From: an uncultured delta proteobacterium
GTDB lineage: Bacteria; Desulfobacterota; Binatia; Binatales; Binataceae
DNA length: 64,000 bases
Assembly (NCBI GenBank): GCA_963842085.1
Contig: CAWJET010000001.1
Span: forward strand, 1,216,001-1,280,000
Reading direction: 5' to 3'
In this document: piece by piece, positions 1 to 64,000 of the stretch
Position numbering within the stretch: position 1 is the first letter of the stretch
Layout: each line of letters starts with the position of its first letter
Made by a program: the position numbers and the translations under genes
The notes under the pieces: model-generated
What the model saw: only the letters and a program-made list of their open reading frames with translations
Told to the model about the DNA's origin: nothing
Database searches by the model: none

Positions 1-3
1 GTC

Positions 4-1380
4 GTGGTGTTTCTTCGTCCGGCACTGGCAGCAGCCCGGGACGAGGCGAACGAGCGAAGGAATCCTTCGCCGTCGCGCCCGTTGGTACAATCGGTGAAGC
101 TAGAAGCAAACCGTCGTATCTCAACTCCGAACGTATCAGTCGAAAACCTGAATCTTCTTGATCAGCTTCCGGGTCTGCCGATCGCCGGGAAAACCACATT
201 CCGCGAATACATGCAGCGGGTGGAAACATCGAACCTCGATTTGGCCGCTCAGCGCTTCAACGTTCCGATCTCGAAGGGACAACTTCTAGCCGCGCGAATA
301 TATCCTGACCCCGACTTTCAGGCAGGTTATGGAGGCGACGTGTCCGGGCAGAGGCAGGCGACCACATACGAGGGGAACCTTAGTCAGACTATCCTGCTTG
401 GTGGAAAGATTGGCGCTCGCACCGAGGCGGCGAATGCCACCCTGCAAGCCAGCCAGGCTCAACTCAGCGACTTCCTGCGTAATCTCCGCGCGCTGGCCGC
501 CAACTCGTATATTGACGCCGTTACCGGTCTTCTGACGCTTCAACAGCAGATCAAAGCGCTGCAAAAGGCTCAACAGTTGGTCGATCTCAACACACGCCGA
601 GTGGAAGCAAACCAAACATCCGAAGACGACTTGATTAGAGCTCGGATCAATGAGCTCGAAGAGCGCGGCAAGGTGATTCGTTACGAATCCTCCCTACACC
701 AAACCTTGATCGCGATGGCCGCCCTGGCAGGCGACCAGAGTGATGCCGGTCTCGTGGTCCCTACGGGACGACTGCAAATCCCGCCCCGCCAATTCTCACT
801 GGAATCATTGTTGGCCGAAGCTGTCTCCTCGCGCAGCGATGTGATTGCAGCGGCACGTCAGCTGGATGACGCCCGCGCGGAATACCAGATCGCCAAAGCC
901 AACCGCGTGCCCGATCTCACTGTGGGCGGCGCGTATGCTCATGAGACCCGAGTCACGAACCCCATTGATCCGGCCCCTGCCTGGGATTCCCTAGGAATTT
1001 CTCTTTCGATCCCGATACCGCTTTCCGACCTGAATCAGGGCCCAACAGAGGCCGCATATTATTTGCAATCTCAGGCCGAAGAAGAATTGCGGGCCGCCAA
1101 ACTCCGAGCAGCATCGGAAGTGCGCTCGGCGTACGAGCGTTACAGCCTGTCCCAAGCTCTAGTGGGGCAATTCACCGACGAGACACTTCGCGACAGCGAC
1201 CAAGCTTACGAGTCACGGTTTCTAAGGCTGCAACGGAACGCAGCTACGTTGGTGGATGTACTTGATACGCACCGCGCCATGAATCAGTTGTATTTCGACT
1301 ACTTCGGCGCTCTCAACGAACAAGCAAAGGCACTGGTCTCCCTCGAACGATCGGTCGGTATCTGGGACGTCGACTTCTAG
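4..1380 (+). CDS. TolC-family outer membrane efflux protein (CzcC-like); start may lie upstream of the window
   Basis: 458 aa; two OEP-like repeats (YPDPDFQAG / ANRVPDLTVGG, LSIPIPL), helical periplasmic segments. Confidence 0.85.
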   Translation: MVFLRPALAAARDEANERRNPSPSRPLVQSVKLEANRRISTPNVSVENLNLLDQLPGLPIAGKTTFREYMQRVETSNLDLAAQRFNVPISKGQLLAARIYPDPDFQAGYGGDVSGQRQATTYEGNLSQTILLGGKIGARTEAANATLQASQAQLSDFLRNLRALAANSYIDAVTGLLTLQQQIKALQKAQQLVDLNTRRVEANQTSEDDLIRARINELEERGKVIRYESSLHQTLIAMAALAGDQSDAGLVVPTGRLQIPPRQFSLESLLAEAVSSRSDVIAAARQLDDARAEYQIAKANRVPDLTVGGAYAHETRVTNPIDPAPAWDSLGISLSIPIPLSDLNQGPTEAAYYLQSQAEEELRAAKLRAASEVRSAYERYSLSQALVGQFTDETLRDSDQAYESRFLRLQRNAATLVDVLDTHRAMNQLYFDYFGALNEQAKALVSLERSVGIWDVDF

Positions 1381-1715
1381 CGCGAATCTCGTACTGAATG
1401 TCTGCGGTCTTAACATTCTAAATCTGGGGGAAAAAGCGATGAAGTACGGTGGCTGGTTCAAGATTGCTTTCGAACGTGAACTCGAACGCCAGCTGACGAC
1501 GGTTACAGTCGGCGATCGCCGGCTGCTGTGCGTCAAACGCGTACAAGGTGACGATGCCGATGCCGGCCAATCCTCTGCAAGCGACTAACTGATCAAACCT
1601 CTGACCGCCGCACCACCCTGGCACGCTGAAGCGACTCGTCTCCGAAGCGGGCGAAATCGGCACGGGCGACACTCAGGCGGCCGCTGTTGATCTAGATACG
1701 GGCTCGTCGAGCGCT

Positions 1716-1739
1716 GCCGACTCGACGAATCGAGTCGGC
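1716..1739 (+). terminator. Perfect 10-bp hairpin, possible terminator
   Basis: GCCGACTCGA-CGAA-TCGAGTCGGC followed by only a short T run. Confidence 0.35.
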
Positions 1740-1932
1740 GTTTAGACTTCCGACTGTTCGCTGCACGCAGAAACCCCTCAAGCGCCTTGGTACCGAAGCG
1801 CTCCCCGAGCCGGGATATCCAACCAATCGGCTCGTGTTTCTGGCATTCAGTTTACGGGCAACAGGAAGAAGCTGTTGAAGTTCCTTCGCGGTGACAGGAT
1901 ACTGTTACGATCGTGAGCCAAGGAGAGTCATA

Positions 1933-2250
1933 GTGGACCTGGACAAAATCATCGCGGAGTTGAAGCTCGAAAGAGACAAGATACATCGGGCCATCACTGC
2001 CTTGCTCGAAGGCGCAGGCGTGAGTGGCAAAGGCCCTACTCGCAAAGCCGGGCACAAGAGGCGAGGTGGCATTACTCCGGAAGGGCGACGTCGCTTGTCG
2101 CTGGCGATGAAACGACGCTGGCGGGCGAAGAGGTTGTCCAGTAAGACTGCGGCACCAAAGAGACCTGGACGACTCACGCCCGCAGGCAGGAAGAGGCTGT
2201 CCGAAGCGATGAAAAAGCGCTGGGCGGAAAGGAAGGCAAAGGCTTCCTAG
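1933..2250 (+). CDS. Small basic protein: N-terminal coiled coil plus two repeated basic helices (putative DNA-binding protein)
   Basis: GTG at 1933 after AGGAG; DLDKIIAELKLERDKIHRAITALL then ITPEGRRRLSLAMKRRW and LTPAGRKRLSEAMKKRW. Confidence 0.7.
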   Translation: MDLDKIIAELKLERDKIHRAITALLEGAGVSGKGPTRKAGHKRRGGITPEGRRRLSLAMKRRWRAKRLSSKTAAPKRPGRLTPAGRKRLSEAMKKRWAERKAKAS

Positions 2251-2307
2251 CAGGCTCGACGCCGGCCCCGGCCTGAACGAGGCGGCCGTAGGCCACCGTC
2301 TGGTTCG

Positions 2308-2640
2308 TTATCCTGCGATCGATCGGCGGAAGGGGGTTTGCCATATGCTGAACAGCTCGAGACGCAAGAGGGGCCGAGCCGTTTCGAGCCCGGCCCTTCT
2401 TGCGTCGTGTCCGAAGTACCTCTCAGGCTTTGCCTTCCGCTCCGGTGCCGCTGATCCGTGGCGCTTACTAAAACACTTGCGGCATCGGCGATCGCGCCGC
2501 TTGGTGAAACTAGGAGCCAGGTCATCGCTCCCGCAGTCGCGGCAGACCAGTTTCTCTGATTTCGACCTGCTTCCCTTCTCCTTCCGGAGCGGCTGTGCAG
2601 ACGTCCTCTCCGCCAGGCATTCGATCGCGAATGCCAGCAT
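2308..2640 (-). pseudogene. Degenerate copy of the small CxxC...CxxC zinc-ribbon protein at 46952-47191
   Basis: KLVCRDCGSDDLAPSFTKRRDRRCRKCFSKRHGSAA is nearly identical to the 47 kb copy; no clear start/RBS and the stop is lost. Confidence 0.6.
2361..2406. repeat. 19-bp inverted repeat (hairpin) downstream of the zinc-ribbon ORF
   Basis: GACGCAAGAGGGGCCGAGC ... GCCCGGCCCTTCTTGCGTC, 17/19 Watson-Crick. Confidence 0.7.
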
Positions 2641-2798
2641 AGCTCCAGCAGCCTCCGCAGGCACGGATGGAAGCCACGTTTGTCGCGCACGACGACAGTG
2701 ACCCTCCGGGCTCAAGACCGGGGAAATCCCGAAAGGAACGATTTTGGAGGAGGTCTAGATGAGCGGGGACGGCGGGCGGGCTGCGAGCGGCAGGCAGC

Positions 2799-3270
2799 TC
2801 AGATCATGGTCGGCGACTGCAACGACGATGGCATCGAAGCCGGTTGCGACCTCGCTGACAGGAGCAATTGCGACGCCAGCGAAGGGACGGTCGAAGTGCC
2901 AATGCTCGAGCCGATGGGGATCGCTTGCGACGATTGGGTTTTCATCAGCAGAAATAGCAGGAAGCCGAGGTTGAACGAGAACCTCCGAGTGGCTGTCTGC
3001 AGTTCGCTCATCCATTTCGGAGGTCGGGTGTCCCTGCGCTTGCGGAAAACTAGAACGATCAGGATCAACAACAGGATGATGACCCCGTAGTCAATCACAT
3101 CGCTTCGAGAAACCATCACAGAGGCGGCGAGCTTGCTGCTGAGCAGGTACGCGGCCATCACCCCGATTGTGGTGGCTAGGGTCGCGCCGGCGAGGAACGC
3201 GGCGGAGTCCCGCAGCGTCCGCGCGCTTGTCGCGAGCAGGAGCGCGCTAATGATCTGGGGTCCGGCGACA
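2799..3270 (-). pseudogene. GAP/Sap-family (DUF2910-like) membrane protein fragment
   Basis: AGPQIISALLLATS, PPKWMSELQTAT..FSFNLGFLL; frame degrades after LLMK. Confidence 0.5.
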
Positions 3271-3413
3271 TTACCACCGCCATCGGCAGAACCTTGAAAA
3301 GATCTAGCACGATAATCCCGGTTCAAGCCGTGCAGCGCCCTCTTTTTCTATTGCCCCCACCTCCATCTCCCTGAACAATTCCTCGGCGCGCCGAAGAGCC
3401 TTCTTGGTCAAGC

Positions 3414-3830
3414 TCAGAAGGGGGTAACGACGCCCGTGTTCTTTGGCTGTAGAAAGACAGGATTTCCCTTGTCGTCCCACATCTCCATATCTGGCGTGCC
3501 TCCCGCAGCCATTTTCATTTCCGCGCGAAGCTTCCCCTGATGTGTGAGGCCGATCGAGGTCAAGCCGTCCGCGCCCGCGGCGATCACCGCACGCGGTTCG
3601 CCGCTGTTCGATAGGAGAGTTAGCGCAACCGCGCCTGACTCGCCGCTGACGGCAAGGGTCCCGCGGACCTTACCCGCGCCATCTACAACTTCAAACTGCT
3701 GGGCGGTTAGAGTCTTTTCCTTGCTGGCCAACGCAAGACTGCTCGAAAGAAAGCCGTTCGCAATCGTTCCACCCAGTAAGCCGCCGATTGCGGCGATCGC
3801 TAACACTGAAAGGCTTTGCTTTTGAAACAC
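3414..3830 (-). CDS. Hypothetical exported protein
   Basis: GGAGG RBS before GTG; N-terminal hydrophobic helix; repeated beta-hairpin motifs (VVDGAGKVRGTL, LLSNSGEPRAVI). Confidence 0.7.
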   Translation of the reverse strand: MFQKQSLSVLAIAAIGGLLGGTIANGFLSSSLALASKEKTLTAQQFEVVDGAGKVRGTLAVSGESGAVALTLLSNSGEPRAVIAAGADGLTSIGLTHQGKLRAEMKMAAGGTPDMEMWDDKGNPVFLQPKNTGVVTPF

Positions 3831-4917
3831 GATGTCCTCCCATTTTGATTCGCGATCAGCGAATCATTGCTTCTGACCTCTAGGATTTCCGTATAGCGCT
3901 CCGATTTCAACTCTCCTTGTAGACGGAACGGCCTCTCTCGGCAAGGGTTTGGCCCGCTTTTGGTCCACGGTGTTTCGGCGGGCGCTGGAAGGGGCGGCTT
4001 CGTGTCGGGCGTGCTCGCAACGGCGCAAGCGGACTCTGCGGCGCCTGGGTCTTGCGCCCTTCACCCTGCCCTGTAAAAGCGGTCGCCGCCTTCCCTATCG
4101 ATTCCGAAGCGCCATCTCCCGGTTGAAGCTTTCCAATTGAAGGCTAAAGTTGGGTATCGTACTGAACTGACAGCGAACCCATTCTCTCGAGGATGCATGC
4201 GGAGCTCGACCAGAAAGACCGCCAACATTTGCGCCCGTTTTCCTGTGCCATGGCCCCGAGGTTTTGCAATTCTAGAACTCGCATTTCTTGATCATCTTTC
4301 ACAGAGGGAAAAGATGAATCCAACGAATGCCGGCACCTGGATCGGCGACTGGGCCTGGAGCCTGGTGACCTTGGTGATCCATGTATGCGGACTCGCTCTA
4401 ATCGGTGAGAGAGTCGTCAGTGTTCTGAGCGTGTCCTCGCGAGCTTCGATTACGGAGCGCACTGCGAGCAGGAAGCTAATCAGCAACGCGAACATCGCGC
4501 TTTGCAGTAACATACTTGCCTTCTTTCGTCACGCAGACGAGGTTTTGATTAGGGATAGGATCGGCGCCCGACTCGACTCGCGCCCTTAATCGCATCGTAC
4601 TCGCCGCCACCCCAAATCTCACACGATATGGAATTTTGCGCAGGCACAGGGGTACTTGGAGTGCGTGACTGGTATCGGCATTTGAGTTCGTTCGATTTGT
4701 TGCTCAGAAGCGGGAACTATCCGGGCGGTGAGAACTATAATAGGCACACCGCAAGGCCAAGCACCAGAACCGGTTTCTTCATCTTCGGCAGTCGCTCCTG
4801 TCAATCACACCAAGAGGCACAAAGTCGTTGAGGAGGACTTCTTGTAGCGCTTCCGGCTCACGTGTCGGCAATACCTATCCCACTTATCGGGTCAAAACGC
4901 CCAGTCGCAAGCCCAGA

Positions 4918-5871
4918 CTATTCGTCGACTTCTTGCCAGGTCTTGTCTGGATTATATTCAGCTATTTCGGTTGCCAACTTGGCGGTGTCAGGGCCAAGGT
5001 CTTTTTGGACGATGACACCATCCTGGTTGATCATGAATGTCGTCACGCCCGAAGCGCGATACTCGGCGGGATAGGCCAGAAATGCGAACCCCGCGGTCAT
5101 CTTGCCGTTCTTTAAATAGCTCTTTGCGCCGCCCGGAGCATTCTTGCCCTGCTTCGTTAGTTGTTTGTAGTAGTACCCGTGAAATGGGACAGGATTTCCC
5201 CCACTTTCCTTTTTATATCCCTCTGCGCTGGCGCTCGCGACGAGCGGTCCAATGGGACTCTGGGGCTGTCCCTCGGCAGCTTCCCAATACAAACCGTTAT
5301 GTTTACCGGGATCACTCAGGATCTTTGGAGCGAACTGACCGCTGTTTTCGCCATCATGCGCTTCGCCGGCATACTCCGATTGAGCGTCAGCTAGATCTTC
5401 GAGAACTTTGATCGTGAACAGCTCGTTTCGACCTATCCGTCTGTACAGCAGCTCATGTTTGCCAGCCGCCGTATCGAACACCCAACCGCCAATCTTCTGT
5501 ACGAGCGGAATCGGAACGGGCCAGTTATTGGCACCTACATAGAGAACAACACGACCCTGATCGTCGTATTCGAGCCGATGCATTTCCTGGTAGCGGTTTA
5601 CGAAGTCTTCGCGTGCATTCTTGTCGGCGACCGCATCTCCCGACGAAAGGACCTGATCCGCGTCCGGGCCGAGTATCGAGCTCAGTGTCTTCATGTCGTC
5701 CGATTTGCTGGCGGCGACCAGCGCGTCGGCTGCGGCGCCCGGTGATGGGAACTCTTGCTGCGTGGCGGTTTCTCCCGCGGATGCGAAAGGCGGGAACAGC
5801 AGCCACGCCAAAAGAAGGGCGGAAAGGACGAGTTGGTTCATAACTCGAGATTTGTTGAAAAGATTTGTCAT
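4918..5871 (-). CDS. DUF2950 family exported protein
   Basis: WPVPIPLV, FDTAAGKHELLYRRIGRNE, PFHGYYYK, AYPAEYRASGVTTFMINQDGVIVQKDLG. Confidence 0.85.
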   Translation of the reverse strand: MTNLFNKSRVMNQLVLSALLLAWLLFPPFASAGETATQQEFPSPGAAADALVAASKSDDMKTLSSILGPDADQVLSSGDAVADKNAREDFVNRYQEMHRLEYDDQGRVVLYVGANNWPVPIPLVQKIGGWVFDTAAGKHELLYRRIGRNELFTIKVLEDLADAQSEYAGEAHDGENSGQFAPKILSDPGKHNGLYWEAAEGQPQSPIGPLVASASAEGYKKESGGNPVPFHGYYYKQLTKQGKNAPGGAKSYLKNGKMTAGFAFLAYPAEYRASGVTTFMINQDGVIVQKDLGPDTAKLATEIAEYNPDKTWQEVDE

Positions 5872-5956
5872 CAGTCTAATTCCTGTCGGGTTGGTGGTTC
5901 GCGCAGATGGATATCGACGCATTCCTTAGCTATTCATTCAGCGCCATTGGAATTTG

Positions 5957-7573
5957 TCATCTGCCCTTTTTTCCGCCTCGATTGCCACCGCCCCTTCCAT
6001 TTCCACCGCCTCCGCCGCCTTTGGCATTGCCGCCAGCGCCAGCTTTGCCGCGTCCACCAGCGGGGTTCTGGCCTCCCTTTAAGCTGGTTTGTCCGCGGTC
6101 CCTGGAGGCAAGCGCGTTTCCGCCGGGCTCATATCCACCGAAGGCGCTGTTGCGGCCGCCCGTGCTGCCATTGTCTTTCGCAAAGCCTCGAGCCGGGTCC
6201 GCTGCACGATTGGCAGGCTTGGTAGCTGTCGGCCGATTTCCTGTGGCAGGATTGGCGGGCCGAGTTGAGGCGACGGGATTCGAAGGCTGATTGGGTCGAT
6301 TCTTCGCAACGTCTCTATTGGCCAGATTAGACCCAGCGGGACTGTTCGGAAGTGTACTGGCTTTGGGAAAATTCGGCTTGGCGATATTAGGATTGGCCGG
6401 TCTCGCGGTTGCCGGGTTGTACGGCCGCGTGGCAGGAATTCCGCCGTTGTTCGCACTATTGTACCCGCCGCTGTTGTTGGCAGGCCTTGTTGCCGGATAT
6501 GGCATAGGTCGTGGCGGATTTCCCGGACGTGGATATCCTCCACTGGGCGGCGGGTATCCCACGGTAGGTGGCCGGTAGGCAGGAGGCCGTCCCGGGTACA
6601 CGTTGTTGTGGGTGACGTAAATATTGTTGTTATATTTGACCGAGCTGCTGTGGCCGCCGCCTCCATACCAATTGCAGCCCCAGTTGTTGTTGCCGTTATT
6701 GATCAGCGACCCAAGCAAAATTCCGGCTCCAAACGACAAGACACCTGTGAGCAGCAGATCGCTGCCGGTGTATCCCGGTGGCGGCGGGACGGGGGCGCCG
6801 TAAGCACTGGTCGGATTGTACTGTGGAACGTAAACCGTGTTCGGCTGGGCGGGCTGGATAATCACTGTATGTGTCACTGCCGGCTGCGCACCACCTTGGG
6901 CAGCAGGAGGAGTCGGCTGCACTTCAACTTTCTGCTGGTCGGTCGATTTCAGCGTTCCCGCGTTCACCGCCATGTTGCGAAGGACCTGGATAGCATTCAT
7001 TACGTCGGCGGGCTGATTGTAGTATGCCTCGCCCAGCGCCGAGGTCCACGCCAGGCTGTCCTTCATCGTTTGGAGCACGCTGGGGAACTGTGTTAGCGAC
7101 TTGATACTTGGATCCCAGGCTTGCTGATTCACCTGGGAGGCTAACTGATCGACGCTCAAGTTAGGGTTCTGCTTGAGCCATCTATCTGCTTCCACCACCT
7201 GAGGCGGATAGGTGGAACCGGCCAGGATCTGCGCGACCAGCACGTCAGGATAGAGTGCGATCGGTGAGACCAGTTCTTGCAACTCTTGCGCGCTAGCAGC
7301 ACCCGGCGGAGGAGCGGGTTCAGCGGCCGCAGCGGGAAGAGGAGCAACCGGTGCAGGAGTAGCTTCTACGCTCGCCGACGCCTGTGACGACGGAGCTGCG
7401 GCTGGCTGGTCATCGCCGCGCGAGCAACCTGTCACCATCGGTGACGTCGATACCAGGACTGCCACCGCAAGTATCAATGGTAGGGATCGCCCTTCGGGCC
7501 TGCATAGCAGTTTCATTCTCGAAAGACATCGGCGTCGATTGACGGACGATTTCACGCCAGCGACATTGCTCAT
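5957..7573 (-). CDS. DUF3300 domain lipoprotein with Pro/Gly/Asn-rich tail
   Basis: LVSPIALYPDVLVAQILAGSTYP, WDPSIKSLTQFPSVL, VYVPQYNP; VTGC lipobox-like motif. Confidence 0.85.
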   Translation of the reverse strand: MSNVAGVKSSVNRRRCLSRMKLLCRPEGRSLPLILAVAVLVSTSPMVTGCSRGDDQPAAAPSSQASASVEATPAPVAPLPAAAAEPAPPPGAASAQELQELVSPIALYPDVLVAQILAGSTYPPQVVEADRWLKQNPNLSVDQLASQVNQQAWDPSIKSLTQFPSVLQTMKDSLAWTSALGEAYYNQPADVMNAIQVLRNMAVNAGTLKSTDQQKVEVQPTPPAAQGGAQPAVTHTVIIQPAQPNTVYVPQYNPTSAYGAPVPPPPGYTGSDLLLTGVLSFGAGILLGSLINNGNNNWGCNWYGGGGHSSSVKYNNNIYVTHNNVYPGRPPAYRPPTVGYPPPSGGYPRPGNPPRPMPYPATRPANNSGGYNSANNGGIPATRPYNPATARPANPNIAKPNFPKASTLPNSPAGSNLANRDVAKNRPNQPSNPVASTRPANPATGNRPTATKPANRAADPARGFAKDNGSTGGRNSAFGGYEPGGNALASRDRGQTSLKGGQNPAGGRGKAGAGGNAKGGGGGGNGRGGGNRGGKKGR

Positions 7574-8214
7574 CAGATCGCTTCTCCTTTCGCCTTGGAT
7601 AGATCGGATTCCGAAGTAACGCCACCCTGCTGCTCGGCCTCGGCGCGGATCGCGGCGGCGATGTCGGCGCTCATCTTCGCGAGCGTCAAGCTGTGCGCTG
7701 CCGCCAGCGCGTCGAAGCCCTGACCCTGCACCGGCTCGCGCGCGAAGGTGCGTCCCGAGTGGATTGCTCCACCGGCGGTCCTGCGCACCGCCCAGACGGC
7801 CTCGAGCGTCGCTGCCTGGCCCGGAACCGATTCGAAGCGCTGCACGTCGATAGTTACCCTGTAGTCCGGCGTGAAGTTAGCCAGCCCTTCCGAGGTCACC
7901 TCCGGCGTGCCGAGCAACACTACCAAGTCGCCGGCGACGGCTCGCGCAATGCTGTCGTTCAGCGGGGAGACCCACCGATTGAATTCATCAACCTCGACGC
8001 GGTTCGCCGCGACCTGCACCACGAACTCCGGCTGGTCTACCGAAGCGGGTATCGTAACCGGTCCGACCGCGACTGTCGCGGGCGTGGCTGGCGTGCCATC
8101 TGCCGTCGCCGTCGAGGTCAGTGAATAGAATCGCGATGGTGCAGTGCTACATCCTGCGGCTAACCCTGCCGCCAAAGCGATCAAGATCAGTTGCGCGATG
8201 CGCCGTGCCATCAT
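7573..8214 (-). CDS. pqiC: PqiC-like membrane integrity-associated lipoprotein
   Basis: LAAGC lipobox, RFYSL, VGPVTIP, EFNRWVSPL; overlaps the pqiB stop. Confidence 0.85.
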   Translation of the reverse strand: MMARRIAQLILIALAAGLAAGCSTAPSRFYSLTSTATADGTPATPATVAVGPVTIPASVDQPEFVVQVAANRVEVDEFNRWVSPLNDSIARAVAGDLVVLLGTPEVTSEGLANFTPDYRVTIDVQRFESVPGQAATLEAVWAVRRTAGGAIHSGRTFAREPVQGQGFDALAAAHSLTLAKMSADIAAAIRAEAEQQGGVTSESDLSKAKGEAI

Positions 8215-9800
8215 TTCGCCTTCCCCTTCTTGCCGAGCAGTAGCGCCTCGGGATGGCGCTCGAGATAATCCGCCAGCACACGCAAAGACCGGGCCGCGCG
8301 GCTCACCTCTTGCAGCGTGCTGTCGAGTTGCTCGACTTGCGAGGAATTCGGCTCGGTGAGGACGGTCGTGTTGTCCAACGTCGCGCGTGCGGTCGACAGC
8401 GTGCCTTGTGCGGTCACCAGCGTTGCATCCAGTTGCGTAATCGCTTTGTGCAGGTCTTCGCCGATCTGCTGGAACTGCACCTTGTCGAGCTTCTTGACGA
8501 TGTTCTCCAGCGTCGCCTCGGTCGCTTCGAGCTGCCCCGGAGCCGTCGGCAGTTGAACCGGCTGCTGCGACCAGTCGACCGTCGCCGGTGGCGCTCCCGG
8601 GAAAAAGTCGAGCGATACATATACGGTTCCCGTCAACAGGTTCGCAGTCCGCAGTTCAGCTCGGAGCCCGTGGGCTATCAGGCTGTCGATCATCTTCCGG
8701 CGCACGGCTTCGAGATCTATGTGGGCCGATTCGTCCACGAGCTTCACCCCGAGCCTCGTCGGGTCCAGGTGGATTGTCACCGGCACCGTGAACTCGAATG
8801 TCTTCAAATCGATCTGTGCGCGAATATCCGCGACCTCGCCTATAGGAATACCGCGAAAGTCTACCGGCGCTCCCACCGCCAATCCCCGTACTGACTCCTT
8901 GAAGACAAGCTGATAGGTCTGCGGGTTTCGCGGGGGTGGGTTGAAAGCCTGCGTCCGGTTGGCGAACAAGGTAAAGACGGTGTTCTCCTCAGCCGGCTGC
9001 AGGATCGGAGCGGTCGGCGCCGTTTCGAATGCGATTCCACCGATAAGGATCGACAGAAACGACTGAGTCTGTACGCTAAGGCCGCTCGCCGAAAGCGACA
9101 GGTCGATCCCGCTCGCCTGCCAGAAGCGCGTGTTGGGGTTGACGTACTGATCGTAAGGAGCTCGCACGAACACCGTGACGCTCAGGTCTTTCCCTTCCTT
9201 GTCGAGCGCGTACGACGCAACTTGACCGACCTGCAGGCGCCGAAAGTAAATCGGCGTGCCTAGGTCGAGCGAGCCTAAGTCGGGGGTCTTGAGGACAAAA
9301 AAGCGGCCCGGGGTTTCGCCGGTCACCACCGGTGGCGTTTCGAGCGCCACAAAATCGCGCCGGTCCTCTTTCGAAGACCCTATTTCCATTCCTATGTAGG
9401 CCCCCGAGATAAGAGTGCCCAGCCCCGTAACATTGGCGCCCGATATCCGAGGCCGCACGACCCAGAACTTCGTGTCATCGACAAGAAATGCTTCGGTCTT
9501 GGGAGCCATCTGCGCGGTCAGAATCGCATGCTCATGGTCCTTCGAAAGCTCTATGGTTGTGACAGTGCCGATATCGACGCCGTTGTAATGGATCTTGGTC
9601 TTGCCAGCCTCCAATCCTTCCGCCGACCTCATGACCATTCTGATCTTAGGCCCCTCGCTCAGCACGCGCGTCACTGCCACCCAGGCGCCCACAACCGCCG
9701 CTACAATCGGAATGAACCAGACAAGCGAGAGCCGGGTACGGCTTCTAGGCACGGGTCGCGACTCGGGGACTGAAGAGCGTGGTGGATCGCGATCGGCCAT
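8211..9800 (-). CDS. pqiB: PqiB-like intermembrane transport protein (three MCE/MlaD domains)
   Basis: AEGLEAGKTKIHYNGVDIGTV, FWVVRPRIS, LGTLISGAYI, SVRGLAVGAPVDFRGIPIGEV, ADYLERHPEALL. Confidence 0.92.
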   Translation of the reverse strand: MADRDPPRSSVPESRPVPRSRTRLSLVWFIPIVAAVVGAWVAVTRVLSEGPKIRMVMRSAEGLEAGKTKIHYNGVDIGTVTTIELSKDHEHAILTAQMAPKTEAFLVDDTKFWVVRPRISGANVTGLGTLISGAYIGMEIGSSKEDRRDFVALETPPVVTGETPGRFFVLKTPDLGSLDLGTPIYFRRLQVGQVASYALDKEGKDLSVTVFVRAPYDQYVNPNTRFWQASGIDLSLSASGLSVQTQSFLSILIGGIAFETAPTAPILQPAEENTVFTLFANRTQAFNPPPRNPQTYQLVFKESVRGLAVGAPVDFRGIPIGEVADIRAQIDLKTFEFTVPVTIHLDPTRLGVKLVDESAHIDLEAVRRKMIDSLIAHGLRAELRTANLLTGTVYVSLDFFPGAPPATVDWSQQPVQLPTAPGQLEATEATLENIVKKLDKVQFQQIGEDLHKAITQLDATLVTAQGTLSTARATLDNTTVLTEPNSSQVEQLDSTLQEVSRAARSLRVLADYLERHPEALLLGKKGKAK

Positions 9801-9833
9801 AGTGCGAAATCTCGGCGGATTCTATTCTGGGAC

Positions 9834-11114
9834 TTAAAATCTCCAGATGACGTTGAGTGCGGCGAAGTTTAGAAGGTTCGTCGAGTAGTGTCCCTGCAGC
9901 GTTTGAGGCAGCAGCGTCTTCGATCCTCTGGTAGCACTATAGGGACCAGGCCCTGCATCCATGAGCTCCCATGAGACGCCGGCTGTTAAGTCACGATTGA
10001 TCTCATATTGGATGCCGGTGCCGTATCGCAGTTGGCGGTCCAGGGGCAGGACTGGATTACGGTTCGCTCTCGAGACCGGCGAACTGTCATACGCAAATCC
10101 TGCGGACCACAGCCACTTCTCACCGATCTGCAACTGCTGTCCGATGGCGACGTGGCAGGTGTCCGAGAAATGCAGATTCGCCTCGACGGTGTGTTGATTC
10201 TTAGCCGAGATTCCGACCGGGAACTCTCCGAAAGCCGACCAATTCTGCCATCCCACGTCACTCATCAGACTCCACTTGGGCAAGACCTCGTAGAGGCCAC
10301 TCAACATCACCTGCTGCGGCTCGGTCAAAGGCACATTGAATTTTGTCCCGCCGATTCTTTGCCGAAGACGGCTGAGGATCGGACCGAGACCTGTAACGTG
10401 CGGGCGAAAGCCGAACTTGTAGTCTTCGGGCGACTGATAGGTGAGTCCTATGCGAAGCTTGGAAATTGGCCTGAGCAGAATGCCGACCTTAGATCCAAAC
10501 GCTTCATCCCATGACTCGAACGAGTAGCCGCCATCCTGCGCGCTCGGAAGAGGGTTATTAATCTTCGACTGAAAGGTGAGGCGCCCGACCCCAAAGCTGA
10601 AGCCCGCTCCCACTGAGAACCAGTCATTTACGTCGTAGGCAAGTGACGGGTTGATTTTGCCGGTGATTAGTGAGGCCGAGGTTATGAAATAGCGTCCGAC
10701 CCAGCTTTTGCCGTAGTCGCCGTTAAGACCGTAGTCTGAATAGACCGCGACGCCGAACCGCAGTCGCTCGGACAGCTTGTTCACGTAGAAGAACGAGCCA
10801 ATTGGGAAAAATACACCAGCGTTGCCGCCGCCACCGCCTTTAATCGTCGTTTGTGAGGCAACGTCGAAATTGGTCGAAGGGAGGAGTACACCCGGTGAAG
10901 TCATCAATTGCGAACGGTCGAGTAGCGTCATCCCGGCAGGATTCTTGGCTGCGGTCGAGGCGTCTTCCGCCAAAGCGGCTTGTCCGGCGCTCGCCGTACC
11001 GATATCTCCGATTTCATAAAGCTCCAGCGCAGCGCCTCGCGCGGAGGCGACAAATGCAAGTAGGACGAGCGTCGCAAGAGAAGCTGCTCTCCGAACCTCG
11101 GCTAGTATGTGCAC
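9834..11114 (-). CDS. FadL/OmpP1/TodX-family outer membrane transporter
   Basis: Signal peptide, ASAGQAALAEDASTAAKNPAGMT hatch motif, AGFAYDSSPV, C-terminal WRF. Confidence 0.88.
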   Translation of the reverse strand: MHILAEVRRAASLATLVLLAFVASARGAALELYEIGDIGTASAGQAALAEDASTAAKNPAGMTLLDRSQLMTSPGVLLPSTNFDVASQTTIKGGGGGNAGVFFPIGSFFYVNKLSERLRFGVAVYSDYGLNGDYGKSWVGRYFITSASLITGKINPSLAYDVNDWFSVGAGFSFGVGRLTFQSKINNPLPSAQDGGYSFESWDEAFGSKVGILLRPISKLRIGLTYQSPEDYKFGFRPHVTGLGPILSRLRQRIGGTKFNVPLTEPQQVMLSGLYEVLPKWSLMSDVGWQNWSAFGEFPVGISAKNQHTVEANLHFSDTCHVAIGQQLQIGEKWLWSAGFAYDSSPVSRANRNPVLPLDRQLRYGTGIQYEINRDLTAGVSWELMDAGPGPYSATRGSKTLLPQTLQGHYSTNLLNFAALNVIWRF

Positions 11115-11257
11115 TGTTTCCTCCCCTCTATTTACTCACCGAAACGTCGTGGACTTTAAACGGATAAGCGAAGACTTCGGCGCCGAGGAACTCCGTTACA
11201 TGTTGCCTGCGAGGCGGCACATCCAAACGTTTGAATAACTCCTTTGCAGCTCAATTC

Positions 11258-12223
11258 CTATTGCCCGAAATCGAGAAGATTTCCCTTGATCAGCTTCGGT
11301 ATTACTGGCGCTATTACGACCTGAATATCCCACTTCTGTCCGAACGCGTCGGGATGTACTGGCATATACTGAGGCTGAACGACAATCCTTATCGGCAGCC
11401 GGCCCAGTTTAATCACTTTGGCAACACTCACTCCGATCGGGAACGTGACCATATTACCGCTCTTGTTTGCGTACCAGTTGACCAACATGCTGGGCGACGT
11501 GCCCACGCTCCATCCGTTGGGCAGAAAGTATGACGCGAAATACTGCATGTTCAGCTGGCTTACGGTGTTCGCGCCCGGACCACCGACTGACCACCACTGC
11601 TGCGGGAACACGCCAGCTATAAACTTATCTCCCAGGTAGCCAACTACGCCTGCCGGTCCTATCTGCCATTTATTCTGCCCGAGCCGGGAGTTGGTAGCGG
11701 TTGGGAAAATGAAAGTAGGTCCTGCAGCCAGCAGCCAACGACCTACCAGGTTCTCGGTGGGCGACAACATCGTGACAAAGACAGTATCGCCGAAGCCTGT
11801 TACTCTATGGATATTGCCGCTCTGTGTGTTTATGTACGGGGTTGAGTTCAGCACCGGTATTACAGGCCGATTGATCAAATTCCAGTTGTCGGTCAAAGAC
11901 ACCGGCAACACCGGCTGAAACTGCAGATTGATGACGTTTCGATCGGCATGTCCGGTAGGCATGTTGACCCAATAGGTGTTCTCCTGGAGGGTTATCGACC
12001 AGATGCTGGAAATAGGGTTGGTAAGTTCCTTATTGACCTCAGTCAGAGATTTCTTGTCATCGGGTAGCTTCGACTCATCGATCGGTGGCGGTGCGAGTGC
12101 GCTTGAAGCAGGACTAGTCTGCGCGAAGCTCGAAGCGACAACGAATAGAGTTAAAGCACACGCGACGGCGGAAGCTTCGACCGCTCTTCCGACCCGATTT
12201 AACATAGCGGCTCTACGATTCAT
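11258..12223 (-). CDS. Uncharacterised outer-membrane beta-barrel-like protein
   Basis: Signal peptide; KELTNPIS, LQFQPVLP, GFGDT, GPTFIFPTAT..RLGQNKWQIGP. Confidence 0.75.
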   Translation of the reverse strand: MNRRAAMLNRVGRAVEASAVACALTLFVVASSFAQTSPASSALAPPPIDESKLPDDKKSLTEVNKELTNPISSIWSITLQENTYWVNMPTGHADRNVINLQFQPVLPVSLTDNWNLINRPVIPVLNSTPYINTQSGNIHRVTGFGDTVFVTMLSPTENLVGRWLLAAGPTFIFPTATNSRLGQNKWQIGPAGVVGYLGDKFIAGVFPQQWWSVGGPGANTVSQLNMQYFASYFLPNGWSVGTSPSMLVNWYANKSGNMVTFPIGVSVAKVIKLGRLPIRIVVQPQYMPVHPDAFGQKWDIQVVIAPVIPKLIKGNLLDFGQ

Positions 12224-12276
12224 TGCATCCTCCCCCGCTCGTCTCGACTTTTATAGGATTCCACTGCTCCGCCACA

Positions 12277-12294
12277 ATTGGACTTTGGTCCGAT
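12277..12294. promoter_or_regulatory. TGGAC-N4-GTCCA-type palindromic operator
   Basis: ATTGGACTTTGGTCCGAT, about 54 bp upstream of the 12223 start. Confidence 0.75.
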
Positions 12295-12323
12295 CCCTCC
12301 CTCAAAAGAGAATTGGTTCCTCC

Positions 12324-13229
12324 TCATAGCTCCACTTGCGGCAAAAGCAGACTTACTCCAAATCTCAGGGTGAATTGCTCAGTCTGAGGGTCAAACTGCC
12401 GATAGACCATGCATTCGCTGGAGACCGATGTATCGATTGCGTAGCCTTCGCCGAATTTCCAGACTTTCCCAAATCCCGCGCTCAGCGGCATCTCGGTTGA
12501 AGTCTTGTGACGGTAGTTGATTTTCCAAGTCGCGTCGCTCGATTTCAGATACCATCCATGACCTAGCTGATAGGACAGGATTGGTTGTATCTGAAGCGAG
12601 CTGACCGGAACCGAATGCGACGATGAGTAGGCGAACGACGTCGCCTGCTGAAAGAGACCAGCAATTTGCAGGCTCGCAATGCCCCGGTAACCGAAGGCCC
12701 AGGCTGGCCCCATCTGCCAAGCCCCTTTGCCGGTGAACTGACTCGTGGAGGTGGGAAACACGAAATATGGTCCGATTCCCCATCGGAAGCGCGTTTCGTT
12801 CACGTTCGGCCAAGGCATCACAAACAGGTCGAGAAGTTGGAAGTCATCGAGCGCAGTGGTGGTTGACGCGCCTTTGTTGCGAGCAACGGTGACGATTTGA
12901 ATACTCGGCCGGATGAGTTGCTCGAGCGGCGTGAACAATTGTGGGCGTACTGCGAAGAGTGGCCGGAACTGCAGTGTGTTCGGCTGCGCATTCGTACCGA
13001 ACTCCGCCGGCGTGTAAATGTCCTGGATCTTGAACTGAGTCAGACTCGCAGTCGGATCGTTTACCTTCTCGGCCAGGGATTCATCGGCGCTACTCGCAGT
13101 GGTGGTTTGCTGGGCGAGACTGATCGAACACGCCCCCAGTAGGACGAGAAGCGCGGCGCCGGTAACAATAATTCGCCACCGGTGCCGCGTGGTGTGATAA
13201 CAAACGACGCCACGCGTGAGATCTATCAC
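12324..13229 (-). CDS. Paralog of 11258-12223 (beta-barrel-like protein)
   Basis: LAEKVNDPTAS, LQFRP, WGIGPYFVFPTS..FTGKGAWQMGP, LQIQPILSYQL. Confidence 0.75.
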   Translation of the reverse strand: MIDLTRGVVCYHTTRHRWRIIVTGAALLVLLGACSISLAQQTTTASSADESLAEKVNDPTASLTQFKIQDIYTPAEFGTNAQPNTLQFRPLFAVRPQLFTPLEQLIRPSIQIVTVARNKGASTTTALDDFQLLDLFVMPWPNVNETRFRWGIGPYFVFPTSTSQFTGKGAWQMGPAWAFGYRGIASLQIAGLFQQATSFAYSSSHSVPVSSLQIQPILSYQLGHGWYLKSSDATWKINYRHKTSTEMPLSAGFGKVWKFGEGYAIDTSVSSECMVYRQFDPQTEQFTLRFGVSLLLPQVEL

Positions 13230-13233
13230 GGTC

Positions 13234-13962
13234 CTATTGTCCTGCTGGCGTTCGTCCCTGCAGCTCGAGCAGACGAATCGTAATCCTGTGAACCCAGTAG
13301 TCCATAGCGGCCTTAGCGTCGCCCCACTGCCACTGCACCGCCTGGCTCATCGCCATCCCGCCGGCGCGCTGGTCGATCGCGCCCGCCAAGAACTGATTGG
13401 TCGATCCATCAGTCACCTTCATTTCGGCTTCGGCGGAACCCACGAATGCGTAACTGCCGGTCGCCAGCGACTGGATTGCATTGAGGGCTCGGGCCTGCGG
13501 AATTATCACCGACACCGTCCGTAGCGCCGGGGTCGCGGCGGTCGCGTTGACGATCGCGACTCGCAGCACAAGCACGCCCGGCCCCGGCTGGTCAACCAGC
13601 GTGAAATCCTTGGACAAACCTTCCTTGAGTTGGTTGTAGAAGTAGGCCCCTAGCATCTGTTGATCAGACGCCGACACTGTCGTACTGGCGTCGTCCCAGA
13701 ACTCGACCGGCTCCAGAAGAATCTTATTGTACTGGCTCCACTGTGCATTCGGGTTGACATACACCATTGCGGCCTGGTTCCCGGTGCCGGGTTGCAGCAA
13801 CGATGCATCCTGCCCGAAGAATCCGCTTATCACAGGAGCAGGCTGACCGCCCTCGACCTGCTGCATGACGCCCGGCTTGCTCTCCACCGTTTGCGCGCAT
13901 CCAGACATGAGCAGCCCGCAGAATAGAGCGGCAAGTACAGGCACTACAACTGAGACTTTCAT
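13234..13962 (-). CDS. DUF3313 family lipoprotein
   Basis: Start reassigned to 13962 (GGAGG RBS); MSGC lipobox; YNKILLEPV, PGPGVLVLRVAI, AEMKVTDGST. Confidence 0.75.
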   Translation of the reverse strand: MKVSVVVPVLAALFCGLLMSGCAQTVESKPGVMQQVEGGQPAPVISGFFGQDASLLQPGTGNQAAMVYVNPNAQWSQYNKILLEPVEFWDDASTTVSASDQQMLGAYFYNQLKEGLSKDFTLVDQPGPGVLVLRVAIVNATAATPALRTVSVIIPQARALNAIQSLATGSYAFVGSAEAEMKVTDGSTNQFLAGAIDQRAGGMAMSQAVQWQWGDAKAAMDYWVHRITIRLLELQGRTPAGQ

Positions 13963-14078
13963 AGAATGCGACCTCCCGCGATTATCTCGTTTCAGCGACA
14001 AGTCACTTGACTGGCTGCAACTCCGCCGGTCGCAACTCCGCCGACGACCAGTCTGGCGCGTCCAGTACTCGTAAGTAA

Positions 14079-14096
14079 ATTGGACCTTGGTCCAAT
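14079..14096. promoter_or_regulatory. Palindromic operator (perfect arms)
   Basis: ATTGGACC-TT-GGTCCAAT upstream of DUF3313. Confidence 0.8.
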
Positions 14097-14282
14097 ACAA
14101 ACTTTCGCTTATATTTCTCTTTTGTTCTTCACCATCCGCGAACTGATAGCGAAGAATTATTGGCTGGAATGCGGTGTTGATCTCCTACTTCCTTTTTTAC
14201 TGAGAAAGAAGTGCGATAGGCAGATGCGGCACCGGCCCTAAGTGCGTATATGAACGCAGACAAGTTGTGGACGAGCAAATCG

Positions 14283-14939
14283 CTACTCTGACAACTTGGC
14301 TTTTGCCCTTGAGAAGTCGTCGCCGACCGGACGAACACCAAGACGCTCCGCCATTGCCACGAGACTGGCAAGCGAATCCGCCCGCATCTTTTCCATCACT
14401 CGCGCTCGATGAACCTTGATCGTCTTCTCGCCGGTTCCTAGCTCGTGACCGATCTGCTTATTGAGCAAACCACCGGTCACGAGAGCTAACACTTGCCGCT
14501 CGCGGGGAGTGAGAAGCTCGTATCGACGACGAAGTTCTTCAAGTTCAGCGTACGAGATTCTCTGTTTGCGGCTGCGTTCGGCGGAACGTCGAATCGCCGC
14601 GATCAGGTCTTTGTCATCGACTGGCTTCTCCAGGAAGTCCACTGCGCCAGACTGAATTGCCTTGACGGTCATCGGGATGTCACCGTGACCTGTTATGAAT
14701 ACAACTGACAGATACGGCAGAGTCTTCGCCAACGTCTCCTGAAGTTCGAAGCCGTCTACGTCAGGCATTCGCACATCGCTGACAGCACAATCGAACTGAT
14801 CGCGCTTGCTGTTTCCGAGAAACTCGCGTGCCGATGAAAAAGAAACTACTTGGATGCCGGCCGACTTGATCAGTCGTGCTAATGAGGTGCGCGCTGATTC
14901 GTCATCATCTATTAGTGCGACTTTGATCGAAGCAGGCAT
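14283..14939 (-). CDS. FixJ/NodW/TodT-type response regulator (REC + LuxR HTH)
   Basis: IDDD, SDVRMP, FITGHGDIPMTVKA, FLEKP, LTPRERQV, LLNKQIG, TIKVHRARVMEKM. Confidence 0.93.
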   Translation of the reverse strand: MPASIKVALIDDDESARTSLARLIKSAGIQVVSFSSAREFLGNSKRDQFDCAVSDVRMPDVDGFELQETLAKTLPYLSVVFITGHGDIPMTVKAIQSGAVDFLEKPVDDKDLIAAIRRSAERSRKQRISYAELEELRRRYELLTPRERQVLALVTGGLLNKQIGHELGTGEKTIKVHRARVMEKMRADSLASLVAMAERLGVRPVGDDFSRAKAKLSE

Positions 14940-14954
14940 CGTACCCGACTCGAA

Positions 14955-16289
14955 TCAGGCGTGACTTCCGATACTCGGTCCAGTCGGTAACGTGAACTCA
15001 AGCGTTGCGCCACGGTCCGTATTCTGCGTCGCCCAGACCCGGCCACCGTGGTTCTCGACGATTGAACGAACGATGGCGAGCCCCATTCCCATTCCGGTCG
15101 ACTTGGTCGTGAAGAAGGGGTCGAACAGACGAGTCATAACTTTGGGGTCAATGCCCTTGCCCGAATCCCGGACCGAGATATGCATATGGCCAGGTTCGTT
15201 GAGACCGGCACAAATGACGACGTCGCGCGCCCCCCCGGCCTCGCACACAGAATCGAATGCGTTGAGGACCAAATTCAAAACGGCTTGCGTCAATTCGGTC
15301 TTGTTCCCCAGCACCGTTGGCAGCGAGTCGGGCACTTCGATCGACAAAGAGATGTCTTTCATTCTCGCGTCGGCGCTCACGATGCGATTGACGTCCAGCA
15401 GGAGCTCTCTGACATCGACGGGAGATGTTTTCGCTTCACCTCGTCGAAAAGTCGCGCGAACATTTCGGACGATTTCGACCGCTCTGGCATCGTCGCGGAT
15501 GATATCGTCCAGCGCGCTATCGACTTCGGTCAGATCTGGAGTTTTGGAAGCGAGGAGTCGCCGCGCGGCCCTCGCATTGTTCAGGATTGCGCCGAGCGGT
15601 TGATTCAACTCGTGCGCCAGCGAGGCGGTCAGCTCTCCCATCGTCACAACTTGTGAAACCTGACGCAATTCCTCCTCCAGGAGGCGATGTTCCGCGAAGG
15701 CGAGCTTTCGCTCGAGGGCGTTTCCAACGATCTCGGCGACCAGTTTCAGACGCTGGACCTCTTTCTGAGTCCACGCTCTTTCCGCCCAACTGGTGAACGA
15801 CATAGAGCCGACGACCGCTCCGCTGATCTTCAATGGGATGCTCACGTGAGCCTTGATACCATGAAGACGCGCTGTGGCCACGTCGTCGGAGGCTTCAGGT
15901 GGAAGTTCTTCAACGTGCGAGAATATGACAATTTCACCAGCGAGGACCTTGGCGGCGAGCCAAGGAAACGACTGAGTGCTGTTAACCCTCGTCCCCAAGA
16001 ACGGTGTCGTACTTCCGTTTCGCGCCGCCTGATGCGTGATGTACAAAGCACCGTCGACCGGGTCCAGTTGCGTCACTATGCCCCGATCGACCTGCATCGA
16101 AAGCACGATCGCTTGAAGCCATCGCTCTATTTCGCCATCGATCTCCTCGACCGATACGCGGATGAAGGTGGAGGATAAATCCCCCAGCAGCTTCTCGAAA
16201 TCTACGACTTCCGGGTTCGGAGCGGCGTATGCGGGTGAATCGGTCTCTGTCGTACAGACTTCTTCTGCTCTCTCGAAGCGATTAACCAT
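14955..16289 (-). CDS. Cytoplasmic GAF-domain sensor histidine kinase
   Basis: GAF-like N-terminus without TM helices; H-box [32 protein letters not shown]. Confidence 0.92.
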
Positions 16290-16377
16290 AGGGTTCAGCG
16301 CCGCCTCGATGCGCGGTCTACCGAGCGGGCATCCTTCGTGTTGGCTTCACTGGCTCTTATACGCCAGATCCACTTCT

Positions 16378-16851
16378 TCAGGAAAGAGCGAGAGCACGGG
16401 CAATTGCCCCGAGCAGCGGCTCCTCGTCGAATGGCTTGAACAGGACTGCCACCGCGTCCGACTGCGCGGCCAGCGAGCGAATCCGGGCGTCGGTTCGTCC
16501 GGTTATTAGTATGGTGGGCAGGCCGTGTCCTGAACCTTTCAGAACCTCACACATCTCGATTCCGTTCATTTCAGGCATGTCGATGTCGACGACCATGCAG
16601 GCGTTAGATCTCGGTGTCTCGCTTGCGAGTAATTCAGACGGACCATTGAACGTCTGGACTAGAAAACCAGAAGCAGAAATCAGCCTCTTCAACGAGCGAA
16701 GGACGGAAGGATCATCATCCACCACCAGCACGGTTGCCGCGATCGTTGTGTCGGTCACTTCTGTCTCTGGAGCGATTGGCTCGGCACGTTTGCGCGCTCG
16801 CTCAGGGGGGACCGCGGCCCCCTTCCTGGCCATACTTGTTGCAATTTTCAT
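16378..16851 (-). CDS. Single-domain response regulator
   Basis: VVDDD, VDIDMP, ILITG, LFKPF; no output domain. Confidence 0.85.
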   Translation of the reverse strand: MKIATSMARKGAAVPPERARKRAEPIAPETEVTDTTIAATVLVVDDDPSVLRSLKRLISASGFLVQTFNGPSELLASETPRSNACMVVDIDMPEMNGIEMCEVLKGSGHGLPTILITGRTDARIRSLAAQSDAVAVLFKPFDEEPLLGAIARALALS

Positions 16852-16947
16852 TTCAGATTCATCTGCGGCCTTCTCTTGATACGCGGAGCGGTAATCTTGG
16901 ACGCTGGCTCCCGCCTCTATTCTGTTACGAACGTGTGAATCAGAGCA

Positions 16948-16965
16948 ATTGGACCAAAGTCCAAT
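16948..16965. promoter_or_regulatory. Palindromic operator upstream of the two-component operon
   Basis: ATTGGACCAAAGTCCAAT. Confidence 0.8.
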
Positions 16966-17051
16966 ATGGCCGATTCTCCACGAAGTCTCGTGTCAGGGCT
17001 GGGACCTCGCGACTTCGGCAATCGAGGTAACAGGAAAGTGCGCCTCCAACT

Positions 17052-17840
17052 CTATTGCGACGGTACTCCGCCTGCCGATGAGTGAACTTCACCGCCATCC
17101 GCAATGGCGTGGACGGCGGCCGCTCGGGGGAGACTGACGGCCGCCGTCTCGCCAGTGGCAACCTTGCTTGAGTTGCCCAAGATCTCCAGATTCTTACGCG
17201 CGGGCTCATAGTCCGGCACGTCGCGTACGAGATCACGCCATACGAGCGACGCGCTGGCAGTCTTTCCCTCCTGAGCGTAGATAACACCTAGCAGGTTGCT
17301 TGCGTCCGGTTGCTCAGCATTCAAGCGCAGCGCGGCCAGTGTCTCGTGCTCTGCATCGGTCAGCATTCCACGCTGTGCCTCGACGAGGGCAAGATTGAAA
17401 TGTGATTCGGAGTGTTCGCCACCGAGAAAAACCGCGTGTCGCAAACTATCCGTCGCGACGTCCAGGTCGCCATTTTCGAGCTGAGCCAGCCCTAGGTTCA
17501 GGAATAAATCCCAATTCATCAGTCCAAGCGCAGCCGCGCGCTGATACTCACTGACTTCCGCGGTCCTGTCGCCGACCATTCCCAGGGCAAAACCCAGATG
17601 GTAATGAGCGAGCGCGTTGTCCGGATGCTTGCGCACGATTTCCACGTGACGACGAATCGCCTCTGAGTAGTCTTCGATGCCAAGGGAGTAATCAGCGCCG
17701 ACATCGCAGACTTGCTGCTCAGCTCCACCCGCGAATACGAAGTTCGGGATCCACACTGAGAGCAGCAGCATCGTTGCCGTAATTGTTACCAGCGCGATAG
17801 TTCGCACCTTCCGCTCCTCGGCTGACTTGCCACTCGACAT
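17052..17840 (-). CDS. TPR-repeat protein, probably exported
   Basis: PDNALAHYHLGFAL, LFLNLGLAQ, SHFNLALV, ASNLLGVIY, PDYEPARKNL. Confidence 0.82.
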   Translation of the reverse strand: MSSGKSAEERKVRTIALVTITATMLLLSVWIPNFVFAGGAEQQVCDVGADYSLGIEDYSEAIRRHVEIVRKHPDNALAHYHLGFALGMVGDRTAEVSEYQRAAALGLMNWDLFLNLGLAQLENGDLDVATDSLRHAVFLGGEHSESHFNLALVEAQRGMLTDAEHETLAALRLNAEQPDASNLLGVIYAQEGKTASASLVWRDLVRDVPDYEPARKNLEILGNSSKVATGETAAVSLPRAAAVHAIADGGEVHSSAGGVPSQ

Positions 17841-17864
17841 TGCGCCTAATCGAGGGTGTCGTCT

Positions 17865-17912
17865 ATTGGACGTTGGTCTAATGTACTTAAGTCCATTGGA
17901 CTAAGGTCCAAT
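17865..17912. promoter_or_regulatory. Three overlapping operators at 15-bp period in a divergent intergenic region
   Basis: ATTGGACGTTGGTCTAAT (17865), AATGTACTTAAGTCCATT (17880), ATTGGACTAAGGTCCAAT (17895). Confidence 0.8.
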
Positions 17913-18038
17913 TGCGTGAGTTAAGCTCGTGGCGCAAACTCGGCGCATAAAACGCTCCTGCAATCGAGAGCGCTGGGCTGACTGACTCTTCCCGCAACCG
18001 GGTGTTCAAGCGCAAGCAGGGAGGAGGGAGTACAACAA

Positions 18039-18479
18039 ATGAAAAACAGGCTGCAACTTCTGGCGATCGCCGCCGCAATCACTGTTGCAGGATGCTCTGA
18101 GTCCGCGATCAAGCCTCAAGCGCGCTGCGAACTTATGACCGCGCAGATGTGTTCGCGCGCCGCGGAGTCGCAATTGCGCGATGGCACTCTTGCCGTCAGC
18201 TACATATTTCAGCCAGAGGATGCGCGGGTAGTTCCATTTGTTGTACCTGTATTTGAGAAAAACGGTACCTTGGCTGCGGAAGTAGATTGCTACGCCAGCA
18301 CCGATACTCATACTTATTCGATAGTCCGATCAAACCTCGCGATTCCGCCAGCATCTCAGGAATCGGTCGACTTTCTTAGAAATCAACACTTATGCTCCGA
18401 CAGCGGATCGTACGCCGACGATAGAGACCCACTTGTCGAGACGGCATCAACTCTGCCACTAGCCTCACAACGAAAATAA
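18039..18479 (+). CDS. Hypothetical lipoprotein
   Basis: GGAGGAGG RBS; VAGC lipobox. Confidence 0.7.
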   Translation: MKNRLQLLAIAAAITVAGCSESAIKPQARCELMTAQMCSRAAESQLRDGTLAVSYIFQPEDARVVPFVVPVFEKNGTLAAEVDCYASTDTHTYSIVRSNLAIPPASQESVDFLRNQHLCSDSGSYADDRDPLVETASTLPLASQRK

Positions 18480-18534
18480 TGGTTCTCGGGCCAACCACAT
18501 GTTTCAGCACCATACCAGTACACAGGAGAACGCG

Positions 18535-18882
18535 ATGCCGATTCGATACGCCTTGATCGGGCTCATCGCTCTACTCACGGTTTCGGGGTGCGCTCCCAGT
18601 CAGCAACAAATGCTTAATAACTCCCAGGCGATGGCCGTCCAAACGGCCGTCAACCGCGGACAGTTCGACCTGCAATGCCGTTCCGCAACGGGAACAGCCA
18701 TTTCCCGTGGAGTCGTCCAACCTGCATTGCAAGGTCCTTGGGTGAACGGGATCCAACCTGCCGAATTCACCGTAGGCGTCGAGGGTTGCCGTAGGCGCAA
18801 GAGCTATATCGTCGTGTGCCCTGAGGGTGGCGGCGGGTGCTTTGCGGCTGGTCCCGGACCGTTTTATCCAGACTGGCAATAG
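18535..18882 (+). CDS. Cys-containing hypothetical lipoprotein
   Basis: AGGAG RBS before ATG 18535; VSGC lipobox; RGQFDLQC, GVEGC, YIVVCP. Confidence 0.75.
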   Translation: MPIRYALIGLIALLTVSGCAPSQQQMLNNSQAMAVQTAVNRGQFDLQCRSATGTAISRGVVQPALQGPWVNGIQPAEFTVGVEGCRRRKSYIVVCPEGGGGCFAAGPGPFYPDWQ

Positions 18883-18961
18883 CAGCGGAAGGCTACTGCT
18901 GAGCGTTGACGGAGCACCTCAGGGCATTGAAATCCGGCGAAAAATGGGAGAAGGGACCTAA

Positions 18962-19723
18962 ATGAGAACGCTCAGGATTGTAACTCTCGGCCTCGTGCTG
19001 CTTGCCTCGGGATCGGCTCGCGCCCAGGGCGTCGTACTGCCGCTGCCGCCCCAGGACCAGCAAAGGATAACCGCACAGCTCGGACCGGGTGTCGTGGGCA
19101 TCGCATTACCCAGCCAGCCAATCAGCGATCCCAGCGTCTTCTTTCCACTTCAAGCCAAAGCGCTGACCTACCAGGTCATGGCCGGCCCAAATGCCGGCAA
19201 CACTCAGTCTCTGGGACTCTTCAAGACACGGCGTCCAAGCGGGGCGTCTGCATGGCGGTTTCAATTATCGCCGTCGCTCGCTGGGTTCCTTCGTCAGAGC
19301 GCGGAGGGCGATATCATAATGCCTGCCGTGAGCGATGCCGGCGAGGGTGTGGTTGTGGTCACTACGCCTCCTAATCCATTCGTGCCCAAGGGCATGCAGC
19401 CGGGCGAGACGCGGACCTACTCGCAGCGAGTCTCGGTAAATTACCTGGACGATCCATCGGACCAGAAATATTCCGGCTCGGTCACCGGAACTTATACTTA
19501 TGTCGGCACCTATCAAGTCACTGTGCCCGCGGGTACGTTCCCGGCGGTGCTGTTTCGCGTTCATTGTGATGGCAAGGTCGGGCCTGCTCACACGGTTAAC
19601 ACTGGCTACAACTTTTTTGCGCCGGGCGTCGGCATGGTCGCCATGATCTTGCAAGAAGACGTGACGGCTTTCTGGATCTTCAACATCGATAGCACCACCG
19701 GCAAGGTGCTGATGTCGAATTGA
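18962..19723 (+). CDS. Hypothetical exported protein
   Basis: Signal peptide ending ARA; VTVPAGTF and FAPGVGMV motifs. Confidence 0.75.
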   Translation: MRTLRIVTLGLVLLASGSARAQGVVLPLPPQDQQRITAQLGPGVVGIALPSQPISDPSVFFPLQAKALTYQVMAGPNAGNTQSLGLFKTRRPSGASAWRFQLSPSLAGFLRQSAEGDIIMPAVSDAGEGVVVVTTPPNPFVPKGMQPGETRTYSQRVSVNYLDDPSDQKYSGSVTGTYTYVGTYQVTVPAGTFPAVLFRVHCDGKVGPAHTVNTGYNFFAPGVGMVAMILQEDVTAFWIFNIDSTTGKVLMSN

Positions 19724-20050
19724 AATGAGGGCGAACAGTCTGCACAAGAACAAAACTGCATCGAAAATCTGTTCAGCCGAGATGCGAGATGGCGCGGCGG
19801 GTGCGGATTTGGCAGGGGAGGCGAAATGATCATGAGATGGACCGCGGCTGGAGTTCTGGAAAGCCGAGCTCAACTTCCGCAAGGTCGCCGGCTTTGGCGC
19901 GCTCGAGAGGCTCGACACCGCCCTGCGCGCTCATGATGCCGCGATCAATCCAGGAGTTGATAATCGAAGGCAGGCCAACTAAATTATCCAGCCGCTACTC
20001 AATTCCAACAGCGAATGGGACATCGCCCACGATTGAGGGCGCTACGTATT

Positions 20051-20317
20051 ATGCTTGGGTTCAACCTGGACATTTGGGACTATGCGACGTTTGTCGCCAT
20101 TTTCATCCAGGCCGCCGCTGCCGTTGTAGTGCTCGTTTTGCTTGCGGGATTGCCCGGTCGGATCGCGATCGGGGGGCATCATCCTGAAGCAGAAGCAGGT
20201 AAAATCATGGGCTGGGCAGGGTTTCTAGCCGCAGTTCAGTGGATCCAGGCCTTCATCTGGGCGTTCAAACCGACCGAAGGGTGGACATTCGACGCTTTCC
20301 TTCCGAAGAGCGAATAG
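20051..20317 (+). pseudogene. DUF3302-family membrane protein, probably frameshifted at the C-terminus
   Basis: LPGRIAIGGHHPEAEA..MGWAG...WIQAFIWAFKPT; lies next to the IS3 end. Confidence 0.6.
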
Positions 20318-20528
20318 CTGAAGCAGCGGATCTCGCTCGGCTAGGTTGTGGTAAGCGGATGCCAGCCTCGGGGAATATATGCCGCCCCCCCTCCAACACC
20401 TCGGCCCGAGGGTTCTTTATAATGTGGGTGACGCGCCCCGCGAAACTAGTACGACCGGCAGTTGAGAAATTCGGCCTGGCGTGGTCGGTTAGTGCCGGTA
20501 TTTCCGGCGGTTTGAAACCTCCAGTAGC

Positions 20529-20851
20529 TCAACTGAGAACCTCTCGCAAACCGTCCGACGAAGCCGTCTCGCGCGCTGCGGTTTGCCAGCGGTCGGCGAA
20601 CTCCTCGGGCGCAGGGTCGCCGAGCGCACTGTGCGGGCGAACCTGGTTGTAATCTAGCCGCCACTGCTCGAGCTTGTCGCGCGCGTCGGCCACAGTGAAG
20701 AAGACCTGTACGTTCAAGCACTCATCACGCAGCCGACCGTTGAACGATTCGACGAAAGCGTTCTGGGCCGGTTTGCCGGGTTCGATGTAATGCCACTCCA
20801 GTCGCCCGGTGGCCCAACGCAGCACTGCGCAGCTGGTGAGCTCGGTCCCGT
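20529..20851 (-). pseudogene. IS3 transposase OrfB, C-terminal part
   Basis: GTELTS, IEPGKPAQNAFVESFNGRLRDECLN, DYNQVRPHSALG. Confidence 0.88.
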
Positions 20852-22611
20852 AGTACGTCGGGAAGCGGTCATGGCCGACGATTAACACTCCTGCGATGGT
20901 TGCGGTGCAAGCCCAACCTTTAGCGGGAGGATCTCCAGCCATGACCGAGAGCAACGATACGCCCCAACGCGTGACACTGGTAGCGGTGGACATCGCCAAG
21001 CACTATCACGATGTTCTTATCGAACCGCCGGCTCCGAAACGACGATGTCGGCTGCGACTGGCGAACAATCTCGAGGATTTTGAGCACTTGGCCGGTTATC
21101 TGAGAGGGTTCAAGAGTTCGGTGTTGGTCGGCTTTGAAGCGACCGGGAACTATCATCGGCCGCTGGCGTATTTTCTCCACCGCCAGGGTTGCGAGCTGCG
21201 TCTGATTTCTACTCTGGCGCTGGCCCGTACTCGCGAAGCCATGCACAACTCATGGGATAAGAACGATCCGAAGGACGCCCAAGTGATCCTCCATCTGTTG
21301 AAGACCGGATTGGCGCAGACCTGGCACGATCCAGTCGTCAACGGCATCAACGATATTCAGGAACTCTCGAAGACCCATTTCCAGGTGACGCTGGCGCGGG
21401 TACGGGTCTGGCACACGCTGCGCAACCTCTATTTCCCGGAGATTGATCGCTTCGTTCGCTCGGACCATAGCGTTTGGTTGATCCAACTGTTGGCCAGCTT
21501 TCCGACGCCGGCCTCGATTACCGCGTTGAGCGAAGAGGAGTTCCAGACGCGGGCGTGGAACCTGGTCGGCCGCAAAGTGAGCAAGCGGGCGCTGCTGGCG
21601 GAGATCTACACTGCCGCGAAACGGTCGATCGGTGTGCCGGTGGCGATCGATAGTGCCGCCATTGCAATGTTCCGCCTGGTTCTCGAGCAGTATTTGATCC
21701 TGCATCAGTTGCGTGAGCGGATCGCCGAACAGGCTGCGCTCCTGTTGGAAGGTAATTCCGATAGCCGGCGACTCATGACCGTGCCGGGCATCGGGCCGGC
21801 CAACGCCCTAACCATTCTTGCCGAGGCCGGCGATCTACGCCGCTTCCGGCACCATCGCCAGTCCCTGAATTTCTGCGGCTTGAACCTCTCCACCCTGCAG
21901 TCGGGTAAATCGCGTGGTCAGAGCCACATCTCGAAGTACGGCAATGCCAGGCTGCGTACCGCTTTGTGGATGGCGGCGCAGACCGCGGTCCGACTGCGGG
22001 AGAACAGTTTCCGTCGCAAGTTCGACAACTACGTTCGCGGCAATCCGCTCGATGCGGACCTCCGGCGTAAGGCTTACACTGCGGTCGCTGCCAAGCTGGC
22101 GCGAGTGATCTTCGGGTTGATCAAGCATCAGGTCGATTATCGGCCGTTTTTTGAACACCAGTTCCAGGTGGAGGAGCCCTCTCGTGCAAGTGCCGTTGGG
22201 GCGGTTTCGACCCCGTCGATAATGTTCGGGCCTTCCACCTGGGTTGGCATATCTGTTTTGAGTTCGGTGAGGACCACAGCGCTTGGCCTGCTGGATCCTG
22301 TGTTTACTATGGTGAGAGCCGCGCCCACACCTGAGGTGGAACCACTTGGATTGCCTGTTCGCATCAGTACGGCTGCGTAGCAGTCCGGGAGCTTTAGCTC
22401 CCGCTAACTACCCACTCAGCCGCAGTGGCGGCGCCGGTCAAGGGCGGCGTCAGCCGGCGAGCTCCGCGAGCGAACCCTTGACGGTGCGCCGACACGGAGG
22501 CTACAGCGCCGGTTCACCGTCCCTAGACTATTGCGCAATCGTAGCCCACTGCTCGCTTCGCGAGCCCTCGCAGATGTGTGTTCGCTCCCGGCCATTGCTT
22601 TCTTACTTAGT
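20852..22611 (+). mobile_element. IS110-family element with long 3' non-coding region
   Basis: Flanked by CCGT at 20848-20851 and 22612-22615; removing it restores the IS3 SDNGTEL reading frame. Confidence 0.85.
20941..22380 (+). CDS. IS110-family DEDD transposase/recombinase (C-terminal extension may be read-through)
   Basis: AVDIAK, FEATG, KNDPKDA, VPGIG, QSG, SKYGNARLR; GGAGG RBS before ATG 20941. Confidence 0.9.
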   Translation: MTESNDTPQRVTLVAVDIAKHYHDVLIEPPAPKRRCRLRLANNLEDFEHLAGYLRGFKSSVLVGFEATGNYHRPLAYFLHRQGCELRLISTLALARTREAMHNSWDKNDPKDAQVILHLLKTGLAQTWHDPVVNGINDIQELSKTHFQVTLARVRVWHTLRNLYFPEIDRFVRSDHSVWLIQLLASFPTPASITALSEEEFQTRAWNLVGRKVSKRALLAEIYTAAKRSIGVPVAIDSAAIAMFRLVLEQYLILHQLRERIAEQAALLLEGNSDSRRLMTVPGIGPANALTILAEAGDLRRFRHHRQSLNFCGLNLSTLQSGKSRGQSHISKYGNARLRTALWMAAQTAVRLRENSFRRKFDNYVRGNPLDADLRRKAYTAVAAKLARVIFGLIKHQVDYRPFFEHQFQVEEPSRASAVGAVSTPSIMFGPSTWVGISVLSSVRTTALGLLDPVFTMVRAAPTPEVEPLGLPVRISTAA

Positions 22612-23159
22612 CCGTTGTCGCTAACCACCATCCGTGGCAGTGCGCGCTCAGCTGTTAGCCGGTCCAGTTCGCGCACCACGCGCACCCCGCCCAGTGAAGT
22701 GTCCACCACCGTAGCCAGACATTCGCGGCTGAAGTCGTCGACCACGCATAGGATGCGGAAGCGCCGCCCGTCGCTCAGTGCGTCTGCCACGAAGTCCAGT
22801 GACCACCGTTGGTTGATCGCGCCCGGTAGCGTCATCGGCGCCCTGGTTCCCAGCGCCCGCTTGCGCCCTCTGCGCCGGCGTACCATGAGCTTTTCCTCGC
22901 GGTACAACCGATAGAGCTTCTTGCGGTTCAGCACGTGACCTTCCCTCTCCAGCAGCCAGCCCAGGCGCCGATAGCCGAAGCGTCTGCGCTCCGCGGCCAG
23001 CTCGCGCAGCCGCTGCCGCAGCAGCGAGTCGTCCGGCCGCCGCGGCCGATAGTTCATGCTCGAGCGATTGACTCCGACCAGCCTGCATGCGCGCACCTGG
23101 CTCAGCCCGCGCTGCTCGACCAATCGAGCAACTGCCGCCTTCCGCGCCACAGGTTTCAA
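22612..23159 (-). pseudogene. IS3 transposase OrfB, N-terminal part
   Basis: RRFGYRRL, NRKKLYRLY, NQRWSLDFVAD, VVDDFSRECL, VSDNG. Confidence 0.9.
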
Positions 23160-23422
23160 ACGTTTTTTCCGAGCAGGTCCTTCAGCGCCGCGTTGTCCAG
23201 CATCGACTCCGCCAGCAGCTTCTTCAGCCGCCGGTTCTCATCCTCCAGCGACTTCAGGCGGCGCGCCTCGGATACGTCGAGCCCGCCATACTTCGCTTTC
23301 CACTTGTAAAAGGTCGCGCTTGAGATCCCGTGGCGGCGGCCGACCTCCTCGGTCTTCGCCCCCGCCTCATGGTCGCGCAGCACCCCGATGATCTGCTCCG
23401 CGCTGAATCGGCTGCCTTTCAT
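23156..23422 (-). CDS. IS3 transposase OrfA
   Basis: RFSAEQIIGVL, HGISSATFYKWKAKYGG, LEDENRRLKKL. Confidence 0.92.
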   Translation of the reverse strand: MKGSRFSAEQIIGVLRDHEAGAKTEEVGRRHGISSATFYKWKAKYGGLDVSEARRLKSLEDENRRLKKLLAESMLDNAALKDLLGKNV

Positions 23423-23491
23423 TGTCCGTCTCCTTTCTGTCGACGGACTCTACCTCAATTCTGCTGGGCGTTAGGCGGGCAGGCCAGCGGT

Positions 23492-23854
23492 CTATGTACC
23501 CAAGTTTTTCATCTTGTTGGCTTTTATCGGTACCCGAGTCAGAAGTGTCGTTAGAATCAGGTGCAGGACGACCGCCGGCCACAGTAGTATGCCGTTCAAA
23601 CCGCCCGCGAAGCCGACGTAGGCGAGATACAGCGTGACGGCCGCGCTGTAGGTCAACATGCCGGCCAGCGGCGGCCCCGGCCAGCACGCAATACTTAACG
23701 CGATCAGCGCGATACCGGCCACGCGGGCGGCCGGTACCGCAACGCCGGTAAGTTCCTCGCCGAACAACAACTTCCCAACGAGCGACGGAACAATCAGCAA
23801 CGCCACGCCAGTCGCCGCTTCGCCCATGGCGGCAAGAGTAAGCCACCTACTCAT
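23492..23854 (-). CDS. Small multi-TM membrane protein
   Basis: EAATGVALLIVP, LWPAVVLH; directly downstream of the sulfatase. Confidence 0.75.
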   Translation of the reverse strand: MSRWLTLAAMGEAATGVALLIVPSLVGKLLFGEELTGVAVPAARVAGIALIALSIACWPGPPLAGMLTYSAAVTLYLAYVGFAGGLNGILLWPAVVLHLILTTLLTRVPIKANKMKNLGT

Positions 23855-23867
23855 CGGCCGGTGCTAG

Positions 23868-26369
23868 CTAGTCCTTCGCGCGGGCCACCGCGTCCTCAAT
23901 GGCCGGCATGTTCTTGCGATCCTGATCCGTGTACTGCGCCGGGCCCAGGTTGAAGGTCAGCTTGTCGATCTTGCCCGTGAACTTGAACGGACAATCATAA
24001 CGATACTCGACGAGCGCAACCCCGGTTAGTGTATCCAACCCGACGTCGAAGTCTTCGTCTTCGGGGAACGTGATGGGAGTGGTGTGATCCATGTGCTTCT
24101 TATCCACTTCCTTGCCGTCCACCGATAGCACTCCCGTGCCGCCCTTGCCGAGGCCGGGGCCGTCGAGCTTGAAGTCGAACACGATCGTGTGCTCGCCGGC
24201 GCTCAGTTCCGGCCCTTCCCAAATCGTGCGCTTGAGATCGAGCAGATTGTAAAGGAACACGACCTTCCCGTGGCGGACTCCCATCTCACCCTTGGAGAGG
24301 AATAAGCCGTAGCCGCCGAAGCGACCGCCCTCGGTCACGATCATGCCTTCGGCGCCGCCCTCGGGGATGTCGACATTGGCGGTGATGGTGTAGTCCTTGT
24401 CCAGGATGTTCGGGGCGCTGCTCGGCGGCACGCCGCTCAGTTCGCCTGAATAGGTGAATGTGGTCCGTCCGGCTGTGGCGCTCGGGCGCTGCGTCAGGAA
24501 GCGAGCGAGGGTCGAGTTGTCGAGCGGGAGCACATCGTATTTCTTAGCCTGCTCATAGAAAACATCCTGCAGTTGCTTGAGCTTGTCCGGCATCTTGTCG
24601 GCCAGGTCGTTGTACTCGGTGACATCTACATTGAGGTTGTAGAGTTCCCACTTGTAACCGGTAATCACATCCGGCGGCGTGGCGGTGCTCAGCTCCCACG
24701 GAAGACTTACCGGCGTCGTCACCGCTATCCATCCGTCCTGGTAGATCGCGCGGTTCCCGAGCATCTCGAAATATTGCGTCGTGTGGCGGGTTGGTGCGTC
24801 GGCGTTCTTCTTGTCCCACGTGTACACCATGCTCACGCCTTCAATCGGGCGCTGCTTGATGCCGTCGATTGTGTCGGGAGCCGGGATGCCGGTCACCTCG
24901 AGGATCGTGGGCACGATGTCGATGACGTGAGAAAACTGGCGGCGGATGCCACCGACGTCCGTGATGTGGCCGGGCCATGACATGGCCATGCCATTGGCCG
25001 TCCCGCCGCGATGCGACGCGATCTGCTTCACCCACTTGAACGGGGTATCCATCGCCCACGCCCAGCCGGCCGCATAGAGGGGAAAGGTCCGATCCGATCC
25101 CCAGAAGTCGTACCAGAGAAACTGGTCCTTGACCGGCACGGCGACGCCGTTGAAGGTTGTGAACTCGTTTGGCGTACCGTTGAGCATACCCTCGGCGCTC
25201 GCGCCGTTGTCGCCGCTTATATAGATGATCAAGGTGTTGTCGAGCTCGCCGAGGTCGTCGACGGCCTGGATGACGCGGCCGATTTCGTGGTCGGTGTATG
25301 CGAGGAACGCCGCATAGACGTCGGCCTGCTTGATGTACAGTTTTTTCTGCTCGAGGCTCAGGGTATCCCACGCCGGAAGATCCTTCGGCCACGGCGTCAA
25401 CTTGGCATCGGCGGGCATGATGCCAAGCCGTTTCTGGTTGGCAAAGATGGTATCGCGCAATTTGTTCCAGCCACCGTCGAACAGGTTCTGATCGCTGATC
25501 TTTTTAATCCACTCGGGCGTCGGATGATGGGGCGCGTGAGTACCGCCCGGAACGTAGTAGACGAAGAACGGCTTGCCGGGAGCGATCTCCTTGAGCTGCC
25601 TCATGTACTGGATGGCGTCGTCAGCCATCGCGGTGGTGAGATTCCAACCAGGGTGCCCCTGGAAGGGGTAGATGGCCGTCGTGTTGCGGAACAGGTTCGG
25701 TTGCCACTGGCTGGTGTCGCCGCCGATGAAGCCGTAGAAATACTCGAAGCCCATCCCGATGGGCCATTGGTCGAATGGCCCGGCCTGGCTCGCCTGGTAA
25801 AAGGGCGTGTTGTGGTCCTTGCCGAACCACGCGGTCGCGTATCCGTTTTCCTTGAGGATCTCGCCGATGGTGCCGGTATCCTTCCTTATAATCGAATCGT
25901 ACCCCGGGAATCCGGTTGCCGCCTCGCCAACAACCCCAAAGCCGGCCACGTGATGATTTCGTCCCGTGATCAAGGCGGCGCGGGTGGGTGAGCATAACGA
26001 CGTAGTATGGAACTGCGTGTACCGCAGCCCGCTGTTCGCAATGCGATCCAACGCCGGAGTCTCGATGACGCCGCCAAAGGTGCTAGGCGCGCCGAAGCCT
26101 ACGTCGTCGGTCATGATGAGCAGCACGTTCGGCGCACCCTTGGGCGGCACAATGCGCGGCGGCCACCAAGGCGTTGACTCCGAGGCTCTTCCCTTGATCA
26201 CCCCGCCGAATTTCGGATCGGGCGGCGGAAGTTGATTTCCGGGGATGGTCGTGGTGGCGTTAGGTGAACCCAACTCACCTGTGACTTCCTGCGCGAGGCA
26301 AGAGGATGAAGGAAGCGTAAAGGCTGCGATGCAAAGCGCTACGGCGACAACATGTCTGAGTGCAATCAT
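23868..26369 (-). CDS. Arylsulfatase (Cys-type, FGly-dependent) with C-terminal extension
   Basis: PNVLLIMTDDVG, LCSPTRAALITGRNHH, FGKDH, THAPHH, SGDNG; signal peptide from MIALRH (start 26369 preferred). Confidence 0.92.
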   Translation of the reverse strand: MIALRHVVAVALCIAAFTLPSSSCLAQEVTGELGSPNATTTIPGNQLPPPDPKFGGVIKGRASESTPWWPPRIVPPKGAPNVLLIMTDDVGFGAPSTFGGVIETPALDRIANSGLRYTQFHTTSLCSPTRAALITGRNHHVAGFGVVGEAATGFPGYDSIIRKDTGTIGEILKENGYATAWFGKDHNTPFYQASQAGPFDQWPIGMGFEYFYGFIGGDTSQWQPNLFRNTTAIYPFQGHPGWNLTTAMADDAIQYMRQLKEIAPGKPFFVYYVPGGTHAPHHPTPEWIKKISDQNLFDGGWNKLRDTIFANQKRLGIMPADAKLTPWPKDLPAWDTLSLEQKKLYIKQADVYAAFLAYTDHEIGRVIQAVDDLGELDNTLIIYISGDNGASAEGMLNGTPNEFTTFNGVAVPVKDQFLWYDFWGSDRTFPLYAAGWAWAMDTPFKWVKQIASHRGGTANGMAMSWPGHITDVGGIRRQFSHVIDIVPTILEVTGIPAPDTIDGIKQRPIEGVSMVYTWDKKNADAPTRHTTQYFEMLGNRAIYQDGWIAVTTPVSLPWELSTATPPDVITGYKWELYNLNVDVTEYNDLADKMPDKLKQLQDVFYEQAKKYDVLPLDNSTLARFLTQRPSATAGRTTFTYSGELSGVPPSSAPNILDKDYTITANVDIPEGGAEGMIVTEGGRFGGYGLFLSKGEMGVRHGKVVFLYNLLDLKRTIWEGPELSAGEHTIVFDFKLDGPGLGKGGTGVLSVDGKEVDKKHMDHTTPITFPEDEDFDVGLDTLTGVALVEYRYDCPFKFTGKIDKLTFNLGPAQYTDQDRKNMPAIEDAVARAKD

Positions 26370-26415
26370 GCGGGGGTTTTTCCTTCTAGACTTGGCAACA
26401 AGCTTCTCGTTGGGC

Positions 26416-27315
26416 TTACTCCCGACACTCGTTGAGGGGCGGGACCTTTCCGTTGAGCTGGACGGCCAGAGCGGCAGCCGTGCCGACAGGGGCGCCGACA
26501 TAGATCGTCGAACCCGTTTTGTTAGTCGCGATGGCACCTTTGCAATATTTGAAGAAGGACTTGTCGCATGGGTAAGGCCCGAGGATCTGGTAGCTTTGGG
26601 CGTTGTCTCCAGTGGACTGGGTGATTGGGCAGGAACAGATGATCTGTCCTTTCGGCACCGGTTTGTCGAAGCCCGGGAACGTCGTCTCCTCGGTGCTTCT
26701 GAAGCATAGTCCGCCGTCGCACTGAGCGTAGGCGCCGCCCTCCTCGCCCTGGCAGGTGTAGACCGCGCCGCCTCCCTGAGGAGAGGCGATCGACTCAGGC
26801 AGGCTGTAGGTGCTGACCATGTATTTGTTGGCGGCGCCCGCGGCGTTGATCGAACAGACGTCTTCGTCCTTGCCCATCGGAAACGGCAGGCTGATGCTGT
26901 CGCCGTGCTTCACGTCGCACTGGCAGTAAGCGACGCCGTCGAACACATTGCAGCGCGCCGCGGCGCAAAGCGCGTAAGTCTGATCCTTGCAGATCTTGAA
27001 TTGCGCGCCGGCCATCGCGTCGAGGAGTTTATCGAGGCAACCTTTGGAAAGCTGGCCCATCTTGTTCTGTACACAGCTCTTGATGCGTCCGACATCGGGC
27101 AGCACGTCCGAGCAGAGACTCCAGACGTCGCCGCCGCATGCTCGGACGATGCCCAAATCCTTGCTGAAGCCCTCCTGCGCCATCGAGGGGGCGGCCACGC
27201 CCACTATCAACATGAGCGCAACGGTCAACCCTGCGCCCGTCAGCCGCGTCCTCGCGGAACAAAGTCCTGACCACGTAGCCCCTTCCGCTTTCGATTTTTG
27301 GTCTCGATGCAGCAT
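26416..27315 (-). CDS. Secreted cysteine-rich protein
   Basis: Signal peptide ending SMA; 18 Cys in the mature part; N-terminal CxxDxxxxC...C...LSxxC module. Confidence 0.75.
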   Translation of the reverse strand: MLHRDQKSKAEGATWSGLCSARTRLTGAGLTVALMLIVGVAAPSMAQEGFSKDLGIVRACGGDVWSLCSDVLPDVGRIKSCVQNKMGQLSKGCLDKLLDAMAGAQFKICKDQTYALCAAARCNVFDGVAYCQCDVKHGDSISLPFPMGKDEDVCSINAAGAANKYMVSTYSLPESIASPQGGGAVYTCQGEEGGAYAQCDGGLCFRSTEETTFPGFDKPVPKGQIICSCPITQSTGDNAQSYQILGPYPCDKSFFKYCKGAIATNKTGSTIYVGAPVGTAAALAVQLNGKVPPLNECRE

Positions 27316-27367
27316 TGAATTCCCTTCCGTCCTTTTGGATACCTTTTAGACCCTTCGCTGTTATTTC

Positions 27368-27934
27368 CTAGGGAGTCTGGTCCTGGATCTCAATGTTGAT
27401 GCGGCGATTCTGAGCCCGCCCTTCCGGGGTGTCATTTGACGCGATCGGACGATATTGTCCGAATGCCACCGCTGAAAGCTGATTTGGATCGAGCCCCTGA
27501 GCCACGAGGTAGCGAACCACGGAGATCGCACGGGCGGCGGAGAGGTTCCAGTTCGTTGGGAAACGCTCGGAGAGCGGCGGCAGGATCGGCAAGTTGTCCG
27601 TGTAGCCCTGGATGACAATCTGTTTGCCGGAAACCCCCTGCAACGCCGGTACGATCTTATTCAACTCCTGCTGTCCCTGCTGGTGTAGTTCCCATCCACC
27701 CTCGGGGAACAAAATGGCGTTAACCATCGTCACCTCCAATCGGTTCTGCAACTGTCTGACCTTTACCTGATCGGAATTAACTTCAGAGTTGAGGCTCTGG
27801 TTGAGTTGCTGATAGGTCGAATTCAGATATTGGAGTTGCTGAGCCTGTTGGACCTCCTGATTGTACTGTTGTTGGGGAACGCATCCTGTTATCAGCAATG
27901 AAGCGAGCAATGGAGCTAGTAGCTTGAGTTTCAT
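27368..27934 (-). CDS. OmpA/MotB-family peptidoglycan-binding lipoprotein
   Basis: ITGC lipobox; GYTDN, NWNLSAARAISV, AFGQYRP, GRAQNRRI. Confidence 0.88.
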   Translation of the reverse strand: MKLKLLAPLLASLLITGCVPQQQYNQEVQQAQQLQYLNSTYQQLNQSLNSEVNSDQVKVRQLQNRLEVTMVNAILFPEGGWELHQQGQQELNKIVPALQGVSGKQIVIQGYTDNLPILPPLSERFPTNWNLSAARAISVVRYLVAQGLDPNQLSAVAFGQYRPIASNDTPEGRAQNRRINIEIQDQTP

Positions 27935-27952
27935 CTGATCCTCAATCCGTCG

Positions 27953-28903
27953 TTACGGCTGCGAGACCATGTAAACGACCTGGCTGCCGCTGTAGAAGGG
28001 TTTGTAGTAAACCCCGTTTGCCATGTAGTAAGTGCTTCCGTTGATCGTGGTCTCGAAAGCGCCAGGTGGGAGAGAGTAAACAGTCGACCCCATCGCTGGA
28101 GGCCCGTACGGGGCGGGCTGGTATCCATAGGGTGGGTAGTTCTCGACCACAGTTGTCGTAGGTGCTTTTGCTTGCGCATTCGCGGTTAGCATCGACCCGA
28201 CCGCCATACCTCCGACCGCCCCCAGAGCGGCCGCACCGAGTGCCTCGCCGGTGCTCGAGCCGCCATCGCTGCAGCAGTCGTTATACGGGCCGTAGTAGCC
28301 TCCGCCTCCTCCGTTGTAATTGGTATCGCCTACGTTGTTGTTGACTGTGTTCATCGTCGAATTGTGCATCGACTTTTCGGTCTGTTCGTTGTTCGCTTGC
28401 AGCGAATTGGCTTCGTTGTACTTGGACTGCTGCTGGGCCGTCTGATTGGTATTGTACGTATTGTAAGCGTTGCCATTGCCCTTCTGGTATTCGCTGGACG
28501 CTTGCGAGCTGCTGTTGGGATGGAACTCGTTTGACGATGACCCAGAACTGCTACTCGGGTGCTGCCACGAGCTGGAACCACCAGATGAATGACCCATTGA
28601 CGAGCTACCGCTATGTCCGAAGCTACCGCCGCCGAAGCCATCACCACCGAAGCCTTTGAAGCCTCCGCCGCCTCCACCGCCGTGGAACCCCCCGCCTCCT
28701 CCACCTCCGCCACCGCCAAAGCCGTGGAACCCTCCTCCGCCTCCTCCACCAAAGTGACCGCCGCCTCCTCCACCAAAGCGACCACCGCCGCCGCCAAACC
28801 TTGCAGATGCTTGTGGCGCGGCGGCCAGGGAGATCGCAACCGCCATCATCGTTGCAACTGTGAATGCGCGAGCCGTTCGCATGCCGCATATCGTGGTAAT
28901 CAT
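27953..28903 (-). CDS. Gly/Ser-rich exported protein with C-terminal beta domain
   Basis: Signal peptide, GGGG(F/H) repeats, TM-like AALGAVGGMAVG, SLPPGA..INGSTYYMANGVYYKP. Confidence 0.75.
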   Translation of the reverse strand: MITTICGMRTARAFTVATMMAVAISLAAAPQASARFGGGGGRFGGGGGGHFGGGGGGGFHGFGGGGGGGGGGFHGGGGGGGFKGFGGDGFGGGSFGHSGSSSMGHSSGGSSSWQHPSSSSGSSSNEFHPNSSSQASSEYQKGNGNAYNTYNTNQTAQQQSKYNEANSLQANNEQTEKSMHNSTMNTVNNNVGDTNYNGGGGGYYGPYNDCCSDGGSSTGEALGAAALGAVGGMAVGSMLTANAQAKAPTTTVVENYPPYGYQPAPYGPPAMGSTVYSLPPGAFETTINGSTYYMANGVYYKPFYSGSQVVYMVSQP

Positions 28904-29688
28904 GGCTTCGACTCCTTACCCGTCAGAAACTCAATGCGCTTGAAGTCCTTGGGCACATCTGCCCGAAAACGGCTCGCCGATATTTTTTTTGGAAATTTCC
29001 AATCTGAAAGGAGTGCAATGTACTCAGGCGATCCCGGCAAGCTCCTGTAGTTAATCACGACCTTGCGAGGGATTGGCTTTCCCGAGCGATCGAGCCAGAG
29101 TTGAAAATCGGCTTTTGGCGATGAAAGAGCGATGTGATCACATTCTATTCCATTGACGTCTCCTATTCCGACGTATCCGCCATAGGTGGTTTCCTTGCGA
29201 AGCAACTTGCATGTATCGCTCGCGGCGAGGTCGGACAGAGGAATCGTGAGGTTGTTCATCTCCGCTACCCGATCCAGCATTCCATCGATGACTGAAGGCA
29301 CCGCAAGGGTCGTATAGACCATGCGCGAGGGGTCGAGGATGGTTAAAGTGCCGTCGCTGTACCAAAGCTCCTTGGCGCCCAGGTCGCTCTGGTAATCGAC
29401 GGCGAGCTCGTCCGGCCGTTGAACGGCGAAGTCCATGGCGCCTGCGAACTGAACCTTCACGTTGGGAGGCAGAACCTGATCGAACATGATTTCGGCGTGG
29501 AAGCTGAACGCGTCAGCCGAACTCAGCGCCTGGCATGCCTTGGTCAACAGCTTGTCCGCGTATGGTGCAATGCCACTCGGCCGGGCGCTGGATGTCGACG
29601 TCGGTTCGGCGGCGAATGTCACACAATAAGCGCCGAGCATCGCGGCAATCAAAAACCCGAGGTTGACGATAAATACTTTGCTACGCAT
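28900..29688 (-). CDS. DUF2092 family periplasmic protein
   Basis: VQRPDEL, WYSDG, IPLSDL, GIECDHIA, DFQLWL..GKPIPRKVVI. Confidence 0.85.
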   Translation of the reverse strand: MRSKVFIVNLGFLIAAMLGAYCVTFAAEPTSTSSARPSGIAPYADKLLTKACQALSSADAFSFHAEIMFDQVLPPNVKVQFAGAMDFAVQRPDELAVDYQSDLGAKELWYSDGTLTILDPSRMVYTTLAVPSVIDGMLDRVAEMNNLTIPLSDLAASDTCKLLRKETTYGGYVGIGDVNGIECDHIALSSPKADFQLWLDRSGKPIPRKVVINYRSLPGSPEYIALLSDWKFPKKISASRFRADVPKDFKRIEFLTGKESKP

Positions 29689-29766
29689 GTTCGCCTCTTA
29701 CCTGGATCTGATTTCTGTTTCCTATGCTATCTGGAACAACTGTCGCAAATTACACAACCAAGAGAT

Positions 29767-29784
29767 ATTGGACTTTGGTCCAAC
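29767..29784. promoter_or_regulatory. Palindromic operator upstream of the DUF2092-to-sulfatase gene run
   Basis: ATTGGACTTTGGTCCAAC. Confidence 0.8.
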
Positions 29785-29975
29785 ACCTTATAGCTCTCAT
29801 AGGTCGCTGCGGAGGGGCAACGGCCGCCGTTCGGGCCAAAGCAGCCTCGCGTTGGCTGCCTAAAGACGATAGGTGGGCATGCAAGCACAGCGGCGGAAGC
29901 AGCCGTGGCAACGAACAGGAGAGCGGATATCTCCATCGTCTTTCTCGATAAGTGCGTTTCCCATTCAAAGCATTT

Positions 29976-30698
29976 TTAAGACGACCACCCCTGTCGATTG
30001 TAGTAGTTGACTACCTGCTGAACGATCTGATCGGTGGTCTTATCCACGAGATAACCGGTTGAAGAGGTAATGTTCTTGACGCCTCCGGCAGCGAGATTCA
30101 CCCCCAGCGACGCGGCCGCGGTGGCGCCGCCCGCAGCTGCTCCGGCTGGTCCGGTGATTCCTGCACCGGGCATGTATCCGCTGTTAGCGTTCGTAGCGAA
30201 GTCAATTATCTCGGTCGAGCCTTGATCGGTCTTTTGAATAACCTGAACTACTGTGTCGACTTTCGATGCGCCCGCGCCAAGGCCGATCACCATTCGACGT
30301 AGCCGGTTTCCTTGGCTGATGTCCGTGAACTGGCCATCCAATATGAGAACATTGTTGCCGGTCGGAGGCACACCCCGCTGCAGGCAGGTAGTATTGATAC
30401 CCTTTCCCGTCAGGTTCGCCGCGACCTGGACGCAGATATTATGTGCCGTCTGGCGGGCGATCTCTTGCTCTTGGGCAGTCTGGTTGTCATCCGTCATGTT
30501 TCGGTAGGCTACCTGGAAGATGCTGGAGTTGAGTGAGACATCCGAAACACTTACGGCGAATGGATAAACGACCACTGCGGAGGGTGGTGTGGCCGAGATC
30601 GGCGCTGCAGAACTCTCTTGTGTCACATGCGCACCCGCGCATCCGAACGTCGCCAAGGCTAACAGCACATATGTTCGACTAAGAATTTGAAACCTCAT
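29976..30698 (-). CDS. DUF4410 family lipoprotein
   Basis: TFGC lipobox; GQFTDISQGNRLRRMVIGLGAGASKV, SGYMPG. Confidence 0.8.
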   Translation of the reverse strand: MRFQILSRTYVLLALATFGCAGAHVTQESSAAPISATPPSAVVVYPFAVSVSDVSLNSSIFQVAYRNMTDDNQTAQEQEIARQTAHNICVQVAANLTGKGINTTCLQRGVPPTGNNVLILDGQFTDISQGNRLRRMVIGLGAGASKVDTVVQVIQKTDQGSTEIIDFATNANSGYMPGAGITGPAGAAAGGATAAASLGVNLAAGGVKNITSSTGYLVDKTTDQIVQQVVNYYNRQGWSS

Positions 30699-30779
30699 GG
30701 TATTCCTCTTTTAAGCTGGAGTTGATTCCTTCTAGTCGTTTTCTTGTCCGAGTTTTGCATATTGAACTGGCTCTCCACA

Positions 30780-30813
30780 ATTGGACTTTGGTCCAATTGG
30801 TCCCTGGTCCTAC
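30780..30813. promoter_or_regulatory. Palindromic operator plus a degenerate adjacent copy
   Basis: ATTGGACTTTGGTCCAAT (30780) then ATTGGTCCCTGGTCCTAC (30796). Confidence 0.8.
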
Positions 30814-31008
30814 TGGTGCCACGCTCACTTAGTCTGCTGCAGTGCCGGCGGCTTCTACGACCTGTCGAGCGCGGTCTTTTGAGGTCAATAGAAACGCATC
30901 ACCATTGAAATTCTCTTCTGAGCCATCGCCTTCATTCCACTAAAATGGAGACAGCTTGGGCCTGAATGTCAGGACCATCGCGTCAACTCAGGGCCAGTCG
31001 CGCCTCTG

Positions 31009-31332
31009 CTAATTGGCAAAGCCGCTCTGGACGAAGACGCTACCTTTCGGTCCGATTCGGACGCATTCGGCCTGGCCGTTATAGTCGGGACTGCAAATGG
31101 GCTTGTCGACGGACGGACACTTGTACAAACCCGTGTCGATCTGCTGGCACGTGTTGATATTGAAATGTAACTCGGTCTTCGCCAGTGAGGCTTGCTGAGC
31201 CGCCGATGGTTCAGACGACGAGCACCCGCCAAGCGCGAGCAGCCCAACAACCGCGATCGTTGAAATCGCACGCTTGGTAATTCTTCGACCGTTCGAGACT
31301 TGATTCCAATTTAGCACAATAGCACCTCCCAT
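31009..31332 (-). CDS. Small Cys-containing lipoprotein (start uncertain)
   Basis: LGGC lipobox; four further Cys. Confidence 0.6.
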   Translation of the reverse strand: MGGAIVLNWNQVSNGRRITKRAISTIAVVGLLALGGCSSSEPSAAQQASLAKTELHFNINTCQQIDTGLYKCPSVDKPICSPDYNGQAECVRIGPKGSVFVQSGFAN

Positions 31333-31465
31333 CAGTTGATCTGTGTATCAGGACTGCGCGGCAGACTTTTCCTTCAGTTGTAGAATACGATTCCATATTT
31401 CCTGTGCCGGTAATCCATATCCTCTTCACTGTCCGAGTTTTTGGCAGATTGAACCGCGCAAAACA

Positions 31466-31498
31466 ATTGGACTTTGGTCCATTGGACCTTGGTCCTAT
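31466..31498. promoter_or_regulatory. Tandem operators at 15-bp period
   Basis: ATTGGACTTTGGTCCATT (31466) and ATTGGACCTTGGTCCTAT (31481). Confidence 0.8.
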
Positions 31499-31800
31499 TG
31501 GTCCCCGTATCTGTGATTCTCTCGGTCGTGTTCTTCTTGATCGCAGATATAGACACCCCACGTGAAGCTCGCTCAATCGCATTGGCAGCGAAAACACGGG
31601 GTAGGCCATTCCGGCTCCCATCGCCGCTCGCTTCTAATGTCCTTCTAACCAGATTGAATTTGACCATTTCCGGGGAAAGATAGTCGACCGGTTTGACTGA
31701 TGCGAATCGATTCGTAATGAAAAATGGAAAGTGGGTTGTAGAGAGGGAAAACCATTAGTCCGGTCCACCATTTGTCCCTCGCGCGCCTGTCTGCTAAATC

Positions 31801-32094
31801 ATGGGCATGAACCCCCTCCACGCCACCGCGCTCGCGCTCGTGGGCTGGTATTTGATGGTGCCACCTCTCGAACGATTCCCTAATGGGTGGGAGGCTTTCG
31901 ACTTCAACGCACCGCTGAGTCAATGGGATCGCTGGGATTCCTATTATACTGCGCGCGAATGTTCGGATGTTGATCGGAATTTAATTGAGAGAAGCCAGAG
32001 CATTCTTCATATTGATCCGCAAAACGAAGCAGCGAACGCGTATTTACAAGCGCGATGCATGGCGAGCGACGATCCGCGCCTCAAGGAAGAATAA
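31801..32094 (+). CDS. Small exported protein of a 'VGWYLMVPP...APLSxW...CxAxDDPRLK' family
   Basis: ALALVGWYLMVPP, APLSQW, ARCMASDDPRLKE. Confidence 0.7.
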   Translation: MGMNPLHATALALVGWYLMVPPLERFPNGWEAFDFNAPLSQWDRWDSYYTARECSDVDRNLIERSQSILHIDPQNEAANAYLQARCMASDDPRLKEE

Positions 32095-32876
32095 TTGAGC
32101 TAATTTAGCTCAATTTTGCATAATTCCAAATTTATTTGGGACATCCCCTCTCTCTGTTACTTAGGCCAGTCAGTTGCGATTTAGGACAGTGCCAGCTTGG
32201 GACGAAGCCTTGAACGAAAGAGACCGAGCGCCCTTTCGGGCCTAGTCCCTGTCTGTGGATTCCAAACCCCCGGTATCGTTCAAGGGAAGGCTGGGTGCTC
32301 CGCGGCCCTTCCAAATCGGCGCTCAAACTCTCAGGGCTCTCGAAGGATTGTTAATCCTCCGCGTGCTCACGGGCTAAACCACCCGCGAAGGGTGCCACCC
32401 GTCCCCGGATTGCCCGCAAACACCGCGTGACGAGAAGGCATCCTGGACCGAAGTCCGGCACTCCGCCGTCCTCAGCCGGCGTTTGAAGTCAGCGGTTCTT
32501 CAAGCCTGATGTCGCGTGCCGCAATTAACTTTACGGTGCATAATGATTTTCTCAAGTGCAGACGCGGCCAAAATGATCCAACAATCAAGACCGATTTGGG
32601 AGACACAACACTAGTTTGCCGTCTTCGACGTATAGCGCCTGAGCGCTCGTCGTTAAGAATCGATCGCGAATCACACCGGAGGTTTGCCCACCGCGGCGAG
32701 GCTGGTGATAGCCGATGACGAGCTTGTTGCGGCGGGCGGAGCGGAGGTACCACGCAGCGCGTGGCGTCGACGGCGGCCATCGACGCAGCCTGTTGGCAGA
32801 ACGTTATAGCCCGAGTTCCCAGATGGTCTGGGGCGCAAGGTTCCATGATTCGGGCTTTCATGCTACATAGCTATAT

Positions 32877-33200
32877 ATGCGAACACTGGGACGGTTCATC
32901 GTTGAGCGGCGCAAGGAGCTTGGACTGGCCGGACGCGAGGTGGTGGCGGAGGTGCGCAACTCCGATGGCAAGCCGATCTCGATTCCGTTCCTGGTCGACC
33001 TCGAACACGACCGCCGCAAGCCTTCCGACGAAGTGCTTGAACAACTCGCCAAGGTTCTCAAGGTCGATTCGGATGTGCTCTACTTTTTGGCAGGGCGGTT
33101 TCCCGCCGACCTCAGCGCGACGACCGTCAACAGTGCGCAGGAACTCGCGGCTGGCTGGAAGGCGTTTCGCCGAGAAGTTAAGCGCAAGAAGCGGCCGTGA
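32877..33200 (+). CDS. XRE-family HTH repressor (ImmR-like), probably leaderless
   Basis: LGRFIVERRKELGL...DLEHDRRKPSDEVLEQLAKVL; no RBS, -10-like TACATA 7 bp upstream of the ATG. Confidence 0.85.
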   Translation: MRTLGRFIVERRKELGLAGREVVAEVRNSDGKPISIPFLVDLEHDRRKPSDEVLEQLAKVLKVDSDVLYFLAGRFPADLSATTVNSAQELAAGWKAFRREVKRKKRP

Positions 33201-33862
33201 AGATGATACCGGACAGGACCCGACGCTTCCCGGAGCGTCCGCACTGGGAGATCCGGGAGCTCGAGCAGATGTGCGAGGAGAGGATCACCACCTTTCTGCG
33301 CCTGCACTTCGGGTTTGAGCGCATCCCGGTTCCGACCGAGGCGGTCACGATGTTGATCGAGCGTGACGCCGCCGACCTCGACCTGGCAACGAATCTTTCC
33401 GACGACATCCACGAGGTCTTTGGGTTCACCCAGTTCGAGCGCGGCCGAAAGCCGCGGGTCGCAATCGCGCGCGAACTGTGGGAGCAACGGCATCGCAACA
33501 ATCGGTTGCGTACAACCCTGACCCACGAATATGGCCACGTGATGCTCCACACCTGGCTGTACGACAAGTACGGCGTTGCCGGCGGTCCGCATCGCTGTTA
33601 CTGGCAGAGCCTGCTTCCAACCGAGCGGGTGTTCGACTGGTTTGAGTGGCAGGCGGGCTACGCCTCAGGTGCCTTGCTGATGCCGGAGAGCTTTGCGCGG
33701 CGCACGGTCGAGGCGTATTTCCAGAATCGATCCGAGCGTCCGCCGGTGGCCAAGGAATCGCCGGAAGCGTCAGTGCTCTGCCAGCGTATCTCCCTCGCGT
33801 TCGATGTATCCGTCGAGGCCGCCACCGTGCGGCTCTCCCAGCTCGGCTATCTGACCGCGTAG
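33197..33862 (+). CDS. ImmA/IrrE-family Zn metalloprotease (antirepressor)
   Basis: RLRTTLTHEYGHVMLH (HEXXH), EWQAGYASGALLMP, FDVSVEAATVRL; GTGA overlap with the repressor. Confidence 0.9.
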   Translation: MKMIPDRTRRFPERPHWEIRELEQMCEERITTFLRLHFGFERIPVPTEAVTMLIERDAADLDLATNLSDDIHEVFGFTQFERGRKPRVAIARELWEQRHRNNRLRTTLTHEYGHVMLHTWLYDKYGVAGGPHRCYWQSLLPTERVFDWFEWQAGYASGALLMPESFARRTVEAYFQNRSERPPVAKESPEASVLCQRISLAFDVSVEAATVRLSQLGYLTA

Positions 33863-33909
33863 CCTGCCAACCAAACCCTCGACCTTTTCGTCCAGACCGA
33901 TCTTCCCAC

Positions 33910-33956
33910 TTGACACTCGCGCCGTGTATCGCTACATAGCGAGTTAGTCATGTAGC
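33910..33956 (+). promoter_or_regulatory. Sigma70-type promoter overlapped by a GCTACATAGC operator
   Basis: TTGACA 33910-33915, CGCTACATAGCG 33930-33941, second inverted partial copy ending 33956. Confidence 0.65.
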
Positions 33957-33975
33957 CAAGGGCTCCACAGTTCCC

Positions 33976-34305
33976 ATGATCCCAATCGCAGTAAAGCAAG
34001 CACCGAAGTCGAACCTCCGATGGCGCATCGCCGCCTGCGCCGCGGTCCTCCTCGCGCTTCATGCCGCGCCGTCGTCGGCCGCACAATACGCCGATGTCCT
34101 GCCTTGGGATCAGACGCTCGGCGCGCTTCAGGACATCCTTATCGGTCCCGTGGCTCACGCAGTAATAGCGCTGAACTTCACGTTGTCGGCGATCCTGTAC
34201 GCGGTCGGCAGCCATCAGCGAGCAGGCCGCTTATTGGCTGGCGGATTGGCAGCTTACGCCGCGCTGATTGCTGTTCACTTGCTGACTTTTCTCTTGCCCT
34301 TTTGA
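33976..34305 (+). CDS. trbC: TrbC/VirB2-family conjugative pilin
   Basis: Long leader then LPWDQTLGALQDILIGPVAHAV and two hydrophobic helices. Confidence 0.7.
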   Translation: MIPIAVKQAPKSNLRWRIAACAAVLLALHAAPSSAAQYADVLPWDQTLGALQDILIGPVAHAVIALNFTLSAILYAVGSHQRAGRLLAGGLAAYAALIAVHLLTFLLPF

Positions 34306-34342
34306 GCAGTCCATTCCAAACGACCATTGGTGGAGGTCCGAT

Positions 34343-34618
34343 ATGAAACTCGCACGCATCGCAAAGCCGCTTCGTTCCCTACAGATGCGCGTGACGCTGC
34401 CCGGCGACCTGAACGCCGCGCTCGAGAGCTACGCGCGCTATTACGAACACGTTCACCGCGAGGCCGTGGATTCGAAGGCGCTGATTCCGGAGATTCTCAG
34501 TGCCTTCCTCGACGCCGACCGTGAGTTCCAGTCGTGGTCGCGCTCTGGCGCTCACAGTCAGCAGCGCCACGCCCGAACCGCGTTTTCGACCAACGGCAGC
34601 ACCAAGGCACAACGGTGA
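34343..34618 (+). CDS. DUF2274 family protein
   Basis: VTLPGDLNAALESYARYY, LIPEILSAFLDADREF. Confidence 0.8.
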   Translation: MKLARIAKPLRSLQMRVTLPGDLNAALESYARYYEHVHREAVDSKALIPEILSAFLDADREFQSWSRSGAHSQQRHARTAFSTNGSTKAQR

Positions 34619-34619
34619 C

Positions 34620-34810
34620 TGCCTTCAACGCCAGCACCTATGCCGTGCTTCGCACGTGTCTGCAATTGACACGTCACTCATCGCCTGGATGAACGCGAAT
34701 CGTGCAAGTGCCCGTAAACATTGCGCAGACGCTGTCTACAGCAACACGCGTGAAGCAGGCTAAGTCCCCGCCAAATCAGCGTAAACACCCGTCTACAGCA
34801 CCCTTTGGAG
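34620..34810. other. Candidate oriT
   Basis: Non-coding; hairpin CGTGC-TTC-GCACG; CGTAAACA x2 and GTCTACAGCA x2; directly upstream of RHH-T4CP-relaxase. Confidence 0.5.
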
Positions 34811-34818
34811 AATCAGAC

Positions 34819-35163
34819 ATGAGCACCCGATCGATCTCAACCCGAGTCCCGCAGGAAATCGCCGATCACCTCGCGGCCGAAGCGCGCCGCCGAAGCGTCA
34901 CCGAGAGCGATCTCATCCGCGAGATTCTCGCCGTGCGCTATCTCGCCGCCGGTCCATCACAGATGGAACCTCAGCCACACAGCCAACCGTTGGACGGGTA
35001 CGCGCAGCTCATCTTCGAGATCGCCAAGACCCGTTCCGTCGTTCTGCATTCGCTCGACCACACGCTGGGAGCGGACGTGGTCGACGAGATCATCGAGGCC
35101 TCCGAGCAGACCGCAAGAGAACACGTCGCGCAGGTGCTCAAGAGCAAGGAGATCCAGTCATGA
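34819..35163 (+). CDS. Ribbon-helix-helix relaxosome accessory protein (TrwA-like position)
   Basis: GGAG RBS; RSISTRVPQEIADHLAAEARRRSVTESDLIREIL. Confidence 0.7.
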   Translation: MSTRSISTRVPQEIADHLAAEARRRSVTESDLIREILAVRYLAAGPSQMEPQPHSQPLDGYAQLIFEIAKTRSVVLHSLDHTLGADVVDEIIEASEQTAREHVAQVLKSKEIQS

Positions 35164-36953
35164 CGCCCGCCATCCGTCAGGCAATTCACGAACACACTCT
35201 CCTTGCTTCGCTGGAGTTCAGACTCAGAGAGGCGCTCCGCTACCTCCTTCTGACTGCGGTGATTTGGGTCGAGATGACAGTGTGCCTCGTCTGGCACTGG
35301 ACCGGACATTATGGTGGCCCCGCCGCGCACCGCTATTTCATTCGCTGGTTTCTGGCGTGGTTCCTGACTCAGGAAATTCCGCTGACCTTCGCGTCGCTCC
35401 CCTACCGCGGCGGGCGCTACACCATCACCAGCATGTACGCCTTTCTCAATTACAAGTATTACCTCGGCGGCTCGTTCGCTTCATGGTATTGGCATTACGC
35501 CCCCTGGGGCGCGGTACTCACCGGTCTGATCGAGGCAGCGTGCATCGCCGTTCTCTTCCTGCGGCTGGGTCCATCAGAAGCCAGACATATTCGCGGCATC
35601 ACTCTGGTTTCGGCGCGCAAACTCGCCCGCAAGCTGGGCAGCCGCGCGGGCATTCAGCTGGCCGGCATTCGGATACCGCGCGCGCTGGAGTGCCAACACT
35701 TTCTCATCGCCGGCTCGACCGGCTCCGGCAAGTCGGTCGCGATACGTTCGCTGCTGCGACAGATCAAGGAGCGGGGAGAGACCGCGGTCGTCGTGGACCC
35801 GGAGTGCGAGTTCGTCGCGGAGTTCTACCAGCCCGGTCGCGGCGACTTCATCCTGAATCCGCTCGACGCCCGCTGCCCACGCTGGTCACCTTTGTATGAG
35901 CTCCGCGATGAGAGTCACGACGCAGACTGCGAGGCGCTAGCCGCCTCGCTGCTCCCTGATCCACCCGATGCTTACCACGAGGGTGGGGCGAGCTTCTTCT
36001 TCCGTCAGAGCAGCCGGACGCTGCTGACGAGCATCTTCCGCATAGCCGAGCCCAAGGAAGCCGCGTCGATCCCGCGCCTGCTGACCCTGCCGCGAGCTGA
36101 TCTCAGACGGGCGCTGGCAGGGACGCCAGCCGAAGCGCTCATCGATCCCGGAGCGCACGAGCAGGGTGCCGGCATAGTCGCCACCGCCGCGAATGCGACC
36201 AAGTCGTTCCAGTACCTGCCCGTGCAGGCGCCGCGAACTTGGAGCGCACTGGAGTGGTCGGCGCAGCGCAACGGCTGGCTCTTCCTGACTTCGTCGGAGG
36301 AGTCAAAGGACGCTGCGCTTCAGCTGCAGAGCGTGTGGCTCGATTGCATCATCCATCGGCTGATGAGCGGCGAAGTTGGGCCGCGCCGACGTGAACAGGT
36401 CTGGATAGTAGCCGACGAGCTTGCGGTGCTGAGACGGCAGGCGAAGCTCGAGGATCTGGTCGTCCGCGGGCGTAAGCGCGGCCTCGCGGTCGTGCTTGGC
36501 TTTCAGGCCATCACCCAATTGCGAACGATTTACGGCGCCAACCAGGCCGCCACACTGGTCGCCTCGCCCGCCACCAAGCTGATTCTGAGAACCGGAGAGC
36601 CTGAGACGGCGCAATGGTGCAGCGCGCAGATCGGCGAGCACGAGGTTGAGCGCGGCCATCTGAGCGCTAACGCGAGCCATGGAGAGCGATACTCGTTCGG
36701 TATTCGCGAACAGCGAACGACCGAACCCGCGGTGATGCCCGCCGAGATGCAGCTGCTCCAGCCGCTGTCGGGCTACCTCTGCATCACAGGTCATCACCGC
36801 TCGTTCGTGCGCTTCGACTATCTTGCGCCCGAAGTCCGACAGGAAGGTTTCATCCCGCGCGTCAATCTGCCTGCGCCGGTGAAGCCAGCGCGACGGGCGC
36901 AGGTGATCCCGCTGCATTCCGCAGCGGCGAGCAAACGAAGGGAACGGATCTGA
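35160..36953 (+). CDS. Type IV coupling protein (TraD/TrwB family)
   Basis: N-terminal TMs; HFLIAGSTGSGKS, ILNPLDARCPRWSP, VADEL, GRKRGLAVVLGFQAITQL. Confidence 0.92.
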   Translation: MTPAIRQAIHEHTLLASLEFRLREALRYLLLTAVIWVEMTVCLVWHWTGHYGGPAAHRYFIRWFLAWFLTQEIPLTFASLPYRGGRYTITSMYAFLNYKYYLGGSFASWYWHYAPWGAVLTGLIEAACIAVLFLRLGPSEARHIRGITLVSARKLARKLGSRAGIQLAGIRIPRALECQHFLIAGSTGSGKSVAIRSLLRQIKERGETAVVVDPECEFVAEFYQPGRGDFILNPLDARCPRWSPLYELRDESHDADCEALAASLLPDPPDAYHEGGASFFFRQSSRTLLTSIFRIAEPKEAASIPRLLTLPRADLRRALAGTPAEALIDPGAHEQGAGIVATAANATKSFQYLPVQAPRTWSALEWSAQRNGWLFLTSSEESKDAALQLQSVWLDCIIHRLMSGEVGPRRREQVWIVADELAVLRRQAKLEDLVVRGRKRGLAVVLGFQAITQLRTIYGANQAATLVASPATKLILRTGEPETAQWCSAQIGEHEVERGHLSANASHGERYSFGIREQRTTEPAVMPAEMQLLQPLSGYLCITGHHRSFVRFDYLAPEVRQEGFIPRVNLPAPVKPARRAQVIPLHSAAASKRRERI

Positions 36954-36956
36954 GCC

Positions 36957-39689
36957 ATGCTGGTAATGTCGAAAGGCGCGCTCAGTGTCGGCCAGGCCGA
37001 GACCTACTATCAGGAGAAGTACTCCGAGGATGATTACTATACCGAGTCGCACCGCGTCACCGGCGAATGGTACGGAGGAGGGGCCGAAACTCTCGGGCTG
37101 AGCGGCGCAGTCAGCGAGGAGGATTTTCGGACCGTGCTGCGGGGAATGAGACCCGGTACGAGCGCGGTCCTCGTCAGCGCCGCCGCCGGCCGGGACGAGC
37201 GCCGCGCAGGCTGGGATGCGACCTTCAATGCGCCCAAGTCAGTCAGCATCCAGGCGCTGGTTGGCGAAGATTCGCGCCTGCTAGAGGCGCACCGGCGTGC
37301 GGTCGAGCGCGCGCTTTCGGAACTTGAAAAGTTCGCCCAGGCGCGTCAACACCGGGGACAGGAGTGGGTTACCAGCGCCAACATCGTGGCCGCCCGCTTC
37401 GACCACATTGCCGCGCGGCCATCGGAGACCGGTGCTAAAGACGGCTACGGCCCCGACCCTCACCTCCACACCCACGTCGTAATCGCCAACATGACGCTTA
37501 GGCCGGACGGCATGTGGCGGAGTCTCGACCCGGTTGAGATCTATCGCAGCCAGAGCTTCGCGACCGCGGTTTACCGCTCGGAACTTGGCCGCGAGGTCCA
37601 AGCGCTTGGGTATCGAATCAGCGTGACTGCGGCCGACGGGCGCTGGGAGCTGCAGGGATACACGCGCGAACAGGTAATGGCGTTTTCGCGCAGACGCCAG
37701 GACATTGAAGCACTTCTGAATCGCCAAAACTCGACCGGAGCGGCAGCGGCGCAGATCGCCGCCCATCAGAGCCGGCTTGCCAAAGAAAAGCGCAACGAAA
37801 ACGAGCTTCGCGCGGAATGGAAGGCGCGCGCTCATGACAATCAAATCGCGGTCGCCGAGATTTCGGAACTCGCGCTCGCACGCGGCCCCTCGCGGGCGGT
37901 TTCTCCGGTGGCGATCGAGGAAGCGCTCAGCTTCAGCGTAGCTCACAACACCGAACGCGAGGCCGTTACTGACCGGCGGGCTCTGGAACGCACCGCTCTT
38001 CAGTACGCGATGGGAATCGCCGATCTCGAGGGCGTGCGGCGCGAGACCGGCATTCGGGAATCACGTGGCGATCTAATCGCCCTCGCTGTCTCCCCTTCGT
38101 TCCCGGGAGTCGTCTACACCACACCCGAGATGGTGGCGCTGGAGCGCGAGAATCTCGAACTTATGCGCCTCGGCAGAGGGCGCGCCCAGGCGATCACTAC
38201 CGAACAGCACGCGCGCAGTTGGGCGTCGGGGCGCTCGATATCCGCCGAACAGGCACAGGCCGCGGCGCTGACACTGACTGCTACCGATTGGCTTACCTCG
38301 ATCGAGGGGCGCGCAGGCGCAGCGAAGACGACTACGGTTGGAGCGCTCAACGACTTCGCTGAGAACGCTGGCTACGCGGTGCGCGGTTTCGCTCCGACCA
38401 CGCGCGCGGTCAAGGCGTTGTCCGAAGCGGGCATCGAGTCGAGGACCGTGGCAAGTCTGCTCGCAAGCCCGCTTCCTGATCGGGCACCCAAAGAGGTGTG
38501 GATCATCGATGAGTCGAGCTTGCTCGGTACTCACCAGATGAACGCCCTGCTGCACAAGGCGCGAGAGGCCGGGGCCGGTCGGGTCGTCTTCGTCGGCGAT
38601 CAGCGCCAGCATCACGCCATCGAGGCCGGCCGGCCCATCCAACAGATGCAGCAGGCGGGCATGTCCGTCGCGCGATTGGAGACCATCCGTCGCCAAGTCG
38701 ATCCCGGATTGCGTGAAGCGGTCACGCTCGCTTCGCGCGGAGAAATCGGACACGCGATCGCACTACTCGAGCAGCAGGGCCGCATCCGCGAGATTGTCGA
38801 TCCGAATGAGCGCCACGCAGCGATTGCGCGCGAATATCTTGCCGCGCACGAAGGAGCTGAAAAGGTTCTCGTCGTCAGCCCGGCCAACGACGAGCGCCGC
38901 CAGTTGAACGCCGCAATTCGCGCGGCCCTCAAGGACCGCGGGCACATCGGCTCCGACGGACGAGAACAGATCGTGCTCGTCAACCGCGATCTGACCCGAC
39001 CCCAGCGCAAACGCGTCCAGAGTTACGAGGTCGGCGACGTGCTCCGATTCCGCCGCGGAAGTGCGCGCCTGAGTATCGAGCGCGGAAGTTACGCCGGGAT
39101 CGAAGCAATCGATCCGGAACGGAACCAAATGGTGGTACGAGATGAAAGAGGAAAGGCTGTCACCTACGATCCCTCGCGCCTGTCCGGAGTCGAGGTCTTC
39201 CATCAAGAGCGGCGCGTATTCGGCATGGGCGACCGGATTCAATTCCGCGCGCCGGATCGTGCGCTCGGTGTCGCCAATGGAGAGTTTGCGGCAATCATTG
39301 CCATAGACGATCGCAAAGCACGTCTGCAGATCGACAACGGGCGCGAGATCAGCGCGGCCATCGCTCGTCTCAAGCACATCGACTACGGCTACGCGTCGAC
39401 TTCTCATTCAAGCCAGGGCGCCACGGTTGATCGTGTGATCGCAAATATCGATACGCTCCGCTCGGCTGAGCTTGTTAACCGCAAACAGTTCTATGTCTCG
39501 ATCAGCCGGGCACGCCTCGCAGCGACGATCTACACCGACGACCGTTCGGCCCTACAGCACGCGGTCAGCCGCACTCGCGAAAAGTCGATTGCCTTGGAGC
39601 GTCTCCATCTAAACGCGGGACGAGAAGTCACGATGGTTCCGGAACCACGCCGCCAGACCATCACGCCCAGCTACGGAATCCGCAGGTGA
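36957..39689 (+). CDS. MOBF (TrwC/TraI) relaxase-helicase
   Basis: TYY..DDYY, WDATFNAPKSVS, PDPHLHTH, GRAGAAKTT, IIDESS, VGDQRQH, YGYASTSHSSQGATVD. Confidence 0.95.
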   Translation: MLVMSKGALSVGQAETYYQEKYSEDDYYTESHRVTGEWYGGGAETLGLSGAVSEEDFRTVLRGMRPGTSAVLVSAAAGRDERRAGWDATFNAPKSVSIQALVGEDSRLLEAHRRAVERALSELEKFAQARQHRGQEWVTSANIVAARFDHIAARPSETGAKDGYGPDPHLHTHVVIANMTLRPDGMWRSLDPVEIYRSQSFATAVYRSELGREVQALGYRISVTAADGRWELQGYTREQVMAFSRRRQDIEALLNRQNSTGAAAAQIAAHQSRLAKEKRNENELRAEWKARAHDNQIAVAEISELALARGPSRAVSPVAIEEALSFSVAHNTEREAVTDRRALERTALQYAMGIADLEGVRRETGIRESRGDLIALAVSPSFPGVVYTTPEMVALERENLELMRLGRGRAQAITTEQHARSWASGRSISAEQAQAAALTLTATDWLTSIEGRAGAAKTTTVGALNDFAENAGYAVRGFAPTTRAVKALSEAGIESRTVASLLASPLPDRAPKEVWIIDESSLLGTHQMNALLHKAREAGAGRVVFVGDQRQHHAIEAGRPIQQMQQAGMSVARLETIRRQVDPGLREAVTLASRGEIGHAIALLEQQGRIREIVDPNERHAAIAREYLAAHEGAEKVLVVSPANDERRQLNAAIRAALKDRGHIGSDGREQIVLVNRDLTRPQRKRVQSYEVGDVLRFRRGSARLSIERGSYAGIEAIDPERNQMVVRDERGKAVTYDPSRLSGVEVFHQERRVFGMGDRIQFRAPDRALGVANGEFAAIIAIDDRKARLQIDNGREISAAIARLKHIDYGYASTSHSSQGATVDRVIANIDTLRSAELVNRKQFYVSISRARLAATIYTDDRSALQHAVSRTREKSIALERLHLNAGREVTMVPEPRRQTITPSYGIRR

Positions 39690-40086
39690 CCGATTCATGC
39701 CGAGCGTTGCTGTCGAATCGTTCCGTCCATCGTCGCTGCGCTATGAGCGCGGGCACTCGGGCTCCGCAAGCTTCGCCGCTCGGCCACGCGGCGCACGGCG
39801 CCGCTCGCGCTCCGCTTCGCGCCGCTGCGAAGGTAGCGCTTGCTGCGCTTGCAAACGCGCCACCGGCGCTGTCGCGCCGGACGCTGCGCTCGTCACGGTT
39901 GCAGCGCTCCACTGCGCGCATCTCAGAATCCAGCGCCGCCCTCCAGACTCGGTTGAGAGGGCGGCGCCTTCAAAATGCTGCGCACTCACTCAGGCATCGG
40001 CACGCCCTGGCCCTTCGGGCACGCGGGCGGAGACAATTCAGATTGGAGCCCTCGGGCTTCGTAACAATGGCGGCTTAAATCTGCTC

Positions 40087-40119
40087 TTGACTTAAACTTC
40101 GTAATTAGCTAGATAGCTA
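40087..40119 (+). promoter_or_regulatory. xis-int promoter overlapped by a GCTAGATAGC operator
   Basis: TTGACT 40087-40092; palindrome TAGCTAGATAGCTA 40106-40119. Confidence 0.65.
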
Positions 40120-40181
40120 GTTATGCTGTAAAGGGAATTTCATTCGAGTCTGGACTGACAGCGCCAGCCAATTTTTGTTCG

Positions 40182-40472
40182 ATGGCTGCGAACCACAAAT
40201 TTGAACGCGAAAGCGAAGGAGCAGCGGCACGGCAAGTGGCGCTATCGGCTGTACTGCGCGCGACCGCTGGGGATGCCAAAGTCCTCGAACTCTATCAGCT
40301 TCTCACCGCAGAACAGGCGGCCCGCTTTCTCGGCCTGGCTGAGCCGACCCTTCGCGACATGACTTATCGACACGAGTTGCCTCACGTAAAGGTTGGCAAG
40401 AGAGGCGTCCGTTATCGCGTTATTGATTTGATTGGCTGGAGCGACCGGCGGAGTGTTGCAGCTGCATCTTGA
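40182..40472 (+). CDS. Excisionase-like HTH protein
   Basis: LLTAEQAARFLGLAEPTLRD..LPHVKVGKRGVRYR; directly upstream of the integrase. Confidence 0.8.
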   Translation: MAANHKFERESEGAAARQVALSAVLRATAGDAKVLELYQLLTAEQAARFLGLAEPTLRDMTYRHELPHVKVGKRGVRYRVIDLIGWSDRRSVAAAS

Positions 40473-40570
40473 GCGAGTGATCACGAAATAGCGAAACCGT
40501 GCTGACCAGGCCTTTTGTAACAGGAAACACGCCTGCTACCGGCTGACCGGCGGAGGAGGAGGCGACGAAG

Positions 40571-41659
40571 ATGGCACGAGTGGGTAGCAGGGATCGCGGC
40601 CTTTTTGAGCGGCCGACGGGTTCCGGATCTTGGTGGATTAGGTATCACGATGTGAACGGAACAGAGCGGCGGGAGAAGGCCGGCCCGAAAGGACTTGCGC
40701 GCAAGCTTTACGAGAAGCGAAAGACTGAAATCCGTGAAGGCCGCTACTTTCCACCCGAACGCCGAAAACCGGTGATGTTTGCCGATATCCTCCAAAGCTA
40801 CCAGCGCGCCGCAGAAGCGGAAGGCCGGTCTGAGGGATGGGGTCCAGAACGTTACCGCCGCTTGCGCGAGAGGTTCGGCGGCCAACCTGCAGCCTCAATT
40901 ACTCCAGCAGCGGTCGAGGCTTTCCGTGATGAATTGTCGCGCGACCACGCGCCTGCAACCGTCAACCGCCACCTCCAACTCTTGCGCGCCATTTTTCTCC
41001 GAGCGCTCCGCGACGGCAAAGTCGAATCAGCTCCAACTGGCAAGGTCAGATTCTATCGCGAGAACAACAAGCGCGTGCGCTATCTGAGCGATGAGGAGGA
41101 ACTCCGGCTCTTCGATGCGTTGCCGAATTGGTTACGTCCCCTCGTTACCATCGCGCTCCACACGGGTATGCGCAGAGGAGAGCTGCTCAATCTCAATTGG
41201 GCCGACGTTGATTTCACCAGCGGAACTATCACGGTCCGCGAACCGAAGTCAGGAGAAAACGAGCACGTCGTGATGAACGATACCGCGAGCCAGACGCTTC
41301 GAGCTCTATGGGAGAAGCGATCAAAAGTCGTCGCGATCAAGCCTCGGGGACAAGACAATTCGGGCGGTTACGTTTTCACCGCACCTGAAGGCGGTTACAT
41401 TCACACTCTCAACCGATACTGGTACCCAGCGCTAGGACGCGCCCAGATCGAATCCTTCCGCTTCCACGACCTGCGACACACCTTCGCGTCGCGCGCTGCT
41501 ATGAGCGGCGTCGATCTGTATACTCTACAAGGTCTCATGAGGCACCGAAGTCCACAGATGACGCAACGCTATGCGCACCTAAGCGTGGCGCATCAGCGAG
41601 AGGCCGTTCGGACGCTTGACCGCTGGCAGCAGCGACAAAATGCGGCGTCGCAGAGTTGA
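40571..41659 (+). CDS. Tyrosine recombinase / phage-type integrase
   Basis: HTGMRRGELLNL, FRFHDLRHTFAS, MRHRSPQMTQRYAH. Confidence 0.95.
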   Translation: MARVGSRDRGLFERPTGSGSWWIRYHDVNGTERREKAGPKGLARKLYEKRKTEIREGRYFPPERRKPVMFADILQSYQRAAEAEGRSEGWGPERYRRLRERFGGQPAASITPAAVEAFRDELSRDHAPATVNRHLQLLRAIFLRALRDGKVESAPTGKVRFYRENNKRVRYLSDEEELRLFDALPNWLRPLVTIALHTGMRRGELLNLNWADVDFTSGTITVREPKSGENEHVVMNDTASQTLRALWEKRSKVVAIKPRGQDNSGGYVFTAPEGGYIHTLNRYWYPALGRAQIESFRFHDLRHTFASRAAMSGVDLYTLQGLMRHRSPQMTQRYAHLSVAHQREAVRTLDRWQQRQNAASQS

Positions 41660-41663
41660 GGAT

Positions 41664-41687
41664 TGGTGCCGGTTCTGGTGCCGGTTC
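41664..41687 (+). repeat. 12-bp tandem direct repeat, probable integrase arm sites
   Basis: TGGTGCCGGTTC x2 between the integrase stop and the att core. Confidence 0.6.
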
Positions 41688-41781
41688 GCCAACGAATTTC
41701 GACGGAATCCAACGAGTTCAGACGATGAAAAGTCTTTGTATTTCTTGGATTCTTGAGTAGCAGTATCGGCGTCGGCGCGTT

Positions 41782-41823
41782 CTCATAACCCGGAGGTCGA
41801 AGGTTCAAATCCTTCCCCCGCAA
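41782..41823 (+). other. att site: 3' half of tRNA-fMet(CAT), not an intact tRNA
   Basis: CTCATAACCCGGAGGTCGAAGGTTCAAATCCTTCCCCCGCAA; no D-arm or 5' acceptor strand upstream. Confidence 0.85.
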
Positions 41824-42023
41824 ATAATCCCTATTTTTGGGCACGATTCCGCAATCGAGCTCAGGGCTTTGAACCACACTCCTGAGCAGAGAATTTTGCA
41901 AGTCAGCGGGAAAGGCCTGTCAAAATCTTGATTTTTGGTAGCAAGCGGGCACGCTAGACTCGCCCCCTTGGGTCAAATTGGAGGGGTTCGAGGTCGACAG
42001 TCTGCCGAACAGACTTTTAGCGT

Positions 42024-43730
42024 TTAGCCGGGAATCGAGGGCTCGAGCCCCTGCCCCGCAACCATCAAACCAAACACCTTGCCTGTGAAGAGCAGACCGC
42101 CTGCGGTTGGCTTGATGGTCAAACGGGTGCACCTGTTGAAGCCAAGCCGAGGGAATTTGCGGTAGCTCTCTTCAAGTCCAAGACCGTGCTTCTCGAGATG
42201 CTGCGGGGTGAGTTTCTTCAACGCCTTCTTGCATATCGGGCACGAAATTTCCCGTTCACCGACGTCGGCGATCGTTATGCACTCCAGGGTTTGCTGCAAA
42301 AACTCCCGACCCAAATCGACGTGCGCGCACAGCGTCTCCGGCAAACGCGAGATGAAGTCCTCGACAACCGTGCGATCGTATCGAACCTCATTGACAGGCG
42401 ACCGAGGATCCGAACGAGCCCCCTTCTCCAGCGATTGAACCTGGTCCCAGATCTGTTGATATGAAAGCAGCGCCTCTTCCAGCGCACGGCCACCTAGCGC
42501 ACCGCTCTTGACGGCGTCCATTATTGCATCGGCCTGAGCCCTCATTTTCTTGAGCTGTAGATGCGTGTCACCATTAGCATTGCGTTGAACGATCTGCGTC
42601 GCCGCCTTGACCAGATCATCGACGAAGCAGGTCAGACGGGACGCGAGTTCGGACAAAATAACATGTTCAAGTGAGATGCGATGGATGCGGATCGGGTTCG
42701 AGCAAATCCCTGACTCGGCGTGGCTGCGACACCCGTAATGATTTTTGCCAACAACACTGAGGCACGCTTCGCATGTCTCACAAAACAGGAGGCCCGAAAG
42801 CAGATGCGCAGTCCGGGAACGTCCATGTGCGAACAGACGTCTTCGGGTGCGCAGGCGGTGCTGGACCGCTGCCCAGAGGTCGTCGTCAATGATACGGAGA
42901 TCCTCGGATTGCCTGACCTCCCATTGCTCAGGCGGCCGCCAGCGATAAGCGCGACGTCCGGTCGAGGGATTCTTAAGCCACTCCCTGCGATTGAAGACGA
43001 AGTGCCCAATGTACTTTTGATTTTGAAGTATCAGGAAAACCGTGTTGGGCCGCCACGATCGCCCGTTCTTCTCAGCATTCAGGCGCTTCGCTACGGCCTT
43101 TTCGCCGTTACCTTCTCGGAACTCCTGAAAGATGCGCCGAACAACCACCGCTTCAGCAGGATTTATCTTGATCCTGTAGCCGACCGGTTCCGATCTTCCG
43201 TGAGATCCTCCGGCCTCTGATGCACTCAGGCCGTGCACCGGCTCAGAAATGAATCCGTAGGTTCGGCCGCCGGTTGCGTAACCTTTTAGGAACTGACCGT
43301 CTAAACCGCGTTTCGTCGCTTTTCTGAGATCATCGAGATAGAGCTCGTTGACCAGGGATTTCACCGTCACGCTGATCTTGGTTGTATCGTCCGCTGTGTT
43401 GATGTTGTCGGCGACGGCGATGACGCTGATTCCGATGAATCGCAAGCGCTTGATAATCGCATCGGTATCACCAATGTCGCGCGAGAGCCTCGAGAGCTGA
43501 TCGACAACGATGGCATCAAACGGGCGCGGCTCAGCAGCTGCCGCGTCGAGTGCTCTTTGCAGCCCCAACAGCAACTTAAGGCTAGCGCCGGACGTGGCCT
43601 CGTCTGAGAACTCTGAAATGATCTTATGCCCGCGTTGATACGACCATCTCTGCACGATGCGCAGTTGGTCGGCGATCGACGTTTCCCGTTGATTGTCGGA
43701 ACTGAAGCGACCGTAAAACGCGAGTCTCAC
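42024..43730 (-). CDS. Large serine recombinase with an extra C-terminal CxxC...H...H finger
   Basis: YGRFSSDNQ, DEATSG, DQLSRLSRD, GGRTYG, LLSGLLFCETC..YGC; CPICKKALKKLTPQHLEKHGL. Confidence 0.9.
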   Translation of the reverse strand: MRLAFYGRFSSDNQRETSIADQLRIVQRWSYQRGHKIISEFSDEATSGASLKLLLGLQRALDAAAAEPRPFDAIVVDQLSRLSRDIGDTDAIIKRLRFIGISVIAVADNINTADDTTKISVTVKSLVNELYLDDLRKATKRGLDGQFLKGYATGGRTYGFISEPVHGLSASEAGGSHGRSEPVGYRIKINPAEAVVVRRIFQEFREGNGEKAVAKRLNAEKNGRSWRPNTVFLILQNQKYIGHFVFNRREWLKNPSTGRRAYRWRPPEQWEVRQSEDLRIIDDDLWAAVQHRLRTRRRLFAHGRSRTAHLLSGLLFCETCEACLSVVGKNHYGCRSHAESGICSNPIRIHRISLEHVILSELASRLTCFVDDLVKAATQIVQRNANGDTHLQLKKMRAQADAIMDAVKSGALGGRALEEALLSYQQIWDQVQSLEKGARSDPRSPVNEVRYDRTVVEDFISRLPETLCAHVDLGREFLQQTLECITIADVGEREISCPICKKALKKLTPQHLEKHGLGLEESYRKFPRLGFNRCTRLTIKPTAGGLLFTGKVFGLMVAGQGLEPSIPG

Positions 43731-43915
43731 GAAGGTTCAACCGGATCGCGAAGCAAGACGGTACAGATTCGATGTGATTTTCCGCTGTTCTCGACAATTC
43801 TGAAGCGGCTCGGATTGGTCTCGACGTACTTGCGAAAGCATCGGATCAGGGTATCTAACGTAGGGCGCAGACGATTCAAACTTTGCCGACGGTTGTACTT
43901 GTGCTTGCTTGGCAT
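43727..43915 (-). CDS. Small basic ORF translationally coupled to the serine recombinase
   Basis: 62 aa; its TGA overlaps the recombinase GTG (GTGA). Confidence 0.4.
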   Translation of the reverse strand: MPSKHKYNRRQSLNRLRPTLDTLIRCFRKYVETNPSRFRIVENSGKSHRICTVLLRDPVEPS

Positions 43916-43946
43916 GATTTATCTTTCAAGAATTCATTGGATATCA

Positions 43947-43967
43947 AATATCCTAAATTGGGATATT
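43947..43967. promoter_or_regulatory. Inverted repeat in an AT-rich divergent promoter (candidate XRE operator)
   Basis: AATATCC-TAAATTG-GGATATT. Confidence 0.55.
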
Positions 43968-44018
43968 CCAAATTCGAATGTATCATCCAGAACAAGACTT
44001 GGGAAGAGGCAGTAGGCA

Positions 44019-44240
44019 ATGGGGCGGAGTCTGCATTCCGAGAGATACAAGCACCTGCTCGCGCGCTTGCGAGAAGCTCGACGTCAAGTGGAGCTCACCC
44101 AGGTCGAGGTCGCACGCCGGCTGCGGCGTCCTCAATCGTACGTCTCAAAGTGTGAATCCGGAGAAAGACGGATTGACGTGATCGAGTTGGCCGAATTCGC
44201 GAATCTGTACGGAAAAAGCATTGAGTTTTTTGTCCGGTAA
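44019..44240 (+). CDS. XRE-family HTH regulator
   Basis: LREARRQVELTQVEVARRLRRPQSYVSKCESGERRIDVIEL. Confidence 0.9.
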   Translation: MGRSLHSERYKHLLARLREARRQVELTQVEVARRLRRPQSYVSKCESGERRIDVIELAEFANLYGKSIEFFVR

Positions 44241-44340
44241 GAGCGACGACTCGCTTTGCTCTCTGCAGCTCTTTTGGTTGTTTGACGGTCGGATACTGCG
44301 CACAAACCGCAGGCCGAATTTCCCCCATAGAAGCCATTGC

Positions 44341-44374
44341 GGTACCGGGGGTTCGAATCCGCCCCTCTCCGCCA
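44341..44374 (+). other. tRNA-Ser-like 3' fragment (att-like)
   Basis: GGTACCGGGGGTTCGAATCCGCCCCTCTCCGCCA; no 5' half upstream. Confidence 0.7.
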
Positions 44375-44590
44375 GACAGTCTGTAGTGCTTCCCTATAAT
44401 CTGGAGTGAGCGGAAAATCCCCGCGTGAGGCGGCGCTTGTGCGCTTGATGCGAACCGGAGAGCGCGAGACCTGCACCCGCTTCGGCGAATTTCCCGGGTT
44501 TGTCTCCAGGCGCAGAAAAGCCGGTTCGCTTCACGCTTCGAGCGAAATTCGCTCATCCATCGCCTTTCTGAAATGGGGCCGGTCGTGGCT

Positions 44591-46276
44591 CTAGTCGATT
44601 CCGATCGCCTTCAACTGCGCCGGCCATTCGAGCGGCAGATCGATCCGGTTGAGCAAAGTTTCGGTACTGAGCTCAGTTGGCTGTCGTCCTTGGCAGATTG
44701 CCTCGACGATGCCGGGTGCTGTGAATGCCAGGCGAGAGAGACGCTCGACGTAACGCACAGCGATGCGCTCGCGTCGCGCGATCTCCGCTAACGAGCGCAC
44801 GCCGCCCGAGGCCAACTCTTCAAACCACCCCCTCGAACGCGCCACCGCCTTGAGCAGTGCGGGATCTACCTTCCGTGGCAGATCGTCACCGGCCGCGATG
44901 ATAATGCGTGTCTCCACCCCGCGTCGTTTCATTCTGAGCGGGACGAAGCGAGATAAGTTGAGGTTGCTGCTGGTCCGCAGGCCTGCACGCGAGCACTGGA
45001 CTTCGATTCGGAGTGTCACCGTTATGCCGTCATCGTGCATTTCGACTTTGCTCACGATCTCGACAAGGGCCGCTGCGGCATCGGCCTCATTCTGCAGCCT
45101 CCGCGAGAAATTCGACGCCGATTCGAGAGTGGCTCTGAGATCGGGCGAATCGATGCCTGACTTCTCAAGCTCCTCCAGCAGTCCCGCCCGATCGCTCAGG
45201 ATGTGTCGCGCGGCGATCGCTACCGCGCGCTCAAGCTCGGGCGCCGAGAGTCGCCACCGTTTTCCGTTGTCTCTCGCCGAGCCACCAACCAGGCACTTCG
45301 AGACGTAGTAGCGGTAGCGCCGCGTGCCCTTGGTCGCTCCCTGTACGTACAACGGCTGACCATCGGCGTCGAAGAGCTTTCCGGCAAGGGGACTACTAAT
45401 CGATCTGTTTGATGTACCGCGACCGCGTGCGGCGTTCTCATTGAGCCGCTGCTGCACTCTCTCCCAGAGTTCCTTCGACAGAATCGCTTCGTGCAGCCCC
45501 GGATGGCGTTCCTGCTTGTGCCGGATTTCACCTATGTAAATCGAGTTAGCCAGCAGCTCGTACAATGCTCCACGAGAGAACCGGCACCCTCCCGACTTGA
45601 TGCCGTTGCGAGAGACGCGGACTTTCGACTTTATCCCTCTCTGCTCCAGTTCCTTGCTCAGCTGCCGGACGCACCCCAGTTCTAGGTAGCGCTCATAGAT
45701 GTGCCTGACAGTTTTGGCTTCCGCAGGATTGACGACCAGCCGCCGCTCGCGAATGTCATATCCCAGCGGCGGCACGCCTCCCATCCACATGCCTTTGCGC
45801 TTGGAGGCGGCTATTTTGTCCCGGATGCGCTCGCCCGTTACCTCCCGTTCGAATTGGGCGAAGGAAAGCAGGACATTGAGCGTCAGCCGGCCCATCGAGG
45901 TGGTGGTGTTAAACTGTTGCGTGACGGCGACGAACGACACTCCGTGCGCATCGAACAGTTCGACCATCTTGGCGAAGTCGGCCAGCGAGCGGGTCAGGCG
46001 ATCCACCTTGTAGACCACGACCACATCAACGAGGCCTTCACCGATATCAGCGAGCAGGCGCCTTAGCGCGGGCCGCTCCATGGTGCCGCCCGATAGTCCG
46101 CCATCGTCGTATGCGGTCTTTACAAGTTTCCAGCCCTCGCTTGCCTGGCTCTTGATGAACGCCTCGCACGCTTCGCGCTGGGCGTGCAGAGAGTTGAAGT
46201 TCTGCTCGAGCCCTTCCTCAGAGCTCTTGCGCGTATAGATCGCGCAGCGGCGGGACCGAGGTTTAGATTGCTCCAT
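44591..46276 (-). CDS. Large serine recombinase (DUF2924-associated type)
   Basis: CAIYTRKSSEEGLEQ, YDDGGLSGG, VYKVDRLTRS, FAQFEREVTGERIRDK. Confidence 0.93.
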   Translation of the reverse strand: MEQSKPRSRRCAIYTRKSSEEGLEQNFNSLHAQREACEAFIKSQASEGWKLVKTAYDDGGLSGGTMERPALRRLLADIGEGLVDVVVVYKVDRLTRSLADFAKMVELFDAHGVSFVAVTQQFNTTTSMGRLTLNVLLSFAQFEREVTGERIRDKIAASKRKGMWMGGVPPLGYDIRERRLVVNPAEAKTVRHIYERYLELGCVRQLSKELEQRGIKSKVRVSRNGIKSGGCRFSRGALYELLANSIYIGEIRHKQERHPGLHEAILSKELWERVQQRLNENAARGRGTSNRSISSPLAGKLFDADGQPLYVQGATKGTRRYRYYVSKCLVGGSARDNGKRWRLSAPELERAVAIAARHILSDRAGLLEELEKSGIDSPDLRATLESASNFSRRLQNEADAAAALVEIVSKVEMHDDGITVTLRIEVQCSRAGLRTSSNLNLSRFVPLRMKRRGVETRIIIAAGDDLPRKVDPALLKAVARSRGWFEELASGGVRSLAEIARRERIAVRYVERLSRLAFTAPGIVEAICQGRQPTELSTETLLNRIDLPLEWPAQLKAIGID

Positions 46277-46742
46277 TGGTCTGCTCCTGGCGATTCGCCT
46301 TCAGTCCGAAGAAGCGCGGCCCCGACCACTTGGTGCCGGTGATTCGGTAAGCGACCTCTGACAGCGACTTGTACGGCTTGCCCCGGAAGACGATGCCGTC
46401 CTCGCGGACGATCACCTGATGCTGGGTGCCGTGCCACTCGCGTAGCAGAACTGTTCCCGGTTTGAGAGTCGGTTGAGGTGCCACGCGCATCGGCCGGTGT
46501 GCCGACGCAGCGGCGGCGACCTTTGCCAGCAATCGGCGCGTCGAGGGCTTGAGCCCACCGAGCGCCTTTTCCTGGATCCGATAGGCAAGGGCGCGCACCA
46601 GCAGATCGCGGCTGATGCGCCCCGGCGGTTCGGTGCAGTAGAGCGCCCACCAGCGTTCCTTGAGATCGGCCGGAGTAGCCTGTCGTAGCGCCGCGATTTC
46701 GTGCGCCAGTGCCGAAGTAGTTGAAGATAATTTGTGTTTCAT
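46263..46742 (-). CDS. DUF2924 family protein
   Basis: LAYRIQEKALGGL, PGTVLLREWHG, YKSLSEVAYRITGTKWSGPRFFGL. Confidence 0.9.
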   Translation of the reverse strand: MKHKLSSTTSALAHEIAALRQATPADLKERWWALYCTEPPGRISRDLLVRALAYRIQEKALGGLKPSTRRLLAKVAAAASAHRPMRVAPQPTLKPGTVLLREWHGTQHQVIVREDGIVFRGKPYKSLSEVAYRITGTKWSGPRFFGLKANRQEQTNGAI

Positions 46743-46951
46743 GTGCTGCCCGCCCTCCAGCGCGGGCAGTCACACACATCGCTCTGGTTCGCCTCCGAAG
46801 CCAGTCAACGTGTTCACGCTCCGTTCGCCTTCTCATCGCCTTCGCTCGCGCTGGCAGGTCGCAGGAAAATGAGCGCTCACCGCTCGCTTCGTGGGCGCAA
46901 CAGAGCAAACATCCACGGTCAGCCAATATATGGCTGAAGGAGACCAAGAAA

Positions 46952-47191
46952 ATGGAACGCGCGAAATTGGCAAGTGGTAAGAAGATTGAACCGACCGACA
47001 CCAAGCATCGGCGACTGCCAGGGAACAAGGCCGAGCGCAAGCCGAAGGCAGAGAAGCTCGTATGCCGCTACTGCGGCTCTGACGACCTGGCGCCGAGCTT
47101 CATCAAGCGACGCGATCGGCGGTGCCGAAAGTGTTTCAGCAAGCGGTACGGTTCGGCGGCGCGGGAGAAAAAGGCAAAGAGCAAAAAGTAG
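46952..47191 (+). CDS. Small basic zinc-ribbon protein (79 aa)
   Basis: AAGGAG RBS; CRYCGSDDLAPSFIKRRDRRCRKC; hairpin downstream. Confidence 0.7.
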   Translation: MERAKLASGKKIEPTDTKHRRLPGNKAERKPKAEKLVCRYCGSDDLAPSFIKRRDRRCRKCFSKRYGSAAREKKAKSKK

Positions 47192-47477
47192 CGCCACGAG
47201 GCACGACAGGGGATCGGGCGCCCACACGCTCGGTCCCTTCTTCGCTCCGCGTAACCCTCTCGGCCGGGGCCGGTTCCAGTCTGCTACAGGAAGTCGCCTG
47301 AGAGTTCGAAACAACTGCGCTCCACCATCCAGTCTCTGGGGTCGCGGACATCTCGGAGAATCAATCGAAATCCGCGCGTGTGCGCGCGATTCGCGATCAC
47401 CCGGGGACCCGGAGAGCATCTCTTTCGGCGGGATTCGCCCGAATTGGCCAATTCCTCTCTCGGCGCGATTTGTCTAG

Positions 47478-48752
47478 CAGGCTGCGGAAAAAGTTCGATT
47501 AGTTAGGAATTTGTCCACTCGGGTTAGTTGTAAGTGTTGCTGAGCGAACATCTAAAGGGCTGCGGAGTAGAGGACCGACAGGTTCAGGTGTTTGCTTCAG
47601 GTGGCGATTGGCAAGAGGTTGCGCATCCTCACCAAGTTGTAGGCGGCGGCCGCGAAGGTAAACACCCAACCGACCCGGGCGGCACCCCGATGCCGGGTTT
47701 TGCGCAAGCCGCCGATGGTCTTGATCCAACCGAAGATCTCTTCCACCCGTTTGCGCTTGATCTGACTGATGGCGTAACCGGGATGGCGAGTGGTGCGGCG
47801 GTCGATGGCGCTGTGCATTTTGCGCGCGATGTGCGGAGTGACCTGATACGCGCGCAACTCGCGCACCAATTCCTTGCGGTCGTAACCCTTATCGGCGCCC
47901 AGTGTGACTCGATGCTGGCCCACGATCTGTGCCGCCATCGCGAGGGCCGCCTCGGGTTCGGCGCTGCCGCTGGCCTGAGTCAGCCGGGTGTTGACCACCA
48001 AGCCGTGGCGATTGTCCATCTGCACGTGGCCGGCGTAACAGAGCTTGGCCTCTTTGCCCGACCCTTTGCGGGCCAGCCGTGCCTGGGGATCGGTGGTCGA
48101 TTGGTGCGTGGCGTTGGTGCGGCGCTCACCATGGAAGTCCACGCTCGGGTTACCGGATCATCGGGCGGGATTTGCTCGTCCTCTCCTTCGCGCTTGAAAC
48201 TCTTGTGTCCGGCCCAGGCTTCGATCAGCGTGCCGTCCACCGTGAAATGCTCGTTGGAGAGCAGGTCTTGGGCACGCGCCTGCTCGAGCACCGCGTTGAA
48301 AAAGCCCTGCGCTACCTCGCCCACCAGCAAACGCTCGCGGTTCTTGGTGAAAACGGTCACGTCCCATACCGGGTCGTCGATGTTGAGCCCCACAAACCAA
48401 CGAAACAGGAAGTTGTAATCGAGCTGCTCCATCAAAAGTCGCTCGCTGCGCACCGTGTAGAGCACCTGCAAGAGCAGCGCGCGCAGCAGCTTTTCCGGCG
48501 CGATCGACGGCCGCCCGCTGTTCGTGTACACCGCGTCGAAGCGCCACGACGACTCCTTAAGCGCGGCGTCCACCATTACCCGGATCGCTCGCAACGGATG
48601 ATCCTTGGGTACTCGCCGCTCCGCCGATATGTAACTGAACATTCCGCTCTGCTGATGGTCCACCCCACGCATCACCGTCACCTCCTCTTACAACCTCTTC
48701 CTACTCCACTATATCCGATCGAGCGGAAAACTCCTCGTTTTTCCGCAGCCTG
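47478..48752 (-). mobile_element. IS5-family element with CTAG target duplication
   Basis: 15-bp perfect terminal IR CAGGCTGCGGAAAAA; CTAG at 47474-47477 and 48753-48756. Confidence 0.9.
47597..48672 (-). pseudogene. IS5-family transposase, frameshifted near 48150
   Basis: GRPSIAPEKLLRA, FTVDGTLIEAWA in one frame; STTDPQARL, TLGADKGYD, KRKRVEEIFGW in another. Confidence 0.88.
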
Positions 48753-48994
48753 CTAGTATCCTGTCCCGCAAATAACTTTATGTCGTCGGCGCCATTTGTC
48801 CGCGAAAGTGCGTCAGAAAATCATCGGTACAAGTAAACTTATTAATGGGACATGACACTAGGTCCGGGGATCGTCGCTTTAGATTCGCCTTTGGGGTTTC
48901 CGCCGACGAGATGGCGCATGGTCGCCGCGAGAGGCGTAGTCGCCCACGGATCGCTTCCAGCGATCACGGACATTGGCACTAACCTGCGGCCTAT

Positions 48995-49234
48995 ATGGCC
49001 GGCCTCGAGCGCGTACTGCGTGCGCTGGGGAATCGCGGCTACGGCGACGCGCACCTGGAGGCGGGAATTCTCGGCGGCCGGGCCTGTCTTGCGGCGTATT
49101 CGCTCGGCCGCGGTGGGACGGGACTCACGTTCTATGACGACGACACGACTAAATTCTTTGAAGCTCACGCTGCCGGCAAGAGCCCGCTGCTGATGGTGGC
49201 GGTGGGTGTCCCACGCTCGCGCACATTGTCATAA
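48995..49234 (+). pseudogene. C-terminal fragment of a SagB/nitroreductase-family protein
   Basis: GNRGYGDAHLEAGILGGRACLAAYSLG..TGLTFYDD. Confidence 0.6.
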
Positions 49235-49270
49235 GGCTCTCGTGCAGAATTAGATCGACCGCCTTTTCGG

Positions 49271-50383
49271 ATGGCGTGGCTTTTGCTTCCCTCACTCGGA
49301 AGTATGAGGGTTCCCGGTTTTAATCAGTTCGATCTCGACATCGCGCGCGCCCGTATCGTGCTCTCGATACTGGCGATGATTTCCTTGTATGTCGACCCGA
49401 GCGCCGCCGGCGGGTTATTTCATCTGACGCCGGTCGTCCTCGGTATATTGCTTTGTCACTTCGCCTACAGTTCCGGGGTCTATGCCGCGAGCCGAAAGGG
49501 GATGGGGGCGCGCTCGCTCCCGTTTATCACGATCGTACTGGATATCTTCTTTGCGAGCGCGATTGCGTTTCTGACCGAAGGACAGACCGGGCCGTCGTAC
49601 GTTTTTTTGGTGTTCGCGATTATCGCAGTGGGGATGCGCGCCGGGCTGGCGGTCACAATGCGCGTAACGCTGGGCGCTGTCGCGCTTTACCTCATCGTGG
49701 TTGCGATCTCCACGGGTCTCAGCGGCATCTACGTGATGCGCGCTGTTTACCTTGCGATCGCAGGTTATCTGATTGGATTCTTCGGCCAGCAGCGCGCGCA
49801 TTACGAGGAACGGCTGCGCGAGCTGGAGGCGCAGGCCGCGCGCCATTCGATCGCGCGCTCGCTCCACGACAGTTACGTGCAATCGCTGGCGGGCGTGGAC
49901 TTGCGGCTGCAGACCTGCCGCGAATTGATCCGGCGCGGGCGATCCGATGACGCGGCTAACGAGCTGCTCGGCCTTCAGACAGGCGTCGAACGCGAATACG
50001 CTGAAGTTCGTAAATATATTCGCACGTTGGCAGGAATAGAGGCGACGCCTACGCCGGCTGCGATCGAGGCAGCCGATCCGATGGTGACGTTAAAACTCGC
50101 GATTGACGCGCGCAGTCCGCTGGCTGAGCGGATCCTGAAGATCGCACTCGAGGGGTTGGCCAACGCACGAAAGCATTCGCACGCAACAGCGGTTGAAATA
50201 ACAGCAACGCAAAGTGCTGACGGGGTAGCGATCACGATCGGCGACGACGGAGTGGGATTTCCCAAGCCGGCCGATCCGCCGTGGACGATCGCTTCACATG
50301 TAGCCGAGTCCGGCGGTCGGCTTAACATCCGTGGCAACGGTTCGACCCGTCTCGAAATCGCAATTCCGAACGCCGGAAATTGA
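49271..50383 (+). CDS. Membrane-bound HisKA_3 sensor kinase
   Basis: Several TMs; IARSLHDSYVQ, EGLANARKHS, DDGVGF; G2 box degenerate. Confidence 0.85.
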   Translation: MAWLLLPSLGSMRVPGFNQFDLDIARARIVLSILAMISLYVDPSAAGGLFHLTPVVLGILLCHFAYSSGVYAASRKGMGARSLPFITIVLDIFFASAIAFLTEGQTGPSYVFLVFAIIAVGMRAGLAVTMRVTLGAVALYLIVVAISTGLSGIYVMRAVYLAIAGYLIGFFGQQRAHYEERLRELEAQAARHSIARSLHDSYVQSLAGVDLRLQTCRELIRRGRSDDAANELLGLQTGVEREYAEVRKYIRTLAGIEATPTPAAIEAADPMVTLKLAIDARSPLAERILKIALEGLANARKHSHATAVEITATQSADGVAITIGDDGVGFPKPADPPWTIASHVAESGGRLNIRGNGSTRLEIAIPNAGN

Positions 50384-51015
50384 GCATGTCAATTCGTCTG
50401 ATCCTCGCTGACGACCACGCGCTGTTCCGTCAAGGGCTATCGGCGCTGCTCAGGCTCGAGCCGGATTTCGAGGTCGTCGCCGAAGTGGAGCGTCTCTCCG
50501 ATCTGGATCTGGTGATGTCCGCGACTCCGTGCGACATGCTGCTGCTCGATTTGCAGATGGAACGATGGTCGATGGAAGAGATCCCGCGGCTTGCGAAGAT
50601 GGCGTCGGTTATCGTCCTGACCGCAACTGAGAGCCCTGAGAGCGGGATCACGGCGATTCGTCTTGGCGCGCGCGCGATCGTGCAAAAGCATTTTGCGATC
50701 GAATACCTGGTCACTGCGATCCGCGCGGTGGCTGAGGGCCACGTGTGGATGCCGCCGGCGATTCAGGCTGCAATTGTGCGGCAAGGGATTGTGAGTGGGA
50801 AGCGCCTGACGTCGCGCGAATCGGAGATCGTGCGCTTCGTGGCCATGGGGATGCGCAATTCTGAAGTGGCGCAGCGGCTCGAGGTCAGCGAAAACACCGT
50901 CAAGACGCATCTCTCGAATATCTTTGAGAAGCTCAAGATTCGCGATCGCCAGGAGCTCACGCACTACGCCATCAGAACGGGACTTATCACGGTTCAGAAT
51001 CCCGGCGGCGACTGA
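50380..51015 (+). CDS. NarL/LuxR-family response regulator
   Basis: LADDHALFRQG, LLDLQM, LTSRESEI, TVKTHLSNIFEKL. Confidence 0.92.
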   Translation: MSMSIRLILADDHALFRQGLSALLRLEPDFEVVAEVERLSDLDLVMSATPCDMLLLDLQMERWSMEEIPRLAKMASVIVLTATESPESGITAIRLGARAIVQKHFAIEYLVTAIRAVAEGHVWMPPAIQAAIVRQGIVSGKRLTSRESEIVRFVAMGMRNSEVAQRLEVSENTVKTHLSNIFEKLKIRDRQELTHYAIRTGLITVQNPGGD

Positions 51016-51234
51016 AAATCGTCTCTGCAACTCCGGGCCGTGACTACTTAGCGCCTTCGAAATAACAGGCACCTGCCCCTTCGCTAGGCAGTTCTACCTA
51101 AACGACTCGCAATTCAGCTGATCGTTTATTATCTCGCGATTTAGAATCGAGCTGACACTTTCGGGTGATCTTCGGATCATCCCCTATGAGTAGGCCATCT
51201 GCTCTCACAGTCTGACTTTTGCGATCTCAAAGTG

Positions 51235-51251
51235 GCGGCATGGCCGTTGCT
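51235..51251 (+). promoter_or_regulatory. Candidate sigma54 (-24/-12) promoter of the amt operon
   Basis: GCGGCATGGCCGTTGCT with GG-N10-GC spacing. Confidence 0.55.
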
Positions 51252-51333
51252 CTAGCGGCCCCTGTAGTCGCCGCTCTCTCGCTCAGAAAAGAAAACATGG
51301 CAGAACCAAAAGAACAGAGGAGAACTTTGCTCG

Positions 51334-51561
51334 ATGGGTGCGAATAGTCAACAAGGTTGGGCGCTTCTTTTGTTCCTCATCGGCTTCACATTCTTGCCGG
51401 CGGGTCTTTTCGCGCTGGGGCCAATCTTTGTGATCGCAGGCTTGGTATGCCTAATCGCATCGTTCGCCTGGTTTATGAGGATTAAGCCGCTCGAGCATCT
51501 GGAAAGCGGGAATAGTCCGGCGCAAGAGACTAATCCCGACCGAAAAGCCACTGCGGCCTAA
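51334..51561 (+). CDS. Small 2-TM membrane protein (75 aa)
   Basis: GAGGAG RBS; two hydrophobic helices. Confidence 0.7.
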   Translation: MGANSQQGWALLLFLIGFTFLPAGLFALGPIFVIAGLVCLIASFAWFMRIKPLEHLESGNSPAQETNPDRKATAA

Positions 51562-51589
51562 ATCTAGAGAAGACGATCGGAGGGAAACA

Positions 51590-51769
51590 ATGAGGATTCT
51601 AGGTCTGCTGGTATGCGTTCTAGGCTGGTTCATAGCCGTCTTGAGCGTGAAGGTTCCCGGAGTATACGCGCAGTTACTGGTCGCGGTCGTGGGATTCATC
51701 ATCGCTGCCTTGGGTTCAATGGCGATCGTCAACCGCTATCACCTGCAAAAGGCTAATTGGAAAGAATGA
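51590..51769 (+). CDS. Small 2-TM membrane protein (59 aa; not in the ORF track)
   Basis: GGAGG RBS; MRILGLLVCVLGWFIAVLSVKVPGVYAQLLVAVVGFIIAALGSMAIVNRYHLQKANWKE. Confidence 0.7.
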   Translation: MRILGLLVCVLGWFIAVLSVKVPGVYAQLLVAVVGFIIAALGSMAIVNRYHLQKANWKE

Positions 51770-51783
51770 GGGGAAAGCACTCG

Positions 51784-53496
51784 ATGCTCATAAGAATCAA
51801 TCGCTCACGCTATCGGCTCACCAGGCTTATCGTTCTGCTCTTGAGCGTTGCATGGCTTCTACCTACGACGCTCGTTCTGGCGCAAGCACCAGCCGCGTCG
51901 CCGTCGGCAGCCGCTTCGCCGGCTCCGCCGCCATCCGTGCCTCTCAGTACAGGCGACATCAGATCGATCAGCGGCCCTTCCGCCGCAGATTTGGCGAAGG
52001 GAGATCCGAGCGGAACTCTTACGGGTACGGTGAATGATGTCCCGGTCAGCGATACGAAGGCCGGTCTCACAATCGCCAACGTAGTTAACCAGGTGGGGCA
52101 GAATCGCATAGCGGCCAACTTCATTTGGACGCTGGTGACCGGTTATCTGGTCATGTTCATGCAGGCTGGCTTCGCCGCGGTTGAAACCGGACTCTGCCGC
52201 GCGAAAAACGCGAACCACACCTTCATGATGAACTTCATGGTGTACGGCTGGGGACTGTTCGCGTACTGGGTAATGGGATTCGCGCTGCAGCAGGGAGGAT
52301 GCGCTCCTGTCAGCACCTTAGGTGGCCTCAGCCCTCTCAACTCGGAATTCACGTTCAACTTTATAGGCGGCAAGCCCTGGGGACTCTTCGGCCAGAAGGG
52401 ATTCTTCCTGTCCGGTTCGGGCTACGACGTGGGCATCATGGTGATGTTCCTGTTCCAAATGGTGTTCATGGACACCGCTGCGACGATAGTCACCGGCGCC
52501 GCCGCCGAGCGATGGAAGTTTGCCGCCTTCTCAATGTCGAGCGTGTTTCTCGCCGCCATTACTTACCCGCTTTACGCGAACTGGGCATGGGGTGGTGGTT
52601 GGACGTCAGCGCTCGGGGCGAACTACGGGCTCGGACATGGATATTGCGATTTCGCCGGATCAGGTGTCGTGCATGCTGTGGGCGGGATTTCGGCCTTGGC
52701 TGTCTCGATGATCATCGGCCCGCGGATCGGCAAGTATCAGCGGAGTGGCAAGCCAAATCCGATGCCAGGGCACGATATGACCATGGTTCTGATCGGATGC
52801 TTCATCCTGGCGTTTGGATGGTTCGGGTTTAACCCAGGCAGCACTCTCGGTGCGTCAGCTAACGGCGATTTGCGGATAGGAACTATCGCGGTCAACACAA
52901 TGCTCGCAGGATGCACGGGTTCTATCGCGTCGCTGCTCTACATGTGGATTCGCTACGGTAAGCCTGATGCATCGATGGCAGGCAACGGACTGCTGGCGGG
53001 GCTTGTCGCGATTACCGCCCCCAGTGGTTTCGTGAACACAGTGGGAGCAACGATTATCGGCTTCTTTGCCGGAATGCTCGTTTGCTTGAGCGTAGAATTC
53101 ATCGAGCGCGTACTGAAGGTCGACGATCCAGTCGGTGCCATCTCAGTACATGGGACGTGCGGTCTCTGGGGTGTCATATCAGTAGGTTTGTTCGCAGATG
53201 GCACCAGCAATTACGGCGGCAGTTGGAACGGTGTCAATGGCAACGTGACTGGACTGTTCTATGGCGACCCGAGCCAGTTGGTCGCCCAGTTCATAGGGTG
53301 CGCGACCCTGATCGGGATCGTCTTTTCGCTCGCATATGTCCTCAACTGGTTCGTCGACCTCGTCGTCGGACAGAGGGTCGGAGCCCACAGCGAGCTTGAA
53401 GGTCTCGATCTGCCGGAGATGGGAGCGCTCGGTTATCCCGAGTTCCAGCTAGTTACATCAGGCCTTGGCCGTTCAATCGACGTGGCAGCCGACTAG
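51784..53496 (+). CDS. amtB: Ammonium transporter (Amt family) with long N-terminal extension
   Basis: MFMQAGF, GAAAER, DFAGSGVVH, IGPRIG, PGHD, GWFGFNPGS, AGLVAIT, VDDPVGAISVHG. Confidence 0.93.
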   Translation: MLIRINRSRYRLTRLIVLLLSVAWLLPTTLVLAQAPAASPSAAASPAPPPSVPLSTGDIRSISGPSAADLAKGDPSGTLTGTVNDVPVSDTKAGLTIANVVNQVGQNRIAANFIWTLVTGYLVMFMQAGFAAVETGLCRAKNANHTFMMNFMVYGWGLFAYWVMGFALQQGGCAPVSTLGGLSPLNSEFTFNFIGGKPWGLFGQKGFFLSGSGYDVGIMVMFLFQMVFMDTAATIVTGAAAERWKFAAFSMSSVFLAAITYPLYANWAWGGGWTSALGANYGLGHGYCDFAGSGVVHAVGGISALAVSMIIGPRIGKYQRSGKPNPMPGHDMTMVLIGCFILAFGWFGFNPGSTLGASANGDLRIGTIAVNTMLAGCTGSIASLLYMWIRYGKPDASMAGNGLLAGLVAITAPSGFVNTVGATIIGFFAGMLVCLSVEFIERVLKVDDPVGAISVHGTCGLWGVISVGLFADGTSNYGGSWNGVNGNVTGLFYGDPSQLVAQFIGCATLIGIVFSLAYVLNWFVDLVVGQRVGAHSELEGLDLPEMGALGYPEFQLVTSGLGRSIDVAAD

Positions 53497-53512
53497 GTCA
53501 AAAGGAGAACTT

Positions 53513-53605
53513 ATGGCAGCTCAAATTGCATTCGCGGTGATCATGCTCGCGGTATTCGTAGGATGGATGTTTATCAAACCCGGCAAGAGCATCTTCGATA
53601 AGTAG
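53513..53605 (+). CDS. 30-aa single-TM peptide (KdpF-sized; not in the ORF track)
   Basis: AAAGGAG RBS; MAAQIAFAVIMLAVFVGWMFIKPGKSIFDK. Confidence 0.7.
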   Translation: MAAQIAFAVIMLAVFVGWMFIKPGKSIFDK

Positions 53606-53614
53606 AAAACTCCG

Positions 53615-54111
53615 GTGGAATTGAATACGACAGCTATGCAGGAAGAGCTAACAGATCCGATGGCTGGAAAGCGCCCGACGCCCATAGTTCGCGACGCTCA
53701 CGCGTTGCTGCTGCGAGGGATTGACGCCTTGGAGCGCAATCATATCGAAGAGGCTATCGCCCTGCTGCGCCAGGCGGTCCAACTCGATGCCGAGTCTTTC
53801 CACAGCCAGCTCGCGCTCGGCATCGCGCTCACCAAGGGTCTCGAGATTCCAGCTGCCGAAGCCGCCCTGGAGGCGGCGATAAGTCTCGAACCTCGAAGCT
53901 TCTGGGCCCACTTTCGAATGGGCGAACTGTTCCAGCGCGTCGGGGTTCCAGGAAAAGCAAAAGAGGAATTCCAGACTGCGCTGGACCTGGCGCAGACCAG
54001 CGAGGAAAAGAAGATCGCCCGAGACCGCCTGGAAAGTGAACAGAAACGCGACCCAGTACGCGCGTGGCGGCCAGACTTCGCCGGCTTGTTGCGTAGAAAG
54101 AAGCGGAAGTG

Positions 54112-54112
<1 letters not shown>
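53615..54112 (+). CDS. TPR protein
   Basis: EEAIALLRQAVQLD, SQLALGIAL, EPRSFWAHFRMGELF. Confidence 0.8.
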
Positions 54113-54656
<544 letters not shown>

Positions 54657-54689
54657 GTCTCGGTTCGTCCATTTTGAGCCGGTCTGCCG

Positions 54690-55700
54690 ATGGTCTATGG
54701 CTTAGGAGTAACGCTAGTCGTCGTCTTGTTGGGCCCGGTGATGTTCGAGCCGATCGGACAGAACATCGAGATGTTCTTTCTAGTCGTCGGCGCCTTTGCT
54801 TCCGCTATCAGTGGGCAATGGGGACACGATCTGCTTCACGCAGCACTCACCGAACCGATCGCCTTGACGATCGCGGTTCTGGTCTTTGGCGTGGTCATGC
54901 GCGTGACGCGACCTTGGCTCGACCAGGGGGTGAAACGACTGGTGCAGGTCGTCGATCCGCGATGGATCTATTTCGCTTTGATCATAGTTTTGGGACTGCT
55001 TTCGAGCGTCATCACTGCGGTAATCGCGGCCCTGGTCTTGGTCGAAGCGATTGCTTTGCTGAAGCTTGATCGCCGCAGCGAGATAGCAGCCGTCGTGCTG
55101 GCTTGCTTTGCGATCGGCTTGGGCGCCGCACTTACCCCGGTCGGCGAACCTCTCGGCACGATAGCGATCGCGGCGCTGAAGACGGACTTCTGGTACCTCG
55201 CGCGACTTTTGGGGCCAATGGTCGTTACCGGCATCGCGATCGTTGGAATTTTCAGTCTGTTCCTGCCGGCGAAGTACGGACACTCACTGAAAGCTGACGC
55301 CCACACGGAGAATTGGTCCGAGATTTTCTTTCGCGCAGGGAAAGTTTATCTGTTTGTCGCGGGACTGGTTGGACTTTCGTGGGGACTGCGCCCGCTCGTC
55401 GACGCCTACATCAGCCACTTGCCGCAGGGTGTATTGTTTTGGCTGAACTCGATTTCAGCGGTCGTCGACAACGCCACGCTCACTGCCGCCGAGATTGGCC
55501 CCTCGCTGTCGACCGCGCAGCAGCGCGGTGTGCTGATGGGTCTCTTGATCAGCGGTGGCATGCTTATTCCTGGCAACATTCCCAACATCGTAGCAGCCGG
55601 GCGTTTGGGAATTTCGAGCCGCGAATGGGCTCGTGTTGGATTGGTAGCCGGGGTTCCACTAATGGCGCTCTGCTTCGCCGCTCTCTATTTGATGGCATGA
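54690..55700 (+). CDS. DUF1646 family putative ion transporter
   Basis: GAALTPVGEPLGTI, SAVVDNATL, GGMLIPGNIPNI. Confidence 0.82.
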   Translation: MVYGLGVTLVVVLLGPVMFEPIGQNIEMFFLVVGAFASAISGQWGHDLLHAALTEPIALTIAVLVFGVVMRVTRPWLDQGVKRLVQVVDPRWIYFALIIVLGLLSSVITAVIAALVLVEAIALLKLDRRSEIAAVVLACFAIGLGAALTPVGEPLGTIAIAALKTDFWYLARLLGPMVVTGIAIVGIFSLFLPAKYGHSLKADAHTENWSEIFFRAGKVYLFVAGLVGLSWGLRPLVDAYISHLPQGVLFWLNSISAVVDNATLTAAEIGPSLSTAQQRGVLMGLLISGGMLIPGNIPNIVAAGRLGISSREWARVGLVAGVPLMALCFAALYLMA

Positions 55701-56779
55701 GTCAAAGGCAACATCTTCACGATCCTAGAATATCCAGGCGGAGAATTTATCTCCGGGGCCTCGTCGGACCTCATGAAAGCGACGAGGGGGAGACTGCGAT
55801 TGAAACCCTGATGCCATCCCAGACCCGCCCGACGACAACTGGTGCGAAAGACGACGAGCTTCTCCTTGAGAGCCACAGCCTCCCAATGACTGAGTTTATC
55901 GAGGCAGGGCATCGAGCCGCCTTCGCCAACGCAACCGTTCTACTGACCGGCGACAGCGGCACCGGGAAAAGCGCCTTCGCGCGCCAGATACATAGATGGA
56001 GTCGGCGAAGCGAGGCGCCATTTTTAAGCGTCGACTGTGCAGCGATATCCGAGCACATTCGCGAGAGCGATCCCTTCGAGGATTTAAGGAACTCGCTGGC
56101 GGCTTTGCCCGCTGAACGCGACGGCGAAAGCGACGTTTCGGACTCCGCTACCCTGCTTTTGGACAATCTCGTGGATCTCCCGCATGCCGCTCAGGCCAGG
56201 CTTTTGCAGTTCGTCGAAGGGCGGCAATCTAGCCCGCATCTGCCCTCTTCGCGGTTGAGAGTAAGGATCGTTGCTGCTTCTAGTCGCGATCTTTCCGAAG
56301 AGGTTTCGGCCGGTCGTTTCCGCCGCGATCTCTTCTATCGGATCAACGTGATCGCGCTGAGGATTCCCGCGCTGGCCGATCGCCGCGGAGATATTCTTCC
56401 ATTAGCCGAGCACTTATTGGCGAACTTCGCACTGCAAAACCATCGGTTTGGATTGCACCTATCAGCCGAAGCTGAGGCCGCGATCGCGAGCTATCAGTGG
56501 CCTGGCAATGTCCGGGAATTGAGAAACGCCATCGAGCGCGCGGCCGTCCTATGCACCCGGGATTTGATCGGCGAACAACTTCTCCCACATGCGGTCTTGT
56601 CCGCCAAACGACTTTACTCCTTTCCGGAACCCAAACCAGTCAGTAGTCTCGAAGAGGTCGAGCGCCGGCAGATCATAGAAGTGCTCAAAGAATCCGCGAC
56701 CATGGAAGAGGCTGCGGCCGCACTCGGCATCAACTCCACGACACTCTGGCGAAAGCGAAAACTTTACAATATCCACTAG
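55697..56779 (+). CDS. Atypical NtrC-like AAA+/Fis-HTH regulator (no REC domain, no GAFTGA)
   Basis: ATGA overlap with DUF1646; GDSGTGKS, FRRDLFYRINV, WPGNVRELRNAIERA, LGINSTTLWRKRK; Walker B reads LLDNL. Confidence 0.82.
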   Translation: MSQRQHLHDPRISRRRIYLRGLVGPHESDEGETAIETLMPSQTRPTTTGAKDDELLLESHSLPMTEFIEAGHRAAFANATVLLTGDSGTGKSAFARQIHRWSRRSEAPFLSVDCAAISEHIRESDPFEDLRNSLAALPAERDGESDVSDSATLLLDNLVDLPHAAQARLLQFVEGRQSSPHLPSSRLRVRIVAASSRDLSEEVSAGRFRRDLFYRINVIALRIPALADRRGDILPLAEHLLANFALQNHRFGLHLSAEAEAAIASYQWPGNVRELRNAIERAAVLCTRDLIGEQLLPHAVLSAKRLYSFPEPKPVSSLEEVERRQIIEVLKESATMEEAAAALGINSTTLWRKRKLYNIH

Positions 56780-57013
56780 CGTGCGTGATGCATGATTCGG
56801 GTCGCATATCCTTGGGCAATCTGGCTTCTTCTGTTTTACGAGTGCAAACGACCGATTAGGGCTGAGAGCGGATTTGCCACTTCGATCGGTTGGATTTGGA
56901 TCCTTGAGTTTGCAGGATGGCAGGAGCGATAGGACCACTGCCATACATCTGATCGGAAGGGCGAAAGGCGCGGCTATGCGAAAACACCAGCAGTTCACTC
57001 TTGCCGGAGAAAG

Positions 57014-57448
57014 ATGATGAAGATGGAGCGGATTCTGGTGCCCGTCGACTTTTCTGAACATTCGCTCGCGGCACTAATGTACGCGATAGAACTAGCGCAC
57101 GAGTATGAATGCGAGGTGCTCCTCGTTCACGTCGTAGAGCCGCTACCTCGCGGGACCATGCGCTGGTCTGATGACACCAGTTTACTTGAGCAGCACCGTG
57201 AGAAGGCATGCGACGAACTCAAGCGTTTCGAGCAGGAAGCAACACGGCTCTATCCAAAATGCCGTTCGGAACTCTACTTTGGCATAACTCACGACGTGAT
57301 CGAGGAAGTGGTTAGCCGGTTGGAGGTTGATCTTGTAGTTATATCCATCCATGAAAAAACTCCACTGGTCGACCTATTGACCGGCGGCACCGCTCATCAT
57401 TTGCTGCGCCATGCCCGGTGCCCTGTCTTGAGGTTACTTGCTGACTGA
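57014..57448 (+). CDS. Universal stress protein (USP)
   Basis: ILVPVDFSEHS, LVHVVE, GGTAHHLLRHARCPVL. Confidence 0.88.
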   Translation: MMKMERILVPVDFSEHSLAALMYAIELAHEYECEVLLVHVVEPLPRGTMRWSDDTSLLEQHREKACDELKRFEQEATRLYPKCRSELYFGITHDVIEEVVSRLEVDLVVISIHEKTPLVDLLTGGTAHHLLRHARCPVLRLLAD

Positions 57449-57593
57449 CTACGATAAGTCTCCAGTTTTTGTATTCCACTGTTCCCTCGTGGCGATCCGC
57501 CAGACGAACGAGTGGTCCGAGCGGCATTGCTTTGCGCAACCTTTGCCAATCGCGTAGATTGCAAATTGCAAGACGAATGGTTTCCGCACTCGA

Positions 57594-59648
57594 ATGACAT
57601 CACCGACCACAGGTTCGAAGAATACCCGCTCGAACGGGAGCAAGCGTACCCTGAGTGACGTAATTATCGGTCCGGCGCGCGATGTCCGTGACCCCCAGAT
57701 CTTCCACAACCTTTCGCTGGTCGCATTTCTGGCATGGGTCGGGCTGGGCTCCGACGGTTTGAGCTCTTCCTGCTATGGCCCTGAAGAAGCTTTCCTGGCA
57801 CTCGGGCACCATCAGTATTTGGCCGTGTTCCTCGCGATGCTTATGGCGCTGACGGTTTTCATCATCTCGGCGTCTTATTCGCAAACGATCGATCTGTTTC
57901 CAACTGGCGGTGGCGGTTACCTGGTCGCGACCAAGCTCCTCGGCAAATATTCCGGCCTGGTCTCAGGATCGGCGCTGGTCGTCGACTACGTGCTGACTAT
58001 CGCGATTTCGATTGCGAGCGGCGCCGACGCAATTTTCAGCTTTCTGCCGGTCGCATGGCTGCCGTACAAATTCTGGGTCTGTCTTTTGGTCGTGGTGTTG
58101 ATGGTGGTGATGAACCTGCGCGGGGTGAAGGAATCGGTGCTGTCGCTGCTGCCGATCTTCCTTGCCTTTATCGTCATGCATGTGTGGCTGGTCGGCTACG
58201 CGATTCTCAGCCGCGCGCCGGAGCTGCCGTCAGTTGTCGGCCACGCCATGCGCGAGGTGCATGCCAGCACGCACAGCCTGGGGATGTTGGCGGTCGCGGT
58301 GATTTTTTTCCGCGCCTATAGCCTTGGCGGCGGCACCTACACCGGAATCGAGGCGGTCAGCAACGGCCTGCCGATTCTGCGCGAGCCACGCACCGAGACC
58401 GGCAAACGCACGATGATCTACATGGCGATCTCGCTGGCGTTCGTTGCCGGCGGAATTCTGCTCGGCTACCTGCTGCTCAACGTAGAGGCGGCCACCGGCA
58501 AGACCCTCAACGCCGTAATGTTCGATCGGCTTGCTTCCAACTGGCAGCTGTTCGGCTTCAGCGTTGGCCCCGGGATAGTCACATTCGCGCTCCTGACTGA
58601 AGGCGCGTTGCTGTTCGTGGCCGCGCAGACCGGATTCGTGGACGGGCCGCGCGTGCTGGCAACGATGGCGTCCGATCGATGGCTGCCGCGACGCTTCGCC
58701 AACCTGAGCGCGCGACTGGTGACGCAGGACGGCGTCGTCACGATGGGGCTGGGCGCGATACTGCTTCTTATCGGCACCGAGGCGAAGGTCGACGTGCTGG
58801 TCGTCCTGTACGCGATCAACGTATTCGTTACGTTCACGCTCTCGCAGCTCGGGATGACGACGCACTGGTGGCTGGAGCGCAAGAACGAAAAGCGCTGGCG
58901 CCGCAAGATGCTCATCAACGGGATCGGGACGCTCTTTACGGCCACCATCCTCATGATCACGCTGACGCTCAAGTTCTACGACGGCGGATGGGTTACCGTG
59001 GTTATCACCGGCGGCATGATTGCGCTCTGTTACGGGGTAAGGCGGCACTACGAACGCGTATCGAAGGCGATCGAGCAGCTCGAGGCCGATATTCTGCCCA
59101 AGCTGTACGCCGCGAAAAGGCACGAACCGGCCAAACGCGATCCCGAGGCGCCCACGGCCGCCATCCTGGTGAGCGGTTACAACGGTCTGGGCCTGGCGAC
59201 CCTGATCGCGGTAACGCAATTGTTCAAGGACGAATTCCACAACGTGGTTTTCATCGGAGTCGGCGAGGTCGACGCAGCCTTGTTGAAGGGTCACGAGGAA
59301 GTCCACGAGCTCGAGAACCGGATGAGCGAAGACCTCAATGAGTATTGCCAGTTCGCGACTGACCTGGGACTTCATCCGGAGTTGCGCGCGGGTCTTGCCC
59401 CCGACGTGGTCGTCGAGTTGCGCCGCTTGTGTCTGGAAGTCGCGCACGAATTTCCACACGCAGTGTTCTTCGCCGGCAAGCTCATCTTCTCGGACGAGAT
59501 GGAAGGGTTCATCGGCCGTTTCCTGCACAATCACACCTCGATGGAACTCCAGAACTGGCTCCAACTCTACGGATACAGTCTTGTGATTCTGCCGATCCGC
59601 GTGGGGATCGGCTCGATGGCGAGAGTGCCAATCTCAAGGGCAGCGTAA
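57594..59648 (+). CDS. APC-superfamily transporter, KimA-like K+ uptake protein
   Basis: SDGLSSSCYGPEE, GGGGY, VDYVLT, NLRGVKES, TGIEAVSNG, LYAINVF; C-terminal soluble domain. Confidence 0.82.
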   Translation: MTSPTTGSKNTRSNGSKRTLSDVIIGPARDVRDPQIFHNLSLVAFLAWVGLGSDGLSSSCYGPEEAFLALGHHQYLAVFLAMLMALTVFIISASYSQTIDLFPTGGGGYLVATKLLGKYSGLVSGSALVVDYVLTIAISIASGADAIFSFLPVAWLPYKFWVCLLVVVLMVVMNLRGVKESVLSLLPIFLAFIVMHVWLVGYAILSRAPELPSVVGHAMREVHASTHSLGMLAVAVIFFRAYSLGGGTYTGIEAVSNGLPILREPRTETGKRTMIYMAISLAFVAGGILLGYLLLNVEAATGKTLNAVMFDRLASNWQLFGFSVGPGIVTFALLTEGALLFVAAQTGFVDGPRVLATMASDRWLPRRFANLSARLVTQDGVVTMGLGAILLLIGTEAKVDVLVVLYAINVFVTFTLSQLGMTTHWWLERKNEKRWRRKMLINGIGTLFTATILMITLTLKFYDGGWVTVVITGGMIALCYGVRRHYERVSKAIEQLEADILPKLYAAKRHEPAKRDPEAPTAAILVSGYNGLGLATLIAVTQLFKDEFHNVVFIGVGEVDAALLKGHEEVHELENRMSEDLNEYCQFATDLGLHPELRAGLAPDVVVELRRLCLEVAHEFPHAVFFAGKLIFSDEMEGFIGRFLHNHTSMELQNWLQLYGYSLVILPIRVGIGSMARVPISRAA

Positions 59649-59899
59649 TTTCCCTCTGAGGCGTTCGACGTAGCCGTTCTGCTATGGCGAGCGGGAGGGT
59701 CGGACGATCGCGGACCCTGCGGTCTACCAAAAGCTCCGAAAGCGGCGAAAAGTCTAGAGTTTTGAGAATCACTGCCTTAGTGTCGGCGCCATGCATAAGC
59801 CCGAGCGATCAATCGTCTCTATGCTTGCCCGTCGATTCCGTAGTCGGGCGGTGGTCGAGCTATAGAATCTCGCGCTCCGCCCTCAACTGCACGTTCTTC

Positions 59900-60047
59900 G
59901 CCGCCAGCGGCCGGGTCGACCGCGGCTGCCTACTTTCGACAGCTTATCTCTGGGTCTTGCGCTACCGACTCTGGCCGCGCTGTTTGGACGCGATGGTGTT
60001 GGTCAAGCCGGCAACGGTAATCCAATGGCACCGGCAGGGATTCCGTG
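59900..60047 (+). pseudogene. Fragment of an integrase-core transposase related to 60930-61964
   Basis: LWPRCLDAMVLVKPATVIQWHRQGFRA vs LFPSVLDAIVIVKPETVLGWHRRGFRA. Confidence 0.65.
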
Positions 60048-60885
60048 CGGCGCTGGCCGACACGTTCGACAGATCGAGTTACGCCAACGGCACTGCGCGA
60101 TTGTTATCGAGCGCGAGCGGCGTCGCGGATTGGAGATCTGCGATCGGCGGAACGCATGGCCCGCCGCGCAGCATTCTGCTAACTCAAATCTCGATGAACC
60201 CCGCCACGCTGCCGAGCCTCACGCTTGTGCACAGCGAGGTTTCCACACCTATCGGGGTTTGAGGCGCAACGCAGATGATGAAGCACCTGCCTCTCTGTTA
60301 TCACGTTGCGTAGGCCGATGCGCCGCTGTAAAAAAAACCAATCGCTAGAACGAGGAAGGTGCCGACCAACAAGAGAGCTGCTTCGATAGCCATTGTTGGA
60401 ATCCTCCCTGTAGAGATTAAAGATTTTCTTACCGCTGAACAACGGATATTGCAATAAGGAACGGGCCAGCGACGGAGGGATCCATTGCCGACCCGAGCAC
60501 CGGTTGCCGTAAGTGTGGCGGCGAGCCTATTGTGCGTTCGTGGGGATAGTGGTGGGGAGTATCTTCCCGCCCAGCGCCAGCGTGGATTCTCCCCTCCATG
60601 CTAGCGCACTTCGTCGCATGATTCCTCATCCCATCTGATTTCGGCTTCGCTCCTGTTTATCCCAGCAAATGAAGCCACCCTCAAATCAAAAGACGCCAGT
60701 CAATGGCTGTCGCGCTGAGATGACGCCAGTACCGGCGTAGGGTCGGGACCTGATCGCCGAGAAGGTTGACGGCGCTGGCCGACACGTTCGCCAGATCGCA
60801 GTGTGCGGGCGCATTGCGAGATCGTCATCCAGCGCGAGCGGGGTAGCGGGCTTGAGATCTCATATCGGCGGAATGAATGAGCGCC

Positions 60886-61980
60886 TGTGCTTCGTCAAAA
60901 CGTCATCCGCGTGACGAAGCTCGGCGAGTGTGATAGTCGAACGCGCAATGTTTGGTTTGCTGACTCGGGTTTTGCGCACGCTGCTGTCGGTGCTTGCTGC
61001 TCGCGGCTCGCGTGAGGCCGAGATCCTCGTCCTGCGCCAGCAGCTATTGGTTCTGAGCCGCAAGGCGCCAAAGCGCGCCCGACTGCGAAACATCGATCGC
61101 CTGATTCTCGTCTGGCTGTCTCGGCTCTTCCCGTCGGTGTTGGATGCCATAGTCATCGTCAAGCCTGAGACTGTGCTGGGCTGGCATCGACGCGGGTTCC
61201 GCGCCTACTGGCGCTGGAAGTCCTGGCGGCGTGGCGGACGGCCCCGGATCGATCGCGAGCTCCGCGAGTTGATCCTCCGTATGAGCAGAGAAAATCCGCT
61301 CTGGGGCGCGCCCCGGATCCATGGCGAACTGCTGATGCTCGGGATCGACGTCAGCGAATCAACCGTTGGACGATACATGGTCAGGACGCGGCGACCGCGC
61401 TCGCAGGGTTGGAAGACCTTCCTGCGCAACCAGGCCGCCGGGATCGCCTCCATCGATCTATTCGTAGTCAGAACCATCTCGTTCAAGCTGCTCTACGGAC
61501 TAGTGATCCTCCACCACGCCCGAAGGCGGCTGGCGAGGATCGCCGTGACCACTAATCCGACCGCAGAATGGATCGCAGGCCAGGTGACCGAAGCCTTTCC
61601 CTGGAGCGAAGCGCCGCGTCATCTGATCCGTGACCGCGACCGTGCGTTCGGATCGGCGTACACCCGGCGGGTTCATGCGATGGGTATCCGCGATCATCCA
61701 ACTGCGGCACGCTCGCCCTGGCAGAACGGACACGTCGAGCGGCTCATTGGCTCGGTTCGGCGCGAATGCCTCGACCACGTCTTGGTGTTCGGCGAAGCGG
61801 ATCTGCGTCGCGTCCTCAAAACCTACGCCGGCTACTACAACAAGGTCCGAACCCACTTGTCGTTAGACAAAGACGCGCCCCACTGCCGACGCACACAGAC
61901 CGTCGGTGCCATCGTCGCAGTGCCGGTTCTCAAGGGACTCCATCATCAATACGTTCGAGTTTGAATTTTGATTATGGACA
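60886..61980 (+). mobile_element. IS481/IS3-like element with TGT...ACA ends
   Basis: Imperfect IR TGTGCTTCGTCAAAA / TGTCCATAATCAAAA. Confidence 0.65.
60930..61964 (+). CDS. Integrase-core (rve/DDE) transposase
   Basis: ENPLWGAPRIHGEL, SIDLF, LIRDRD, SPWQNGHVERLIGSVRRECLD. Confidence 0.9.
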   Translation: MIVERAMFGLLTRVLRTLLSVLAARGSREAEILVLRQQLLVLSRKAPKRARLRNIDRLILVWLSRLFPSVLDAIVIVKPETVLGWHRRGFRAYWRWKSWRRGGRPRIDRELRELILRMSRENPLWGAPRIHGELLMLGIDVSESTVGRYMVRTRRPRSQGWKTFLRNQAAGIASIDLFVVRTISFKLLYGLVILHHARRRLARIAVTTNPTAEWIAGQVTEAFPWSEAPRHLIRDRDRAFGSAYTRRVHAMGIRDHPTAARSPWQNGHVERLIGSVRRECLDHVLVFGEADLRRVLKTYAGYYNKVRTHLSLDKDAPHCRRTQTVGAIVAVPVLKGLHHQYVRV

Positions 61981-62219
61981 GGCCACCGAGACACATGATC
62001 ACGTAGAGCATGATCATCGCCCCGAGCGTGCTCTTGCCAGATTTTTTGGGCGCCGAAAAGATCAGTTCGGAATACAGCAGCCGGCCATCCGCGGTCAGCC
62101 TCAGCGCTTTCGACAGGAAACGTCGTTGCGCGCGGTTTAGTTCGAACGGCTGGTTGGTCTCAGGGTTGCGCAGAACTTAGCCAATGAACGCGATCGGATC
62201 GTGGCGCCAGCGCGCGATG

Positions 62220-62663
62220 TCATTCGGGCTTATCGCCACTGACGACCTCCTCGTCCTTCCCGGCCTGCACTATGGCAAGCGCGAGATCGAACTGCGCGCG
62301 CGTTCCCGACGCCCGGATCGCCATCCTCGATGCCGGTGTCAGGCCCAGTTCACGTTCGTAAGCGAGTTGCGCTTGGCGGAGCTGTCGCAATTCGGTGAGA
62401 AGGCGCCGTGGTTCGCCTTCAGAGTTCGTCACCCCGTTGACGACCAGTTCGGCAAATATGCTCGCACCAAGAATTTCAAACTCAGCCCACGCACGCGCGG
62501 CCGGAATGTCGCTCGGTTCGAGCCATGGCAGCACGCGTCGCATCTTCTCGACCAGCCGTCGCACGCGTCGATGGCGAAGTCTGAGACCGCTAGCCGCTTT
62601 CAAATACAGTCCGGTTCGCGCGCGTCGTACGCCCGAAGCCAGTCTTTCGTCTTGAGCATCCAT
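62220..62663 (-). CDS. P27-type terminase small subunit-like protein
   Basis: GAGG RBS; ELRQLRQAQLAYERELGLTPASRMAI. Confidence 0.55.
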   Translation of the reverse strand: MDAQDERLASGVRRARTGLYLKAASGLRLRHRRVRRLVEKMRRVLPWLEPSDIPAARAWAEFEILGASIFAELVVNGVTNSEGEPRRLLTELRQLRQAQLAYERELGLTPASRMAIRASGTRAQFDLALAIVQAGKDEEVVSGDKPE

Positions 62664-62740
62664 AGGAACCTCTACTCTTCAACTTAGGGGAAAATTTCCC
62701 TGATGCTCTTCGTGAGACAAATCGTGCGACACGCTAAAAT

Positions 62741-63598
62741 ATGAAACGTATGCGACCGATTCAGATCTGGCTTCCGACTCTTGGGCCGAGTCCGAATCTG
62801 AGCGAAGTGGCTCGCGACCGCGACCGCGCGTTCCGGGCTTGGGAAGGCGAGTCGAGCGTTTGGCTGATGCCCGACCTAAACAGGCAGACCCGCTGGGACA
62901 AGGACGGAATCCGAGACTTGGCCATCCCTGCCGAGCGTTTCGATCACTTGGAAGTGTTTCATGTCAGTGAAAAAGGCCAAGTCTCTGGGCCCTCGGTTAA
63001 CGACTATTTCCCGGGAGGGCGGCTAGATGGCTTGCTCCAGGCCTGGCTTAACGTGTGGAAGCTCGGCGGCGTCGCCCTCCATCCCGTGCCAAATCACTTC
63101 GAAATGGAAGTTCCGGAGATCACTTCCAATGGCGTTCGATATCGCAAGAGGAAGATCACTTTAGAGGGCGCACCCTCATTCCCCCTCCACCCTCCAGAAC
63201 CCAATTCGGAAACCTCGGAGCTTCGATGGCCTCCAAGAGGTTGCCCGCCTACGGTTTCTCCGGACGCTGAAATCATGACTCGCCGGTCGCATACCGGCAC
63301 CCACGCCGATGACAAACGCTTGACTCTAGAGTCCGGTGGCATGCTGATGCAATTTCTCCTTAACTGGCCCAAACCCCTCGATAACTTCCTGCCGATCTTG
63401 AGCGGTTTGGACGACCTGTCCTGCCAAGCCATCATGTCGGACATTGCACGAGATAGCCGGCGCGAACAGGAGAGATCGATCATCAAAGTCCGGGAGCTCT
63501 GCTTGCCGACGAGAATTGGCGGAAGGAACTGGCGCGCCCAGTTTCACGGGTATTTGACCGGCAAGGCCAGGCGCAATCGGTTGGACTCGTTTGGCTGA
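62741..63598 (+). CDS. Hypothetical protein
   Basis: 285-aa ORF divergent from the terS-like gene; no recognised motif. Confidence 0.5.
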   Translation: MKRMRPIQIWLPTLGPSPNLSEVARDRDRAFRAWEGESSVWLMPDLNRQTRWDKDGIRDLAIPAERFDHLEVFHVSEKGQVSGPSVNDYFPGGRLDGLLQAWLNVWKLGGVALHPVPNHFEMEVPEITSNGVRYRKRKITLEGAPSFPLHPPEPNSETSELRWPPRGCPPTVSPDAEIMTRRSHTGTHADDKRLTLESGGMLMQFLLNWPKPLDNFLPILSGLDDLSCQAIMSDIARDSRREQERSIIKVRELCLPTRIGGRNWRAQFHGYLTGKARRNRLDSFG

Positions 63599-63811
63599 TG
63601 GCAGTCTTGGTGGCAGTTGTGGTCGGAGAACCTGAAATTAGGAACTAGAAGCGATACCCTGTCGGTACCGAAAACCGGTCTTCTCTTTTAACCAGCCAAA
63701 CTCGCCGGCAAACTTTAGGTTGTTCGCGCGGTCTCGCCGCTGCCCGAAGTGAATGATGTTCCGCCTCTTGGCAATCGATGTTGTGACGGCGCGAGCCCGC
63801 CGCAACGCATT

Positions 63812-63854
63812 CTTACAAGCCGGGGGCGCAGGTTCGAAACCCTGCACCACCCAC
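63812..63854 (+). other. att-like 3' half of tRNA-Val(TAC), slightly degenerate
   Basis: CTTACAAGCCGGGGGCGCAGGTTCGAAACCCTGCACCACCCAC; starts at the anticodon loop, no D-arm upstream. Confidence 0.7.
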
Positions 63855-64000
63855 AGTAGAGTCAGGCGCTTACGAGATTCGGCTCGCTCCCCTCAGTCGT
63901 CTGGTGCTGGTTGGAAATGCGCGACTATCCCCAAAAACATCACAGCTACGGTTCGCGGTTTCGCCCGAATCTACCCTGCTCAAAATGAAGGCTTGCCGAG

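Follow-up and report, generated by a model that had tools for sequence, protein, structure and literature searches.

The 18-bp palindrome ATTGGAC-N4-GTCCAAT, which is repeated in front of envelope genes in the window (the whole 64-kb stretch of DNA analyzed here), very probably serves the neighboring two-component response regulator as its docking site, as judged from sequence comparison. We consider it likely that the palindrome is the operator of a subfamily of FixJ-class regulators carrying the recognition helix E-K-T-[IV]-K-V-H-R and that the regulator, phosphorylated by its kinase, acts there as a class-II activator of envelope operons. The mechanism appears conventional; the pairing of this regulator with this operator is undescribed and is found again in many phyla of bacteria.

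At up to two mismatches, the window contains 9 matches to ATTGGAC-N4-GTCCAAT versus 0.15 expected, and none of 100 shuffles reached 9. Copies with 0 or 1 mismatch start at 12277, 14079, 16948, 17865, 17895, 29767, 30780, 31466, and 31481, and weaker ones, with 3 mismatches each, at 17880 and 30796, so that all eleven copies listed in an earlier note on this DNA were recovered. The only other matches at up to three mismatches in the 64 kb are located at 5863 and 25759; both have 3 mismatches and are intragenic, and with 1.94 such matches expected they represent the chance level, in agreement with the earlier statement that genes and the rest of the window lack good copies. A weight matrix finds 10 window sites of at least 16 bits compared with a mean of 0.01 in 100 shuffles, a count that is partly circular because the matrix was built from these same sites. 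The palindrome has dyad symmetry with two half-sites; positions 5 to 7 and 12 to 14 are invariant in the 21 seed sites, and the center is also constrained (ATTGGAC-Y-WW-R-GTCCAAT). Once over-long open reading frame starts are corrected, every window site is intergenic, which bears out the proposed placement upstream of transcription units.

The gene labels given earlier (FadL, PqiB-like, PqiC-like, DUF3300, DUF2950, DUF3313, DUF2092, DUF4410, sulfatase, and the signaling genes) hold in Pfam, which also labels the REC+GerE regulator, the GAF-HisKA-HATPase kinase, and REC-only, TPR, and OmpA-like proteins. The site at 12277..12294 (1 mismatch, 26.7 bits; TATAAA starts 22 nt after it on the gene side) precedes a minus-strand unit (4918..12223) encoding a barrel protein (11258-12223), FadL (9834-11114), a PqiB-like protein with three MlaD domains (8211-9800), a PqiC-like protein (7573-8214), DUF3300 (5957-7573), and DUF2950 (4918-5922); the labels come from Pfam and NCBIfam, signal peptides or lipoboxes were found, and the short gaps and common strand suggest a single operon. 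The predicted fold of the barrel protein is an outer membrane β-barrel (mean pLDDT of 75), with the COG4313 channel 4rl8 as the best PDB match (E 3e-07). A perfect site at 14079..14096 (32.8 bits; CAGACT starts at +24) lies before a second minus-strand unit (12324..13962), composed of a DUF3313 lipoprotein (13234-13962) and a second COG4313-like protein of 301 residues from the barrel family (12324-13229); judged by its signal peptide and by how far the Pfam match extends, DUF3313 probably starts at 13962 instead of 14100. Another perfect site, 16948..16965 (32.3 bits; CAGAAT at +24), is the candidate autoregulatory site in front of the minus-strand signaling module (14283..16851), which encodes the REC-only protein (16378-16851), the soluble GAF-HisKA-HATPase kinase (14955-16289), and the REC+GerE regulator (14283-14939).

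Between two divergent promoters, three overlapping sites 15 bp apart form an array (17865..17912) composed of 17865, 17880 (a weak TGTAC/TGGAC hybrid), and 17895; for 17865 and for 17895, a –10-like hexamer lies at a distance of 23 nt toward the respective gene. On the minus strand lies a TPR protein (Pfam) with a signal peptide (17052..17807), the start of which probably moves from 17840 to a GTG at 17807; on the plus strand are two lipoproteins and an exported DUF3108-like protein (18039-18479, 18499-18882, and 18962-19723), identified by lipoboxes and a signal peptide, with paralogues in a second cluster. The same array recurs at C1:3037044-3037091 and, just left of the window, at C1:1213186-1213233; the TolC-family outer membrane protein gene at 4..1380 (plus strand) is probably the last gene of the unit begun by the latter. 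The site at 29767..29784 (1 mismatch, 28.5 bits) precedes a minus-strand operon (23868..29688) containing DUF2092 (28900-29688), a Gly-rich protein (27953-28903), an OmpA-like lipoprotein (27368-27934), a 299-residue exported protein (26416-27315), and the sulfatase (23868-26369, its start corrected from 26537). A perfect site (30780-30797) with a degenerate neighbor (30796-30813; 32.3 and 9.5 bits) is found before DUF4410 (29976-30698, minus strand), and two sites 15 bp apart (31466..31498; 29.1 and 27.8 bits) before a small lipoprotein (31009-31332, minus strand). An IS110-family transposase (20896-22380) and integrase-core fragments (22416-23422), both labeled by Pfam, are inserted within the cluster and lie outside the regulon. 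Nearly all putative target products carry a signal peptide or lipobox; they include outer membrane channels, PqiBC, LolA-like and OmpA-like proteins, lipoproteins, and the sulfatase, for which "uptake/envelope system" was a fair summary, and the cluster genes may well be co-induced.

The position of the sites relative to the promoters is uniform. Toward the gene, a –10-like hexamer begins 22 to 24 nt past the site in 15/20 cases in this genome and in 21/28 from other phyla; in the opposite direction, the best hexamer has this spacing at 4/20 and 7/28 sites, respectively, and is otherwise scattered. Mean hexamer scores on the opposite and gene sides are 1.9 versus 2.8 bits here and 0.3 versus 3.4 bits in other phyla. 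The hexamers of this genome are weak matches (CAnAnT), and at 5/20 sites the best one lies elsewhere; at 29767 and the paralogous C1:3029163 it is TAATTT at +15, with the weaker match GACAGT at +23 of site 29767. Because of the 22- to 24-nt spacing, the site center falls near –43.5, which is the geometry of an activator, and the promoters have no good –35 hexamers and weak –10s.

The recognition helix of the regulator reads E171-K-T-I-K-V-H-R178, and phospho-acceptor residues are present in both the regulator and the REC-only protein. The closest solved full-length relative of the regulator is StyR (1yio, E 1e-47), with DevR far behind StyR and FixJ (E 3e-16). FixJ is also the best NCBIfam model, and assignment to FixJ proper was rejected on the score (NF006900 equivalog, 205.8 bits, below the cutoff of 255). 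The kinase is soluble and combines GAF, HisKA (PF00512), and HATPase domains (Pfam); its transmitter is closest to that of FixL (PDB 4gcz chimera, E 1e-46), in agreement with NCBIfam.

Genome-wide, the 20 copies with at most one mismatch all fall within four loci, each with a receiver-kinase-regulator module; strong and weak copies together number about 27, in the same four loci, all upstream of genes and never between convergent gene ends. The regulon had been drawn from 12277 to 31498; its linkage through one type of regulator is supported, and its extent is wider, reaching beyond that interval and beyond the window. One site precedes the module at the same position in 4/4 module copies of this genome, so the claimed site before the regulator's own operon (16948, perfect) has counterparts in every copy. 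Three paralogues, RR1 (the window regulator), RR2 (C1:3033458, at 3.03 Mb), and RR3 (C2:842945, at 0.84 Mb), have the E-K-T-[IV]-K helix; those of RR1 and RR2 are identical, RR3 differs by H to Q, and the site sequences of the three loci are indistinguishable. Because the helix is shared, RR1 need not be the sole binder. A fourth paralogue has the helix E-R-T-V-K-A and is paired with ATTGTAC-N4-GTACAAT sites, the form common across the genus. Hybrid TGGAC/TGTAC sites occur at 17880 and in genome G004. One of the TGTAC-type sites (C2:868623) has a Crp-like gene beside it. The genome carries the window cluster in duplicate; IS elements lie within it, and genes of phage or ICE type border it.

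Motif and regulator also occur together in other bacteria. Among 60 loci from many phyla, a site of at least 16 bits in the fetched DNA of the locus was found near 25 of 30 regulators with the helix E-K-[TN]-[IV]-K versus 1 of 30 without it, and that sole signature-negative locus has the helix E-R-T-V-K-A and a TGAAC/TGTAC site. For the other five signature-positive regulators, the fetched DNA yielded no site reaching 16 bits; one of these loci ends 231 bp after the regulator, and three (Lysobacterales, Steroidobacteraceae) have only weaker GGCC-type dyads. For regulators with the FixJ-type helix (S-P-R-T-V-E-V-H-R), the motif was absent in 10/10 loci. Beside kinase homologues, sites of at least 16 bits were present in 28/79 fetched loci, and site-bearing loci include Methylomirabilota, Burkholderiales, Verrucomicrobiota, Gemmatimonadota, Acidobacteriota, and Bacillota metagenome-assembled genomes. 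The gene set kept beside the motif is the kinase-regulator-REC triad, with a REC-only frame directly downstream of the site in 13 of the 18 site-bearing loci that hold one; conservation in the DNA stops at the 18-bp dyad and its spacing to the –10, and the flanks and target genes differ. Within the genus, 12/12 genomes in which the regulator is matched at E ≤1e-40 contain 2 to 7 TGKACYWWRGTMCA sites and 12/12 without one contain 0 or 1, although such co-occurrence counts overstate the statistical weight because related genomes are not independent. Four sampled genomes outside the genus, with regulator relatives of 40 to 51% identity, had no site.

The earlier note did not recognize the motif as a described operator; its core is, in fact, an extended form of the consensus of EL222, a LOV-HTH protein of Erythrobacter litoralis. 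The GerE-type helix of EL222 (S-E-K-T-V-K-M-H-R) shares E-K-T-[IV]-K-x-H-R with the regulator here (G-E-K-T-I-K-V-H-R). To our knowledge, EL222 has no natural envelope regulon. Its 12-bp DNA consensus, RGNCYWWRGNCY (PMC10521638), fits the core GGACYWWRGTCC in 20/27 strong and weak sites here and 0/4 of the TGTAC sister sites, which fall outside it. EL222 differs in its input, a LOV domain as opposed to a predicted phosphorylated receiver, and its site is shorter, whereas the one here is a near-perfect 18-bp palindrome with conserved ATT/AAT flanks. StyR of the StyS/StyR system (compare TodS/TodT in Pseudomonas aromatic catabolism) has the same REC + GerE architecture, but its recognition helix (A-E-V-T-V-K-V-H-R-H) and half-sites differ, and StyS/StyR, unlike the system here, relies on a hybrid double-sensor kinase and controls catabolic genes. 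The StyR box is a palindrome with an ACC-WW-GGT center; a literature search with two StyR box strings gave no match. The transmitter likeness to FixL/FixJ does not extend to the sensor, which is GAF and not heme-PAS, nor to the FixJ helix. At NarL 7-2-7 class-II sites, as at LuxR/TraR lux-boxes, a dimeric GerE-family activator binds a dyad at about –42 to –44 that overlaps the –35, as proposed here. LuxR differs in its ligand input and site sequence, and the sites here are 18-bp dyads with 15-bp tandem arrays; the lux-box is described in PMC5001607.

DosR/DevR of Mycobacterium tuberculosis resembles the present system in the GGAC-N4-GTCC spacing and WW center of its box. Its helix begins with E-K-T-V-K, and it belongs to the NarL branch with HisKA_3-type, GAF-containing kinases. 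The box string TTSGGGACTWWAGTCCCSAA occurs in PMC2275270. The DosR helix-turn-helix (1zlj) matches the regulator here weakly (E 5e-05), and the DosR regulon concerns dormancy in Actinobacteria, not the envelope. A DosR/DevR-type assignment was rejected: the present kinase combines HisKA PF00512 with a FixL-like transmitter, and the regulator is closest to StyR/FixJ.

Taken together, the four autoregulatory sites, the co-occurrence, the helix split (25/30 versus 1/30), and the EL222 helix and consensus support the proposed pairing of regulator and site. That the regulator binds and represses, its dyad abutting the –35 and blocking RNA polymerase until a signal releases it, is unlikely. The site does overlap the –35 hexamer position, and EL222 was turned into a repressor by a site placed inside the core promoter (PMC5001607); however, the sites here lie on the upstream side of the –35 and –10 positions and do not fall between them, the poor –35 hexamers and weak –10s are those of activator-dependent promoters, the spacing to the –10 is constant from phylum to phylum, and an EL222 site replacing the lux box over the –35, the same position, activates (same source). 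It is rather unlikely, too, that RR2, RR3, or mixed dimers mainly serve the window sites and that the local regulator is redundant or minor. The shared helices, indistinguishable sites, and hybrid TGGAC/TGTAC sites at 17880 and in G004 would fit, but every module has its own autoregulatory site and neighboring targets, which suggests parallel inputs onto a shared operator and not replacement.

It is very improbable that another transcription factor, for example of CRP/FNR type, binds the dyad with the response regulator merely a neighbor. FNR boxes have a 5-4-5 layout, as does TGGAC-N4-GTCCA, and typically center at –41.5. The Crp-like gene beside the TGTAC-type site points the same way, but Pfam finds no CRP/FNR gene in the window cluster, the center here is near –43.5, the triad is what stays beside the motif across phyla, motif presence follows the helix signature, and the EL222 consensus fits the sites. 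A non-regulatory repeat, whether a REP/MITE-like element, a recombination site, or a relic of a mobile island, would fit the duplicated cluster with its IS elements and phage- or ICE-like flanks, yet cross-phylum conservation is limited to the dyad and its –10 phase, and every site lies in front of a gene and none between convergent genes, which makes this origin extremely improbable. A REP/MITE-type intergenic repeat was rejected, since the approximately 27 copies are confined to the four module loci, not dispersed independently of a regulator.

The preferred reading, activation by the local response regulator, would operate as follows. The kinase (14955-16289) would sense a cytoplasmic signal through its GAF domain and phosphorylate the regulator (14283-14939), and the near-identical RR2 and RR3 are probably served likewise. 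The phosphorylated dimer would bind a dyad ending where a –35 element would begin (center near –43.5) and, acting as a class-II activator, recruit sigma-70 RNA polymerase; where two or three sites are arrayed 15 bp apart, they may serve divergent or stronger promoters. The circuit would induce itself and the REC-only protein, which is probably a phosphate sink or kinase inhibitor that provides feedback. In the window, the output would comprise at least 8 transcription units and about 25 genes, nearly all for exported envelope proteins that may move hydrophobic molecules or lipids and remodel the envelope. Binding and activation, as well as the feedback role, the signal, and the physiology, are inferred from these comparisons.

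Putative targets that recur with the motif are sulfatases, LolA-like DUF2092, MCE/Pqi systems, FadL, COG4313 channels, patatin lipases, and fatty-acid desaturases. A wider reading, which we put forward tentatively, is that the kinase-regulator-operator-REC triad is an undescribed cassette of many phyla for envelope lipid remodeling and outer membrane traffic with an operator code readable from sequence, in which a Lys-to-Arg (plus Val-to-Ala) helix change might retune TGGAC to TGTAC and insulate sister regulons built from the same gene families, and in which hybrid sites (17880, G004) might wire deliberate cross-talk or heterodimer control. The operator would give a regulatory context to DUF2092, DUF3313, DUF4410, DUF3300, DUF2950, and the COG4313-like barrels, all widespread soil-bacterial families with no known role, and it links a subfamily of response regulators with the DNA specificity that was measured in EL222, an optogenetic tool. 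The natural occurrence of TGGAC and TGTAC forms side by side in one genome offers a simple test case for DNA-level insulation of duplicated two-component systems, and the pairing of regulator helix and operator, being readable from sequence, could predict regulons in uncultured phyla.

The palindrome ATTGGAC-N4-GTCCAAT, which the earlier note had described as repeated through the envelope/sulfatase cluster, is present in nine copies with at most two mismatches in the 64-kb window, where 0.15 are expected and none of 100 shuffles reaches nine; the weaker copies placed at 17880 and 30796 are recovered at three mismatches. Two further three-mismatch matches in the window, at 5863 and 25759, both lie within genes and are at chance level, because 1.94 are expected at this tolerance. 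The spacer is constrained (C or T at position 8, A or T at positions 9 and 10, G or A at position 11), and the element is therefore ATTGGAC-Y-WW-R-GTCCAAT.

The genome consists of two contigs, C1 and C2 (3.24 and 1.69 Mb), with a G+C content of 61%. The motif had been proposed to mark one regulon, preceding the regulator's own operon among others. In a genome-wide scan, all 20 copies with at most one mismatch are confined to four places: two sites immediately to the left of the window (C1:1213186 and C1:1213216), nine inside it, eight at C1:3031519-3042539, and a single one at C2:845561. Sites placed inside ORFs by a crude gene caller are actually located in over-extended starts or spurious short ORFs. 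The window cluster has a paralogue in the second C1 cluster (proteins 75-96% identical), and a third copy of the REC-kinase-regulator module is found at the C2 locus (55-66% identity); at every locus, the module begins with the REC-only gene, which has one site directly upstream. The C2:845561 site also faces an operon encoding a COG4313-like protein, DUF4410, MlaE, MlaF, MlaD, a PqiC-like lipoprotein, and a glycine-zipper protein. The array beyond the left edge of the window points toward genes for a lipoprotein, a ligand-gated channel of the GluR type, a COG4313-like protein, and a TolC-family protein (window 4-1380). Within C1:1213187-1215787 (9187-11787 of fetched locus L002), this prokaryotic glutamate-receptor-type channel, with Lig_chan and SBP_bac_3 domains, is located behind a triple operator array, and it apparently forms one unit with the TolC-family gene.

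The whole cluster (window 12000-31500) has a second, rearranged copy at C1:3024001-3044000 (locus L001), where FadL is divided between two overlapping ORFs (L001 5349-6047 and 5978-6673). Phage- or ICE-like genes (SprT/IrrE-like), 75-97% identical, flank both copies (window 32761-35899; 7750-10563 of locus L005), which suggests a duplicated or twice-acquired island. An IS110-family transposase and fragments of an integrase core (rve) occupy window 20896-23422, separating the lipoprotein unit from the sulfatase unit; beside them, the ORFs 19789-20187 and 20239-20652 have neither an export signal nor a family and may not be genes.

In order to define the promoter geometry, each site was oriented toward its downstream gene before the best -10-like hexamer was located. 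This hexamer begins 22-24 nt past the site in 15 of 20 cases in this genome and in 21 of 28 cases in other phyla; on the opposite side, it falls at this distance in only 4/20 and 7/28 cases and is otherwise scattered. Mean hexamer scores on the opposite and gene sides are 1.9 versus 2.8 bits here and 0.3 versus 3.4 bits in the other phyla. The exceptions include the site at 29767 and its paralogue C1:3029163, whose best hexamer, TAATTT, lies at +15. With the hexamer taken as -12 to -7, the site covers approximately -52 to -35, with its centre near -43.5, and in 8 of the 20 sites the final T is the first base of a TTG at -35. This predicted placement is the layout of LuxR/GerE-family class-II activators. 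Tandem sites follow each other at intervals of exactly 15 bp (17865/17880/17895, 31466/31481, and the paralogous arrays), and where there are three, the two outer ones are each promoter-proximal for one of two divergent genes.

Transposases aside, the REC+GerE regulator (14283-14939) is the sole DNA-binding protein that the cluster encodes; among solved structures, StyR (1yio, E 1e-47) and FixJ (5xso) are closest to it. We fetched 79 loci around kinase homologues from public genomes, a mostly distant sample (at most 44% identity) drawn entirely from outside the window's own genus. Sites of at least 16 bits are found in 28 of the 79 loci, across many phyla, usually in the order kinase, regulator, site, REC-only gene; the site lies directly upstream of the REC-only ORF in 13 of the 18 site-bearing loci that hold one. 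Among 60 loci with an adjacent FixJ-class regulator, the site is present in 25 of 30 whose recognition helix reads E-K-[TN]-[IV]-K versus 1 of 30 others, and it is absent from the loci of all 10 regulators with a FixJ-type helix (R-T-V/I-E). The five signature-bearing exceptions comprise one truncated locus, one locus of Vicinamibacterales, and three of Lysobacterales or Steroidobacteraceae (L024, L067, and L075). In these three, only weaker GGCC-type dyads (GGCC-YWWR-GGCC) are found and the E-K-T-[IV]-K helix continues as H-R-[SG]-R; such regulators may represent a third specificity variant.

The genome that holds the window also has sister sites. The fourth module, at C2:877974, encodes a regulator that is 50% identical and has the helix E-R-T-V-K-A-H-R-A-S; ATTGTAC-N4-GTACAAT sites are located around it (C2:865001-884000, locus L095) and at C2:28795 (locus L096). 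They lie upstream of the module's REC-kinase operon, of a DUF2092 operon, of an ion channel gene, and of a divergent sulfatase/DUF3313 pair. This candidate sister regulon has its own REC protein, GAF-kinase, and regulator, and its predicted targets also include a Crp-like regulator; an 813-aa protein with multihaem cytochrome c motifs and TPR repeats (L095 10266-12707) adjoins the fourth regulator gene. In the helices and sites compared, Lys/Arg (and Val/Ala) in the helix tracks G/T at half-site position 5.

Across the genus, TGKACYWWRGTMCA sites number 2-7 in each of the 12 genomes where the regulator has a match (E of 1e-40 or better) and 0-1 in each of the 12 where it has none, with 0-2 for a reversed-pattern control; because of the kinship among these genomes, such counts serve as description and not as a statistical test. 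In five fetched relatives, TGTAC sites flank an E-R-T-V-K-A regulator and stand before REC-only, DUF2092, sulfatase, and Pqi genes, all from families that the window also contains. Exact matches to the TGGAC form are rare in the genus: 3 of 24 genomes have 1-2 copies, which rules it out as a genus-wide operator; judged from these sequences, the TGTAC form is the common, conserved one. In the relative G004, hybrid TGGAC/TGTAC sites lie beside a G-E-K-T-I-K-V-Q-R regulator. Sites with one arm of each type are found at window 17880-17897 and at C15:241114, C12:92498, and C8:236596 of G004; they may be cross-talk points or sites for mixed dimers of both regulator types. In another relative, G012, two TGA codons break up a 65%-identical regulator paralogue (C1:1770497-1771141), which makes it a probable pseudogene.

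The kinase lacks hydrophobic segments and consists of an N-terminal GAF domain followed by HisKA and HATPase domains, with a transmitter closest to that of FixL. Its homologues in other phyla mostly share the transmitter only (query residues ~193-435), and the sensory input therefore varies. By sequence, an acidic pocket, a phospho-acceptor Asp, a Thr, and a Lys are retained in the regulator as well as in the REC-only protein. The REC-only gene is the most constant predicted target; by analogy with FixT, a receiver protein of Caulobacter, its product would act as a phosphate sink or kinase inhibitor.

Signal peptides or lipoboxes are found on nearly all predicted regulon products. These comprise two COG4313-like channels, one FadL-type channel, and a TolC-family protein; PqiB/PqiC-like MCE proteins; a LolA-like DUF2092 protein, an OmpA-like lipoprotein, and small lipoproteins; DUF3300, DUF2950, DUF3313, and DUF4410 proteins; and an exported sulfatase of 833 aa. 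Pfam agrees with the gene labels of the earlier note, and its "barrel" (11258-12223) is indeed predicted to fold as an outer-membrane β-barrel (mean pLDDT of 75), with the COG4313 hydrophobic-compound channel 4rl8 as best PDB match. For the 301-aa barrel-family protein at 12324-13229, an Atlas search gave only a weak Phenol_MetA_deg lead, and the barrel question was settled by this predicted fold of its paralogue. Genes found behind the sites in other phyla include those for sulfatases (three loci), patatin-like phospholipases (two), fatty-acid desaturases (two), DUF2092, a bestrophin-like channel, and an OprB porin. A BLAST comparison of the window's regulon proteins with the 79 loci found few targets in common, direct homologues being otherwise rare; the cassette is conserved across phyla and the regulon content mostly not. 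The theme common to the targets is the envelope, lipids, and hydrophobic substrates.

In NCBIfam, the regulator, kinase, and REC-only protein have no equivalog and the regulator matches no named family; FixJ proper is rejected as its identity (205.8 bits, under the cut-off of 255). EL222, with the helix S-E-K-T-V-K-M-H-R, bears the same signature as the local regulator. The published EL222 consensus, RGNCYWWRGNCY (PMC10521638, the one paper in which a search for the string found it), equals the 12-bp core of the palindrome and fits 20 of the 27 strong and weak sites of this genome; an E. coli promoter becomes activated by EL222 if the lux box over -35 is exchanged for the 18-bp EL222 site (PMC5001607). 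A literature search with motif strings and compact notations returned only unrelated eukaryotic or primer texts, and the motif was not found described as an operator; searches on DUF2950/DUF3300 and on DUF2092/DUF3313/DUF4410 gave nothing about regulation. No paper came up for the box strings of StyR and TodT either.

The predicted mechanism would be a textbook one, an autoregulated GerE-family response regulator acting as a class-II activator. The value of the system lies in a helix-operator pairing conserved across phyla, in a natural TGGAC/TGTAC specificity pair inside one genome, and in a regulatory context for many DUF envelope proteins.

Follow-up and report, generated by a model that had tools for sequence, protein, structure and literature searches.

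Our analysis indicates, with a probability of about 0.6, that this region is a nitrogen-type (sigma-54) operon in which an Amt protein of a distinct clade is encoded together with its own accessory proteins. The mini-ORF and TPR genes around amt are real, conserved and co-inherited with Amt, and one of the mini proteins, m2, is predicted by structure modelling to bind Amt. The data suggest that this soil-bacterial Amt acts as a multi-part machine and not alone. In the window, that is, the whole 64-kb stretch of DNA that was analysed, the features concerned are as follows.

49271-50383, + strand: HisKA_3 membrane kinase of the upstream two-component pair (Pfam and NCBIfam matches)
50380-51015, + strand: NarL/LuxR-type response regulator of the same pair (Pfam and NCBIfam matches)
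51237-51251, + strand: promoter-like site of the sigma-54 -24/-12 type; the m1 start codon lies 83 nt downstream
51334-51561, + strand: m1, 75 aa, two predicted TM helices
51590-51769, + strand: m2, 59 aa, two TM helices, C-terminal AIWK motif
51766 or 51784 to 53496, + strand: Amt of a distinct clade; the start at 51766 overlaps the m2 stop
53513-53605, + strand: m3, 30-aa single-TM peptide, C-terminal KPGKSIFDK
53615-54112, + strand: TPR protein, 165 aa from a GTG start, matched by TPR Pfam families
54112-54285, + strand: m4, 57 aa, two hydrophobic stretches; its start overlaps the TPR stop
54318-54656, + strand: PII/GlnK, 112 aa, T-loop Tyr51 (read from the translation)
54690-55700, + strand: DUF1646 transporter (PF07854), a putative Na+/H+ antiporter of the ion-transporter superfamily
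about 55811-56779, + strand: AAA+ sigma-54-activator-like regulator with PF00158 (E 2e-36), AAA_lid_14 and HTH_8
57014-57448, + strand: universal stress protein (USP), PF00582
57594-59648, + strand: KimA-type APC permease, a putative K+/H+ symporter

Conservation of the genes around amt

All open reading frames described in an earlier note on this DNA are present on the + strand, and searches of Pfam and NCBIfam agreed with its family assignments; m2, m3 and m4 had no family in these searches. The three mini ORFs which that note had found missing from its ORF track are m2, m3 and m4, and their absence is explained by length, because each is shorter than 60 aa, the default cut-off of the ORF list. 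The intergenic gaps from m1 through DUF1646 are -4 to 33 nt, and those that follow, before the AAA+ regulator, the USP and the APC permease in turn, are about 110, 234 and 145 nt.

The comparison set consisted of 80 related loci, all from MAGs, fetched with the Amt protein alone as the query. Many of these MAGs come from soil and sediment, and among them the Acidobacteriota and Binatia stand out. A tblastn search for the mini ORFs beside related amt genes, which the earlier note had proposed as a check, found m1 in 68/80 loci, m2 in 77/80, m3 in 41/80, m4 in 25/80 and the TPR protein in 79/80; shuffled queries (20 per query) matched no locus for m1, m2 and TPR, at most one for m3 and at most three for m4. 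Every match of a mini ORF or TPR protein occupied a fixed position on the same strand as amt. The ORFs are intact, vary little in length and either overlap their neighbours or lie a short gap away from them, and the median dN/dS of 0.21-0.38 and an excess of third-position changes indicate purifying selection, so the four mini ORFs are genuine genes. The cross-phylum core is m1-m2-Amt-TPR, usually with PII added, and was seen in MAGs of Binatia, Acidobacteriota, Elusimicrobia and Omnitrophota. Linkage to the Amt clade holds over at least four phylum-level groups. No second copy of any mini ORF was found in any of the 80 loci, so the nine other Amt paralogs have no m1 or m2 of their own. The m1, m2 and m3 families are widespread in databases as stand-alone, mostly unnamed proteins.

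Upstream of amt, m1 was present in 65 of the 71 loci having at least 700 nt of upstream sequence, always 5' of m2 and on the amt strand. Its orthologous ORFs are intact at 56-87 aa (median dN/dS 0.38), with a conserved N-terminus and GFT motif and a variable tail. Its database relatives, at least 785 cluster representatives at 90% identity, are unnamed or auto-named, and some carry a precomputed NfeD domain and a JGI auto-name. The match of m1 to Pfam NfeD_membrane (PF24961) reached 24.5 bits against a cut-off of 26, over profile positions 48-89 of 119, and this likeness may be a generic TM similarity. The second gene, m2, was present in 70/71 loci with enough upstream sequence, with a length of 59-61 aa (64 aa in a few loci) and a median dN/dS of 0.34; its 2758 cluster representatives at 90% identity are all unnamed and without Pfam. 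The fixed length and invariant glycines of m2 are what helix packing would predict. Hydropathy is consistent with a two-TM hairpin for each of m1, m2 and m4 and with a single TM helix for m3.

The Amt protein is a member of the Amt/Mep/Rh family, with a profile match over the whole 11-TM domain (PF00909, E 2e-102, 343 bits against a cut-off of 23.2, profile positions 2-399 of 399), and it scores above the cut-off of TIGR00836 (356.9 against 343.3 bits). It fell below the cut-offs of the E. coli-type AmtB equivalog NF007947 (136.7 bits, cut-off 657) and of the marine subtype TIGR03644 (309.6 bits, cut-off 514), and it belongs to a separate clade. The motifs DFAG (D295-F296-A297-G298), twin His (H303 and H462) and WFGFN (W352-F353-G354-F355-N356), already recognised in the earlier note, are invariant or nearly so in 40 clade members, across which mean column identity is 66%. 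We take the DFAG aspartate, the twin His and the Phe-gate/WFGFN region to serve pore functions. The long N-terminal extension also seen by that note amounts to about 115 aa before TM1, and is composed of a signal peptide, a Pro/Ala-rich linker and a conserved periplasmic segment.

Downstream of amt, m3 has the ribosome-binding site AAGGAG 6 nt upstream of its start. It is encoded mostly 3-33 nt past the amt stop in MAGs of Binatia, Elusimicrobia, Omnitrophota and Eisenbacteria, with a length of 28-31 aa (36 aa in one locus) and a median dN/dS of 0.21. Its family has 53 cluster representatives (50% identity) among 1.84 billion proteins, nearly all of 27-33 aa. It was not found in the Acidobacteriota loci, where the TPR gene lies directly 3' of amt. 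In 79/80 loci the TPR gene lies shortly past amt, and an RPDF-type motif is conserved near the C-terminus of the protein. The TPR protein of the window has no signal peptide or hydrophobic segment; variants in Acidobacteriota have a C-terminal TM helix, and those in Elusimicrobia and Omnitrophota an amphipathic basic tail. In m4 (median dN/dS 0.34) an AP-x-x-P turn is conserved between relatives, and inspection by eye of 11 further Binatia loci, beyond the 25/80 detected by tblastn, showed in 10 of them an m4-like ORF that overlaps the TPR stop. The TPR tail anchor and the split m4 gene alternate among loci. Because other TPR forms are tail-anchored, m4 may be the membrane anchor of the TPR protein.

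The predicted Amt-m2 complex

Complex prediction was carried out with three chains, Amt residues 60-576 in one copy and m1 and m2 as partners. Three runs gave ipSAE values of 0.86, 0.85 and 0.84, and the best of three controls, one of which had Amt replaced, gave 0.00. The runs share at least 98% of their contacts, of which about 100 are confident, and partner pLDDT is at least 86. In calibration, 116 of 157 solved complexes passed, as did 2 of 215 mismatched pairs, figures obtained under conditions different from ours, which used our own alignments and three chains; according to the tool's own text, 7 of 44 blindly picked neighbour pairs also passed. No PDB relative of m1 or m2 was found, so the pass does not derive from a known structure of a complex containing a partner of this kind. 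In the prediction, m2 sits on the last helix of Amt, where it also packs against the end of TM5. The last helix of Amt proteins faces lipid, and the predicted site, modelled on a monomer, would therefore fit the Amt trimer. The undescribed multi-subunit Amt complex that the earlier note had imagined thus gains from the retention of the mini ORFs across phyla and from the predicted docking of m2 (ipSAE 0.85 vs 0.00).

The mini proteins might instead be co-transcribed with amt without being stable Amt subunits, acting transiently, for instance in the insertion or assembly of this Amt with its long periplasmic N-terminus, or being independent small membrane proteins that serve nitrogen stress in another way. 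Co-inheritance by itself is no proof of binding, conservation in Amt is no higher at the predicted interface than elsewhere in the protein (0.76 vs 0.86), and natural m2-Amt fusions were not found, the only longer m2 relatives being six proteins of 113-183 aa. The pass rate of blindly picked neighbour pairs also agrees with this explanation. It is nevertheless opposed by the gap between the m2 prediction and its controls, with the same confident contacts in all three runs, by the suitability of m2 for helix packing and by the linkage over several phyla, and we consider it unlikely.

Cation transporters, promoter and the proposed unit

The PII protein matches PF00543 (E 1e-33, 115.9 bits, cut-off 25), and NCBIfam PII models match it below their equivalog cut-offs (164 bits vs 202). 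PII is encoded near amt on the same strand in 60/80 loci. The DUF1646 protein matches PF07854 over positions 2-346 of 347 (E 3.5e-97, 326.4 bits, cut-off 21.4). Of the 73 loci that could be evaluated, 59 carry an antiporter-like gene from one of three Pfam families in the slot after amt-TPR (DUF1646 in 31, Na_H_Exchanger in 24, CitMHS-like in 4), and none was found in the other 14. DUF1646 genes are described as Na+-riboswitch targets of unknown function, some of them predicted Na+/H+ antiporters (PMC9337991). As judged from family membership, the conserved cation link of amt-TPR is a putative Na+(K+)/H+ antiporter and not K+ uptake. At some loci the cassette also adjoins glutamine synthetase and porin genes.

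As its second option the earlier note had offered an NH4+/K+ homeostasis module induced by the upstream two-component system, in which Amt would be coupled to K+ uptake by KimA, with a KdpF-like peptide. The APC protein is truly KimA-type: the three motifs quoted in that note held when it was aligned to B. subtilis KimA (6s3k; E 2e-55, residues 44-494), and a cation transporter gene is indeed conserved beside amt-TPR. However, KimA orthologs (59-68% identity) lie 2.3-6.1 kb past amt in only 5/80 loci, so the proposed K+ link is weak and the permease is a variable neighbour. Close orthologs of the USP (73-76% identity) at L001, L003 and L011 lie on the opposite strand, and the USP does not belong to the conserved cassette. 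Those transporters that are conserved resemble antiporters and not K+ uptake systems. As for KdpF, at an E limit of 0.01 m3 matched neither a Pfam nor an NCBIfam family and no kdp genes were found in the window region or the annotated loci, and m3 was rejected as a KdpF-like subunit.

The kinase-regulator pair on which this module would depend lies upstream on the same strand at Binatia-type loci only (kinase in 20/80, regulator in 21/80) and is missing from the remaining 59-60. The only promoter-like element upstream of m1 is the sigma-54 -24/-12 site. It is the sole match of GGCAYGNNNNTTGCW in the window, where 0.11 would be expected by chance, and in the 300 nt before m1/m2 a comparable site occurs at 36/73 loci, almost all of them from Binataceae, whereas only 20 of 790 random windows of 300 nt contained one. 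Sites of the sigma-54 type depend on an AAA+ enhancer-binding protein and would not be driven by a response regulator of the NarL/LuxR type. Neither the induction by the two-component system nor the module as a whole is thus borne out, and we regard the module as improbable.

The GAFTGA loop is the sigma-54 contact of enhancer-binding proteins. A GAFTGA-like motif is absent from the AAA+ regulator of the window and from the proteins at nine orthologous loci, and this regulator, for all its domain matches, was not accepted as a full sigma-54 enhancer-binding protein. It has no receiver domain, and with a frame that is open from 55313 its start is uncertain. In 12/80 loci a relative is encoded on the amt strand, and the gene is a lineage-specific add-on. 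NtrB/NtrC-like genes lie inside the cassette at L049, L050 and L056, and the NtrC-like proteins there have GAFSGA.

It is very improbable that this Amt is an ammonium sensor, like the Amt-like receptors fused to kinases or cyclases, passing its output non-covalently to a tethered TPR protein and PII. In favour of a sensor, its best PDB matches are 6eu6, 8qj3/8qpf and 2b2f (AmtB at E about 1e-33), 6eu6 being cited in a paper on the sensor kinase Ks-Amt5 (PMC5764959), and a plain transporter would not usually have a cytoplasmic partner that is dedicated to it and conserved. Against it, every pore or recruitment motif that was checked is invariant, Amt has no fused signalling domain, and the cassette with GlnK, sometimes with glutamine synthetase and porin, resembles uptake genes.

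Under the reading that we prefer, a nitrogen-type operon of an Amt with its own accessory proteins, we infer the roles of m1, m3, m4 and the TPR protein, and the functional coupling to the antiporter, as follows. The two-helix proteins m1 and m2, encoded upstream, and the one-helix m3, encoded downstream in Binatia and some other phyla, would most likely be peripheral subunits of the Amt trimer, with m2 packing on the lipid-facing side, against the last helix and TM5 at its end. The TPR protein would most likely be an adaptor on the cytoplasmic face, held at the membrane by its own C-terminal helix in Acidobacteriota, by an amphipathic tail in Elusimicrobia and Omnitrophota, and by translationally coupled m4 in Binatia, including the window locus. 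GlnK and the putative Na+(K+)/H+ antiporter, here DUF1646, would complete the unit; while NH4+ is taken up, the antiporter would probably compensate for charge or pH, or else it would release cations. Outside the core, as lineage-specific neighbours, would stand the AAA+ regulator that lacks GAFTGA, the USP and the KimA-type permease.

A stronger form, in which this whole Amt clade, common in Acidobacteriota and Binatia of soil, works only as a hetero-oligomer of the trimer with obligatory m1, m2 and, where it occurs, m3, and a membrane-tethered TPR scaffold joins it to GlnK and the antiporter, seems doubtful. If true, it would describe an ammonium-proton assembly whose NH4+ capture, for example at low external pH, is compensated in charge and pH. 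If the preferred reading is right, ammonium uptake would gain a new layer, made up of dedicated mini membrane proteins together with a tethered TPR adaptor, a function would be assigned to three mostly unnamed small-protein families (m1, m2 and m3), and DUF1646 and a set of Na_H_Exchanger genes would gain a physiological context in nitrogen uptake.

Comparison with known systems

A sigma-54 promoter is usual for nitrogen-regulated glnK-amtB. The operon described here shares with E. coli glnK-amtB the Amt pore motifs, a PII protein with Tyr51 in the operon and a promoter-like site of the sigma-54 type. Unlike glnK-amtB, it has the extra genes m1, m2, m3 and TPR-m4 around and between amt and glnK, and an antiporter-like gene belongs to the unit; unlike E. 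coli AmtB, its Amt carries two insertions and begins with a long N-terminal segment that is periplasmic and conserved. AmhT of Bacillus pseudofirmus is a CPA-type K+(NH4+)/H+ antiporter tied to ammonium homeostasis, and we know of no case in which it is encoded with an Amt. It is a possible model for the Na_H_Exchanger or DUF1646 gene that travels with amt, a comparison which does not imply likeness of substrate.

Small membrane subunits are familiar from other complexes. KdpF of KdpFABC, AcrZ of AcrAB-TolC and CydX of cytochrome bd are proteins of 30-60 aa with one or two helices, encoded in the operon of their large partner or adjoining it; by binding to the lipid-exposed face of that partner they stabilise it or tune its activity. 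With no Pfam or NCBIfam match, m2, m3 and m4 have no sequence relation to these proteins. To our knowledge, Amt proteins are regarded as self-sufficient homotrimers with the PII protein GlnK as sole partner, and our literature search found no small membrane subunit described for any Amt. For Amt, a 2023 review of transporter regulators names PII proteins only, in the part available to us (PMC10710835).

The only precedent that the search found for a small protein working with an Amt is sP36 of Methanosarcina mazei, a protein of about 60 aa that acts on AmtB1 and GlnK1 (PMC10714827). This archaeal protein is soluble and goes to the membrane upon nitrogen upshift, and its abstract makes no mention of a gene beside the transporter (PMC10714827). 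In contrast, m1-m4, compared with sP36 by description only, are hydrophobic, predicted integral membrane proteins of bacteria, encoded in the amt operon. Ks-Amt5 and Sd-Amt1 are among the closest solved structures to this Amt by sequence, and according to the published accounts each of them couples its Amt module to a partner module in the cytoplasm (PMC5764959, PMC11152129). In those accounts the partner is fused (a histidine kinase; HAMP and diguanylate cyclase), whereas the candidate partners of the Amt described here are encoded by separate genes.

Gene layout of the amt cluster and conservation of its mini genes

Searches in Pfam and NCBIfam bore out every family named in the earlier note, and the ORF layout that it described was confirmed, with all genes from 49271 to 59648, including the upstream kinase-regulator pair, on the + strand.

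Genes of the amt cluster
49271-50383, + strand, HisKA_3 membrane kinase
50380-51015, + strand, NarL/LuxR-type response regulator, followed by a 319-nt gap
51334-51561, + strand, m1, mini membrane protein of 75 aa
51590-51769, + strand, m2, mini membrane protein of 59 aa
51766 or 51784 to 53496, + strand, ammonium transporter (Amt)
53513-53605, + strand, m3, mini membrane protein of 30 aa, with AAGGAG 6 nt upstream
53615-54112, + strand, TPR protein
54112-54285, + strand, m4, mini membrane protein of 57 aa, its start overlapping the TPR stop
54318-54656, + strand, PII protein
54690-55700, + strand, DUF1646 protein
about 55811-56779, + strand, AAA+ regulator
57014-57448, + strand, universal stress protein (USP)
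57594-59648, + strand, APC permease

The Amt retains the DFAG, twin His and WFGFN motifs. Its long N-terminal extension has three parts: a signal peptide, a linker rich in Pro and Ala, and a conserved stretch in the periplasm. The APC permease is of the KimA type: it matched 6s3k (Bacillus subtilis KimA) with an E value of 2e-55, and the three motifs quoted earlier align. Neither database held a family for m2, m3 or m4, and m1 gave only a sub-threshold match to NfeD_membrane. Hydropathy predicted two helices each in m1, m2 and m4, one in m3 and none in the TPR protein. ORFs of 285 and 192 aa at 62741-63598 and 59684-60262 also had no Pfam or NCBIfam family. The cluster is bordered on both sides by mobile-element genes (35160-46276 and 60930-61964), and the block from the kinase to KimA may lie beside or inside an integrative conjugative element.

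Mobile-element genes in the window
20529-23159, further transposase genes
35160-36953, T4SS coupling protein
36957-39689, TrwC relaxase
40571-41659, phage-type integrase
42024-43730 and 44591-46276, - strand, two large serine recombinases
60930-61964, IS481/IS3-like transposase, downstream of the amt cluster

With the Amt protein alone as query, 171 related loci were found in a species-level genome collection, and the 80 best, all from MAGs, were compared with 10-kb flanks. Among these 80, those nearest to the window (76-89% Amt identity) carry the labels Candidatus Binatus, Binataceae or 'delta proteobacterium'; the remainder belong to Acidobacteriota (Terriglobia, Vicinamibacteria, Bryobacterales), Elusimicrobia, Omnitrophota and Eisenbacteria, with one labelled Chlamydiae. 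The tblastn comparison proposed in the earlier note recovered m1 to m4 beside orthologous amt genes at a fixed position, and all matches lay on the amt strand in identical gene order.

Loci with a tblastn match, and loci matched by each of 20 shuffled sequences
m1: 68/80; shuffles, 0
m2: 77/80; shuffles, 0
m3: 41/80; shuffles, at most 1
m4: 25/80; shuffles, at most 3
TPR: 79/80; shuffles, 0

Where at least 700 nt of upstream sequence was present, m1 was found in 65 of 71 loci and m2 in 70 of 71. When 11 Binatia loci without a tblastn match were inspected visually, 10 proved to have an m4-like ORF that overlaps the TPR stop. Lengths of intact ORFs were 56-87 aa for m1, 59-61 aa (in a few cases 64) for m2, 28-31 aa (36 in one locus) for m3 and 48-70 aa for m4, with short gaps or overlaps to the neighbouring genes. 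The mini ORFs showed an excess of third-position differences in the + frame, and median pairwise dN/dS was 0.38, 0.34, 0.21 and 0.34 for m1 to m4 and 0.56 for TPR, values to be read as approximate, since many pairs approach saturation. None of the mini ORFs occurs twice in any of the 80 loci, so the nine additional Amt paralogs in these loci are without them. Our data indicate, with a probability of about 0.95, that the mini ORFs are real genes belonging with this Amt clade.

The families of m1, m2 and m3 are also widespread as stand-alone proteins, mostly unnamed. The m2 profile matched 2758 clusters, each of them named either 'hypothetical' or 'uncharacterized membrane protein' and none with a Pfam family; the m1 profile matched at least 785, some auto-named after NfeD; and the m3 profile found 53 representatives among 1.84 billion, nearly all of 27-33 aa. 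In the ESM Atlas, m2 and m1 had only unnamed clusters at 0.92-0.96, and named clusters, at 0.84 or below, are leads only. Paralogy of m1 and m2 was rejected (hhalign probability 2%). None of the six longer m2 relatives listed (113-183 aa) is an m2-Amt fusion, which is weak evidence. Apparent frameshifts or truncations of amt occur in several loci and could be MAG assembly errors or pseudogenes: m2 reads through into the Amt N-terminus in L011 (near 9815-10279), part of the Amt gene is scrambled in L032 (alignment columns about 358-395), and the Amt matches of L020, L024, L061 and L070 are split or short.

The core shared across phyla is m1-m2-Amt-TPR, and a PII gene lies near amt on the same strand in 60 of the 80 loci. 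L063 has two PII genes, one on either side of the TPR gene (4507-5791), and in L060 a second, canonical amt-glnK pair directly follows the cassette (14405-16234). m3 is carried by Binatia and by Elusimicrobia, Omnitrophota and Eisenbacteria loci; Acidobacteriota lack it, their amt-TPR gap being too short to hold it. The TPR protein lacks a signal peptide; close to its C-terminus it retains an RPDF-type motif. In Acidobacteriota this motif is followed by a hydrophobic C-terminal helix, in Elusimicrobia and Omnitrophota by a tail that is amphipathic and basic, and in Binatia by a stop codon that the m4 start overlaps. From these lineage-specific ends we infer that the TPR protein would always be held at the cytoplasmic membrane face, with m4 as a separate anchor in Binatia. 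This role of m4 is an analogy and not a demonstrated gene split, because m4 has two hydrophobic stretches whereas the Acidobacteriota tail has one.

Predicted binding of m2 to Amt

The earlier note proposed a multi-subunit Amt complex and an AlphaFold-type check of it. Amt residues 60-576, as a monomer, were modelled with m1 and m2, each chain with a 33-row alignment in matched order; m2 was the scored partner and m1 was present but unscored. The m2-Amt pair scored 0.85 (runs of 0.86, 0.85 and 0.84), against 0.00 for the best of three controls (an unrelated partner in two, a replaced Amt in the third). The score mark is attained by 116 of 157 solved complexes versus 2 of 215 mismatched pairs, a calibration that is only rough here because our own alignments and three chains were used. 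Contact agreement between runs was at least 98%, and partner pLDDT was at least 86. Every confident contact that m2 makes is with Amt, at residues 502-525 (last helix), 308-328 (end of TM5 and the next loop), 283-289, 450-452 and 200-201, and on the m2 side they include the invariant G12, G35, G42, N48, A55 and W57. The last Amt helix is presumably lipid-facing in the trimer, as in AmtB structures; the available text of the Ks-Amt5 and Sd-Amt1 papers held no passage on its position.

In PDB profile searches the best match of m2 was ND4L (E 0.069) and m1 had none, so the m2-Amt pass does not stem from a solved complex that contains a partner of this kind. At the predicted interface, m2 residues show slightly higher conservation than elsewhere (0.63 vs 0.50), and Amt residues do not (0.76 vs 0.86), which speaks against the binding. 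As a prediction, the model supports m2-Amt binding, and m2 is probably a bound subunit of Amt; a full assembly that also includes TPR, GlnK and the antiporter is doubtful. Because the best PDB matches to Amt include 6eu6, which is cited in the accessible part of the Ks-Amt5 sensor-kinase paper (PMC5764959), we keep as a low-probability alternative that this Amt is a sensor.

Ion transporters and regulators beside amt

The earlier note also linked amt to K+ uptake, on the basis of DUF1646, KimA and an analogy of m3 to KdpF, and suggested that such a module might be induced by the upstream two-component system. A K+/KimA module under a NarL-type system is improbable, since KimA orthologs (59-68% identity) occur in only 5 of 80 loci and lie 2.3 to 6.1 kb beyond amt, m3 does not match KdpF, kdp genes are absent, and the kinase-regulator pair is upstream in only 20-21 of 80 loci. 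KimA was thus rejected as a core member, as were USP (close orthologs in 3 loci, on the opposite strand) and the AAA+ regulator (relatives in 12/80 loci).

By Pfam annotation of 14 loci and tblastn across the 80, 59 of 73 evaluable loci encode a secondary ion transporter on the amt strand, no more than 2.6 kb after amt.

Transporter families after amt
DUF1646: 31 loci, the Binataceae type
Na_H_Exchanger (PF00999): 24 loci, mainly Terriglobia, in the order amt-TPR-exchanger-PII
CitMHS-like: 4 loci, the Vicinamibacteria type

The other 14 evaluable loci have different neighbours, including NtrB/NtrC-like pairs in three distant Binatia loci (L049, L050 and L056). According to the available part of one report, DUF1646 genes are Na+ riboswitch targets elsewhere, and their function is not known, some being predicted Na+/H+ antiporters (PMC9337991). 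Because different transporter families fill one slot, the arrangement suggests that this Amt is functionally coupled to monovalent cation/proton exchange. Candidate purposes are charge and pH compensation in electrogenic NH4+ uptake, or an NH4+/K+ vent. AmhT is such a vent; the literature searched held nothing relevant on it.

A single match to the sigma-54 -24/-12 pattern was found in the 64-kb window, at 51237-51251, 83 nt before m1 (chance expectation 0.11). In the 300 nt before m1 or m2, 36 of 73 loci have a similar site, and these loci are almost all Binataceae; among random windows the count was 20 of 790. Sigma-54 promoters depend on activators of the AAA+ type, not on NarL-type regulators, and this promoter-like site also speaks against induction by the upstream pair. 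Counts of sigma-70 promoters and terminators in 50900-60400 were within the shuffled expectation, and an Rfam scan of 48000-64000 gave nothing. The AAA+ protein (55811-56779) is short and resembles sigma-54 activators, with HTH_8 and no N-terminal sensor domain, and is conserved 3' of DUF1646 in nine loci (L001-L004, L011, L018, L034, L037 and L061). It is unlikely to activate the candidate promoter at 51237-51251 because it has neither a GAFTGA loop, also missing from nine orthologs, nor a receiver domain; it may be a sigma-54-independent regulator. In L049, L050 and L056 the cassette m1/m2-amt-m3-TPR-m4 (beginning at m2 in L049, with PII upstream in L050 and L056) has no antiporter gene; the NtrB/NtrC-like pair that comes after it consists of a GAF histidine kinase and a receiver-sigma-54-activator in which GAFSGA is present.

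Many Acidobacteriota loci have a BBP2 porin gene ahead of m1, and sometimes glutamine synthetase as well, so their promoter is possibly further upstream. In 15 loci (L012, L024, L032, L042, L045-L047, L054, L058, L060, L062, L067, L070, L071 and L073) this BBP2 (OmpL-like) beta-barrel gene comes just before m1-m2-amt; 13 of them have it on the amt strand, L024 and L032 on the opposite one. A glutamine synthetase gene separates it from m1-m2-amt in L012. Ammonium may cross the outer membrane through this porin.

Comparison with known systems

The unit in the window is an elaboration of the glnK-amtB system. The literature searched held no description of the cassette; most subscription papers are outside its scope, so this is no proof of absence. 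KdpF, AcrZ and CydX are small membrane subunits and the nearest mechanistic analogues of the mini proteins. For Amt, the available part of a 2023 review of transporter regulators names PII proteins only (PMC10710835). The nearest functional precedent for a small Amt partner is sP36 of M. mazei, described in the accessible text of its report as soluble, 61 aa long and able to bind both AmtB1 and GlnK1 (PMC10714827).
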